A stretch of 58,534 nt of DNA, the filler included, from Dugesia japonica (Eukaryota): assembly GCA_001938525.1 (NCBI GenBank). It is 5 parts of 5 records of this genome, joined end to end, with 100 filler letters (N's around TTAATTAATTAA, not from the genome) between each part and the next. Parts side by side here need not be neighbours in the genome. Positions count along the whole stretch, not along the records: positions 18,526 to 29,673 come from MQRL01592486.1; 4 more parts are not named here. One strand, written 5' to 3'. The translations under genes were made by a program, and so were the position numbers. The first letter of the stretch is position 1, and every line of letters begins with the position of its first letter. The notes below the pieces were generated by a model. That model made no database searches, had not been told where the DNA came from, and saw only the letters and a list, made by a program, of their open reading frames with translations. Below, in pieces: positions 1-58,534 of this stretch.

Positions 1-591
1 AATAACAGTGTGATGCTAGTCTTATCATTTATATTTTCGCAATATGAATATTTTATGTTTATGTATTATAATTTATTTTCATATATTTTATTTTCACTTA
101 AAATTGTTAATTGAGTCAACTAGTGACCCTTGTATCCTAGGTTGTAAACGTCTAATTTAGATTAAAACCATTTTATATTTTTGCATCCAGTCATAACGTG
201 TGATGAGAATTAGATAATGAATTGATATTTTCAATCGAATTGGAATTACAGCATATAAACAATTGAACAATTAAAGTAATTATTTGATTATAAATTGTCT
301 GAATTTAAAAATTTTTAATTGATCAGGTAAATGACGATTTGAAAATAGAGAATAATCAAAATATGAAAGGTAAAAATCTAACTGTAAAGAACAAGAAACA
401 AACAAAGAATAATTAAATAAAGAAGAAGACAAAGAAGCATACAAAGAGGAAGCATATAACAAAGAAACTGGTAAAGAAACAGTTGAGCGAATTCAAAAAA
501 CTATCAAAAAGCTTTGGAAAGAAACTTTCCAAAATGTTAATGGAAAATAGGTTAAGATTTAAACAATCTCTCTGTTTGTATTTTAAAAAAC

Positions 592-1325
592 ATGAAATTT
601 AAACAAAGTCTTCCGTTTTTTAATATATTTCTAAAGTTTCCAAAAGAGTCGACAAGAAAATTGTTTAAGTTATTTCCATCATTTATTATAAATAATTTGT
701 TAGAGATTTCATTAAAATAAAGAAAAAGCTTCTATCAAAATAAAATGTGTTTGTAAAGAAATTCAGATTTTTGACAAAGGTCTTCTTCAGGAATGATGAC
801 TTTTTGATGGATTCAAAATGACAATGAATCTTTGCTACAAAATTATAAATCTTTTATCGAGATTTTATTGGTCTATTTAAATTATAATTTTATTTTTGAA
901 ATTAGATCTCAAAAATTCTTTTTTTTTGATAAAGAATTTTTGAGATTTGAGATTTAATTTAAGTGTCGAAAATTTGAATTTCTTTACAAATACATTTCAT
1001 TTTGATCGAAGCTTTTTCTTTATTTTAATGAAATCTCAAATGCAATCAATGGTGAAGTCCAACAATTATTCTCACAATAATTGTAATTATAAAACTTGTT
1101 AGAGATTATTATGAAGATCGTTCGTGGTAATTCAATTATCAGTTAAAAGAAAAAAAACTAGAATTACAGCGTTATAAAATATCATTGCTTTCACTCATAA
1201 ATACAAAGAATAGGAAATTGATGAGAAAAATTATATATAAACAAAATGGGGGTTTTCTTGCTCTATTATTTCCAATCGCATTAGCAGCACTAGGAATAGT
1301 AAATTTTACACAAACAATAGGTAAT
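592..1325 (+). pseudogene. Polinton/adintovirus small basic core-like protein with adenain-type xGG|F motif, split by a palindromic insertion
   Basis: ATG 592 MKFKQSLPFFNIFLKFPKESTRKLFKLFPSFIINNLLEI, then after removing insert 709-1107: IMKIVRGNSIIS*KKKLELQRYKISLLSLINTKNRKLMRKIIYKQNGGFLALLFPIALAALG (one stop, one frameshift); resembles the Polinton family pattern E..N.L.GN...K..L..YK..L...Q.GGFL..L. Confidence 0.7.
703..1095 (+). mobile_element. Palindromic hammerhead-bearing Penelope-pLTR-like insertion, copy 1
   Basis: Inverted arms (~703-775 vs ~963-1037), 3' tail ATCAATGGTGAAGTCCAACAATTATTCTCACAATAATTGTAATT, 12-bp TSD TTGTTAGAGATT at 697-708 and 1096-1107; degenerate CTGAAGA hammerhead core on the minus strand at ~760-800. 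Confidence 0.85.
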
Positions 1326-1374
1326 TTGGAATCATTGTCGCATATTTATCTCCAATTTATATCAAATTGTTGTA

Positions 1375-2389
1375 ATGGACAAAATCGAACTAATATGGAC
1401 AGATCCGAAAAATCCAGCAGGGTTTAAATGAGTGATATACTATAGAAAGCAACACACAATTTGAAAAACGAGACGAAAAAGTGGTTATTGAACCAGTTAG
1501 CGTATAATCTGAATAAGCCAATGTTAAAAGGATTCCCGTATCAAACCTTTGGTATTGATAATTTATGTCAAATGGATTTGATGAAAATGATACCTTATTT
1601 GAAAATTAGTTAAGGATATAAGTATGTTTTAACATTTGTTGATGTTTTTAATAGATTTGCAAGAGCTGTATCGATAAAATCAAAATCCGTTAATGATATG
1701 AAAGAAGCAGTCAAGACAATATTCAAAGAGGGGCTTCCAGATAATTTGCAAACTGGTTTGGAAAAAGAAATTTACAATTGCAAAGCCAATAATATTATTA
1801 ATCATCTCAAAATGAATCGTTTTTCTGTATTTTCCCAATAAAAAGTAGCATACTTTGAAAGATTTAATCGAACATTGAGAGATGCGATTAAAAGTACTTT
1901 TCATATACTGTTAATAAAACCTGGATACACGTATTACCGAAAGTAATTAACAGATATAATCAAACCAATTAAAAGGAATTAAATAAAGAGAGACCCGTTG
2001 ATGTATCATCTGAAACTTTGGCTTTTCAGACAACAACCAAAAACTATCAAGAAATCCATATATAAAGTTGGTGATCATGTTTGAATCCCAAAGATATCAG
2101 ATCGTCATTCATCAAGAATTTTGACAGTCATTGGAGTGATAAAAAATTTCACATATCAAAAATCAATACAACGCAGAACTCAATCATGTATGTGATTAAA
2201 GATCATGAAGAAAATATCATTGTTGTAAAGTTTTATGAACAAGAATTATAACTTATTTCACAACCAATAGTATTTAAAAGAGAAAAGATTATCAGATCAA
2301 AGGGAATTGGGAAATGTAAACAATTATATGTAAATTGGCATGGATATGAAAAACCAAGTTGGATATCAACATCACAAGTAATAAATTAA
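1375..2389 (+). pseudogene. Polinton c-integrase (rve) with C-terminal chromodomain, disrupted
   Basis: Manual translation: MDKIELIWTDPKNPAGF...KWLLNQLAYNLNKP...GIDNLCQMDL...GYKYVLTFVDVFNRFARAVSIKSK...PDNLQT...ERFNRTLR...YKVGDHV...KFYEQEL...EKIIRSKG...LYVNWHGYEKPSWI; several stops and frameshifts. Confidence 0.92.
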
Positions 2390-2405
2390 ACAAAGAAGCA
2401 GAAAA

Positions 2406-2630
2406 ATGAGCAAAACGAATAATTTTTGTATACTATTACCGAGTAATAGTTGTTCACTTATTCATCCTGATAATAGTGCCAGTAATTTTATTGTTGAGTT
2501 TCAAAATCCAATTTATATGGATAGTCAATGGGAAGTTGCCCTGATGAATTTCACCTTTGTATACTCGACTTTTCCATTTTATAGCAAATCCCATATTGAA
2601 TATGTAACAGGAAAAGATGAATGGAAGTAA
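2406..2630 (+). pseudogene. Polinton penton / minor capsid protein N-terminus (decayed frame probably continues to ~3400)
   Basis: FCILLPSNSCSLIHPDNSASNFIVEFQNPIYMDSQWEVALMNF matches the F.L.LPSNS....P.N..S.F...L..PI.L...WEV.L motif of Polinton pentons; begins 17 bp after the integrase stop. Confidence 0.85.
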
Positions 2631-4875
2631 ATACTTGTTACAATTGATAATGAAGAAAAAAGATTGAGTAGTGATGATGTTATTCAAATATATGAAAAAG
2701 AATAATTTTACATTAAATTTTTACATCATGATAATGTATTGAAATTTGAGAATCTTGTAGATGTAAAGCGATTTGGATTTGACAATTTAAATAACGAGAT
2801 TGAAGACACAATTCATTTATTTCGATCGTTTAAAAACACTGATTCGATAGAAACCATAAAATAAAAGTTATTTCCTTTGTTAGAAAGTATTAATTTCGTT
2901 CAGTTAAAAGATGATTTGTTCCAAAGCAGTTATCACTATGTTTTTTGTCAAACTGGATTTGTCAACTGGATTTCATGGATAAACTGAAATATCCTATTCC
3001 AGGTGTTAATATACACATTCGAATGGAGAGAGCAGCTAATACATACCTTTAAACATAAGAAAAAAATTTTATAAAACTTCTTTCATTAAGACCGGAATTT
3101 TCTACTACATTCGATAAAAGGAGTGAACAATATAATCTGTTTATAATTTGTAACCGAGGAACCTAAATGGTTAGAATAGTTCGAATTGAATCATCAGTAC
3201 TGAAAGGTCATCAAATCGGATTAAAGAAGCAAAATTCAGTGAATACGATAAGAACCAAGGAAATTGTAGCATATACAATCAATAAAGATAGCACAACGTT
3301 TTATAAGGAGCAATTGTTTAGTGTTCATCGGTAACCCAACTTTTTGTTGGTAGCATTTAAAAGCAGAGATCGATGAAATGAACACTTTAAAACATGAAGC
3401 TCAAATTTTTATTATTTTAATGTCAAATCTCCTAATCTAAAATAACTTAAATGAGATGTATGTAATAAGAAAGTAGCTTACCATTTCAAAAATTGATGAT
3501 TAATTACAATTAGTAATGCTATAAGTAGATTGAAATTATGTAATTATGTAATTACAAATCAATTAGATAATTACATTTTCTGCAATTGGATAACTGTTTC
3601 ATACCTATTATTTCCATTGCGCCATTATATCATAAAATACTGTAACGTAATATATTTTAAAAATGTTTAGGACTTTTTTAAGTTAATAATAATGATTTTA
3701 TTATGTCATAATAATATGATTGTAGAATTATTTTTTATATTTGTTTCTTTTTATAGCTATATGCATGCAATACAAAAATTATTGCATAAATTTCGTCTAC
3801 AAAGGAGACAACCATAAGATTAAGGAAACATGTTATGATCAGAAATTCTCTGGAACTAAGTTCTACATTTGCCATACATGTAAAAACATAAGGTGCAGGA
3901 TTTTATAAGGAGCATGCAGACCACATTAAACAATTTGAATCGATTATTATTAAGAGATGTACTTACAGAAACTGATAATCTTATCAATTCAAATAAACCA
4001 GATTTGTACTAGTGGTTAACGATTTTAAAAAATTGTTTCAAAGGTTTATATATTTAATATATTTATTTATATATTTTATATATTTATATATTTAAGTACC
4101 AATAAAAATTTAGCTTTGGCACATTAGTTGTTTAGTGTTTGAAATTATACTTGTTAGTAGCTGGGCATACAGTAGATTTTATTAAGATGTAACCTACTTA
4201 AAATGTTTACATTCTTTGGAACTGCCTCTCAAAACTATGTAATAAACCATTTTTATAAAATTAATAATTAATGAACATTATAAAATATATACTTTAGAAT
4301 TAAATACGTAATAATTTAATTTTATCCAAACTAACTTAAAACATTCTTTTATATTTCCCTACAATACTAAAGAAACATTCATTTTAAAACGAATTTGAAG
4401 CTCTATTTATAAGCAAAACATGAAAATCGAGAATTTGAAATCCATCAGTTTATGAAATGATTATCATTTTCAAATGAAATGATTGCAAAAAATGGTAATT
4501 ATTTAAAATTTCAGCATCACCCTTGAGGTAGGATTGTCGATGCAATTTTAATGAGATATAAATACAAATAAATAAAATAACCAAACAAAATATAAAAGCA
4601 AATAATATTGTGGGTAATAATTACTTTAATAAAACAAACATATTAACAATTAATTTTTCGCGTTTTTAGTTTGGTAAAATCGTCCACTAAATTTTGAATT
4701 TTCAAGACGTTCGTTTTCAATAAATATTGTTGCTAATCCTATTAGTATATCTTGAAATATTGTAGTTCTTAAATACTTTTTTAATTTTTGAGAAACTACG
4801 CTCCACAAAACCTACTATAATGGGTATTGCCAATCGTAATATTTTCGAAAGTTAAGAGTGTTAAGTAATTATTAC

Positions 4876-5248
4876 CAGTGCCGGATTAGCTTTTTATTGT
4901 AGGCTTGGCTCAAAAAACGGAGTAAAACTAAAGTAGATACTCTAAGGCTCTGTAACCGATACATAAATAATATAATTTAATTATCCCTAAAAACAAATGG
5001 AAATATACGGCCTACTGTGTTAGTAAATCACACCGATTTTAGATAATAGTCCTGCAAATAGGCTATAATAAAAACAAATAACTAATGACGTTAAATTGTA
5101 CGTATTTAGCTCAATTCCGTAAACTTTCAGAAAAAACTAAGGGACATTGATCAACAATAAAATTAAACAAAATAATAATAACCATTAAACAAATAGTAGG
5201 CCAACAAAATAGTTCTACAAAAAAGTAGGCCTGGCACAAATAGCACTG
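4876..5248. mobile_element. Probable hAT-type MITE
   Basis: CAGTG...CACTG termini; 8-bp flanks ATTATTAC / ATTACTAG (2 mismatches). Confidence 0.4.
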
Positions 5249-6095
5249 ATTACTAGTGTTTAACACAACAATATTAAATGTTGCAAAGTCCAAATTAACT
5301 GCACCATGAATGAGAAAATAGTGATAAAAATAAAAAATAGTGTTGTTTCTTTTTTTATGCTGATGAAGAGTGTTCTCCTTTTTAAACTTATAAACAGAAT
5401 ATCGTTCTGTTGTTAGATTTGGAACATATCCGAAAATTTGTGCAGTTTTTGTTTATTTAACTATTATCTACAGTTTGACAATCTAAGTATAAAACCTTTT
5501 ATACAACTGTTATTACCGTAATATGCGACATGAAAGAGAAGATGACACGTCAAAAGGGCTCCCCCATAATATAGACGAAAGTTTTCGTATAAACATATAG
5601 ATGCTCTTTGCTTCGAGTTTTGTTTCATTTACCGATTTAATAGTTGCATTTGATATAGAAAATTGTCTTGTAAAAATATAAGCGATCTTCGACTATTAAG
5701 AAGATAACTACATAAAAATTATGTAATTATAAATATATATTGTATGTTATAAATGTAATATAATAAAGTATATATTATAAATGTATAATAATACGTTTAA
5801 TGTATCGTTGGCTGTTTTGATGGGGCACCGAGAGCGAAATATACAAAATTAAGTAAGTAATAATTATGAGGAAATAATTATTATTTAATAATTTTGAGCC
5901 AATAAAAATTCAGTTAATTCTGGATAAAGATTTTTAAAATACTATTCAATAATCATTTCTCTTATTAAATATAGTTTGTAGTAGTAAAATAAAAATGTCT
6001 AACAATATGAATTCTGATTTGCAAAATGAATTAACAAATGAAGATTTACCTAACAAAACAACTACACACATTTTATAATGATAACATCGCAGAAA

Positions 6096-6260
6096 TTCAT
6101 TTAATATAAAAGCTTAGATCAAAATTTCGGTTTTATTAATTGATATTTGATAACAATTAATAAAACCGAAATTTTGATCTAAGCTTTTATATTAAATGAA
6201 TTCCATAAAACGATCAATGGTTATGTCCAACAATTATTCTTGCAAGAATTGCAATTGTTA
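6096..6260 (+). mobile_element. Palindromic Penelope-pLTR-like insertion, copy 2 (truncated before the ribozyme)
   Basis: Near-perfect hairpin ~6094-6202, same ~60-bp tail, perfect 13-bp TSD AACATCGCAGAAA at 6083-6095 and 6261-6273. Confidence 0.88.
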
Positions 6261-8554
6261 AACATCGCAGAAAGTCTAGAAGTTGAACTTTTACATATAA
6301 AGGCCGTTTATAAAGTAAATATTGGTAACCACTTAATAACTCTAACATATTTAATAATTCAATAAATAAATTTCAATTAAAAGCTCTATTTCCAAATATA
6401 ATCAAGAAAGGATTAACTTATTTTGGAACAATTGGGATTATTTCTAACCGGACTCCACCAGAAATTGACCACACATATAAAATAATCCCCAAAATATTAT
6501 AAAACAAATTTTAACTAAAATAAATAATTTTCTTGGAGAAAATTTAACCACTAAACCATATCTTAACTTTTTATTAAAAAATTTCATTACAAAAAACTAT
6601 TAATTTTAATTTTTATAGACGAAGACAAAATTATACAAGAATTATCACTGTCTGTATTCCACAAATAAAAAATATTCACACTGTCGAATAGCTGTAAACA
6701 GTGAAGGTTATTTAATTGAGCATAAGGATAAGGATTAACTTTTATTTAATTATTATTAATCTTATCAAAATACACAGATTGATTAAGCCCTAGACATTTG
6801 TGTATGCAATGATNCATCATTGAATATAATAATGAGCATTCATGTATTTTGTTCTATTCCAGTATCTGTGAAGCAAGACGATATCTCAGTCATTTATCAA
6901 ACCTCAACATCACAAAACGATAAATTCATATCTAAAGATTTATTCACAATACAAAATTGAATTTTTCTTTTCTTCTCATAATTAAACTTAAAAACTAAAT
7001 ACTTGATGTTTGTGATATTTGCTTACATACAAACTCATTCAAAAATTATTTCATCTATTTATAAATTAAAAAAATATTCTTAATTACTATTTACATAAAT
7101 CTTTGCAAAATATATTCTAAGATTGACAGACTCAGGATTACTTTGTATGGAAGCCGAATTAGCAAAGAAATTCTAATATATCTGAAATAATTGATTATTT
7201 TTTTTTGAAACGAAGAAATCCCGAAAGGCTGAAAATAAATCAAATTGTTTTATTGTGAGTTTTTAATGTATCGCTCTTATTTTTATTTGTAAATTAAAAA
7301 TACAATAGTAAATATTTTTTAAAAAATTACATCTTTAATTAAAACATGCACAACCTCGGTAGTTGAGAATTTTCCAATTGAATATTTCACTAGTATTTTT
7401 TACTAGAATGGGTCAGTTTTATTCTATCGACTTACTTTGTTTGTTTAGCTGAATGGTAATGCATTTCAAACAAAATTATAAATAATCTCTAATAAAAATA
7501 AAAACTTTATTATAAATTGTCAGTGAATATAAGTTTCCAAAAAAAAAAAAACTTTGAAGAATCTGAAAAAACGAAAACATTTGTTTTACTGACGAAGGTA
7601 ATATAGTAAATATTTGAAAAAAGAAATTCATAATATTATTTTTTTTAGTTCGGCATTTAGTAATATTTTTGTAAAATATAATTTTAAATTTTTATTTCTT
7701 TTTTTATGTAAATTGATAGATTAAAATCTGTTTCAAACAGTTAACAAATAATTATCATTTACTACTGATAAAATTTTATTTCGGGTATAATTGATATCAT
7801 CTAAATTGATTAGAGAAAATATTGAATTTCCCAATTTCATCATCACTACTTACATTCAATGAATTTTTATTGGATACCGCATTTTTAAAAGAATCTGAAT
7901 CCAATAAAAAAAAGTTGGCATTGATTGGATAAATAAAAACTATTTGAATGATCTTTCTTTAATTAATTTGTAAATTTTTAACTTTTAAACTCAGTCAAAT
8001 TGATAATAAATGATTTNNNNNNNNNNNNNNNNNNNNNNNNNNNNNNNNNNNNNNNNNNNNNNNNNNNNNNNNNNNNNNNNNNNNNNNNNNNNNNNNNNNN
8101 NNNNNNNNNNNNNNNNNNNNNNNNNNNNNNNNNNNNNNNNNNNNNNNNNNNNNNNNNNNNNNNNNNNNNNNNNNNNNNNNNNNNNNNNNNNNNNNNNNNN
8201 NNNNNNNNNNNNNNNNNNNNNNNGGAAAATAATTTCTATTTTTATTAAAAACATAGATTTGATAATTTACACAGAAAGTTTATTATTATTCACACAATCC
8301 TTAAAAAATCAATATAGTATTGAAATTTTTCTGAAATACATTTGTTCAGGGTGCCTAAACTTATTTGTAAAATCAAATAACTTAAATACATAGAATGAAA
8401 AGTATGATTTGGGCTTGACACCAACTTTTTACTTATTAAATGTTATTATCAAATCAGTTAAGTTACAACTAAAATGGCATAAAACCACAAATAAGCAAAT
8501 TTTTTATGTGTTTCTGGAAAATTTTCTACTTTAAGATATTATAATATTATTACT

Positions 8555-8707
8555 ATAATTACAATTATTGCGAGAATAATTGTTGGATTTAACCATAGAT
8601 AGTATTTAAGATTTCATTTCGATCCAAATGTTGTTTTTTATAGTTTTTTAGTGGTTTGTTAGTATTTCGAATTTTCGTCTGTTGTCTTCTTCAGGAGTTT
8701 ACTTTTA
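8555..8707 (-). mobile_element. Same family, minus-strand copy with hammerhead core
   Basis: Reverse complement reads AAACTC-CTGAAGA-A-GAC-AACA-GAC-GAAA-AT-TC-GAAAT followed by the family tail (ATGGTTAAATCCAACAATTATTCTCGCAATAATTGTAATT). Confidence 0.75.
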
Positions 8708-8904
8708 AAAAGTTAAATCTTGAAGAAAATGTGTAAGTTTTATTTATACTTTAAGATTTTCATTTATGTTTTAATGTTTCTTCCTTAAGTATTAATGAAC
8801 TTTTTAATATAAATAAAATTAAAATTTTGTTATATTTTGTAAACAATTTAAAATTATCTAAAATTTGTAAGAAAATAACGTCCAATAAGTCATATCTAAA
8901 TTAT

Positions 8905-9460
8905 ATTTATTAATAGAAATAACATATATTACAATCGCCACACGCTTGCCAAAGGTAATTAGTGGATTTATCCCGGTATTTTAAAATTCTGGTATCCTGA
9001 ATTCAATAAATTGTCCAAAGGTTTTTTCAGAAGCACATTGGTTGTTAAACATTTCACCTGACGGGAAGAGACGAAGATGTTGGAAAAATGATAATCGATG
9101 AGTGAGAAGTTCGTCAAGAATCGTGAATGGTGCAAAATTTAGTAGTGCAACGCATTCTACTTTCTTTATCATCACTTAAGTAACCTAAGAACTAAGAGAA
9201 CTTATTCTGTTGACCAATGCCGGACGAAGTTTTTGCATATTTTTAATTCATTTTCTCGATTTCCTGGAAATAATTTTAATTTGTTATTGTATCTTCCCGA
9301 CTCAGAAAGTCATAATAAATAATAGCTCCAACATACCACCAAATGGTGAGAAGTCTACTTTTGGTGAAGTTCTGGTTTTGGAAAGTATTTTAGGATTTGG
9401 TCGCAAACAAGTAACTGTGCTGAAAGCTCACTATTGTGATATACTTTATAATGATATACT
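8905..9460 (-). pseudogene. Mariner (Hsmar1/cecropia-like) transposase C-terminal relic
   Basis: LLTIWW..GAIIYYDFL...TIT; LTHRLSFFQHLRLFPSGEMFNNQCASEKTFGQFIEFRIPEF..GINPL...WQ.C.DCN..YF, collinear with the Hsmar1 C-terminus. Confidence 0.8.
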
Positions 9461-9509
9461 TTGTANNNNNNNNNNNNNNNNNNNNNNNNNNNNNNNNNNN
9501 NNNNNNNNN

Positions 9510-9521
9510 TTAATTAATTAA
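9510..9521. other. Artificial scaffold-concatenation linker (N44-TTAATTAATTAA-N44, stop codons in all six frames)
   Basis: Identical 12-mer flanked by 44 N on each side recurs at 18470-18481, 29718-29729 and 44732-44743; segments on either side are not physically linked. Confidence 0.97.
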
Positions 9522-10999
9522 NNNNNNNNNNNNNNNNNNNNNNNNNNNNNNNNNNNNNNNNNNNNATTTATAAGTGTATTTATAGTTTTCATTAACTATA
9601 TTCTTTATAGGTTTATTTTTTTAACACATATTGTACGGGAAACTGAGACCATCATAAAAGATTAACTTTAATCTGTTTTCAAAAAATCATTTTACTATCC
9701 ATCAATTTATTTGATCTCAAAAACACAAATTCGAAAAATATTGACCTCTTAAGTGAAATATTAAACTAGGAAACAGAGTTTATGTTGTGTATAAAAAGAA
9801 AATTTCATTAAGCACTCTTGNNNNNNNNNNNNNNNNNNNNNNNNNNNNNNNNNNNNNNNNNNNNNNNNNNNNNNNNNNNNNNNNNNNNNNNNNNNNNNNN
9901 NNNNNNNNNNNNNNNNNNNNNNNNNNNNNNNNNNNNNNNNNNNNNNNNNNNNNNNNNNNNNNNNNNNNNNNNNNNNNNNNNNNNNNNNNNNNNNNNNNNN
10001 NNNNNNNGTATTTTTAGTTGGAAAACCTTATTTCAATGGATTATTCGTTGAGTAAGGAACGCGAGATTTGTCATAGAAATATGACCCCGGATTCATATAG
10101 CTGAACAGCATGGTATCAAAATGTACGTTTTGGTATTTTTAGTTAGTTATTTTATGCGTAAGTAACATAGTGCGATATTGGGAACGCGCAAATTCAACCC
10201 ATCCTCACTTATATCACCGTTCTTTTTTCGTCCGTGTGTGCTGTTTTAAACTGATTCCAATTTTCATATTGTATATTTAAATCGATATCGATATGATATT
10301 GGTGTTAAAATTGTTCAAATACTAAATAACCGACTTTTCTTAAACTACCTAGAATAATTTCAAAATAATTCTGCACCAACATACGGTTACCATGATGTTA
10401 CGAGTGCATTTTGATAAACATTTAGCAATTCTGTGTATTTATTAACAAACGATATGTAATATTTACATGTGATTTATTAAAATATAATTATCAATTAAGT
10501 TGCATTTTATTTACCATTGATCTACAAATCTCGTTTTTTTTAATTAACCATTTTTTTAATTTAGTCAATCTGACGGAAAATTTTACATTGTTTTCAGAAT
10601 AGAATTTTTGTTTAAAATAAATATTTGAGCATTGTGATAGATACTAAGCAACAAAATATTTAACCATTCTGCTATAATTGAAAATAACTTTCTTTTTTCT
10701 ATTTTACTTGAAATAAACTGATACTCTTGCATTATTGAAGAAATTTTCAATTTTATTCAAAATATACGATGTTTCACAGCCTAGTAAATCACAGATTTCA
10801 ACAAAAGAATAAATAATTAAATGTAATTTTGGCCTTAATATTGGTATAAAATAAAGTGCTTTATCCTAAATGTAATGATTTTCTGTGATAAATACAAAAA
10901 TCCATAAATTAATAATAGCCATATTTATCAATTAGTCTTTAAACTTTGTTTGCATACAATTTGTAGGATTACTAAAAATCACCCATCACTTCACTCCAC

Positions 11000-11790
11000 T
11001 TTTCGTGCAATCGCGAGTTTACGTTCGTCAGAATATGGAATGTTTATCAACAAATATTATTCAAGTCGCAAGTAACAAATCAATGTCTACCAATATAATT
11101 ATTTGTGACTTGTCGTTAACTTGCTCAAGATTGACTGTTAATATGCACATTAATAAATCAGGCATGCTTAAATATATGAAAAGACCAACAACTCCGGAAT
11201 TGAGAGTGCATCACAAAGTGAATAAACTACGGGCGAAAGAGCACATGACCTGGAATTTTGAATGCAAAAATTCAATTTAGATGGTCCTGATGGTTATAAT
11301 TATTACTAATATGACATTCACAAAGAAAGAATTACATCAATTCAATGATCAATGGGTAGAGACAGTGTTATAATTTTCTGTGCTTTTGGGAATTTCGGGA
11401 AAGTAATATTCGTTTCGCTGATACAAAACTTAACGCGGAAGTCTATCGAGAAATGTTTAAAACACATTTTGTTATCATAATTTTTGAAAGATTTAGCGGA
11501 TCAGATTTGTTATTCCTATTCACTGTTGTGCTTGGTTCAATGAAAACAAAATACAGCTATTAGAATGGTCATCACTTTCTCCAGACTTGAATCCCATTGA
11601 AAATGTATGAAGAGTAGAAATGTAAAAATATGTATGCTGGAGAAAATCAATTTTTCAATGTCAGCGACTTGAAATGAGCAATCGTCAAAGCATGTAAGAA
11701 CATTTCCCTTGACGAATTAAGAAAACACTCGGACAGTATACGAAGAAGAATTTTTGAAGTTATGCTAAACTAGGGGAAACCAAATAATAT
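11000..11790 (+). pseudogene. Tc3-like (Tc1 family) transposase relic
   Basis: PELRVHHK...RAKEHMTW; KFNLDGPDGYNYY; LLEWSSLSPDLNPIENV; SIRRRIFEV, all Tc3-type motifs with stops and frameshifts. Confidence 0.88.
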
Positions 11791-12059
11791 GTTAATATTG
11801 TTGATATATGTTTTTTAAAAGAAATTTGTAATGAGGTTAAAATTTTTCACCAATCATTTTTAAGCTAATTCTCATTTAACTATAATACAAATTTAGATGA
11901 TGTTCGAAATGATGGACAACTAACTTATAATTGATTGTAATGATATTAAATAAAAATATTTTTTATATTTGTTAATATATCTTAATAATAATCAAAGAAA
12001 TAGGATGAGGTTAGAATTTTTCACCTCACTGTATATGTAATTTTTCATGTTATTTATTG

Positions 12060-12350
12060 ACTCACCCTCGTATTTGTCGGTTGCAAATTGTTTTTCTGTC
12101 GTTAGGGTTGTCGAAATAAATCCATTTTTCGTCACCCTTAACAATTTAATGCAGAAAACTTTGTCTTTTTTCACGAGAAGGCAAAATTTCACATGTGAAC
12201 TTGCATCTTTCAATGTCTCGGCTTGAGTTCGTAAGGCGCTCACCTCCTTTGCTTGTGAGCCTTTCTCATGACTTTTAAACGTCGACCTAATGATTTGGCA
12301 GGATCATTTTGACTTGGAAAAGCTGCCGATCGGTCTTAAGAGATCCTCTA
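12060..12350 (-). pseudogene. Mos1-like mariner transposase fragment
   Basis: Alternative frame gives APYELKPR...ERCKFTCE...EKRQSFLH*IVKGDEKWIYFDNP. Confidence 0.85.
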
Positions 12351-12359
12351 TTCTATAAA

Positions 12360-12910
12360 ATCATATTTAACGGATGCAGCTTATTTTTGGTTACTTAGCT
12401 TCGTAAATTAGAAAAATTGTCGCATTTGGAGTACAGGACGATTTTGACTTCCACAAAAAGTACCAGTTAAGTAAGGTTTATAGTATGGAGGTGTAATTCG
12501 GCAGTACTTTTTGGAATACAAAAATGGCAATGCAGTTAATGTGGATGGAGTATGTAACAGGAACATGATTACCGATTTTTAGTAGCATGCATTATAAGAT
12601 ATTGATCTGGACAATATGTGGTTTCAATAAGATGACACATGCCATAAATCTCGTGTCAAAATCAATTNNNNNNNNNNNNNNNNNNNNNNNNNNNNNNNNN
12701 NNNNNNNNNNNNNNNNNNNNNNNNNNNNNNNNNNNNNNNNNNNNNNNNNNNNNNNNNNNNNNNNNNNNNNNNNNNNNNNNNNNNNNNNNNNNNNNNNNNN
12801 NNNNNAAACACTCATTGATCAGAAATCCAATATTAATCGTGTCATTCGTGAAATCAGTGTTGATTTGTGTGAAAAAGTATGCAAAAATTGGTGTTCCAGA
12901 ACCTCATTTC
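12360..12910 (+). pseudogene. rosa/DD41D-type Tc1-mariner transposase fragment
   Basis: TDAAYFWLLSFVN*KNCRIW; GGVIRQYFLEYKNGNAVNVDG...NMITDF; DIDLDNMWFQ*DDTCH. Confidence 0.75.
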
Positions 12911-13327
12911 TAAAAACGTTCATTTACAAGAAATAAATTTTTTAATAAAAATGTTATGAACCAATATAATAATATATAAATAATATATATAATACAAATA
13001 TGAATGACCACATTGATATTCTTTACTGTTATAGATGTTATTTGATAATCCTATTTAACTAAGCATTTATAAGTACATTTTAATTATCGGTAAATTTAGT
13101 GTTAATAAAACGTTTATTAAAAAGATTAGGAACCGTTGCAGCTCCATAGCCGGAGCTAGATATTTCGTTGGAGCCGAAGCGAAAATTCAAGCATCGGCTC
13201 CAAGATCCTGAAAAAAGTAAAATAAAATCCATGATAACCTTAAGAAATGTGTATATATATATATATATATAAATAATATTAAATTATCTTTACGTACAGA
13301 ATTTGAGTAGAATTATAAAAATATTAC

Positions 13328-14203
13328 CTTGACATTTGGATCACAAGAACGCCGCAGGTAACGAGAAATATTACCATAAACAGTGGTATCAACTACCAGT
13401 CCGTGATCACCAAAACCATGATAAAGAAATACAAAGGGTTTGTATCTAAGTAATCAATAATGTAATAGAAAGATAAATGACTCGGTAAAACCAACTCTGA
13501 TGCTGGGCTTGCATATTTCAAATATTCTTCCATTAACATCATCCGACCGATCATAGCCGCGACAATACTACAACTTTGTAAACGAACAGATGCTTCCAAA
13601 CCCATCGTGCAACCGTCAAATAAAACGATTCGACAACGTGGATTTCGGTCGAGAAATTCTGTGCCTTGTTCAAGACCTTCTACACTTGCTAATAAATTCT
13701 GTTTTTCTTCTTCAGTTTCTTTCATTTCTGCAATCTTATTAAGTAAAGCACTTGTATATAGACTTTTCGTAGCTTCTTTGTAATCTTTTTTAAAAGGTGG
13801 ATTTCTTCTGTTGATTAATGCCAATCTTTCTGCATATTCTTCTACCACAGGAGGATTTTCAGGACCTTCAACTAATTTACCACCATAATCTTCTGAGAAT
13901 TCTGTACTTGGAACAGACAAATCAGGTTTTGTGTCTACATCATGCATTTCTTGAGCTTCGTTGATTATTGATATGTCGGACACTTGATTAACTGATGTTG
14001 CTAATACAGCTGCAGTTTTTTGATCTGATGATATTATACCTTCCTCTTCTTCATCTCCTAACCCTTTCACTGATGGAGGAATACTGACTGGATCTGGTTC
14101 TACATTGAATTTAATATCTCACTTAAATAACCATAAAATATATACCACCATAAACTTTCAAATCTTGCTTGCGTTTATTAACTCGTGTAATATTGGAGTT
14201 ATT
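13328..14203 (-). CDS. Partial spliced gene encoding a KMT2E(MLL5)/SETD5-type SET-domain protein
   Basis: Exons 14203-14146 (tentative), 14099-13496 and 13445-13328 joined by 46- and 50-bp GT-AG introns give ...GLEASVRLQSCSIVAAMIGRMMLMEEYLKYASPASE/YKPFVFLYHGFGDHGLVVDTTVYGNISRYLRRSCDPNVK|gtaat; PFV.Y...VD...GN..R..RRSC.PN is the MLL5/SETD5/Set3 signature. Other exons not found in this scaffold. Confidence 0.85.
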
Positions 14204-14759
14204 CTTGTTAAAAGAAAGTAAATTTTCATTAGTTGTACATTCATTCTATAAATTAAAATAATTCAAGTATAATGGAAAATTTATATGCACAGTCGGATCT
14301 ATTAAATTGATGTATAATGCTGAAAGAATATTAGAATGGGTAATAAAGATCATTTTCAAAATAAATAGCTTGGTCAAATATAAAATAAAATTTCTATTAA
14401 TGTTCAAAANAATAAAATGTATTCAAATGAAGTCAATATTCCATACTAAATAAAAAGTTATGTTGATTAATGGAAATAATAATAATTTATTGTTTTATGT
14501 TAAATTTCCTTATGGAGTAATCTTTGACATGATTGTCAAACAAAATGGAATTAAACTCACTTAAATTACTGCAAAATAAATTCCACAGAAATGGGTATCC
14601 AGAAAATGGTGTCTTTTTGTTTGTCATACATTCTTTGTGTCATACATTTTTTTAAAAAAATTTCTACACTAATGTAACTGAATTATTAAAAACAATCAAT
14701 AATTACAAATTTATAATACAAATATCAAATCTGTATATTTTCATTTCAATGGAAATCCA

Positions 14760-15330
14760 GCAAGTATTCGATATAAACTGATGTTCATTATAAAATTGGA
14801 TTTTTTAATCTCACAAAAATAATTTATGACAAACAAGGTTGGACCTTTTATAATCTTTAAAATCATCGACGTAGTGGTGAAGTCATTGAAGTGTTCTTCA
14901 ATAGAGTAGAAAATTTAATCGACAAATTCATATCAACTAAAAAGCTAAAAAGAGAAAATCATGGTAAAATTGCTAATAATTTTCTCGAGTAGCAAGAAAT
15001 TATGCGAAAGTTAGAGAAAGTAGAAAATATAAAAGAAACTATCTTTAGAAAAGAAAATAGAAAGAGAACATATTAACGTAGTGCCGAGTTACTCGGGGGT
15101 AACACGTTGCGAATAAACATGGAAAAATTAACGAAAAGAACAGTACCAGAGTGTTGGACATGACACAGTTATGGCCACACAAAAAGAGAGTCTCCCAACA
15201 ATTCACAAATAGAATTCTGGACTTACTACAGGAAATGGCATAAAGTAGAAATAGTCCAGATAAGAAACTACCAAAATGTTTTCATTGTGATAACATTAAT
15301 GACATCAGAAGGTTGGGGATGTCAAAAAAT
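14760..15330 (+). pseudogene. Decayed LTR-retrotransposon gag with CCHC zinc-knuckle remnants
   Basis: ECWT*HSYGHTKRESP and LPKCFHCDNI..IRR remnants; many stops. Confidence 0.55.
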
Positions 15331-15589
15331 TTAACCAAGTTTTTAAAACAATCTCACAATATGAACCATGTGCAATAAATGATACATATGTGAAACATAA
15401 ATTCGAACAATAATTGAAGAACACCTAAAACAGAATGAAAGTGAAGTTTACAAACACTTTATGCACACACATAATATTCAAGCCGACCATAATAATATAA
15501 AATGCTAAATATTAAATTCATACTATATTTCCGCCCTCTTTAGAAAAAAGCACGATGAAATCTTATTCAAAGAGCTTAAATCTGAAGTC

Positions 15590-16480
15590 AAAATAATTTT
15601 TAATAATTTTATCCGATGAAAAAATCAGGAAAAAAACTTTAAATATAATTTTTAAAAACAATAGCAAATTTTTAATAAAAAATAAATAACACCATTTAAA
15701 ATACCACTCTATTGTAATATATTTCGACATATTATTCAGTGTATCTTAGTCAAACGAAAAATTCTCATATATTTTTTAATAATTTTATCTAATAAAAATC
15801 AGGATAAAAAATCTCAATCAATAAAATTTCTAATAATTTTACCTAATAAATTAGAATTTATTTAAAATAAAAGCTTCGATCCAAATTTGTTTTTTTTTTT
15901 GGTTTATTGAGATTAATTCGATATTTCGACTTTGTCTTCGACAGGAATTGACTTTTTACAGGAATAAAAATATCGAAATATTGAATTAATCTCAAAAAAC
16001 GTAAAAAACAAATTTTGATCGAAGCTTTTATTTTAAATGAATTCTGAAAAAAAAATGGTTACGTCCAACAATTAATTGCAATTGTAAAATAATAAATCTG
16101 GGGAAAATTGTAATATATTTTTTAATAATTTTCTCCAATAATAATAAGGATAAAAAATTTCACTATAATTTTTAATATTTTCCAATAAAAAAAATCAGGA
16201 TAAAAATTTCAATATAATTTTTAATAATTTAACCCAATAAATCAAGGAAAAACTGTCATATATTTTTTAATAATTTTATCCAATAAAAATCAGGATAAAA
16301 ATCTCCATCAATAAAATTTTTNNNNNNNNNNNNNNNNNAAAATATTGGGAAATAAAGTTTAATCAATATGATTTTTAATAATTTTTTTCAATAGAAAAAT
16401 CAGGATAAAAATCTCCATCAATAAAATTTTTAATAATTTTATCCAATCAAAATATTGGGAAATAAAGTTTAATCAATANN
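15590..16480. repeat. AT-rich tandem satellite, ~50-bp unit (TTTTAATAATTTTATCCAATAAAAATCAGGATAAAAA...)
   Basis: More than ten degenerate copies visible; interrupted by the insertion at 15853-16089 and by gaps. Confidence 0.8.
15853..16089 (+). mobile_element. Palindromic hammerhead-bearing insertion inside the satellite
   Basis: Inverted arms plus family tail; left arm (minus strand, 15915-15952) reads CAATTC-CTGTCGA-A-GAC-AAA-GTC-GAAA-TA-TC-GAATT; flanks share TAATAAAT. Confidence 0.82.
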
Positions 16481-17238
16481 NNNNNNNNNNNNNNNNNNNN
16501 NNNNNNNNNNNNNNNNNNNNNNNNNNNNNNNNNNNNNNNNNNNNNNNNNNNNNNNNNNNNNNNNNNNNNNNNNNNNNNNNNNNNNNNNNNNNNNNNNNNN
16601 NNNNNNNNNNNNNNNNNNNNNNNNNNNNNNNNNNNNNNNNNNNNNNNNNNNNNAAATTTTATTTACTTTCAAAAATATGAATAAATCCGAAAAACATCCC
16701 TGCAGAAGACAAAAATCGAAAATTGTGGATAAATTAAATAAAAGAAATTTTGATCTACATCTTAGTATTTTTTTCTTATTATTTCACAAAATAATCAATA
16801 ATAGTTAAGTTTATATTTAATAATTTATTATAAAGTGAAATTTACCTTTGTTTCTCGGAATTTTACGAGAGAATCTTTATGCTTTCTATCATCACTTTTT
16901 ATTTTACATCGCTGAGGTAATTTATCAGTTAACTGATTGTTCAAATGCCAATTTTTCCGTGAATTTTGAATAGCTTTTGCGCGTGGTATATCTACTTTGA
17001 TATCACTGCATTTCTGGCAACGATGCTTGAGGAAATTTTGCACAAGTCTCGGATTAACATACATACAGTCGAGATGTTGCTTTATTCTATTGGAAATTTA
17101 CATTATTACTGCGAAAATAAATGTAAAATATTGTAAAAAGTTTCATTTATACAGTTTTCCAGAGATTTATTGAAATTTTTAATTAACTGAAATGGCAATC
17201 TTGTTAACACTTCTAAGAAAACCTTTTTCACATACATC

Positions 17239-18390
17239 TTTTGGACCCCGGTAAGAAATCAATATAATTTCTTCGAGATTTATTGCTAATCTTAACAAAT
17301 AACACAGGAATTCTCGATACAAACATATTTTCTACATTTAGCGCATACTATGAACATCGAACAGAATCCCATTTTTTGCACATTTGGTGAGTAGATCATC
17401 AATATTCTCTTCAGGATGTTCTTTAAATATTTCTTTTCTTTCATAAATAAGCTTCTTCGAAATTCCCCTTCAGACCCTCAAGAATTCTGGATATTTTTTA
17501 ATATAGAGAATATAAGCATTGTTGTAAAAAAGATAATTCAAATTCAGTTGAGAACATTTATTTTGGACCCCTGTAAGAAATCTATATAATTTCTTCGAGA
17601 TTTGTTGCCAATCTTAACAAATAACACAGGAATTCTCAATACAAACATATTTTCTACATTTAGCGTATACTTTGAACCTCGAACAGATTTTACATCTCCA
17701 ATTTTTTGCACATTTGGTGAATGGGTTCATTAATATTCTCTTCAGAATGTTCTTTAAATATTTCTNNNNNNNNNNNNNNNNNNNNNNNNNNNNNNNNNNN
17801 NNTCAGAACGTCAAGAATTCTGGATATTTTGTAATATAGAGAATATAAGCATTGTTGTAAATTAAATTGTTGTAAAAAAGGTAATTCAAATTCACTTGAG
17901 AACAGTTCTTCACCTGAAGCGTTTATCGATTTAGAAATTCCAAAAGCCAAAGTTTTTATTTGGTGATAAAGGTTTCAAGTGCAGAATTGATAGATATACA
18001 AGAATTTGTTCAATTATTTCTGAGGTGATAAAAATTTTGAAACAATCAAATGGACTAGATATTCTTGTCGCTATTTGTCTTGGTAGTCCTTTCTGAGCGG
18101 TAAATAGATTCAATGTGGATGTTTTTCTATTATTTCTTTCAGATTTTTCAAAATTCCTTTTTTTGTACATTTTCGAAGTTGGTAAAATAATAATATCAGC
18201 TGTCTTTGGAAATAATGGAGTTTTCATTTGATGTAGAATCTATTTCAGGGAGGACTAGAAATCTTCAGGATAAGGAACGGTTGAAAAATTTTCTGCTTCA
18301 CTTAAACCTTCAAGAAAATCAGTTTCACTTTCCTATATCCCGTTTTAAGTGTTAAGAAGAGATGCAGCTTCTTCAGGTATGAGCATTAAA
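17239..18390 (-). mobile_element. Internally deleted piggyBac relic with tandemly duplicated 3' end
   Basis: N-terminal RKTSTLNLFTAQKGLPRQIATRISSPFDCFKIFITSEIIEQIL; C-terminal Cys-rich RCKICSR...CAKCRKYVCIENSCVIC; GGGGTCCAAAA subterminal motif; ~320-bp block repeated at 17239-17557 and 17561-17904; catalytic core absent. Confidence 0.75.
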
Positions 18391-18812
18391 AAATTTAATA
18401 CTTTATTTTTTCTTTTTTCCTTATANNNNNNNNNNNNNNNNNNNNNNNNNNNNNNNNNNNNNNNNNNNNTTAATTAATTAANNNNNNNNNNNNNNNNNNN
18501 NNNNNNNNNNNNNNNNNNNNNNNNNACCCTAACCCAACCAAATACATACCATTGCTCTGTAATTAATGATACAATGTTTTGGAGTCAATGCTGGTTGTTA
18601 ACCTGTGTTCACCCATGACCTTTTGTGTTTGAAATAGATCTATCTTGCATAACTCTTTTTTGATGTCTGGCAAGCAATGATACCAAGGTGTTAAAAACGA
18701 TTCTCAATTGCACTTTAAAAAATAATGTTGAATCCGTTTTAATTATTTCTGAAACTTCCCCATCGCATGCAAACGATTTGAAATTGTTGTAGGACAGACA
18801 CATTTAGTAATA

Positions 18813-19060
18813 TTATATATTCACTAAGATTCTGAGTAGAGTCCACATCCGATAATCCTTCATAACGGCATCACTAAACCTTTTAGGCTTACCTCGGCGT
18901 GTTTTATCAACAACCTCGTGATCGCCACTTTTAAATCGTTGAAACCATTCTTTACACGTCATTTCTGATTGAGCAAAATTGTCATAAGTCTCAGACACTA
19001 TACGATAGGCTTACAATGCAGTTTTGTACATATCAAAATAGTACAGAATGGGAGCCACGT
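18813..19060 (-). pseudogene. Mos1-like mariner transposase N-terminal HTH fragment
   Basis: SETYDNFAQSEMTCKEWFQRFKSGDHEVVDKTRRGKPKRFSD. Confidence 0.85.
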
Positions 19061-19364
19061 CAAAATATTCCATCAAAAATTTTATATCAAAATTTTTGAA
19101 AAACGTNNNNNNNNNNNNNNNNNNNNNNNNNNNNNNNNNNNNNNNNNNNNNNNNNNNNNNNNNNNNNNNNNNNNNNNNNNNNNNNNNNNNAAAAAAATAA
19201 GACTTTTTTTTAAAGAAATTAAGAATTTATAGCCATTTTATGTTCAGTATCATCGCATTAATATTTGTTTAAATAATATAAACTAAATAAACTCATTTTT
19301 TCATTTTTGTCTGATGATGAAACAAATTTGATCTATAAAGTTTTGTTTTAAATGGCGTTATTTA

Positions 19365-19573
19365 TTTTGTATTAATATATTATTTTATTATATTATATTT
19401 TATATTATTAATATATAATTTTATTATATTTTATTTTATTATTATATTATATAATAATATTAAATAATTTTATTATATTATATATTATTATGTATTAATA
19501 TTATTATTATTATTATTATTATTATCATTATTATTATTTTTTAAGGATTGTTGTATTTTGTCTTGGGATTATT

Positions 19574-19622
<49 letters not shown>

Positions 19623-19785
19623 NNNNNNNNNATATATTAATAATACTATATAATATAAAATAATAATATATAATAATTTTAAATAATATATATTTCAAAA
19701 AAATTATTTAATATTATTATATAATATATTAATAATATAATATATAATATAATAAAATAATATATTAATAATAATAATTATAAAA
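19365..19785. repeat. (ATT)n/(AAT)n microsatellite and AT low-complexity tract
   Basis: Direct reading. Confidence 0.9.
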
Positions 19786-20044
19786 TTTTTGACGGGTCAC
19801 CAACAGCATGACATGTCGAAAAAACTGATTCTCGCGTTCCATGTTTTACAAACTAAAATTATGTGGTTAAGGTAACTTTGGTTTTAATTTTTCATTAAAT
19901 TATGATAGATATATAACTTAGTTTAAGTTTCGCTTTTTAAAAATATCACTCTTTATTATCAGCGGCGGTAATTATTTAAAAAAATAATGTGGTATAAAAT
20001 ATTATATAAATATATGAATACATGATATTGATATATCAAGTTAC

Positions 20045-20682
20045 TTGTTATTTTCTTTTCTAGCACAACAATTAGTTCTTCTCCAATCTCAGCAACAGTT
20101 TTCGGAGCGAGATGTTTAATTTTAATAGATTTATTTTCTTTTGAAACTAAGAAAAATAATTCTTTTATACAATTGAATTATGAAACATTAATTCAACTTT
20201 GTGATTTAATTATTTCTGAATAAATTTCGCACGCCGGTAATTCGTGCTGGAACAATGTAGCTTTCAAGCGCACAATGTCCCTATTTTGATTGAAAAATGT
20301 TTTTGCTTGAGATTCGGAAAAATGAGGATAAAGTTCTGAAATCAAGAAGCTTGGTAGAAATTTATTTAACAGATAAACTACTCACGTTTGATCAGCGGCA
20401 TAGCTTCCTTATTTTTCATTTTTCGAATACCCAATGATTCTAGTCTGAATTATATTAATTGGATAATTTAATAGTAATCAAATAAAAATCTGAATACAAT
20501 TCTATGGAAACTCGAACATTTGTTCTCATTTTTATATCATAATCCCAGTGCATTTGTTTGTACAAGAATCTATGGGGGACGCTCATATTTGATACCCACT
20601 TTGTCAAATACGCCCCTTATAGTTTTTCAAATTTAGACAATATTTATTATTTTGTACAACACTCATTCTTTTCGATATAAAA
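20045..20682 (-). CDS. Partial spliced gene or pseudogene encoding a divergent Rel homology region (RHD C-terminal half plus start of IPT/dimerisation domain)
   Basis: Exons ~20615(or 20682)-20498, 20444-20386, 20335-20198 and 20146-20045 with 53/50/51-bp GT-AG introns splice in frame to AYLTKWVSNMSVPHRFLYKQMHWDYDIKMRTNVRVSIELLESLGIRKMKNKEAMPLIKQLYPHFSESQAKTFFNQNRDIVRLKATLFQHELPACEIYSEIIKSQISKENKSIKIKHLAPKTVAEIGEELIVVLEKKIT; motif order and spacing follow Rel proteins (TK..PH...K, LGI, VRL, S..I, LKI, GDE). Confidence 0.7.
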
Positions 20683-22771
20683 CTATACAAAACCATTTTT
20701 ACAAATTGATTTTACAAAAAAATTGATTTTACAAATTGATCCATTTTTACAAAAATAAACTCTACAAATAAAGGAAATGAAACATTTTCCTTCGGGAGAC
20801 GGAGTCCCCGCGTCCCCCACAAAAATAGCCGTGCATAAATCTATATATTATACAACATAATATACAAGACTAATATCTTCTTGATACATGTAAATAAATC
20901 GATTTTTACTACATTCACAAAGAAGTGCCAAAAATTCACCATCTAATTTCCGTGTTAGTACATTTTGATTTGGTATAGCAATAATTAAAATCGTGTAATT
21001 TATCGATTTTACAATCAAAATCATTAAAACTTCTTCAGAACAGGTTTCTCCATTGTTAATTTTCAATTTTTTTAATCATAATTTTAAATTTTTCATTACT
21101 GTTTGGAAAGTATTTTAAAAATTTCGATTATTTATTGAGATAAAATTCAAACCACATTAAAACATCTAATAATTACTAATAGTAAGTGGTATTCAATTGG
21201 TTCCTTAAATTTCAAATAGAATATTGATTTATGGGCAAACTATTATAATACAATGAACTTTTAATTTTTACAAGATGTTTATTTAATCTTAGATAAATAT
21301 TAAAGCATTTTCAAATCATTTGTGTATTTGCACAATTTACATCTTGAACAACTTGATAATTTGTTGTCAGATAATTCCTGGCGAATTCATTAATTACATA
21401 ATTGCAATCACAATTTACATCATTTAAATCTCGAAATAAATTATCATTTAATTAGTATTATATTCAACCTTTGGGAACTCCAAAACTAACGATTTTGTAC
21501 TATTCAGTCATTAATTTTTGTGATAAAATCTTACTTATTATCATCGAATATTGATTGTATATATGAATTTAATTCATTTCTAATTTCTTTATAGAATTAA
21601 ATTCTATTTTTTGTAATACCTGCTTCCATTCAAACATTCCTTTCCGAATTCGTTTATTTGATAGCCCTCATTTTGATGCACAAGAAATTTCATACTAGCT
21701 CACAATCATACACATCATGTTGTATTTCACATTCGAATATCATCTGAATATAAATTTATTTTAGAAAATAATTCACTCAACTACGGTTTTGTCGTTAGGA
21801 TTACCAAAACCTAAAATCCAAAATTCTGAACATAAATACATGTTATGAGAAGTAGATTTCATCACAATATAGAATCAATAATTATTTTTCCATACCATAA
21901 CAAAAAAAATCATTCTTTTTGTAAAGTATAATGATGATTTGATCCATTTTTTTCATGGATTTATTTAGAGACGTTGAAATAATTCATAAATATAATTCTT
22001 CATAATTATTAATATAATTAATAATATTCATCATAATTAATAATATTAATAATCAATAATGATTTTTCCAAAGCATAACAAACAGTCATTGTTTGTATAA
22101 ATTATAAACATGATTTGATCCATTGTTTTTTCATGGATTTATTTATTCACATTGAAATAATTCATAAATATAATTCTTCATGATTATATTATATTCATCT
22201 CAATGTTTATTAACAATCTCATTGATTCGAGATCATTCATTATCCATCCGTATCAATAATTGATTTATTGGTATAATGATTGACATTTTACTGATATTAA
22301 ATTAGAAATCTTCATTAATTTAATTATTATTGGTTTATAAATTAGAAAAGAAACCAATGTAATTGAGACAGCAAGACTATTCAAATACAACATTATTTTT
22401 GTACAAATTTATTCTTTAGAGCAGGTGTATCCAAATCTTCAATCCGAGAACCACATTGGGTATTCCAGCATTTTTCAGCAGACGGTTGTAAAGAGAGATA
22501 AATAATCAAAGTATAGACAACAGTAAATTCAATGAAGTTAGTCATATTTTTGTGGACCTCATAAAATCTGAAGATGTTTACACTTGAAAACTTAGAAATC
22601 CATTATTTTTTGCTATATTTATTTCAAATTAAATATTATTTCAGTTTAATGCAGTTATTTTTGTTTTGTTCTCATACGTTTTCACAATGTATAATTTTAA
22701 CTCAATTGCAACTATCATTGAGCTATTTTTTATTGAATTGACGCTTACACATTTTCTTTAAGGATTTAGCT

Positions 22772-24411
22772 CAGGGGTCTCAAACTCAAAATATCTTTAG
22801 GGCCGCGTTAGATTAAATGAGTTAGTCAACTTGCCACATTTATGCTGTAACTCACTGTAACACTTTGTACCACTGTATACAACACTACTAGTAATCGTAT
22901 TGTCAAATAAACGTAGTATATTATGTTGTATTTGTTAGTTAAATCTGACAATGATTATTTATTTTCGAATTAGCTACAATTTTTTTTACATTATTAGCTA
23001 CATTGCCATTAGCTACAATTTTTCATAATCATTTCCTTATAGTCAGGGCTTAATTTCTGCCGGAATGGCATTCCGGTTCTTTTTTAAAAATATTACGTGA
23101 AAATTTTTCTTATTAGTTTTGGTTTTTCAATTCCTATTCCTATCCCTTGCTTATCAACGAAAAAAATAAAATATAATTTTTTTTNNNNNNNNNNNNNNNN
23201 NNNNNNNNNNNNNNNNNNNNNNNNNNNNNNNNNNNNNNNNNNNNNNNNNNNNNAAATTTATTCACATAGTAGGCTATATGTTTCAAAAGTAGTTAAGAAA
23301 CCAATTCTGATTGTCACTTTGATTTTGGTTTATGCCGATATCAGTTAGCTTGCGTTTAGTGTGTAATTTCGATTTTTTTAATGGAGAGTTATTGTTATTT
23401 TGTATTATATAATTAGAAATTGTCTTCTTTTATTTTGATTATTTAAGTGTTTCTTAAATGTTTTTAAGTTTTCGCTGTTTCGTAAATATTTTATATTTGC
23501 AGTTTTCCATAGTATATTATAGCATTTCTAATATTAATATTTTATATTTCTTAATTCATTTTAGTATCTTAAAGTATTTCTTATATTTTAACGACNNNNN
23601 NNNNNNNNNNNNNNNNNNNNNNNNNNNNNNNNNNNNNNNNNNNNNNNNNNNNNNNNNNNNNNNNNNNNNNNNNNNNNNNNNNNNNNNNNNNNNNNNNNNN
23701 NNNNNNNNNNNNNNNNNNNNNNNNNNNNNNNNNNNNNNNNNNNNNNNNNNNNNNNNNNNNNNNNNNNNNNNNNTTTTTTAAATCCTAAAATGTGTGTTCG
23801 CAGTTGGATAGCCAAAGGAAAACATAGTGCTCTAGACACTCAATCGAAATCTAGGAGTGCTAAAGTATATGACGAAAATATTGGGAAAATATGAAATTTA
23901 TTATAAGGTTTTTTGTATAATAAATATTTAAACTGAAATTAACTCTAACTATATTCTTTAAAATTTTAATTTTATATAAAAAATAGTAAATTAAAACACT
24001 ATTTTTCCGTGCGTTCCGATTATTTTTTTTAGAAATTAAGGTCTGCTTATAGTCATCTTATTACATGTTTAGTATATTTAGTAGACTAATTATTGCAAAC
24101 CCTAGAAATATTATTTTTAAATCAATAAAATAACTATTAAAACATTTATTCTGGAGATGACGGATATTATAACAAAAGAATTTGTTAAAATTTATTTTCT
24201 GTATTTTATCAAATATTTTATCATATTGTAATTATTGAAAAATTAAATTAATAATTATGAAATAAAAATGAAATCAAATTTCAATTAAAAGCTATAATTA
24301 TTTGCAATCAAAGTAAAGCTGTATTTGTTTCCCAGTAATTTTTGCAAAGTCCCAGTGAAACATTACGGGCCACATTGAAATACCTTACGGGTCGCATGTT
24401 TGAGACCCCTG
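22772..24411. mobile_element. hAT (Buster/Charlie-type) non-autonomous element, middle
   Basis: Perfect TIRs CAGGGGTCTCAAAC / GTTTGAGACCCCTG; TSD ATTTAGCT (22764-22771) / ATTTATCT (24412-24419). Confidence 0.88.
23044..24045. mobile_element. hAT-type MITE, innermost
   Basis: TIRs CAGGGCTTAATTTCT / AGAAATTAAGGTCTG; perfect 8-bp TSD CTTATAGT at 23036-23043 and 24046-24053. Confidence 0.88.
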
Positions 24412-24849
24412 ATTTATCTGGAAATCACTTCACTTGAAGTACAATTCCTTTACATACTGGATGAAATTATATCTCGGATTGTAAATTGGAAACCCCTGCT
24501 TTAAAGAAATNNNNNNNNNNNNNNNNNNNNNNNNNNNNNNNNNNNNNNNNNNNNNNNNNNNNNNNNNNNNNNNNNNNNNNAAAAAACCTTTTTCTTGAGT
24601 AAAAATACTATTAAGTCTAATTCTGTGCACAATTAATTAGTAGATGGTTCCAATAAATTCGAACATGCATGAAGCTTTTCTGATAAGCTGTGAATAACTT
24701 TTAAAGATATGAAAATTTACAGATAACTAAACTTTTTTTGATGTTAAAATTTTAAGATTGAACAAATTCAATTCAATGTAATACTTGCTAAAAGTGAATT
24801 AGAAACCTTTTAATTGAATGAATTTTACGATAATGATTGTTTAAATAGA

Positions 24850-25155
24850 TCTTATGTTATCCTGGAAGGTAAAGAAACGCAAGAAATGGACAAGCATACG
24901 AGAATACCAAAATTATCGCGAATACCAGTAATGATTTAAAAAAGTGCGATTTCGAGGCAAACGATTTCTGTGCATTACTGAGAAAAATAGAAAAAACTTT
25001 AATAATCAAAAAAGAAACTATTCTACATGAAGATTTACACAAAACAAAAATCTATCCCAAATGAACTAAAATTGCATATAGAAGACATCATTATAGTCAC
25101 CAGAAATTATCCAAATTTCCTGGAATCAATTGACACATGTGATGAAACGTGGCAG
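24850..25155 (+). pseudogene. Mariner transposase fragment
   Basis: IKKETILHEDLHKTKI..K and NYPNFLESIDTCDETW (first catalytic D region). Confidence 0.7.
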
Positions 25156-25807
25156 ATAGATGACATTTTTCTTGATATTTTATAGAAATGAGACTTGTAA
25201 TTTCGAATATGTACAATTTAACATATTCACTTTTTTATGGAATAAAAACTCATTCAATAATACAAAATTCAATACAGCCAACTTTGAGCACACATTTAAA
25301 TGGTATTTTTAAGCAAACTTCAAATATATTTGAAATAAAACAGAAAATATATTCAAAGTATTCGTTTTAAATACTACCGCACATTGTTAATTACAATGAG
25401 AAAACGAATTTCATTAATCGATCCATTTGGATACGTTCTCATTAAAAATTATGTGCAGCATTAAAATCATTAAAATTCGTGCAATTTTTAATTGAATGTG
25501 ATGTTATAATTATTCCCAAAATATTTGATTATGTTTAGGGTCAATAGCAAATCTTTCATTGACAGTCTTAGAATAATTTTATCTTATCTAATTGACATTT
25601 TTCGAAGACGAGTTTTCGGAAGATTATCAATATATTCACTTATCTGTAGATTACGGTTCCATTGAGTTAATTATTTTCTTGAAATGGTGAATAATTTTGA
25701 ATTAACAGTTTGACTCGACATATATTTTAACAACTTTAATGCAGCTATTTTCATTTCTATTGAATATTGAATTTCCTTACTCCAAATATTTTTCTTATTT
25801 CTGTATG

Positions 25808-26880
25808 TGTATCAAAATATTAAATAAACATTCGTTTTAAAAGTTAATAACTCTTAATCAAATAAGACACGGCATTTTTTCCGTGATCAGAAAATTGCGC
25901 ACATAAAAATTGTATGTACTAAATTCATTCAATTTTCCAAGTGCGATATTCTCATAGAACCCAATTCTTCATATTTTCATATTGTCTCTACAACGACACC
26001 ACTAAGAGTCGGAAAAGGAAGGATGTCGTATTAGAGAAACTCGACTGTATTATAATAACCAATCTAATTTTAAGGCATGAAAATTAATTATTCTTAAATT
26101 ATTTCAAATATTTCGAAGAAACTTCACTTTTTACATAAAATTATAAAGCGCTATGATATGTATGTATTAAAATATTAAATAAATATTAGTTTTAAAATTT
26201 AATAACTCTTCATAAACTAAGACACGATATTTTTCCGTGATCAAAAAACTGTGCACAAGAAAATTGTATATACTAAATTCATTAAATTTTTTTGTGCGCA
26301 ATTCTCATAAAACCCAATTCTTCATATTTATAGAAGAATCTCTCTAAAACGACATCACTAAGAGACAAGTAAAAATATCGGATTAGAGATATTTGACTGC
26401 TTAGAGATTTTATGTAATGACGATACCTTACTGTCGGATAATGCAAGGGTGTCGTATTAGAGAAATTCGACGGTATTATAATCACTAATCTAATTTTAAG
26501 GCTAGAAAATTAATGTATCAAAATATTAAATAAACATTCGTTTTAAAAGTTAATAACTCTTAATCAACTAAGACACAACATTTTTTCGAGATCAGAAAAT
26601 GGCGCACAAGAAAATTGTATTCATTAAATTCATTAAATTTTCCAAGTGCGCAATTCTCAAAGAACCCAATTCTCATAGAATCCAATTCTTCATATTTACA
26701 GTAGAACCGCTCTAAAACGACACACTAAGAGTCGGAAAAGGAAGGATATAGTAATAGAGAAATCCGACTGTATTATAATAACCAATCTAATTTTAAGGCA
26801 TGAAAATTAATTATTCTTAAATTATTTCAAAAATTTCGAAGAAACTTCACTTTTTTTCAAAAAATTATTAAGCGCTATGA
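25808..26880. repeat. Three tandem copies of a ~350-bp unit
   Basis: Units start ~25808, ~26163 and ~26514 (TGTATCAAAATATTAAATAAACATTCGTTTTAAAAGTTAATAACTCTT...); copy 2 carries an internal partial duplication. Confidence 0.88.
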
Positions 26881-27481
26881 TATATATATAAATGATTATT
26901 CTTAATAGAGCTGAAATAAATGATTTCACAAATATGAATGAAATTTACTTAATTTTTTGCTGTCCGATATTAGGAAGTCCCACTTGAAAGATCCCATTTC
27001 GCAATGTACTATTATGAAGCTTATCTTTAGGAACATCATAAAACATATTAAAATGAGGAGATCTTTCAGTATCTGTTACCAATTCTATTTGCAATATTGC
27101 ATCTTCACATGTCGACGTTACCTAAAAAAANNNNNNNNNNNNNNNNNNNNNNNNNNNNNNNNNCGATATCAAATTCTTCTTTTTTCATTTTTTTCAATAT
27201 TTCGGCTTATTGAAATATATGAAAAAGAGAAGAACAACAATTCTGATCTTTTGCTTTTAAAACATTTTATTTTAAATAAAATTGTTTATTTAGTTATTTT
27301 TACAGATCAGTAGTTAAAATTTTTGTAAAAAAAGATTTATTTTAATGTTGGCAAACAATTAACTGTGAATATTTTCAATGAATTCAAAATTATAAAAAGT
27401 ATCCAATGAAAATTGAATTTAATCAAATGAATTTAATTTTAATTGTTATTTCAAAGTTTATAATCAAAATTTACTGAACTA

Positions 27482-27518
27482 TTGTTCCTGAAGAAGGCAA
27501 AGCCGAAATATTGAAAAA
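27482..27518 (+). ncRNA. Minimal type I hammerhead ribozyme motif (second subfamily)
   Basis: TTGTTC-CTGAAGA-A-GGC-AAA-GCC-GAAA-TA-TT-GAAAAA: intact core, 3-bp stem II, palindromic ATAT helix III; inverted partial copy at ~27170-27208 and related degenerate copy at ~55840-55945. Confidence 0.65.
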
Positions 27519-27635
27519 ATGAAAAAAAGAAGAACCATTCTGATCTTTTGNNNNNNNNNNNNNNNNNNNNNNNNNNNNNNNNNNNNNNNNNNNNNNNNNN
27601 NNNNNNNNNNNNNNNNNNNNNNNNNNNNNNNNNNN

Positions 27636-28015
27636 ATGCTGGACAAGCAAACTCGCATCGCCATATCAATCACATGTAGCCGCTCAAGTTTATTAGATTT
27701 AATATCTGTTAATGTAGAAAATCCTTGTTCATGCAGATAGGAAGAACCATATGGTATCAAAGCTGGAATAGCTCTTGTACTCAATTCAGGATATTGACTA
27801 TGGAGGAAAATCCAGAACGTTGATAATTCTAGTTATGAAAAATAAGCTTTATGAATTAAATCATTCTTTAGATCGATTAAATCTTCTTCTTCCTTTGTTG
27901 AAAATGAATAAGTATAATTACTTATAAAATGGTTGAAAACCCATTCATCTAGTTTCGCATTGAGAGACGGAAAATATTTATAAAATGACGACAGCAAATT
28001 TTGGAAAGTGATTTG
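27636..28015 (-). pseudogene. hAT Buster/Charlie transposase C-terminal dimerisation region
   Basis: FWIFLHSQYPELSTRAIPALIPYGSSYLHEQGFSTLTDIKSNKLERLHVIDMAMRVCLSS. Confidence 0.85.
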
Positions 28016-28109
28016 AATTTGATTTTTTTTTGATTTTTTGAAAGTGATTTTTTTGAATAAAGAAAACCAATTTTAGTGTTAATCCAGAGTAATGTCAATT
28101 CCTGCGAGA

Positions 28110-28330
28110 CGAAATCAAATTTTCGGAAAACGTTATTAGTAAGGAAGGTGTCAAAACAGAGCCAACCAAAATAGAAGCAATAAAGAACTTTGGTAAACCA
28201 AAATGTGTAAAGACAATGAGAAGCTTTTGGGTATATGTATTTGCTATCGCAGATTCATTAAAGACTATTCAAAGAAAGTTAGATTATTAGAACAACTATG
28301 TAGTGGACCTAGTAACAAGAAGATTAGATA
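28110..28330 (+). pseudogene. Gypsy RT C-terminal fragment
   Basis: EIKF...ISKEGVKTEPTKIEAIKNFGKPKCVKTMRSF; YRRFIKDYSK. Confidence 0.8.
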
Positions 28331-28354
28331 AGCGAATGAATTAAAAGTTTTAAA

Positions 28355-28516
28355 ATTCAATTCCTGAAGACAATAATCGAAAATTCGGAAAACCATCATA
28401 AAAGAAATAAAAAGAAACAAAACAACATATTCATCGAATCTTTTAATTTAATGAAATCTCAAATGCGATCAATAATCATGTCCAACAATTAATCTCATAA
28501 TAATTGTAATTGTAAA
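28355..28516 (+). mobile_element. Degenerate single-arm copy of the hammerhead/tail family
   Basis: CAATTC-CTGAAGA..AATC-GAAA-AT-TC followed by TTAATGAAATCTC and the family tail. Confidence 0.7.
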
Positions 28517-31029
28517 AATTATTTTATTGAAAATATTCTTATATTCTCTTTTGCTTTTAATTCGGACAAGCTTAAAAGAAAACTGTTAGTATTTTCGATC
28601 CGTTTTTTATTATTTTTAATAATAATAATAAAAATAATGACAGCATATTTATTATCATAATTATTTTGTAATTATTAAGCTTTTACAATTATAATAAATA
28701 TAGAATATTTATTGTTATTTATTTATATAATGTTTAAAATTTTGAAAATTTTTTTATTCGAAGATTATTGTTGAAAATTAGGAAATTTAAAAACAAAATT
28801 TTGATCTGTGCTTTTAATTTTTACAAAATAATTGCTAATGTTTAATTATTTCTTATAATTATTAATTGTTAACATTATTTTTAAACATTTCTAGAAAACT
28901 TTTCGGATTTATTGTAGTATTAAAAGCCATGCATTTTGTGTTTGAAAGCAAAATAGTTCATTGGATATTATTTAAATAATTTATTTACTCGACAAAATAT
29001 TTAACTTGACAAAAAACTGCTAGTAGATTTATATATAACATAAGTTTTTGGACAAATTTTTATCATTACTTGATGCATTTAGAGCTCAAAACTTTGTCTT
29101 TCTTATTATTTTAATTTTCTGTCTAAAGATTCTTGTGTTTTGAATATTTTTATAAATATTTTAAAAATTTTAGTAATTTTATAATATTTCTTATTCATGA
29201 TATTATTGTATAATTATTCTTTATAAAAATAATTTTACCATTACAACAATAAGCAAAATTTTATAAAACACGTAGGCAATTTTCGGTAAAATATGTAAAG
29301 AAATTTATTAATCAAAACCTTTTTATTAAATAGATGTTTATTGTAGCCAAATAATGATATTATAGTTAAATTAAAACCTTGGATACATACTATTGATTTT
29401 GCTATAAAGCTAATTTGAATTTTCAATTGGTTAAAATTGTTTCTATTTATATCAAATGGAAAATCGACTAAAATTTAAAATGATAAATTTTACAATAGAA
29501 CGATTAAATTACAGAATTAACATACAATAAACTTTAGCATTATTTGACGCAAATAATATCTTTGTAAACACTTGTTATTAATTTTAGTAATAATAATTAT
29601 AATAATAATAATAATATTAATAATAATAATAATATTAATAATAATAACAAAAATAATAAATAATAATTACAATNNNNNNNNNNNNNNNNNNNNNNNNNNN
29701 NNNNNNNNNNNNNNNNNTTAATTAATTAANNNNNNNNNNNNNNNNNNNNNNNNNNNNNNNNNNNNNNNNNNNNAATATTTTCTCGTCGTTGAATTTGTTG
29801 ACTATAATTTACATATCATTCAATGATAATAAGTTTCTTTAAGCATGAATTCAGAAATTAAAATAAAATAAGAATATTAAGATGTCCAACATAAATGAAA
29901 GAGGTTCCTCAGTGACACTCGTACTAAAACGAAGCAATAAATAATACTCAACTAGAATGATTGATTGATTAAATCTTGATTAAATCTAGCTCTGCCTCTG
30001 CAAAGAAAAAAAAATAAAACATTTCAATCCCACAGTGATATACATCTCACCAGAATCTAATTTCTCATAAAAAAATAACCAAATTAATACGCATTATTTA
30101 TTGAATTAATGATTCTATTTTGACGATCACGGGGTCTCGTACCTCGGTCGTGACCCCAGTGTCGTCTATTGTTTTAAGTTTGAGTCGTTCGATGGCTTGC
30201 CAGTAATTGACTAGACACATGGATATCTCCCACCAGCTCGCGTATCTCTATTTGCACTTGAGTTATTTCACTTTTGAGCCGTTGATTGTCGTTTTGGAGC
30301 TCCTGTTTGTTTTTCATCAGTTCCCAAATTTTTTGAATCAGTACTTTATCTCTGTTTTGTCTTTATCATGAACTAATTTCTGCTCACCCATCAATTCCAC
30401 CACGTTCCACGGGATCCAGAATGTTCCCTCATCTCCTTCATTAGAAAGCACAAGCGGGATATGCGGTTTAAAATATATCATTTTAAATTATCTATTAAAA
30501 ATAAATTTATAGATTTTCCTGATATGAATGTTGAATAGAAATTTAAGCAGATAATGAAAAATATAAGATAAATAAACAGTTGACGTTTCTTTGGCCTGCG
30601 GCTTATCGGTTCTTCTTCCACCACTTCTATAATACAAACCATAAAAGATGTCCACTAAAGCAGTCATCTTTCCTAGTTTGTACTACTTCGAAGCTCTACT
30701 ACGAACTCCCTATCAGCTTATTTCAGAAGAAATGCATAATAACAGTCTGATTATAAACTATCACTGATAATAATATTGAATGAAGATCCTAAATTTACTT
30801 TCTAATAAATGTTATTTAATAAATAAAATTAAGTGATAAAATCATTCAACACTGAAACTTAATATTTTCTTCAAATTATTAAATTATACCACGAAAATAT
30901 TTTAGAACAATCATAAATAAAATTATTCGACTAATTTCAAGCGTAAAAAATGAAAATGAACATAATAAAAAAAATTTTTGATCAACGAAAACCAGATCAT
31001 AATTCTTAATAATCGAGCTCCCATCAAAT

Positions 31030-34000
31030 ACATGTATTCAACTTCTTTCATTCATCTACTTCTCGAAACTATACTGGATCTCCATTGGGATGCATTTTAA
31101 AACTTCTCCTTCCATCCCTTTGATTTCATTAAATTTCTCAGACTCTATTTCTGGTTTATACTTATGGTTTTATATTTTTAATTCTTAATACATTATTGAT
31201 TATTTCATAGTGTTGCTCTTTTTTTCGGTAAATATAAGTATATCATCTAGATAAACCATCGCTCTTTTTATTTTTTCGATTACATTATTCATAATTTCCT
31301 AAAACGTACCTGGGGCCGCTGCAATTATAAAAGGTATTCTATTGAACCAAAATTGTCCTTATTTTGTCAAAAAAGCTGTCTTCTTTTGAGAGTCTTAACT
31401 GAGTTCCACTTAGTAGTATGCATTTCCCAAGTATATTGAGCTAGAATACTGCGTACCTTCCAAAGCATCCAATATTTCGTCTACATTTGAAATAGGATAA
31501 GCGTGCCTTTCTGTTATTGCATTGAACTGTCTTAAGTCTAAACATATTCGTAGAAATTTTTTTTCCGTTTTCCAAACGCAGATTAATGGCATATTCAATA
31601 GATTCTTTATGACCTCTTCAACTTTCTCTTCTAAATTCATTCGTTGACGATACGGTTTTATGTTGATTGGACCTCCTTTAGTGATTATTGGATGGTTTGT
31701 TAAGTGTGTGCATCCAATGTCCCATTTATCCGTCATAAATACAACCTCATTATTCTGAATAAACGCAGTCAATTTATGATCTTTGTTCATTTCTAGAATC
31801 CCGATTGCAAGTCTCAATCGTCACTCGTGTATATCTGACTTCCAAATATTGCCCCGATATTGCAAACAAATCTTTCTCTATGATTATTGATGTCTACTCT
31901 GCACGTTTTTTGAAGATGATACCCAAATGTATTCTGAAACTTCACTCTACCAGTTAGATCTGGTATTAATTTCTCCACTAATATAAATGTTACTTCCTTG
32001 CAGACTTCTGAAACGACAACTTTCACACGTATCTTTCCAATTGTTTTCAATGAGCTGTTATTCACACAATACAATCGTTCCCTGCTTTTCTCTAATACGG
32101 TTTCTCTGATTCTGTTAAATCTTTTTATGCTCATCGCAATTATATTTGCTCCTGTATCTAACAAATAATCAAACTGTTCACCCTTAATCATAGTTACGGT
32201 GTATTATTAATTAAATTAATAATTCACTTGTTTTAATTTTATAATAAATCTTGTCTAAGCGTGTTACATTTGAATTCTTATCACTGTATTATGACATCCA
32301 ATGTTGAAGAATGCATAACTGGCGACCACGCCAAAAATATCAGCGCAGTTACAAGGCATCAAAAGAAAAAATTAATTATTGATTCACTTCTGAAGAAAGC
32401 GCAAGATATGTTCAATTTCAATGTTCAAAAATATGATGGACGAAATTTCGAACAATCTGCAAAATGGAATACGGATATTGATGAATGGCTCTCATTGTTG
32501 AAAATGGCTGTAAACAATTTATGTGTGATGAGTTCATTCGATCTATTGTTATCTGACGAAGCTGCGGTTTTATGGAAAGATTTTAAAACAGATTTTACGA
32601 CAAAAAATGAATTAAATTTTGTTTTATCGATACTTTCATGATAAAGAAATCGATTTCAGATATGTTTGTCAAATTAGCTGAAATTTAACAAAAAGATAAT
32701 GAAAGATTTGCAACGTTCGAGATTAGGGTAAAACATCTTTTGGACAATATTTTTAATTCAAGATTAAGTCGTGACGAAATAATAAAAGATTTTATTTCGA
32801 AACAATTAAGAAGTTCTGCTTTAAAAAAAAGTTTATTTCGAAACTGAAAATGAACAGTGCAGATGTTCAAAAATATTCCCAAATTACATGAAATTCAAGA
32901 ACATTCAATTCAATTCTAAGAAGATAAATATGTAAATGTAATGAATAAAGGAAAATTTTCTGATATTCTGAAGTAAGGAAATAAATTTAATCGAGAAAAT
33001 CTTAGACGAAATTCAGTTGAATAAATTCCAAAAAATTCAGTCATAATTCTGAGAGAAATTCGGGATGTAATTTTTCACCTGGATCTATATTTTACAATAT
33101 AAATTTCGACAAGTTTAATAATAAAAATAACTGAAACAATGAAAATTCGAGATATCAACCATTAGTTTCAATGAAGCATACTGCGAGAAAATTATATAAT
33201 AAATACAATAGATTGCCACTACCAATAGATGAAATTTTAAAACCAGGTCAATGTTATTGTTGTGGAGAAAAAGATCATTTACGTTTTGAATGCCCATTAG
33301 AGAACAAGTGTTTTATATGTGGAAAAGAAGGACATTTATTCAGAAGTTGTTACTTAATGAATAATCGAGATAGGAATTTTAATAAGCCTATATTATGTAT
33401 TTATGATGAAAATAATGAAGAGTATTCTGAAGATGAAATAATAAATCATAACATTGAAGAACAAAAAACAAGAACAACCCTGTTGCTTACATTTCGTCAG
33501 TGGTATTGAATTAATAAATGATCCTGTAAATCAAAATGATATAAAGAATGATGCGATGTACCAGACGAGTGATGGCAGGCAATGGAGTAATGTGGAAGTT
33601 GAACATGTGGCAATTAAAATGTTGTGGGACTTAGAAGCTGCAATAACAGTGATGAATAAAGAGTGTTGAGAGAAGATTGGAAAACCTTATTTATTAGATA
33701 CGAATATTATGCTCAGTCGTGTATTTTCTAGAATGAGTGAAAAGCCNATGGGATCTGTGTCAGTAAATGTGAGATGGAACGGTAAGATTTGATTAGTAAA
33801 TAAATTAGTAGCTAGACAAATTTATCCAAATTTCATTGGTGGAATATACATAATGAAGAGTTTTGGAATAAAACTAATGGAAATAAGCAATATTGATTAT
33901 TCCATAATCAAAAAAAATCATTCATATACAGAAAGAATCAGAATTGCCTTAGAATGTTTCAAAATACGATCTGAGTCATATGACATTGATAAAGCATGAA

Positions 34001-37000
34001 ATAAAAGTAAATAGTGTACCAGTACTGATACAACCCAGACGTCAACCAATGCACTTAGAATCAAAAATTGATGAACTAGTGAAAAATCTTATCAAAACAG
34101 ATGTGGTAAGAAAATGTAAAAGCCCATGGAATTCCCCACTGTTGGTAATTGTTGATAAAAAAAGACGGATCAATCTGGATGTGTATTAATTATGATAGTT
34201 AAATGCAGCTACAGAAAAGATTACTTTTCCAATGCCGAATATACATTTTCTACTTGATTGTTTAGCTGATTCCTTATATTTCTATCGATCTGGGCCAAGC
34301 ATACTACCAAGTAGGGTTGGATGAAAATTCAAGACTGGTTTCTGCTTTCAGTACTAAACTAGGTCAGTTTTGTTTTAATCGTATCCTTTTTGGCTTGGCA
34401 ACTGCACCAGTCACTTTTCAAAAACTTATGCATGAACTCATAGATGGAATTTTTTAAATGGTGGTATTGTTTATCTCAATGATATCTTAGTATATGGAAA
34501 ATCTAAGCAAGAACAGGAAAAATGTTAGAGGAAGTGTTTATACGGATTTTTAATTCCGGATTAAAAATCAACCCAGAAAAGTGCAAATTTCATCAAAAAG
34601 AACTCATTTTTTGGGTCACACTATAAATTCCGATAGAATTCGAACAAATAACTTGAAAGTTGCAGAAATACTTAAAGCAGAAATTCCAAAATCCTTATCA
34701 AAATTAAAATCATTTCTCGGGTTAACAAATTATTATCGCTGATTTATAAAGAATTATGCTGAAATTGCAGCACCATTTTATGTGGCCATATCAGGATGTG
34801 ACAAAAAACTTTATTGAACAAATGAATGCGATCAAAGTTTTAATGATCTGAAAAATAAATTATGTTCCGCGACTATTTTGGATTATCCTAGAAAAAATCA
34901 AATGTTTATTTTATTTACAGATGCTAGTTTTGAAGTAATAGGAACTGTATTCAGTCAAATTAAAGAAAATGATAATGAAACAGTAATTGCATCTGGATCA
35001 CGACATCTTTTGGCTCATGAAAAAGGTTATTGTGTTACTAGGAAAGAATTATTAGCGTTAAATGAATATGTTATGTATTTCAAGCAATACTTATATGGCA
35101 AACAATTTATCGATAGAACTGATCACAAAGCTCTAATGTTTATGAACACAACATAAAAACCGAGAAGTCCTCAATTTCAAACTTGGGTGGCCAATCTTTC
35201 AGAGTATAATTTAGATCTTTAATATAGAAAATGAAGTGAGCATAATAATGCAGATGTTTTATCAAGAATCTTTGATGTATTATGTTTACAGTGTGAAACG
35301 AAACACAAAGATACTAAAAGCAGTAAGTCAAAAGTTAAATAGATAAATGGTCTGGACCAAATATTGAATTTTGAGGACAATATTAAAATTAGTCGGAACA
35401 ACGACATAAATCTTAACGAACTAAAAAGGTACTTAATTAGTAAAATTACGGAATGCTCAGAAGTATGTAAAAATAGCTACCTGTATAAAAGTATTGAAAA
35501 CATGAAAATTATTGATGATTTACTTGTTAAGAAATACGGTAAAAATATATTAATTTTATTACCAATAAAATTTTCTAATGAATTAGTAACAATGATTCAC
35601 AACGATCTGTGTCATCTATTGAGAGAAAATCTTTTTAATTATCTTAAGGGTCATTAATTTTGGTCATCAATGATGAATACAACACAAACGTGATTATAAC
35701 AATGCATAGTTTGTGCTAAAAAAAAATTACTCAAAGTCGTACTAAATAAACACTGATTACTAGACAAAGTCTTAATTTACTTGAGCAAATTGTCGTAAAC
35801 ATTGCATATATGGACATAATTGAGTCTAATAAAAAGTATCTTATTGTAATTGTAGACAGATTTAGCAAATTAGTTGGTTTATCAGCGATATCTAAATTGA
35901 ATGATCAATCTGTATTCAAAGTTATTTTGTATAATTGTATAAATCGTTACGGAAAGCCAATCAGTATTTTGACAGACAGAGGAAAAACTTTTGAAATTAA
36001 TTTTTTAAAAGAAAAGATTTCAAAACTGAATATAATACAAGAGTTCACCTCACCTTATTAGCACCAATCAAATGGTTTGATAGAACGAGTGATACCATCT
36101 GTACGAGATATTATGACAACATCAATAAAAAATAAATGCGAAGAAAGGACTTGGTTTGAATTACTGCCAACAATTGAAATTAGCATTAATGCAACTCAAC
36201 AGAATTCAACTAAATTTTCTCCTTTTGAAATAGTTTTTGGCCAGAAAATAAATATTCATTATAAATATAACAATTCAGAAACCGGTAAAACAGAAATAAT
36301 TGATGAAACTCGAAAAAATTTAGAAAAAGCTGCTATAAAAATGAAAGTTTTCGAAAACGAAAAAAGAGGATCTCGGATTTTTTAGGAGGGAGAGTATGTT
36401 TCGGTACGAGTAAAACCCCATAAGAGAAAGAAAAATTATTTTCAATATGAAGGATCATTTCAGATAATTAGATATATTTCTCCTCATCAAGTGGAACTCA
36501 AATGTAAACATGGAATAAAACAACGAAGAATAGAATGGTTAAAGAAGTGAACAGTTTCTTAAAGAAAGGAAAAGTTACTGTGTATTATTCATTAAATTAA
36601 TACGTCACTTGTTTTAATATTATAATNNNNNNNNNNNNNNNNNNNNNNNNNNNNNNNNNNNNNNNNNNNNNNNNNNNNNNNNNNNNNNNNNNNNNNNNNN
36701 NNNNNNNNNNNNNNNNNNNNGTCTCCCTTGCATTTTATCATACAAAATTTCTACATTCTGTTTCTCTTCAATTATTCTTATCACTTCTGTTTTGTTAACT
36801 TCTGCATCATTGAAACCTTTTCTTTTTAGGAATCTGTGAACTTTTTCTCCCACTTATCTCGTCTTATCCCATTTCTCAACCTCTTGAGGATATTCAAACG
36901 GTATCTCGTTTAATGAATGTCTCCGATCAACTCCTCTACTGATGAAGCCCTGCCGTTTAGGTATTCTCTTCTTGGATCTTTATTTTCTATTATGCTCTCT

Positions 37001-37710
37001 GAAAATCTCTCTTCATTCTCATCATCAAGTTCTTCTCGAATAGCATGAATTGGTTTGGTCCGACTCCAATCTTTTGTTTGTTATCCACTTTTAGAATTGT
37101 ATTTTCTCTCTTCTAGTCTAGGTTTATTAATGTTCGAATAACATTCTTCTGCTATGTGACCTTGTCATTTACATTTACCACATACAATTTCTGTGCACAT
37201 CCTTTTGATATAACCAATCTTACCACACCCAAAAATCTCTTCCTCTGCTTTTTTACTATTTGCACAAATTATTAGCATTTTTGATAAGAGTTTTCCTTTC
37301 GTCAATTCTTCATTTGCTTAATATTTATCGACCAAATCTTCCGATTTTTTAAAGTACACCTCAAGTTTTTCAACACTACGTTGATAGCTTACAAGATTCT
37401 GCAAATTTTTTATTATGTCTCTCTTGCTCTCAAAATGCTAATCGCNNNNNNNNNNNNNNNNNNNNNNNNNNNNNNNNNNNNNNNNNNNNNNNNNNNNNNN
37501 NNNNNNNNNNNNNNNNNNNTTTCTTAACAACGATGTTCTTTGCCTCAAAGTATATTTCACACCGTTTAATAAACTTCTCTAGATCATCGCCTCGGCAAAA
37601 TATTTTTGGCAACAATCTTTTTGTGATTGCATCGGTGTTTACCACTCCCATTATGTTAAATGAGTTTGGAAAACTCATCGAATCATTATCATCAGAATTC
37701 AACTCCATAA
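31030..37710 (-). mobile_element. Gypsy/Ty3 LTR retrotransposon relic B (gag 37708-36721; protease-RT 32191-31030), split by element A
   Basis: gag with two CCHC knuckles (~37145-37240); ...LYDKMQGR at 36721 continues into MIKGEQFDYLLDTGA at 32191; RT motifs LRICLDLRQFN and MVYLDDILIF. Confidence 0.88.
32192..36700 (+). mobile_element. Near full-length decayed Gypsy element A with very short (129-bp) AGTT...AACT LTRs
   Basis: 5' LTR 32192-32320, PBS TGGCGACCACG at 32320, gag with twin CCHC (33171-33509), protease, RT (YLND), RNase H (FTDASF..IG; TDHKAL), integrase (TDRGKTFE; SNGLIER), PPT at ~36560-36572, 3' LTR from 36573 running into a gap. Confidence 0.93.
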
Positions 37711-38713
37711 ATTTAATAAAATAAAAACTATAACATCACTAATTGTATTTTTAAAAAAATAATAAATTACTGTTTTAAATTGGTAATTGTTTCTTAAGAT
37801 TTTTTAAAAATCTATTTAAAGTCATTTGATTTTTAAATCAGATTTTAAAATAAATTTTTTATTTATTTATTAAATTTTTATTTTTTTAAAATTTATTTTA
37901 ACAGTCTTAATAAAAAATCAAATGACTAATAAGTATTTGTTTTAAATTCTGACATTAAGACTGTTAAAATAAAATTTCAATTTATTTATTAAAATTTAAT
38001 TTCAAAATTTAAAACAATTACTGATTTGTCATTTGACTTTTCTATTCAATTAAAATCCTTTTCAAAAAAGATTTCAAAAAACGATAACCAACCGCAAAAA
38101 AATCAACTCGCTTAAAACATACTCACAAGCACCATGTACTTGAACTTGACTAATATATTTTGTTAAAGATTTATTGAACTATTCATCCATTAACAAGCAA
38201 ACTTTTAGTCTATTCCGTGTAAATATTCATTTTTCCCGCGCCAACCACTCACTTACAAGCAAAATCTAGACAAATAACCAGAATTTATTTAAAATAAAAG
38301 CTTCGATAAAAAANNNNNNNNNNNNNNNNNNNNNNNNNNNNNNNNNNNNNNNNNNNNNNNNNNTTGTTTTAAATTCTGACATTAAGACTGTTAAAATAAA
38401 ATTTCAATTTATTTATTAAAATTTAATTTCAAAATTTCAAACAATTACTGATTCGTCATTTGACTTTTCTATTCAATGTAAATCTTTTTCAAAAAAGATT
38501 TCAAAAAAACGATAACCAGCCGCAAAAAAATCAACTCGCTTAAAACATACTCACAAGCACCATGTACTTGAACTTGACTAATAAATTTTATTTAAAGATT
38601 TATTGAACTATTCATCCATTAACAAGCAAACCTTTAGTCTATTCCGTGTAAATATTCATTTTTCCCGTGCCAACCACTCACTTACAAGCAAAATCTAGAC
38701 AAATAACCAGAAT

Positions 38714-38909
38714 TTATTTAAAATAAAAGCTTCGATAAAAAAATTCGATCAGAAAAAAGTCAATTCCTGACGAAGATTAAGTCGAAATATCGAATCAATC
38801 TCAAAAAAACCAAAAAAATATTTTTGATCGAANCTTTTATTTGAAATAAATTCTAAAAAACGATCAATGGTTACGAATAACAATTATTCTTGCAATAATT
38901 GCAATTGTA
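38714..38909 (+). mobile_element. Palindromic hammerhead-bearing insertion
   Basis: Short inverted left arm, full right arm and tail; 13-bp TSD AAATAACCAGAAT (38701-38713) / AAATAACTAGAAT (38910-38922). Confidence 0.85.
38761..38796 (+). ncRNA. Minimal type I hammerhead ribozyme motif, core intact
   Basis: CAATTC-CTGACGA-A-GAT-TAA-GTC-GAAA-TA-TC|GAATCA: stem I ATTC/GAAT, CUGANGA, 3-bp stem II, GAAA, palindromic AUAU, AUC cleavage triplet. Confidence 0.72.
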
Positions 38910-40342
38910 AAATAACTAGAATGCCGATATCTAAAATTAATTGTAAGTTCCGGTTAAACAAATCACCTCTGTTATATCCAAACTCATGAACAAATTTAGG
39001 ATAAACCAAAGTAGTTAGATAAGTCAGCATGACATCACTAATCTTATTGGTCAAAACTAACCTCACCTACCTTGCCAATCGATATATTGATTACCGAACT
39101 TATTAATTTCGGATATGATGGATTGAATTTTATTTTTTGATCGGATNNNNNNNNNNNNNNNNNNNNNNNNNNNNNNNNNNNNNNNNNNNNNNNNNNTTTT
39201 GATCGAAGCTTTTATTTGAAATAAATTCTAAAAAACGATCAATGGTTACGAATAACAATTATTCTTGCAAATATTGCAATTGTAAAATAACTAGAATGTC
39301 GATATCTAAAATTAATTGTAAGTTCCGGTTAAACAAATCACCTCTGTTATATCCAAACTCAAATTTAGGATAAACCAAATTAGTTAGATAAGTCAGCATG
39401 ACATCACTAATCTTATTGGTCACTAACCTCGCCTACCCTGCCAATCGATATATTGATTACCGAACTTATTAATTTCGGATATGATGGATTGAATTTTATT
39501 TTTTGATCGGATCAAATTTTCGGATCAGATATATATCGAATTTTTTTAAATTTATGGGAGAATTTTGTGGAAATTTTAAATTTTGTTTTAATTTTAAAAT
39601 GTTTTATCTAAAAAGCAAGTTCACATTTATGTGCAACTTTTGGCTGCTTTTGTGTTAAGATAGTGTAGGTGAAAATTTGAGTGCACTTTTTTGGTGCTAG
39701 TGTGTACATATATTGAAAAACGAAATTTGTAAAATATTGTGTGTTAGAGTGTGTAGATCATTGATTGTTGATTTTGAGACTGAATTTCATTGATCCCTAG
39801 AAATTGCTAAAGGTAAATATGGGCTGAAATGAGCCTGAGAGTTACAGACTTAGGTCAGCATCACTCCACAGTTATCAGTTATTGAGCATTTGGGTTAAAA
39901 AGAGCGTGGTATTCTGGATTTGTGTTGGATTTGAAGAAATTTGGGCTTCTTAAAGAGTAAGAGTCGGAGTAGGTGAAATTGGTGTGTTTGGGTTGGTTTT
40001 TGTCTAGAAATTTTATAATGGTTGATTGTGAAGGGTTGGTAAGTAGTGTGTGTTGATAAAAAAAATTTTGAAAATTATTTTTATCGATTAATTTTTTAGG
40101 GTAGAGGGAAGAATAGAGAATTTGAAAAAGTAAGGCTTATATTTTTTCAGTGTGTGTGTGAATTTTAGAAAATCATGGTTTTTAAAAGACGGAAGAGTAT
40201 TTTTAGATTTTTGTTCGAGCAGTTTAGAGACCTTTGTTTCGGGCTGTCTAGAGATTATTTGTTCAGGCTGTCCAAAGATGTCTTTTGCAAAAGTGAGATG
40301 TATCTATATTTTAGTGGTTCGGGCAGTTAGGTCCTTAGAATA

Positions 40343-40740
40343 GACCATAAAGCTATCGCTTTTATGCTAAATACCAAGAAATCGATCACATCAAAGTTTC
40401 AAATTTAGATTAATAAGTTTAGATATAAAATTAAAATATAGAAAAGAATCGCTTCATACAAATGCAGATATACTTAAAGGAGTAAATGCGATACATGTGT
40501 ACAATGTCTAATGCCACATAAAGATCCAAGAGTAGGAAATAAGAAACAAGGATGTTAGATATAGTAGATATGCAAGAGAAACAAATTAATCCTAGAGAAA
40601 ATGATGAAGAAACGTGGATATATAATTATAAAATAGAAGAGGTTATTATGAGGATACACCATCTATTATGTTATGCTAGAGCAGCAAAAGTAACAGCGTA
40701 TATGAAGCATAAATATAACGCTTAACATTTGTGGAGCACC
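40343..40740 (+). pseudogene. Gypsy RNase H/integrase linker fragment (element D)
   Basis: DHKAIAFMLNTKKSITSKFQI; KCDTCVQCLMPHKD; IMRIHHLLCY. Confidence 0.7.
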
Positions 40741-40771
40741 TTCAGTTGCCTTCAAATTATTTATTCGACCG

Positions 40772-43700
40772 AGGTAAAAAACTTGAACCTTCCATAATTA
40801 TTTATTTAAAACAAAGACTATTTATTAATACGGAATTATTTAAACAAATAATATCATTTAAAATGAACAAATGTAAATCTTATTATCATTTTCTAAAAAA
40901 TGTATAACTGCTCTCTCTCTCTTTTTTATTTTGATTTTCAATTTTCTTTAGCCATTCAAGTCTTTTCAGCTTAAGCTGTCCTGCATAATCTATAAGCACC
41001 TGATGTTGGCTTACGAATTTACTAATTTTGTAAGAACCCTCATACCTGAAACCTTATTTCTTTAACCTGTGTGGTTCTACTTTCACTATTACCTATTCAC
41101 CTTATTCAAAATGTCTAGGCGTTCATTTTTCACATTCGTATTTGCTAATATTTGAGCTACTTTCTGTAAACTTTCATCTGACAGTTTTTTCATTTCTTCC
41201 TGTATCAGATTTCTTTCTTGTGGTAATCTGCGTAAGAATATCCTTATTCCAAAGATAATTTCAAAAGAAGATAGAACCGTTAAATTTTGTTGTGTTGCAT
41301 TTATTACAAACTGAATTCATGGAAGTAATTTGTCCCAACCTGATTCAGTGCAGCCGTTTTTTATCGTAGTTACCATCATATCTCGAAGTGTTCTAATACT
41401 TTTTTCTGCTAAACCATTTGATTGATGTTAATATGGGATCAAAAATTCTTGTTGAATCTCAAACTTTTCTGCAAGTTACCGCATTAACTTTCCTTCAAAA
41501 AATATCTTTTGTTCTGTCGGTCAAAAATGATTTTGGCTTACCAAAACGATATATCCAGTTTTACTTTATTGCCTCAACTTCCGAAGTTTCATCCTGTTTA
41601 CTTAACGCTCCCAATGACACTAACTTACTATCCCTGTCAACCATGATGAGAACATATTTCNTTTTGGTTTTTACTTCTGGAAAGTAAGCGAAATCTATTA
41701 GAACCTGTTCTAGTGGTCCGAATTTAGGTCTTGGAATTAGAAATTCCTTTATTCGCCCAGTGTATGTTTTAAGAATGTTACATATCATACATTGTTTTAG
41801 TTGATGTTCTACATTTCTTTGCATATTTGGCCAAAAATAACTTACACACAAATGCTCCGTCAGTTTTTGGACTTCCACATGACATAATTCATCGTGTATA
41901 AAATCTATGAGGTTGAATATCTGGAACTGGAAACAAATAAATCTCTGTAATTGAAATCAATTCTCTAAAATCAAGACATATTCTTATCGTTCCAGCTTTC
42001 TTTAGTACAATTACCAACAGAAAATTCCATGGACTTCTGTAACTTCTTATAATATTTGATTNNNNNNNNNNNNNNNNNNNNNNNNNNNNNNNNNNNNNNN
42101 NNNNNNNNNNNACTAACAATTCATCTATTTTATTTTCCAAGTGCATTGGCTGTCTTCTCGGGTTTATAATTATCGGAGGTCATATTGTTTCAATTAGTTT
42201 CGTATAAACAAGATCAAATTTTGATGACATAAATATATTTTTGTAAGTTTCTCTTACTTCTTGACTGACATTATTTGAACTATTAAAGTCATTTTTCACT
42301 TTTTCTGTATTATCTGTAAATAGATTTCCATCGTTGGAATTAATAAAATAAACTTCAGTGATTTTCATTCCGAAGAGCTTCATAATATTAATACCTCCGA
42401 TAAAGTTGACAAATATTTCTGAAAATTATTTCTTCTTTCTCTCTTAGCTTCCTATTCCATTGTAATTTCAGTTTAGTTTTCCCGATAAATTTTTCTCCTT
42501 TTTCAGAAAACACTTCTGCTAGAACAATGTGTGACAAAGATAGATCAGGTGATCAAATTCTTCTCCACACATCCACACTCATGATTAATATTGTTGCTCC
42601 TGAATCCCATAACATCTCAATGTCATATTCATTACAACCCATAAAACTTCGTTCTCTTCGATCTCTCTTCTGAAACATCTTATCATCGTACATCAATTTA
42701 TCATCTCGGAGTATTTTCTCTGTTATTGCAACCTCACTGAGGAGATGGATGCAGTGGGTTGCTGATGGTTTTTTTTATCATCATCGTTTAAAGAAATATC
42801 TTGCATATACTCAATTTGTTCACCACTGTAAGATAATACATCATCTTCTTTTGCAATACATAATATCTTCGAAAATGTAGAATTTCTCTTTCGAATTCAT
42901 GAACAATCTCGAAAATTATGACCTTCTTTTCTATATATCAAACATTTGTATTTTAATTGACAATTCATTCTTCTATGTCTTGTATCTCCACAGAAGAAAC
43001 ATGGTCCTGGTACTAAAACGTGTTCGCGCGGAGGATTCTTTCTTTTGGCTTTACAATAAACCTTATTGGCTATACACTTCATCGAGTATCAAGTAAAACT
43101 ATTGTTTTGGGCCCGTCCTTGGATCTGAATTTTATTTGCACAATACTGATTCTCTTTGAAAACAATTGGTCGACTTCTTGTACTTGGATCGTTTGAGTAT
43201 TCATTCGTGGATAAGGTTTTGAAAACTTTCACTGATACTCATTTTTCTTCACTGTATTTGCATAGCTGTTTTTTACCACATTAACAGAATATACCGGTAT
43301 CAATTTATNNNNNNNNNNNNNNNNNNNNNNNNNNNNNNNNNNNNNNNNNNNNNNNNNNNNNNNNNNNNNNNNNNNNNNNNNNNNNNNNNNNNNNNNNNNN
43401 NNNNNNNNNNNNNNNNNNNNNNNNNNNNNNNNNNNNNNNNNNNNNNNNNNNNNNNNNNNNNNNNNNNNNNNNNNNNNNNNNNNNNNNNNNNNNNNNNNNN
43501 NNNNACATTTTTTAATCTTCGACAAAAGTGCTATTTTATCCACCAATGTCTCTGAAATTACAAATGATTCACGAAACCACTTTTTATAGACCTCATTCGT
43601 CAAAATTACATCTTCCTTGCATTTCTCGTCTCATTAACTAATCAAACACGAATGATAGCTCCATTTGATTAAACACAGCAAATTCGCTGGTCGTTTGAAT

Positions 43701-43984
43701 CCAATTATCAGTTACTTCAGATGAACCCTCGAAAAAACTTGGTTTTGGGATAAGTAATTCTTGTGTTGTAGATGACAGCTTTGCAAATTTTTTTGGCTAT
43801 CATCTTTTTCTTTTTTCGTCAGTACGCTTATTTTGGCATGGTCGTCAGTTACAAGACTTGAACTTTCCATAATTATTTATTTAAAACAAAAACTATTTAT
43901 TAATAATGAATTATTTAAACAAATAATATAATTTAATATTAACAAATTTAAATCTTAATATTATTTTATAAATGATATATAACT
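40772..43984 (-). mobile_element. Gypsy element C, related to A, with 138-bp LTRs and an internal deletion of most of RT/RNase H
   Basis: LTR pair 43847-43984 and 40772-40909; PBS TGACGACCATGCC; PPT (40910-40927, GA-rich on minus strand); gag CFFCGDTRHRRMNC; protease MLWDSGA; RT start IRICLDFREL...FPVPDI jumps at ~41880 to the integrase HHCC region. Confidence 0.92.
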
Positions 43985-46401
43985 GATCAGATGCCAATTC
44001 TCGAATCTAGTAATAAATGTTCGCTTAGATTGAACTTTGTACCATATACATCTTGAAGTTGATTCATAATTTCCTTCTTACCAGTTCCCTTGATGAGAAA
44101 AAATCGAGTCACACTACAAAATTCAAAAATATCGAACATTTTTTTGAATTATTCTTATCTAGTGCAACAAAAATTAGCATATTAAAACAAATCGTACATT
44201 TCATACCTTTATATGCTTGTTATTTTACGTGCAAAATTTTATTTAAATATATTCAATATTTCTGAGTGTCTAAGAACATTTTAGCCTTACCACCTATATT
44301 TAGTAATTCATATACGTGTCGATAATAATAATTAGTATTATTTAATAAGGTAAGCAATAAACAATTAATTTATTTGACAAAATCAAATATATAAATATCA
44401 ATTCTCACATCTTTGTCAACAATTAAATATTCGCTTCAATTACTTGTTGTATATAATCAATGATTTACCTCTAAATAACAGAGTTAGGAGACCAGCTAAA
44501 ATTAGAAATTTATTATTATAATTGAATTTGTAAACAGTTCAAATAGATATGATGATAACTGTTTGTTTTGTGTAATATGTTTAGATTCAATACTATTAAA
44601 TTTAACAATAGATTTTAAATTTTGAATTTATGGTTTTCGTTAATGATTGTTGAATTTGAAATATTAATGTTAAAAACATATGGTAATNNNNNNNNNNNNN
44701 NNNNNNNNNNNNNNNNNNNNNNNNNNNNNNNTTAATTAATTAANNNNNNNNNNNNNNNNNNNNNNNNNNNNNNNNNNNNNNNNNNNNAAGCACAACATTT
44801 GGATTGTGGATTCTTTAGTTGAAATTAACGATTTGAGGAGTCCACCATTACTGTTTCTTCTGGAGTCGGAAATCGTTACACTATGAATTAATGAAAAAAA
44901 ATCACCTTTGTGAAAGTAGAATTTTTTCCGATCAACTCTATATTTGTCTGGTTAAAAGTGTTGTCTTTTGTGAAATTTTCATCGGTATTTATACCGGTTT
45001 TTCTACACCCCCGTTTATTTTATTGGTGGTTATAAATTCTCGACACTTTTATTGGCCAGATGATCACATGCTTTCTTTTCATTGGCGGTTATTTTTGGAC
45101 TTCGAAATTATTGGTCAACCTTCAAACCCTTATAACTTTTTTTCTTTCCTTGCAATGATTTTCTAAGTTTGATTTTGAATTCACCGAATTTTTCTCGACC
45201 AGAATGTTCTAGATTGATAGTTTTGGCACCACTAGAAGTCCTACTTTTCTTAGTTTTTCGTAGAAAATTTAATTTTCTATTTAAAATAAATCATTTTAAT
45301 TCTTATGATATATTTTATTTAAATAAAATAAATTATTTATTTTATTTTCGTTGTGCATCTTAACTAAGTGCTCATTTCTTTGTTCTTTCTGATTTATTTA
45401 ATTTAGTTTCATTGTTTTTCTTCTGTTAATGAATTAATTTAGTTAATTCTTTCTTTCTTCCAGTATAATTCGATGTGATTTTCTTGATATTGCCTACTGA
45501 ATTGATGGTTAATCATTAGTTTTTTTGTCGTCCTGTCACAGTTTCTATTACTTTTTCTTCTTTGGTTTACTTATTTTTGAATTGTTTCTTGCAGTGATTT
45601 CGGTGATTTCGTTGGTTTTGATTACCAATCTTGATTTTCCTTTTCATTATTTCCCTCTTTTCAATTATTGAATCAGTTCGTTGGCCATCGTTTATTATTT
45701 TCGTTGTTCGGATTACCGCTTCTTGACTTCGTTGGCTTTTTTATTTCCTCGTTATCTCCTGTTGAAGTTCTAGTTTTTTCATCCTTCGCACGAGCTTATA
45801 AAAAAAATATTTATAAAATTTAATTTTGTACTTAAAAATGTAGAATTACATCTAAATTGTTAACAACAAATCGTATATTACCCACCTCTTTCACTAAGAA
45901 TAAATTTAAATGGGAAATAAAAATTATGAAGCAAACAAATTATTGAATAGTATAATTTTTAATTAATGAAACGTTAATATTTGTATTAATTCTAAAACCA
46001 GCAATTTTTAAACGCATGTGATTCATTTCGATTTTACAATCATAGTGAAACTTTTATTTCAAATTGGACTAAAAAGAAATGTCTAATTTTGATCAAAATC
46101 TGTGATATTTGTAAAATAAATATTGAAATAATTTTGAAAAATTTAAGTGCGGATAAATTTAAAGTAGATTTACTAGGCGGTATTCTCTTTGTGATAAAAA
46201 AAATCTTTTGATGTATTTTGTGATAAAATAATTCATGATTTTTTAGAATATTTTTTTAATTTACAAATTATTTTCTTTTCTTTCTGTTTTAAATTTTTCC
46301 TAATATAATAATTTTATCAATAAATAACCATTAAATTATGAATTCAATTAATTTTTAATTGATTTAATACTTATAATATTTNNNNNCAATTTATTTTTAT
46401 T

Positions 46402-46668
46402 AATTCATTTAATATAAAAGGTTTGATCAACGTTTTGGTTTTTATTATTGATATTGGATAACAATTCGGTATTTCCACCTTGTCTTTGTCAGGAATTGAC
46501 ATATTACAAAGTCAATTCCTGACGAAGACAAGGTGGAAATACCGAATTGTTATCAAATATCAATAAAAAAACCAAAATTTTGATCAAAGCTTTTCTATTA
46601 AATGAATTCTGTAAAACAATCAATGATTAAGTCCAACAATTATTCTCCCAATAATTGCAATTGTTAAA
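46402..46668 (+). mobile_element. Best-preserved palindromic hammerhead insertion (two ~99-bp arms, 10-bp spacer, 60-bp tail)
   Basis: Arms 46402-46500 and 46511-46608; hammerhead 46513-46549 CAATTC-CTGACGA-A-GAC-AAG-GTG-GAAA-TA-CC-GAATTG; AT-rich flanking duplication CAATT(T)ATTTTTATTAA. Confidence 0.9.
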
Positions 46669-47820
46669 CAATTATTTTTATTAAATTATATTTATTATTA
46701 ATTTCCCATGAATTACAACAATGATTAAGATAGGTCTCCAAACAGAAATATGACAGTCTTTATCAAATTAGATTTAAGTTTATATAACTACTAAAATCTT
46801 ATTTGGACGTAGCCTAAAGTAGGTCACACAGAATTGTTGCATATTAAATGTAACCATTTTAAATCTATTTGCAAAGATTTCACTATTACTAATCACTCAC
46901 GTTAAACTTTTGTTTAAATTTTTATTAAAATAAAAAATTAATTTCCGCAATTCAGTGGAAAATGTTGATTAAAATCAGTTTCATCCAAAGAAAATTTAGT
47001 TTTCATCAATTATTCACAATATTCCCGATGCATAAATAGATGACTCTTAAAATTCATTTTTTCTTCAGTGTTTCCCTCGACAGGAACTATTGATAATTTT
47101 TTTCGTGTATATTTTATTTTTTTATATGTTGGGATTCAGCAAGTACACAGTACATACACAAGCATCAAACATACAATATTACATACACACATTTACATAC
47201 TCAAACAATCTAGCATACGAAAAAATTCCAAAACCTCAACATCAAATATTCCATTTAACACGCGATATCCAAAGAGTTAAACAATCGATATTCAGCAAGC
47301 CAATTAAATATGATTGCATGTAATGGAAAATAGTATAAATACCGAACAAATTTATTAAATTGTTAGACAAATTTATTTCTTGGGACACTGAGGTCTTACA
47401 AAAGTATGTACCCATTAAATTAAAATCAGTTAACAAGGTCTTAAGTATAAGTGTTATTATCTGTATACATCAAAATTTAATTTTTTTAAAGGTTGCGTAT
47501 TATTTATTATATAGGATAACCTACACATTGCAGTATTTAAAAATTTGCTTAATTATATTGAATTATACATAATTGTAATAATATACAAATATAATTTTTC
47601 ATTTTCATATAATATCAATGAACACCAATTAATATGTCATATTAATTTTCGACAGACACTTTAATTATGTTTAGTTATCTTTAGTATTGATATAAATCCG
47701 CAAACAATCGAACCACAAAATATCTTTTGTTGAGTAAAGTACCCAACATATATTTCTCAATACCGCTGATTGTGTACCTATATTATTATTTCTATCCACA
47801 ACATTTATTTAAATTCAAAA

Positions 47821-48080
47821 TTAATCAAGTTCGTCAATATCTCGATCAGTTCTACCATCTAAAGTTAGTTTTTCAGAGAGCATATCAAATGGCATTCCTG
47901 ATGGTAAGCCAGATCCATAGATTTTACTCATAACTGGTTTACAAATATTTTCCAACTCTCTCATTTGATGATTAATTCTTCTTTGGATGCTGATTGGTAT
48001 TTGTCCAACCATGCAACAATTTCACTACACTTATCAAAAACAGATTGCTTTTCTTCCGCAGTGAATTTGTCTTTCGGCGT
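47821..48080 (-). pseudogene. hsp70: HSP70 C-terminal lid/tail fragment with one frameshift
   Basis: KDKFTAEEKQSVFDKCSEIVAWLDKYQSASKEE/NHQMRELENICKPVMSKIYGSGLPSGMP...DIDELD*; collinear with the cytosolic HSP70 C-terminus; no ATPase domain upstream. Confidence 0.85.
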
Positions 48081-48109
48081 TGTATTTTTAAATCAAATAG
48101 TCACTTTTA

Positions 48110-49960
48110 AAACAACTGATAAGAAAGCTCATATAAAAGAATATAACTACTCTATAAAAACCCATGATTACCTTATAAAATATATAATTACCATATTAAA
48201 CCAGATAAAAGCATAATAAGAACATATAAAACCCTATATTTACTCTATAAAATCTTATAATTCCTATAAAATCCATATAAAAAGCAATATAATAAAATAT
48301 TAAACCATTTAAATACCTTATAGAAACATATAAAACCCTATTAAAAGATATAGAAATCCATCAATCATGTATTATAACCATATAATTACTTAATAAAACA
48401 TATAATAACCATATATTTACCTTATAAAACTTATAATGACTCTATAATTACATTAGAAAACAATGTTACAACCATATAAGTCCGACATAAATACCTTATA
48501 AAATACCCTATATAATTACCTTATTAAACCATACAAAACCCTATTAAACCATAGAAAACCATATAAAAACATATCAACCATATAAGACTCTATTAAACTC
48601 ATAAATTCACCATATAATGTTTGTATGAAACTCTATAGTTACCCTGTAAATCTCTACAAAATTACATAAAAACTTTATTTCTGCTTAGTAATCGAGCTTT
48701 TGTATACTTACATTCTTACTTGCAAACCTATAATGTCTTTGTTCACTTGCACAAGTATGACTCATGGTCCTTGTTCTAGTTGCAATCGTGTTGCAGTGTC
48801 TTTCTTTGACAGTGTTGTATAGGTATGATTCATGGTTTGTTGTGCGTGAATTGTTTCTTATACATGTATATGTTTCATTTTGTGCGTATATTATTCATTA
48901 TGCATGTGTGTGTATGTATTAGTTGTTTATTATGTGATTAAAACCTATTATAAAATCGTTAATACTTAATTAGATTTTATAAAACCTTATTAAACTATAT
49001 AAAGCCCAAATAAACCTTATAAAAACCCTATAACATCGTAAAAAGCTTCTAGAGAAACACTATGAATACTATATAAAACCCTATATTAGTTTACAAAACC
49101 CTATAAGATCTCATAAAAATCCTCATAAATCTCTATAAAAAACACTATAGACACCCTACAACACCTTATACAAAAATATATATCTCTCAAAATTATATAA
49201 ATACATAATAAAACAAATAAATAGTCTATTAAACATTATAAAATCATACAAAACCTAGAAAATCACAAAACACCTGGTAAAACGTAAATATTTCTCAAGT
49301 AACATTGATATTAATATTACTAAGAGGGTATTAAAGTTAATATAGTCCAGAAGATATAAGCGTTAAAAAAAATTTTTTTTCCAAAATAAAATTTCGAAAT
49401 AAAAAAAAGTTTCTAAACAAAAAAAATAATTTCAAGAAAAAAATATTTTTCAAATAAAATAAAATTTAAAAAAAATTGTTCAAAAAAAATCAAAATAAGA
49501 ACAAAATAGTTTTACTATTCCTACAAAAATCAATCATTTATTAAAACCAAAAAAAATTAAAACAAAATGTAACTATAATAAGGAAGATGCAACTATAAAA
49601 TGGAAAATGCCACACGAAATCAACTATAACAAGAAAAATGCAACACGAAAGCAACTGAAGCAAGAAAAAATGCAACATAAATTCAATTATAATCAGAAAA
49701 TGCAACATTAATGCAACTATAAGGAATGTAACTATAACAACAAAAATGCAACAAGAAAGCAACTAAAACAAGGGAAATGCAACACGATTCAAATAAGCAA
49801 AGAACATGAGTCATATTTGTGCAACAAGAATGCAATGGAAACAATGAAAACGCACGATAAATCAAAGTTTTAATATGGTTTCTTTATAATTTTATGTGAT
49901 TTTTAAAGTTATCTATATAGTATTATAGAGTTTTATAAAGTTTTTTATGTTTTTAAAGTT
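48110..49960. repeat. Low-complexity minisatellite region (AAAACCCTATA-like and ATGCAAC-like units) with long imperfect inverted arrangement
   Basis: Degenerate short units; 48744-48795 is the reverse complement of ~49777-49828. Confidence 0.6.
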
Positions 49961-52254
49961 CATAAGTTTTTAATTAATAAATTTTTTTTAATTTTTGATT
50001 AGCATATAAAATTAAAAACGACTGATAATTAATTATTATTATAAAGAAATTATTTATTTATTTTGGTTTAACTGAGCTTAATAAATAAAATGGTAGATTT
50101 ACTTGAAAAATCCATAATTCCTTATTATTTCATAATTCAGTTACAAAGTAAGTGACTAGTTATTCGTTAATTTATTTGATTGTTTTTTTTATTTTAGATC
50201 TAAACAAAATGAATTAAAAGACAAATATTTCAACAAACATGACGAGAAGCTTTAACATGTTAAGTTTATTTAATTAATTTATTGTTATTGATTTATATTT
50301 TAGACTGAAAAAATAAATGATGTGTCTAAGGAACTTGATGACAATATGACAAAGGAATTTATGAAAATTTGTTAGATTTATTAAGATTAAGTTTTAGGTT
50401 AATGACTTTCTTTAATAATTATAAGTTAATGATTTTATTTTAATAATTTTAAGTTAATGATTTTATTTTAAATTGATTTTAATTTCATTTCAATTTTTTT
50501 TGTAATGATTTTATTTACATTGTTAAGTTAACTATCATTATAATTTTTATTGTAATGATTTAAACTTTACATAATATTATCAAATTTTAACTTAATAGTT
50601 TTTACTTAATTTAATGATTTTAATTGAACTCAGTGATTTAACGTAATTATATAACTTATTTATTATGAAAAGAAGCACATTTACAAGTAATTTATTTTGT
50701 TATTTAAAGTAATTTATATGTACTATTAAAATCTAATTTACAATTAAGATTCAGATTTAAATAAATGTACATATTGACTGTGATTATCTATGTTTTATCA
50801 ACAATAAATTTTATATTTTGATTAGTATTTTTATTTGTCTTTTATATATTATTATTAATTTTGTCTAAGAAGCATCTAATCTTAATGTTACATGGGGAAC
50901 ATTCATTTCAAAATTGGAAAAATTAAACAAAATAGGTTTTATCATCGATTTTCTGTGAAAAATACATAAACTTCATTAAATCAGTTAACTTAAATTAAAA
51001 TCTCAAAAATCCGTAAATTTAAACAAAAATCGTTAATTTCACTTAATTTAAACAAAAGAAATTACCTTGACCTTAAAACCCTATGATGACCTCATTAGAA
51101 TATATCGATGACTCATCAAAAGTTGAGACCAGTTGGCCTTAAAGATTTTGACCAATCAAAACGTTTAACACTTGACCTTAAAATTTCGGCCAATTAAAAC
51201 GCTAAAATTCGAAGCCAGTAAAACCTTTGTACCTGGGGAGGAGGGTGGCCCCGTGCGCTTCTATCCATTTACTAACAAGATAATTAATACGACTATGGTC
51301 ATCGAATTCTTTACAGAATTTAATATATAAGTTTTAGGAATATGTAAATAATCAATAGATTTTCTTCTTTCAGAATATCCACTACAAAATAACACAAATT
51401 ATTCAAAGCAGCAATGGATAAAATATAAAAAATACTAAAAGATTAATAATTAAATTGATAAATAAATTATTATGAATAAATATCCCGTTTGAATTCTTAC
51501 ACAGGTTACTTAAAAGTCCTACAAATATCAATAACAAGTATAAAAATTTCTGTTTATAACCAAGATATAATTAATAAAATTTATTGTTTATTATCGAAAT
51601 AATAATTAACAAACTGATTATCACAGTAAAATGACAAAATAATAACTTATCCACCTGAAAAATCTAGCTTCAAAACAATGTTTGAAAATTTTCGAACTAA
51701 GTAAAAGATAGAAGGTTTATAATTTTTTCAAAAATCCCTAATATTAAAGAAACTCAAATATATTACAACTAATTGTTTTACCAATATTCGAGTAGCAGTA
51801 ATGGATAAGAATATTAAAATACCACGAAATAGTCATCGTTAACGCAGTTTTGGTGAAGAAAATTGATTGTGAGCTTTATTTAAATCTAACCCTTATGCAG
51901 AACGTCGATGGTTGATGTACAGTATCCACTTTTCTTTGTATATCACAATCCAATAAAAGAACGATTAGTTTTTTATGTGCAAAAGTAATATTTACGAAAC
52001 TTCTAAACGACGATTTTCAAGTTCTCTACACATATTCATCAATTTGTAAAGCTTTTAATATTTTCCTTTTCAAAAGTAACTTTACCAGCTTTGTTTTGAC
52101 TAAAATCATTATTGGTTTGTTTCTTATTTCCCTTCCACTTTTTTATTTTATTAAAATAATTAAATTGATCAAATTGATTCATTTTGTTTTAATTAAAACT
52201 AAATTTTTAATAATTTTTCCAATTATATTTTCATTATGTTATAATTGGCTGCGT

Positions 52255-53215
52255 TTTACAAACACACCCACTCATTATTTAATGTGTTTCACACAATTTT
52301 ACATAATTTAATTTATTAATTATTATTTTATACATGTATTTTGACAACAAAACAAATAATTCTAACAAATTAAATTACTTGTAAATATCAAATAATATAT
52401 GTTCTAGTAGAATCATAGTTTGTGAGTTATCAGATTCTAATAATTATAATAATCCTAAAATTGTAAATAGGACAAATTCAAACAAGCAAATTATAATACT
52501 CCTAAAGGCATAATATGGTATATACATTCAGCGAGACTCATTATTTACAATATACAATAAAACAAATATAAATTTGCATAATTCCAACAAATGCGTATGA
52601 TAGAATTTCAGGTGAAATTGTGAGAAATCATGTAGTTTCTGAATTTGCAAATGAAAGTTTACTTTAAAAATAGACATTTAAATAAATAATTAAAATGATA
52701 TCTATTACTCATTTATTTTATTTAAAATTATATTAGAAATTATTAATTATTTGATAAAATACTAGAAAATTTGATTAAAATTAATTTCAATCTATTTAAT
52801 TTATTTTTCAAATTTACAAAAATAATTTTGTATCACGAAAAAAAAAACAATTTGTTGAATAATTGAAAATTTTAAAACTCAAATAAAATTTGCACTTTAT
52901 AAATAAAAACGAAAACATTAGTTAATATTTAAAAATTGAAAATGAAAACAAACAAATACAAATGCTATAATAATAGAATTTATTTATTACAATACTTGTT
53001 GAATGATTATTTGTCATCTTTTGGAAAAATTTTAGACTATGAATAATAAAATGCCCGAATTTGATTTGACGAGTTTTCTAATATTTAGGTGAAATTTAGA
53101 TTGTTTATTTGACTTAAAACAATCCATTTTTCATTTTTCAAAATAATAATTAATGAATTAAATTATGTAAATATTGCGGGAAATAGATATAATAATGAGT
53201 GGGTGTGTTTGTAAA
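52255..53215. mobile_element. Putative non-autonomous TIR element
   Basis: Perfect 25-bp inverted repeat TTTACAAACACACCCACTCATTATT at 52255-52279 and 53191-53215; no TSD identified. Confidence 0.5.
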
Positions 53216-53227
53216 GATCGTTTGAAC

Positions 53228-53608
53228 CAGTGCTACTCAACCTTTTCTCGCATAAGGCACCAAAAAATTGAACTATATAATAATAATTTTATTTGTGAAG
53301 TAAAAATACATAAAACCAGACTATATTTTCTTTTACGAAATCTCTTTAATTATTATAGAATAATGACTGATTAATGCGATATCTGCGCTTGTTTCAATGA
53401 ACACAAAAATTCCAATTCTTCAATATATTTTATTAAAATTATTCTTTTATTACATTTATTCTCTTTATTGCCCATATTCACGTAATTTTGTTTCTAAGAA
53501 AGGACCTTTGAAAAACCACAAAGTTTGATCTATTTCATTTGACCTCCAAACACCTGTATCGACTCAAGTCACACCTGTGTGCCATGGTACACCAATAGTG
53601 GAGCATTG
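53228..53608. mobile_element. hAT-type MITE
   Basis: CAGTGCTACTCAA / GTGGAGCATTG termini; 8-bp flanks GTTTGAAC / GTTTAAAT. Confidence 0.55.
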
Positions 53609-54934
53609 GTTTAAATAATGGCTTTAAAAATATTTTAATTATCACTAATAAAATACAGGCATTCCTTGTATAACACAGTACTCTTACAACGCGATTTAAA
53701 AATTTTGAAAATTCTAAGTTAATTTTATTTTTTTTAATCAAGTTTATTTTGTAATTTTGATTTGAAATATACATGTGAAATTTAGTATTTTATTAAAGAA
53801 AAAAATAATTGTAATATAACACTTTTACATTATAGGAAAGCTGAGTCTTACGTAACACGAAATTTTTCTGGAACGTAACCTCCTCATGTTACGAAAAATA
53901 CCAGAGTACGTATTAAAAACATTGATTAAAAATATTTATTAAACATGAAAATTTCAAACAATTCCTTAAAGTTTTAAAAAGTTTAACTCAAAACAATTAT
54001 TTAAGAATTTACGAATCGATTCTTATATTTAATGAAATTCGGATTCAAATGATAAAAATTAAATTAATCTTACAAATGAAAATACACCCTAAACGTTTTT
54101 TTTCAAATCGTTTAATTGATGATAATATTATAAACGTTAATTGTTTTATTGCTAGGTAGAACCTAATAATAAATCATAACATTTCAGTCCAATCAAATTG
54201 GAAGTATAACTTTATGGGATGTAAAATAAATGGGTTATCAGTTATAACATATGGCACAAATAAACTTACAATATAAAGAAAGAAATCAATTGTTTGTTAA
54301 TAATAATAACCTCAAAATAATAAGTTTTAAATTTTAATCTAGAAACAAAACGAACTTCTTGATCAACTAAATATTTAATATTATTTTGCAAGTGGTCTTA
54401 AATATTCAAATCTTTCTATTGAAATTTAATAGAAAAAACTACTTTATCGTAGGAAATATTTGTAATTTTAATTTTATATTATTATGCCATCGACGACTTG
54501 TCCGATCAGAAAATTACATATTTTATGATATAAACTATGTAATCAATTAGGTTATTATTTTAATATTTCCATTAGTTAACCATTGAGCTGTATTTATCAA
54601 ATAAAATTGTTTTCATAATTCATAGATCAAAACTTTCTATTATCTTTTGTTAGGCTGTACAATATTTCAATGTAGTCAGTCTTAATCACCAACAATTGAA
54701 CAAATTTAAATTAATACCATCCAAAGCTAAATATTTTCAGACTGGTATATTTAAGTCCATNGAATATTTTTAATAAATTAGAATTTTCTATTTAGATTAA
54801 TGATGAAATTTATATACTCAGTATTTTAGTATAAAAAAAATGTTACTCGGTTTTAAAATTTTACGTGAAGAAATGCAGTTAACATGTCGAAACCTGTTTG
54901 TAATTTATAAATACTGATTTACAAGTTTTGTTTT

Positions 54935-55030
54935 ATATAATTACAATTATTGTGAAAATAATTGTTGGATTTAACAATTGATCGCATTTCAGATTTCATT
55001 AAAATACAGAAAAAGATTTGATCAAAAATT
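54935..55030 (-). mobile_element. Truncated minus-strand copy of the tail family
   Basis: Reverse complement of TTTAATGAAATCTGAAATGCGATCAATTGTTAAATCCAACAATTATTTTCACAATAATTGTAATT. Confidence 0.7.
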
Positions 55031-57316
55031 CTGATACTGGTTGTGAGGAAATTGTATAATTAAAAATATTTTATATTGTTTTAATTGTTATATTTATGCA
55101 AGTTGTATTTTATTCAAAGTTTTACGTTTTTCAATAAGTTCTGATCTATAAGTAATTTTTATTCTTTTGAAATTTGTATAGTGATTTGCAATTTTTATGA
55201 ACAATTTGTATTTGATAAATTGTAATTTGTAAAGTTAAAAGTTATTATTGTTATCTAATAAAGTTTTTGAAAATAATTCATTATCATATTTAATATGAAT
55301 ATAGATAATTCTGAGGTATGTATGCCTAACACCTATAAACTGATCTTCTTATTTATTTTTTATATATATGCCATAGTTCTTCGAGGTTTTGAATTTTAAT
55401 TAATATTTTAACTCTAATAGAATCTTTGAAAACTTACTATGAGAAGGAAATACGATAAAGTGGCTCGGTAAAAGAAATTAAATAGAAATAATCATTTCAG
55501 TTTGAAAACCGTTTTTTTTAAAGATTCAATATTATAAATAATTAAATTAATGAAGCAACGGTATGATAAAGATTTCTGAATATTCATTTATTTGAAATTA
55601 AATTCTCCCAAGTAATTAAATTTAAGAAATTGCATTGATAATTATTTTCAATGATGTCGAAACAAAAGAATAATCTAAACCGATTAGTGTCGATTTCTCT
55701 GAGAATTCTGATAAAAAATATCGGCTTCATTAAGTTTTGTTTTACATATTTTTTATTCTTTAAATATTTCTGGCGATTAAATTTGTTTTAATATTGAAAT
55801 ATAAATATAATAAATAATGAATCATTTTTTAAAATTTTTTTTTCCTGAAAAAGGTATAGCGGAAATACTTAAAAAAAAAGAACAACAACAATTTTGATCT
55901 TTTGCTTTTAAAACAATTTATTTTAAATAAAATTGTTTATTCACTTATTATTAAATAAGTATTAAAATGTTATGTATTATATAATAGGTTTTAAATTACG
56001 TATGAAATTATCATAATGAAGACCAAGAACAAACTTGACAATTGCTATTAGAAATAATTTCAAGTTTGTTAGATAATTTAGGTTTTAATATTTTGAATAT
56101 ACTACTCAATTTTTGTATTAATGGTCCTATTAGTANNNNNNNNNNNNNNNNNNNNNNNNNNNTTTTTTTATCTAATATCTTCATATCATTAAAGAGCATG
56201 TAGGATATCACAATTTCGAACACTTTTTCTTTTCTTTTTGTATTTTAACAACAATAATGATCCCTTAATAAAATCTAAAAATAATCTCAATTTAAAAGTC
56301 AAATGTCAATTGTTAATTGCGATTCTACTTACAAATGTTTAGTAATTTACAAAATAAATCATTTTAATAAAAAGAACTAAATCGATACGATTTTTAGAAA
56401 ACCATTTTTATATCCTATTTTTTCCTACTTAATTAATTTCTATTCNNNNNNNNNNNNNNNNNNNNNNNNNNNNNNNNNNNNNNNNNNNNNNNNNNNNNNN
56501 NNNNNNNNNNNNNNNNNNNNNNNNNNNNNNNNNNNNNNNNNNNNNNNNNNNNNNNNNNNNNNNNNNNNNNNNNNNNNNNNNNNNNNNNNNNNNNNNNNNN
56601 NNNNNNNNNNNNNNNNNNNNNNNNNNNNNNNNNNNNNNNNNNNNNNNNNNNNNNNNNNNNNNNNNNNNNNNNNTAGTTAAACTGAGCTTGAGAATTGAAA
56701 TGTGGTAAACTGTTTGAACTCTAATTAAGATAAATAGATATTTATATAATTTAATCAATCTTTATTTCTATTTACTTTTATTATTATTTGATTTAAATTG
56801 GTTTAATTATCATGATTAAGAAATTCATTTTAAAACTTTTAAAAACTTGTTTCATTATATCTTAATTGTTTGTAAATTTTATGTCAAATTTGACGTTCTG
56901 AATTATTTTTATTAATTAAATTCACAGACAGTTATCTAAAAAAATTAATAAATACTCTGTATTATATAATCTGAATATTATAAATATTAATGTGTCACTT
57001 ATATGAATTTATGTGATAATTTAAATTTTTATTTAGAATTAAATGATAAATTCACAATAAGATAAAAATAATATATGAAAAAAAATTAGATCAAAATTAC
57101 CGTAAATATTTCAAGAATCTACAATTATTACAATGCATACTGTTGACTCTTTGAAGTTCTTAATACCTAAGTTTAACAACTATAAGGTAAAAATTTTAGA
57201 TAATTAAATTTTAAATCTAGGTTTCGTTGAGGTGTTGAAATAAACTGAAGAGTCTTGAATTTTAATTAACGTATACATTTTTAGTAATGTGGAAGAAATC
57301 TTTTTGATGAATCAAA

Positions 57317-57460
57317 AGTTCATTTAAAATAAATATAGAATTATTATCAAAAAACCAAAAAAAAAACAAATTTTGATTGAAGTCTTTACTTTTAATGAAT
57401 TCTGAAAAACTATAAATAGTTGCGTCCAATAATTACTCTCGCAAGAATTGCAATTTTAAA
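57317..57460 (+). mobile_element. Short palindromic copy of the tail family
   Basis: Short inverted stub TTCATTTAAAATAAA, right arm, tail GTCCAATAATTACTCTCGCAAGAATTGCAATT; AATCAAAA on both flanks. Confidence 0.7.
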
Positions 57461-57522
57461 TCAATCAAAATGTAGTTTTGTTTTATAATATAAACTTTGA
57501 AACGCCATTTAAATATATATTT

Positions 57523-57567
57523 TTGTATTACATGTTTCGACAGAATATCTGTCATCTTTGGATACAA
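57523..57567 (-). ncRNA. Degenerate Penelope-type hammerhead (different family)
   Basis: TTGTAT-CCAAAGA-T-GACAGA-TAT-TCTGTC-GAAA-CATG-TA-ATACAA: perfect 6-bp stems I and II and ACATGT palindrome, but core CUGA mutated to CCAA. Confidence 0.65.
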
Positions 57568-58289
57568 TAATTTAATTCTTTTCTGAAATTTTTTTTTCCT
57601 TTTTTTAAAAAAATTCTTATTTATATAAAAAAATTATTTAATAATGTTTATTTATTAGATAATTTTTTTATAAAAGCTGTAATTAAGTTTTAGTCATTAT
57701 TTGTACAACATATTATGCTAATATCTGATTTACTAAATTTTCCTTAACAGTATATTTGTGCAAAATTAAATTATTTTACATTAATATATTTCAATATTAT
57801 CAATTAGCACATTTTAATTTTTGTAAATATTTATTTATAGTATTTATTAATTAAAATTTTATTATTTTTTACGATGAATGTCTTAAAAGACGAAAACAAT
57901 AATACTTCTGATTTTTAAAACGTATGTGTGACTTATTTCCACTTCCGACAACAATTATTTCAGATTTTTAATAAACGTTAAGTTAACAAATTACTTTGTA
58001 AAGAAATTTGTTTGAGACAAAAGTCACTTTTCGTAAACTTGGTACATCTGAATAATCTCTGTTATGAGGAATTTAATTTAACTAAAAGTAAAACTCAAAT
58101 ATATGTTAATATTACGTAGGTAAAAAGAAATGTCGGTTTTTACATAGCTAAAGTTTACTGTTTAAATGTTTGAATTTGTTTAAACGTTCAAATTTTTTAA
58201 TATTTAATATCATATTAGATATTATTTTAAATCATTATTTCCTCTCAATATTTTAATAACCATTTTTATGTATCTATATTATTCAAAAC

Positions 58290-58534
58290 ATATTATTTTT
58301 GTTAACTCGAGATAAAAGAAGTAAGAAAATATCAGAGATAACTCACAGTGTAAATGAAGCCTTTGCCTCGAAAGCTACTAACGAACGTACTGTGAAAAAT
58401 TGGTTTTCAGCGTTTAAAAGTGAGGACAAGAGCCTTGAAAATGAAGAGCGCGGTAGCCGACAATAACGAGTTTAAATTATTAGATTACGGAAAACATCGC
58501 GCAACAATCAGTGAGATTCCTTATGAATTAGGCA
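58290..58534 (+). pseudogene. Hsmar1-like mariner transposase N-terminal fragment (runs off the window)
   Basis: KISEITHSVNEAFASKATNERTVKNWFSAFKSEDKSLENEERGSR. Confidence 0.85.

What the first reader, a model, noticed from the sequence alone, without database searches (positions are those of the whole stretch)
697..57470. Dispersed family of palindromic, tailed insertions carrying minimal hammerhead ribozymes (Penelope-pLTR / retrozyme-like)
Seen: about ten copies in all five unlinked scaffolds (703, 6096, 8555, 15853, ~16700, 28355, 38714, 46402, 54935, 57317) share the architecture [variable-length inverted arm]-[direct arm]-[fixed ~60-bp tail ending AATTGCAATTGTAAA], with 12-13-bp TSDs where resolvable. 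The arm contains CAATTC-CTGANGA-A-GAC-AAA-GTC-GAAA-TA-TC-GAATT. Established: CUGANGA/GAAA/NUH is the hammerhead core, and Penelope-like elements carry minimal hammerheads in their pLTRs and often insert as an inverted truncated pLTR with a tail extension. Inference: a very high-copy non-coding retroelement family mobilised by a Penelope RT/GIY-YIG protein; it would be mis-annotated as a MITE.
Basis: partly seen in the sequence, partly recalled or inferred. Interest (0 to 1): 0.75.

Follow-up and report, generated by a model that had tools for sequence, protein, structure and literature searches.

The report
Penelope terminal-repeat insertions with minimal hammerheads
The scattered palindromic repeats are real, very abundant ~160-base insertions carrying a minimal hammerhead-ribozyme motif, most likely the terminal repeats of Penelope-like jumping genes copied around the genome by an enzyme encoded elsewhere; this kind is already known, and self-cutting is untested.

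Summary
The family is real: 12 loci on all five scaffolds. The unit is about 160 bp: a minimal type-I hammerhead motif, an A-rich linker and a fixed ~58-bp tail. Seven loci also have a tail-less inverted arm; four have clear 12-13-bp TSDs. The hammerhead matches the published Penelope (PLE) min-HHR consensus and shows compensatory changes, but only 2 of 9 aligned arms are intact. One DNA run laid 11,310 contigs on one copy (roughly 10^5 copies). Variation falls mostly at positions a hammerhead tolerates, and there is a sharp 5' edge just upstream of helix I. RNA reads are sparse read-through with no start at the predicted cut (after 38791, not 38790). No tandem copies were found, so it is not a retrozyme; asymmetric ends exclude a MITE. 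A PLE enzyme gene was not demonstrated: two GIY-YIG-like remnants are by eye only and all searches were negative. Verdict: new member of a known kind, with a longer tail than the published 30-40 bp and a probably non-autonomous short subfamily. The scan noted similar families in other genomes.

The parts
697..1107 (+). Copy 700: TSD 697-708 / 1096-1107; inverted arm ~703-800 (HH-like core, C3 at 790 on -, G12 and 16.1 altered); ~160-bp unshared spacer with its own hairpin; direct arm ~962-1035 starting inside stem II; tail 1036-1095
6083..6273 (+). Copy 6096: 13-bp TSD 6083-6095 / 6261-6273; inverted arm 6094-6158 whose inner end lies 1 nt 3' of the predicted cut; direct arm ~6154-6203 joined through 5-nt microhomology; tail 6204-6262; no HH core
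8550..8707 (-). Copy 8555: direct-only unit, core bases intact (C3 at 8694) but stem II mismatched and helix I weak; full tail; no TSD found
15851..16091 (+). Copy 15853: full inverted arm 15851-15958 (C3 at 15944 on -, A6>U); short templated duplication at the centre; direct arm ~15968-16044; tail with 14-nt deletion; weak 8-bp TSD
16688..16800 (+). Decayed HH-bearing arm with part of the linker, no tail
27478..27548 (+).
28352..28519 (+). Copy 28355: direct-only unit, 3-nt deletion in the core, full tail, abutting a Gypsy-like remnant; no TSD found
38701..38922 (+). Copy 38714: 13-bp TSD (1 mismatch) 38701-38713 / 38910-38922; short inverted arm 38708-38741; 8-nt templated duplication; direct arm 38753-38853; tail 38854-38912
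38761..38797 (+). Intact minimal type-I hammerhead: helix I 38763-66/38792-95, C3 at 38767, stem II 38775-77/38781-83, GAAA 38784-87, palindromic 15.2/16.2 at 38788-89, predicted cut after 38791
38279..38313 (-). Duplicate of the 38714 inverted-arm start next to an N gap (probable assembly duplication)
39197..39292 (+). Duplicate of the 38714 linker and tail next to an N gap (probable assembly duplication)
46391..46684 (+). Copy 46402: 13-bp TSD 46391-46403 / 46672-46684; full inverted arm ~46401-46501 and full direct arm ~46508-46609 around a 10-nt centre; both arms carry the same two core-damaging changes; tail 46610-46668
54933..55050 (-). Copy 54935: direct arm with the HH core deleted, plus full tail
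55100..55390 (-). Degenerate reading frame resembling a PLE GIY-YIG C-terminus, 5' of the 54935 direct arm (by eye only; no search confirmed it)
   Evidence: seen; negative
55835..55935 (+). Decayed HH-bearing, tail-less arm in inverse orientation to copy 54935; probably its inverted 5' arm, making a ~1.0-kb insertion
   Evidence: E 0.0026; E 3e-4; reversed-window control best E 0.4
57307..57470 (+). Copy 57317: weak 11-bp TSD; ~15-nt inverted arm; direct arm starting ~5 nt 5' of the predicted cut; full tail
14800..15610 (+). Decayed frames resembling the C-terminal half of a PLE ORF (GIY-YIG-like at 15329-15607), candidate partner or ancestor (by eye only)
   Evidence: seen; negative

Best explanation
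These are dispersed ~160-bp insertions (minimal hammerhead motif, A-rich linker, ~58-bp tail, often with a tail-less inverted arm and a 12-13-bp target duplication) that are most likely terminal repeats of a Penelope-like retroelement, probably copied in trans from a short RNA by a Penelope RT/GIY-YIG protein. Inferred mechanism, following the in vitro work on the anole element PAc: the protein nicks both target strands 12-13 nt apart. One nick primes reverse transcription at the tail's 3' end and gives the direct arm. The other primes about 58 nt inside, helped by 2-6 nt of microhomology, and gives the inverted arm. The two cDNAs stop at variable points, no further than about 10-14 nt 5' of the hammerhead core in the young subfamily, and are joined head-to-head by microhomology or short templated pieces. 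The hammerhead is predicted to fold only as a dimer or with protein help. It appears not to be needed for insertion, and uncleaved RNA is the likely template. Shown: anatomy, TSDs, motif, covariation, abundance, fixed ends. Inferred: enzyme, RNA template, priming order, catalysis. Within this reading I put about 60% on a short non-autonomous template for the young subfamily and about 40% on truncated ends of full-length elements.
For: The motif fits the metazoan PLE min-HHR consensus (PMC4209133, Fig. S3): CUGANGA, one bulged base, G-C closed stem II, GAAA, a 2-nt palindrome, UH. In 9 aligned arms, 78.9% of cells pair (shuffle mean 70.9, 0 of 500 as high; slid controls at most 43%) and 5 of 10 pairs change on both sides. 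Positions 15.2/16.2 are palindromic in 9 of 9 (UA x5, AU x4). Core positions deviate in 9 of 99 cells against 23 of 66 at free positions. In DNA run X1 the best-supported differences within 38767-38791 are at N7 (12.7%), stem II third pair (96.6%, to a canonical pair), loop II (90%, 45%), the CpG G12 (5.2%), A15.1 (0.1%) and H17 (2.1%). Depth peaks over the hammerhead and the tail and collapses between them. Loose ends with unrelated flanks pile up before 38753-55 (168, 152, 117 contigs; agreement 0.43-0.48; X11 92 and 86 reads) and after 38912 (143 contigs). Inverted arms start within -1 to +2 nt of one motif, and the TSD end overlaps the arm start by 6, 2, 6, 2 nt (sum 16; null mean 1.7; 0 of 20,000). 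Arms of one insertion share private variants (87-98% identity). An inverted truncated pLTR, one-sided tail and TSD are PLE hallmarks (PMC8557442 passages; PMC3846280). PAc extends both strands from two RNA sites that bound the tail and inserts without hammerhead cleavage (PMC11167929).
Against: No PLE protein was demonstrated: Pfam, NCBIfam, PHROGs, PDB, phmmer over 1.84 billion proteins, three word-index searches (one in the wrong frame), ESM Atlas and fold searches gave nothing GIY-YIG-related. Rfam hammerhead models do not hit. The hammerhead fold is not the predicted minimum-energy fold at 38761-38797 (-0.5 against -2.4 kcal/mol). The tail (~58 nt) is longer than the published 30-40 bp. 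The covariation set is small, related and partly chosen on the core, and two rows come from one insertion. One search hid 134 variant rows and 343 loose-end rows. The 5' pile-up sits at an A6 run, so its exact position is soft. TSD/arm overlap is measured on 4 copies. PAc was reported to start at a site not homologous to the cut DNA, unlike the microhomology seen here.
Confidence: 0.82

Rival explanations
1. All copies are simply 5'-truncated 3' ends of one or more autonomous PLE families, and there is no separate non-autonomous element; the 5' edge is a reverse-transcription pause at helix I or the A run.
For: Copy 54935 encloses ~790 bp with a GIY-YIG-like frame between an inverted arm and the direct arm. 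Copy 8555 has an ORF-like upstream by eye. PLEs are typically heavily 5'-truncated (PMC8557442; PMC4209133). Scan notes e1-7808612 and e1-7858586 reached this verdict for similar families in other genomes (not tested here).
Against: No two arms share sequence upstream of the A-run, other than their own inverted arms (DNA and protein tests). In the young subfamily 4 of 10 arm ends stop at the same edge and none goes past it. Raw RNA reads and contigs ending there have heterogeneous upstream sequence.
Confidence: 0.35
2. A non-LTR retrozyme: the unit is transcribed as tandem RNA, self-cleaved and circularised, then reverse-transcribed.
For: Type-I hammerhead, low GC and long TSDs (PMC7229834 passages); retrozymes derive from pLTRs (bioRxiv 10.64898/2026.07.22.740005).
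Against: No tandem arrays of the unit among 58 TRF rows. One head-to-tail joint at depth 9.7 among those shown. The motif is minimal. No read starts or ends pile up in three RNA runs (38, 1396 and 118 reads), and 93-97% of those reads run on into unlike sequence. Copies are not permuted at the cut site.
Confidence: 0.06
3. A MITE or foldback-type DNA transposon whose hammerhead-like letters are coincidental.
For: Long palindromes, TSDs, high copy number, no coding capacity.
Against: The ends are asymmetric (a ~58-nt tail on one side only). Arm length ranges from ~15 to ~105 nt, and some copies have no inverted arm. The motif and its compensatory changes exceed chance.
Confidence: 0.04
4. PLE-type insertion, but the inverted arm arises by fold-back of a single cDNA (or later arm-to-arm conversion) rather than by a second RNA-templated priming event.
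For: Arms share private variants; copy 6096 is centred on a 5-bp stem; copy 46402 is symmetric.
Against: The inverted arm's outer end is fixed and overlaps the TSD end, which fold-back alone does not explain. In copies 15853, 38714 and 700 the arms are strongly unequal at the centre.
Confidence: 0.25

Closest known systems
Minimal hammerheads (min-HHR) in pLTRs of metazoan PLEs (Cervera and De la Pena 2014, PMC4209133)
   Same: Same consensus, including the bulge after A9, G10.1-C11.1 and the palindromic 15.2/16.2; mostly single dispersed motifs; pairs on opposite strands 100-700 bp apart were described there too.
   Different: Stem II is only 3 bp (as in their C. briggsae example; most are longer). 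The rough copy number here is about 10^5, against 2,000-9,000 motifs reported for S. mansoni, coelacanth and Xenopus tropicalis. No row in their Fig. S3 matches this sequence.
Inverted pLTR + tail + TSD insertions of EN+ PLEs (Adineta vaga Pen families, PMC3846280; Fig. 2 of Craig et al. 2021, PMC8557442)
   Same: Inverted truncated arm at the 5' end, tail on one end only, TSD, solo pLTRs, captured spacers.
   Different: Tail ~58 nt against 31 or 30-40 bp; TSD 12-13 bp against 8-10 bp; most copies hold no ORF; far higher copy number.
PAc (Poseidon, Anolis carolinensis) in vitro system (Frangieh et al. 2024, PMC11167929)
   Same: Hammerhead upstream of a tail bounded by two fixed sites; a stem-loop in the tail; no RNA reads starting at the cut; hammerhead dispensable for insertion.
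   Different: In PAc the ORF starts at stem II, while no ORF start is evident here. The target microhomology at the inner site seen here was not reported there.
Short non-autonomous PLEs (Chlamydomonas MRC1 and relatives, PMC8557442; short non-autonomous Penelope of Heliconius, PMC6685494)
   Same: Short, high-copy, non-coding PLE derivatives.
   Different: The Chlamydomonas ones often form head-to-tail tandems and Chlamys mostly lack hammerheads; the butterfly passages give no anatomy to compare.
Non-LTR retrozymes (PMC7229834; bioRxiv 10.64898/2026.07.22.740005)
   Same: pLTR-derived, non-coding, type-I hammerhead.
   Different: They are tandem arrays, mostly with canonical hammerheads and circular RNAs; this family is dispersed, head-to-head and minimal.

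Membership tests
EN+ Penelope-like element (pLTR-derived) | Inverted 5'-truncated pLTR adjacent to the insertion | tested here: met
   7 of 12 loci (700, 6096, 15853, 38714, 46402, 57317, 54935)
EN+ Penelope-like element (pLTR-derived) | Fixed tail extension on one end (published 30-40 bp) | tested here: met
   Fixed and one-sided, but ~58 nt (55 nt plus 3-4 A in 9 of 10)
EN+ Penelope-like element (pLTR-derived) | Target-site duplication | tested here: met
   12-13 bp in 4 of 11 loci above the null maximum, 2 borderline, 5 none
EN+ Penelope-like element (pLTR-derived) | Hammerhead motif in the pLTR | tested here: met
EN+ Penelope-like element (pLTR-derived) | Linked or homologous RT + GIY-YIG ORF | tested here: inconclusive
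   By-eye remnants at 55100-55390 and 14800-15610; all searches negative on degenerate frames; no genome held
EN+ Penelope-like element (pLTR-derived) | Partial-tandem direct pLTRs flanking an ORF | not testable with these tools
   Scaffolds are 9-15 kb with gaps; no genome held
Minimal type-I hammerhead (min-HHR) | CUGANGA / GAAA / UH core with helices I and II | tested here: met
   Intact in 2 of 9 arms, family majority intact
Minimal type-I hammerhead (min-HHR) | Palindromic 15.2-16.2 and bulge between 9 and 10.1 | tested here: met
   Palindromic in 9 of 9; bulged A in 9 of 9
Minimal type-I hammerhead (min-HHR) | Self-cleavage (dimer or protein-assisted) | not testable with these tools
   No read pile-up at the site in three RNA runs, which is also the case for PAc
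Non-LTR retrozyme | Head-to-tail tandem arrays with a hammerhead in each unit | tested here: not met
   None in the window; one low-depth head-to-tail contig among the joints shown
Non-LTR retrozyme | Abundant monomeric linear and circular RNA | tested here: inconclusive
   Reads are sparse and mostly read-through, but oligo-dT/cDNA libraries can lose such RNA
MITE / DNA transposon | Symmetric fixed TIRs at both termini | tested here: not met
   One-sided tail, variable or absent arm

The most novel reading that the evidence does not exclude
The young subfamily is a self-standing, SINE-like 'solo pLTR' of about 160 nt, with about 10^5 copies and its own fixed 5' start at the edge of hammerhead helix I. 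In it the hammerhead is kept as a protein-binding fold, not a cutter, and insertion runs by two-site priming with target microhomology across an unusually long ~58-nt tail. That would be a large natural record of how PLE inverted ends and tails form.
Probability: 0.3. Interest if true: 0.6.

Novelty: new member of a known kind. Interest (0 to 1): 0.36.

Why it matters
The kind of element is known, so a PLE specialist would not be surprised by its existence. It matters in two smaller ways. First, repeat pipelines would call these palindromes MITEs or miRNA hairpins (Rfam's best matches were miRNA models below threshold), although they may make up a percent-level share of this genome. Second, how PLEs make inverted ends and tails, and what their hammerheads do, is still described as undefined (PMC8557442). 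Tens of thousands of short, TSD-bounded junctions in one genome would allow direct statistical tests of priming sites, microhomology, and whether cleaved RNA is ever the template.

Tried and rejected
Own genome: none held. Relatives in collections: exact motif scans of viral, metagenome and prokaryote contigs found 0. A relaxed pattern found 0 viral and 2 metagenome loci; L001 and L002 are chance matches inside bacterial coding sequence with no helix I. Partner protein: no GIY-YIG or RT hit by Pfam (10 frames), NCBIfam, PHROGs (only an unnamed family at E 0.0097 and weaker), PDB sequence search (41, 82), phmmer over representatives (32), word-index searches (one search used the wrong frame and is void), ESM Atlas (61, 62; best scores 0.79-0.80, below the lead level, no GIY-YIG). 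AlphaFold models were low-confidence (pLDDT 57 and 44); only the second was fold-searched, with nothing significant (105, 106). The GIY-YIG regex (3 hits in the window, 0 in the reversed control) was written after seeing two of the hits and is circular. A whole-window Pfam scan was never completed (searches did not run). Shared sequence upstream of the hammerhead between copies: none above null (8694 vs 55046: 76 of 300 controls scored as high). A distant 13-bp TSD for copy 54935 at 55744 is treated as chance: null 17 of 837 per 900 bp, a wider window was searched, a second equally long match exists, and the site lies inside the putative inverted arm boundary. One search used mis-set helix I columns and is void; one search replaces it. 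The tail hairpin is the minimum-energy fold in 6 of 8 tails, but z-scores run only from -0.02 to -2.8, so it is not established. An excess of A>G/T>C in RNA over DNA was significant in 1 of 3 runs (p 0.016, 0.088, 0.43) and is not claimed. No RNA holder was listed in the run index. The host species was not determined. Literature searches found no description of this family, but most subscription papers and Repbase/Dfam were not searchable.


Full report
Setting. The window is five scaffolds of an AT-rich (26% GC) eukaryote, joined by N-spacer blocks at 9466, 18426, 29674 and 44688. No whole genome is held, and the host was not identified. Public runs labelled as the same organism exist.

Observation. 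Blastn, a covariance model built from 9 arms and an nhmmer profile of window copies give members at all ten listed positions, plus arms at 27478 and 55835 and two probable assembly duplicates beside N gaps (38279, 39197). Counting 55835 with copy 54935 and one of the duplicated stretches separately gives 12 loci, about one per 4.7 kb of non-N sequence. The unit, in hammerhead sense, is a short A run, the hammerhead motif, an A-rich linker, a conserved motif ending the arm, and a tail of 55 nt plus 3-4 A in 9 of 10 copies. Seven loci have an inverted arm that starts at the arm-end motif and lacks the tail; arm length runs from about 15 to about 105 nt. Two loci are direct-only and two are partial. 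TSDs of 12-13 bp exceed the null maximum at 4 of 11 loci, are borderline at 2 and absent at 5. By eye there are two subfamilies: A (6096, 15853, 38714, 46402, 57317) and an older-looking B (700, 8555, 28355, 54935).

The hammerhead. Rfam has no hammerhead match. The motif nevertheless fits the metazoan PLE min-HHR consensus in Fig. S3 of PMC4209133. The pattern occurs 5 times against 0.01 expected. A descriptor finds 2 intact motifs (27488, 38767), a third with one core change, and none in 12 shuffles. On 9 aligned arms, 78.9% of cells pair, 5 of 10 pairs change on both sides, and 15.2/16.2 stay palindromic in 9 of 9; the rows are related and partly chosen on the core, so this is support, not proof. 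Core positions deviate in 9 of 99 cells against 23 of 66 at free positions. The monomer fold is marginal (-0.5 kcal/mol against a -2.4 alternative), and in two-armed copies the arms pair with each other (-134 kcal/mol for 46402), which would hide the ribozyme. The predicted cut is after 38791.

Family-wide data. The one read lay (38690-38960; 4 of the 24 listed runs) placed 11,310 contigs of DNA-like run X1. Summed depth is 630,000-760,000 over the hammerhead, 770,000-830,000 over the tail's 3' half, 4,000-31,000 in the linker, and 6.5-10.9 in the flanks. The ratio is 70,000-117,000; the tool warns that this is no copy number, so I take only the order of magnitude, which agrees with the window's density. 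Among the 40 variant rows shown (134 hidden), those within the core lie at N7, stem II, loop II, H17, the CpG G12 (5.2%) and A15.1 (0.1% in DNA). Loose ends with unrelated sequence pile up before 38753-55 and after 38912, in contigs and in raw reads. Three RNA runs gave 38, 1396 and 118 reads in both orientations; 93-97% run on into unlike sequence and no start or end pile-up was found. This is read-through, with no sign of cleavage, as also reported for PAc (PMC11167929). One head-to-tail joint at depth 9.7 was among those shown.

Junctions. In the four copies with clear TSDs, the inverted arm's outer end lies within -1 to +2 nt of the arm-end motif and overlaps the TSD's 3' end by 6, 2, 6 and 2 nt (null mean sum 1.7; 0 of 20,000). 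Centres show a 5-nt microhomology (6096), short templated duplications (15853, 38714), a 10-nt spacer (46402) or about 160 unshared bases (700). Arms of one insertion share private variants (87-98% identity); both arms of 46402 carry the same two core-damaging changes, so either a dead hammerhead was retrotransposed or the arms were homogenised later. In subfamily A, 4 of 10 arm ends stop 9-14 nt 5' of C3 and none goes further. One arm (6096) ends 1 nt from the predicted cut, which is not more than chance among 10 ends.

Partner ORF. Copy 54935 has a decayed, tail-less inverted arm about 790 bp upstream, and the enclosed sequence has a frame that resembles a GIY-YIG C-terminus. A second PLE-ORF-like remnant lies at 14800-15610. 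Both resemblances rest on recalled family motifs; every search was negative, and the remnants are not significantly similar to each other. The link to an RT/GIY-YIG protein is therefore inferred.

Mechanism. PAc protein nicks and extends both strands, starts reverse transcription at two RNA sites that bound the tail, and inserts equally with a dead hammerhead (PMC11167929). Applied here, two nicks 12-13 nt apart prime at the tail end and about 58 nt inside, and the two cDNAs are joined head-to-head. This explains the fixed outer ends, the variable centre, the one-sided tail and the TSD. The hard 5' edge suggests a short template for subfamily A (about 60%), while some B copies look like ordinary truncated elements. 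Fold-back of one cDNA remains a rival for the inverted arm.

Comparison and novelty. It works like, and by four of six tested or testable features is, a PLE pLTR derivative; the ORF feature is inconclusive. It fails the retrozyme test (no arrays) and the MITE test (asymmetric ends). Differences from published cases are a ~58-nt tail against 30-40 bp, 12-13-bp TSDs against 8-10 bp in A. vaga, and copy number. Five further literature searches found no description of this family; Repbase and Dfam could not be checked. The scan holds no note on this sequence or genome but has similar verdicts for other genomes.

Papers seen. PMC4209133: main text parts 1-2 of 4 and supplement parts 1-2 of 3. PMC11167929: parts 1-2 of 4; supplement search with no hits, and its supplementary figures, which bear on tail length and start sites, were not visible. 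PMC3846280: parts 1-3 of 5. bioRxiv 10.64898/2026.07.22.740005: parts 1-3 of 5, no supplements. PMC8557442, PMC7229834, PMC8969392, PMC6685494, PMC3681739: passages only. Hammerhead numbering beyond these papers, GIY-YIG motif shapes, the initiator motif and MITE features are recalled.

Verdict. New member of a known kind; interest 0.36.

Noticed in passing
window 14800-15610 (+), 15588-16478: Decayed frames resembling a PLE ORF C-terminal half, running into a ~50-bp minisatellite that holds copy 15853 and is followed, after a gap, by the arm at 16690; possibly one old PLE with an expanded 3' region.
   Followed up: partly
window ~1400-2300 (+): Degenerate integrase-like frames of the Polinton/Ginger type (by eye, from the translations printed).
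   Followed up: no
window 27800-28340, 31400-36400, 39900-43200: Broken Gypsy-like LTR retrotransposon remnants (zinc knuckle, protease, RT, RNase H, integrase by eye); copy 28355 abuts one.
   Followed up: no
window 37937-38313 / 38364-38742 and 38822-38986 / 39197-39361: 97-98% identical duplications on either side of 50-N gaps, probably scaffolding artefacts; they inflate the copy count by one.
   Followed up: partly
window 902-952: A separate hairpin inside the spacer of copy 700, with short pieces that resemble the arm-end motif; the spacer may be a patchwork of templated insertions or captured host DNA.
   Followed up: no
window 38798: A>G read in 6 of 33 reads of RNA run X14 against 0.2% of DNA depth; long arm-arm hairpins could be editing or siRNA substrates, but the overall excess was significant in only 1 of 3 runs and no matched DNA exists.
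   Followed up: partly
window 38759-38766: The fixed 5' edge coincides with an AG dinucleotide and an initiator-like TCAATTC (recalled motif); in D. virilis Penelope an intron ends at the 5' end of helix I (PMC4209133).
   Followed up: no
window 13396-14118 (-): A 241-aa open frame with no Pfam or NCBIfam match.
   Followed up: partly
window 28750-28821 (+): Weak, possibly decayed extra family fragment (nhmmer E 0.19, CM E 0.16).
   Followed up: no
window 57474-57486 and 54920-54933: An exact 13-bp match between the flank of copy 54935 and the sequence just after copy 57317's TSD; probably chance in A-rich DNA.
   Followed up: partly

Follow-up and report, generated by a model that had tools for sequence, protein, structure and literature searches.

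The window was a stretch of DNA of 58,534 nucleotides, filler included, and the locus was located in one 11-kb piece of it (positions 18,526 to 29,673, record MQRL01592486.1). A preliminary description of this DNA placed four exons on the minus strand, separated by introns of 53, 50 and 51 bases, which spliced to an open peptide of 139 aa with a GTAACT donor after it. The peptide was taken for part of a Rel-homology-domain (RHD) gene. The layout of the locus was evaluated by comparison with P0002 (UniParc UPI00060BCC3C), a database protein of 267 aa that forms a singleton cluster. The positions, the GT..AG introns and the open frame of the earlier model were reproduced, whereas its first exon (exon 1 below) and the donor of that exon at 20497 were not upheld. 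The homologous upstream exon (exon A) was situated about 6.5 kb further upstream. The features of the piece are as follows.

28093-28330, plus strand: retrotransposon pol-like fragment, recognised by eye, reverse-transcriptase to RNase H connection; no Pfam match
27638-27997, minus strand: remnant of a hAT-transposase C-terminus (..YGSSYLHEQGFSTLTDIKSNKLERL..); Pfam Dimer_Tnp_hAT at 27638-27832, E 0.022, 15 bits, below the cut-off
26949..27121, minus strand: exon A, the upstream exon supported by homology; 57 codons and 2 extra bases, corresponding to about residues 63-121 of P0002, in the RHD N-terminal domain
20445..26948, minus strand: putative long intron between exon A and exon 2, about 6.5 kb
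20498..20616, minus strand: exon 1 of the preliminary description, an open stretch with 'VPHRFLYK', without support as RHD coding sequence
20386..20444, minus strand: exon 2 (LESLGIRKMKNKEAMPLIK), carrying the 'LGI..K.K' element, part of the N-terminal domain of the RHD
20336..20385, minus strand: intron 2, 50 bases, GTGAGT..TTTCAG, junction confirmed by gapless alignment to P0002
20198..20335, minus strand: exon 3, encoding a predicted helical insert and then NRDIVRL (linker arginine motif); the second domain begins here (ELPACEIYSEIIKSQ)
20147..20197, minus strand: intron 3, 51 bases, GTTGAA..TCTTAG, junction KSQ/ISKENK as in P0002 184-190
20045..20146, minus strand: exon 4 (SKENKSIKIKHLAPKTVAEIGEELIVVLEKKIT), first strands of the presumed IPT/dimerisation domain
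18526..19870, minus strand: decayed mariner-type transposon with frame breaks; Pfam HTH_48 (Mos1 transposase HTH) at 18816-19010, E 2e-6, 28.3 bits against a cut-off of 24.1

Exon A and exons 2-4 gave a 157-aa model, in which all 157 codons were read without a stop or frameshift, the splice sites were canonical and all eight splice signals were intact. Exon A was bounded by the acceptor TTTTTTTAG and the donor GTAAAT, and it ended in phase 2, which was the phase required by exon 2. A run of N was found 10 bases upstream of this exon, and its peptide carried ELVT....SPHFNMFYDVPKDK and ..LQIELVTDTERSPHFNMFYDVPKDK... The putative long intron contained repeats and N runs throughout and enclosed both exon 1 and intron 1 of the earlier model. 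The 3' boundary of exon 4 was ambiguous, being either the GTAACT donor at 20044 or, after read-through, a GTATTC about 30 bases further. The G+C content was 28-37% in the exons, 17-30% in the introns and 24.5% in the 11-kb piece as a whole, and it was highest at first codon positions. This contrast between exons and introns was as expected for coding sequence.

The weight of the spliced open frame itself was evaluated by a chain search over the whole 11-kb piece, in which the longest open chain allowed by any GT..AG introns of 45-60 bases was recorded. The longest chain in the real piece was at this locus (183 aa), and chains elsewhere reached 123-138 aa. Among 60 dinucleotide-preserving shuffles of the piece, the best chain was at least 139 aa in 26 and at least 183 aa in 3. 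Because an equally long chain was obtained in 26 of the 60 shuffles, the spliced open frame alone was no more than chance and was weak evidence. The locus was nevertheless taken as real because exons 2-4 were homologous to P0002.

The search of exon 3 alone (45 aa) against 1.84 billion protein representatives retrieved P0002 with an E value of 3.3e-8, the whole exon being aligned at 56% identity. P0001 and P0003 were also listed by this search; they were long, internally repetitive proteins that matched through their repeats, and were rejected as spurious. Exons 2-4, which correspond to residues 43-139 of the 139-aa peptide, were aligned to residues 122-218 of P0002 without gaps (67/97 identical, 69%, E 4e-47). 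The alignment crossed junction 2 straight (..LIKQ/LYPHF.. in the window, ..RIKELYPKM.. in P0002), and the letters at junction 3 (KSQ/ISKENK) were the same in both. Since the gapless colinear alignment spanned both junctions, junctions 2 and 3 and the reading frame were confirmed, at the level of sequence, by colinearity with P0002. Moreover, exon 2 contained 12 consecutive residues identical to P0002 123-134, exon 4 was 82% identical to P0002 186-218, and the strings LGIRKMKNKEAM, KSQISKENK and VLEKKIT were common to the window and P0002. The whole 157-aa model was aligned to P0002 73-218 with one-residue gaps only (92/148 identical, 62%, E 2e-62). The replacements were conservative, with 79-85% positives at 62-69% identity.

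The upstream part of the model was carried by exon A. A tblastn search with P0002 located this exon at 49% identity (E 2e-9), and its Smith-Waterman score against P0002, 110, was reached by none of 5000 shuffles. P0002 was also compared by phmmer --max with all 607 stop-free stretches of the piece, of which four matched: exon 3 (E 1.4e-15), exon 4 (E 1.7e-13), exon A (E 1.3e-10) and exon 2 (E 4.9e-4 for the 19-aa piece alone). An ESM Atlas search with exon A alone gave no usable match. According to the phase compatibility and the colinear alignment (..QQKIK/LESLGIRK.. in the window, ..YEIKLDLGIRK.. in P0002), we infer that exon A is joined to exon 2 across the 6.5-kb intron.

P0002 was the sole real homologue in the databases searched. 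No further relative of it was found in a collection of 5.8 billion proteins, no encoding contig was found, and two metagenome scans of JGI contigs, one with a protein query and one with a degenerate LGIRKMKNKEAM pattern, were both empty. P0002 is a different gene or species from that of the window, the two sharing about two thirds of their residues. It has an FRFRYQSE loop near its N-terminus and extends C-terminally by about 50 more residues, and both of these parts were missing from the piece.

The membership of this gene in the RHD family was explored through P0002. P0002 passed the Pfam RHD_DNA_bind profile with 32.2 bits (E 1.3e-7) against a curated gathering cut-off of 27 bits, residues 30-149 being matched to profile positions 6-122 of 169, and its precomputed annotation in the protein collection was also PF00554. 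Residues 35-43 of P0002 read G-F-R-F-R-Y-Q-S-E, a recognition loop of the Rel type. Most of the RHD_DNA_bind score came from this loop region, which was missing from the window, and residues 1-125 scored 21 bits. With the loop removed, residues 44-160 still matched profile positions 33-114 (E 0.007), and hence the part common to the window and P0002 added to the RHD score. In the ESM Atlas feature search, whole P0002 was placed with RHD clusters at 0.92 with 194 shared features, and the ten best named matches were all of one family. Residues 150-267 were nearest to RHD_dimer/TIG clusters (0.87-0.90), a result to be read as a lead only.

The direct searches with the window sequences were negative. 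The preliminary description had called for a profile check of the spliced peptide itself, and hmmscan of the window exons, the 139-aa peptide and exon A returned no Pfam family at E values up to 10. The window peptide matched no Rel or NFAT chain among PDB sequences at E up to 10, the only match being a chance one of 14 bits to Alr3090, and a word-indexed search of 5.8 billion proteins with the 139-aa peptide returned nothing. P0002 likewise had no pairwise match to any Rel or NFAT chain in the PDB at E up to 10, and no Pfam RHD_dimer or TIG match was found in it at E up to 10. Because the window's own peptide matches no profile, its RHD membership holds by transitivity, through P0002. On this comparison of sequences, the window exons very probably represent RHD-family coding sequence, and the core of the earlier call, a cryptic and highly divergent RHD gene broken by micro-introns, was therefore right.

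The order of elements was also compared with that of known Rel proteins, for which RelA and p50 were the source of the motif order. In these proteins, a helical insert lies between the LGI..K and VRL elements. The single-sequence AF2 model of P0002 was unusable as a structure (pLDDT 34.6), and its only two helices (residues 130-140 and 146-156) were placed between the same two elements. In the window, the order LGI..K.K, helix, VRL, S..I, IKI and GEE.I.VL.KK followed the RHD order. Six Rel motif matches had been described in the 139-aa peptide. Three of them were in the homology-confirmed exons 2 and 3 and were retained, and two were in the presumed dimerisation domain and have the standing of leads. 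The sixth, 'LTK..VPHRFLYK' as the PH motif, was rejected with the exon that contains it; the counterpart, ELVT....SPHFNMFY, was found in exon A at 27121-26949, 6.5 kb upstream.

P0002 resembled the Rel/NF-kB/Dorsal/Relish class (PF00554 and PF16179) in passing RHD_DNA_bind and in carrying the FRFRY..E loop, the LGI..K.K element, the helical insert, and the A/I-V-R-L linker motif, with a presumed Ig-like second half following in the Rel order. However, it was extremely divergent from this class, as no solved Rel protein was matched pairwise and RHD_dimer was undetected by profile. The C-E-G that follows the loop in the Rel class was replaced by S-E-I, and P0002 was very short, without ankyrin repeats, a glycine-rich region or a transactivation domain. 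NFAT and NFAT5 (TonEBP) share the two-domain RHD architecture, and the resemblance of LGIRKMKNKE to an NFAT motif had suggested a mixed Rel/NFAT character. The NFAT recognition loop is of the R-A-H-Y-E-T-E-G type, whereas the loop of P0002 is FRFRYQSE, and the nearest named Atlas clusters were Rel/RelB-like and not NFAT. By its loop sequence, P0002 is nearer to the Rel/NF-kB class than to NFAT. The mixed character was not borne out, as no NFAT-specific evidence was found.

Both ends of the gene were missing from the piece, in agreement with the earlier statement that neither the recognition loop nor the remainder of the IPT domain was present. The 11-kb piece contained neither an R.RY nor an F[RK]F[RK]Y motif, and the most permissive loop pattern yielded a single, unrelated match (RLRF, 25648, plus strand). 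Residues 1-75 and 215-267 of P0002 matched none of the stop-free stretches of the piece by phmmer --max. The loop may lie outside the piece or within an N run; more generally, the loop exons and the end of the dimerisation domain are presumably situated beyond the piece edges or beyond the mariner insertion. Missing ends are expected in a piece of only 11 kb. Two candidates for a decayed loop exon, at 21075-20851 ('NRFIYMYQED') and in a G+C-rich island at 20772-20891, were considered and rejected, having neither a Pfam nor a P0002 match.

The reading that best accounts for these results is an intact, expressed gene of a very divergent RHD type with the exon A model, to which we assign a probability of about 0.6. 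The 157 residues of exons A, 2, 3 and 4 would cover the N-terminal DNA-binding domain of the RHD in its second half and continue through the helical insert and the linker with its conserved V-R-L arginine into the first strands of the IPT/dimerisation domain. The full protein would have two Ig-like domains, dimerise via the second and clamp kappaB-like DNA sites. Candidate DNA contacts are the arginines of the recognition loop, the lysines in LGIRKMKNK and the arginine of the linker. Because the homologue shows no ankyrin or transactivation region, the protein may act as a minimal subunit of the p50 type. That the gene is complete and expressed, and that its protein binds DNA and dimerises, are predictions. 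This DNA was contained in 20 sequencing runs from nine studies, none of which was on record as RNA.

Alternatively, the exons could be a dead fragment: an incomplete or decaying RHD gene copy of divergent type, stranded in transposon-rich DNA and without expression or translation. In that case exon A might even be the remnant of one copy and exons 2-4 that of another. The N-terminal loop and the C-terminal exons are not in the piece, a mariner remnant begins about 180 bases past exon 4 and runs off the piece edge, and a hAT-like remnant and repeat families surround exon A. Moreover, the gap between exon A and exon 2 is 6.5 kb where the other introns are about 50 bases, and the protein collections searched gave no protein of this organism. 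All of this would suit a decaying copy. Against it stand 157 codons in four exons without a stop or frameshift, eight intact splice signals, an exon A whose phase fits exon 2, and 62-69% identity to P0002 with conservative replacements (79-85% positives), and missing ends are to be expected in a piece of this size. The repeat-rich setting fits a transposon-swollen intron or a decaying copy alike, and the mariner remnant probably sits within the next intron. A dead fragment is therefore regarded as rather unlikely, and the intact gene remains the preferred reading.

The earlier model could also be correct as it stood, with exon 1 (20616-20498) as the true first exon or as an alternative one that starts at an ATG near 20586 and gives an N-terminally truncated isoform without the DNA-recognition loop. 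The frame of exon 1 is open and ends in phase 2, which fits exon 2 via a 53-base GT..AG intron; it contains the in-frame ATG, and its P-H..F/L-Y string loosely resembles SPHFNMFY. However, no significant similarity was detected, as the score of exon 1 was reached by 1281 of 5000 shuffles against P0002 and by 3797 of 5000 against exon A, and exon 1 was absent from the phmmer --max matches of P0002 among the 607 stretches. Its donor, GTATTC, is weaker than the GTAAAT of exon A, open stretches of at least 50 codons are common in the piece (36 were counted), and a far better homologous exon is available in the right phase. Accordingly, the acceptor of intron 1 at 20445/20444 is supported and its donor at 20497 is unsupported, and the earlier model is decidedly improbable. 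The G+C content of exon 1 is 37%, within the top 3% of 119-base windows outside exons, and is not ordinary background. Because of this high value, room is left for an alternative or decayed exon at 20498..20616, and three readings of the stretch are possible: an open frame by chance, a first exon used alternatively, or an exon in decay. Tandem duplication of exon A with its intron and exon 1 with its intron was also considered and rejected, the similarity of the two introns being at background level (reached by 469 of 2000 shuffles and by 20% of genomic windows).

Finally, that the Pfam match of P0002 is a false positive from a short FRFRY-like string, the window peptide belonging to an unrelated family or to chance frames, is very improbable: although P0002 and the window peptide lack a pairwise match to solved Rel or NFAT chains, RHD_dimer is undetected and open spliced chains this long arise by chance, the colinear homology (E 2e-62) excludes chance frames, the Pfam score is above the curated cut-off over 120 residues and persists without the loop, an independent feature search puts both halves of P0002 among RHD and RHD_dimer/TIG clusters, and the elements from LGI..K.K to GEE.I.VL.KK are in the RHD order.

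Rel/NF-kB factors are central immune and stress transcription factors of animals. A gene this divergent is missed by pairwise searches and by ORF lists, and only its relative is recognised by a profile; since both kinds of search fail on it, the window gene shows how such factors get missed. Its AT-rich genome, short introns and mariner and hAT elements fit the earlier guess that the host is a flatworm. For Schmidtea mediterranea, a planarian, a set of seven RHD genes of high divergence and with long branches was described together with a conserved NFAT5 (PMC13563047, Development 2026). No clear NF-kB homologue was found there, clear planarian NF-kB homologues have been hard to find, and knock-down of the most Relish-like RHD gene was lethal (PMC13563047). 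Furthermore, p50/p105 proteins were reported absent from Platyhelminthes and Nematoda (PMC11432056). The likeness of the window gene to the Schmidtea genes, all being highly divergent RHD genes, is one of description only. If the host is a planarian, the window gene is probably one of this divergent Schmidtea-type set or a further member of it.

The RHD family is already known, and the window gene is no new kind in any host. The claim of an overlooked family was accordingly weakened, by the database relative P0002 and by the seven Schmidtea genes. The value of the finding is limited in that the UniParc relative already has an automatic RHD annotation, the divergent planarian RHD genes were noted in 2026 and only the middle of the gene is in the piece. 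If the gene is intact and expressed, it is a concrete candidate for knock-down and DNA-binding assays. On a more far-reaching reading, P0002 and the window gene would together form a compact RHD subfamily specific to one lineage, an AT-rich invertebrate phylum (flatworms or nematodes) from which p50/p105-type NF-kB has been reported missing. The gene would then be intact and expressed, and adjoining sequence would contain the exons not found here; its targets would be kappaB-like sites, and it would serve as that lineage's "missing" NF-kB-like effector in innate-immune or stress signalling. This reading is unlikely and is put forward as speculation. The Atlas clusters nearest to P0002 also included several large clusters of rotifer "hypothetical proteins", in which only 14-58% of the members had a Pfam domain of the RHD kind, a hint that Rotifera likewise have expanded RHD families of great divergence.

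Several other features were observed in the surroundings of the gene. The mariner remnant had a MERENQFFRHVMLL-like start near 19842, followed by a low-complexity insertion and N runs and then by the HTH_48 match. Long AT low-complexity tracts of the TAA/TTA type (poly-L, poly-I and poly-Y) occurred at 19540-19800 around a 9-base N run. A search of 19800-23180 against Rfam returned nothing. At 20772-20891 on the minus strand, 150 bases upstream of exon 1, an isolated G+C-rich island (gtgggggacgcggggactccgtctcccgaagg) was embedded in DNA of about 25% G+C; it contained one open frame (..VGDAGTPSPEGK..), for which no P0002 or Pfam match was found. The hAT-like remnant was interrupted by an N run at 27551-27635, and the pol-like fragment read ..ISKEGVKTEPTKIEAIKNFGKPK..RSF.., then a frame shift, then ..YRRFIKDYSK... 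A unit of about 178 bases was duplicated in tandem at 21873-22187, where repeat-scan families D2, D4 and D6 were found at 82-92% identity. Between 25861 and 26810, within the putative long intron and close to exon A on its downstream side, a unit of about 280-300 bases was repeated in three copies, among which translated strings such as ..YKYEELGFMRIA.. and ..NEFNEYNFLVRHFLI.. were conserved.
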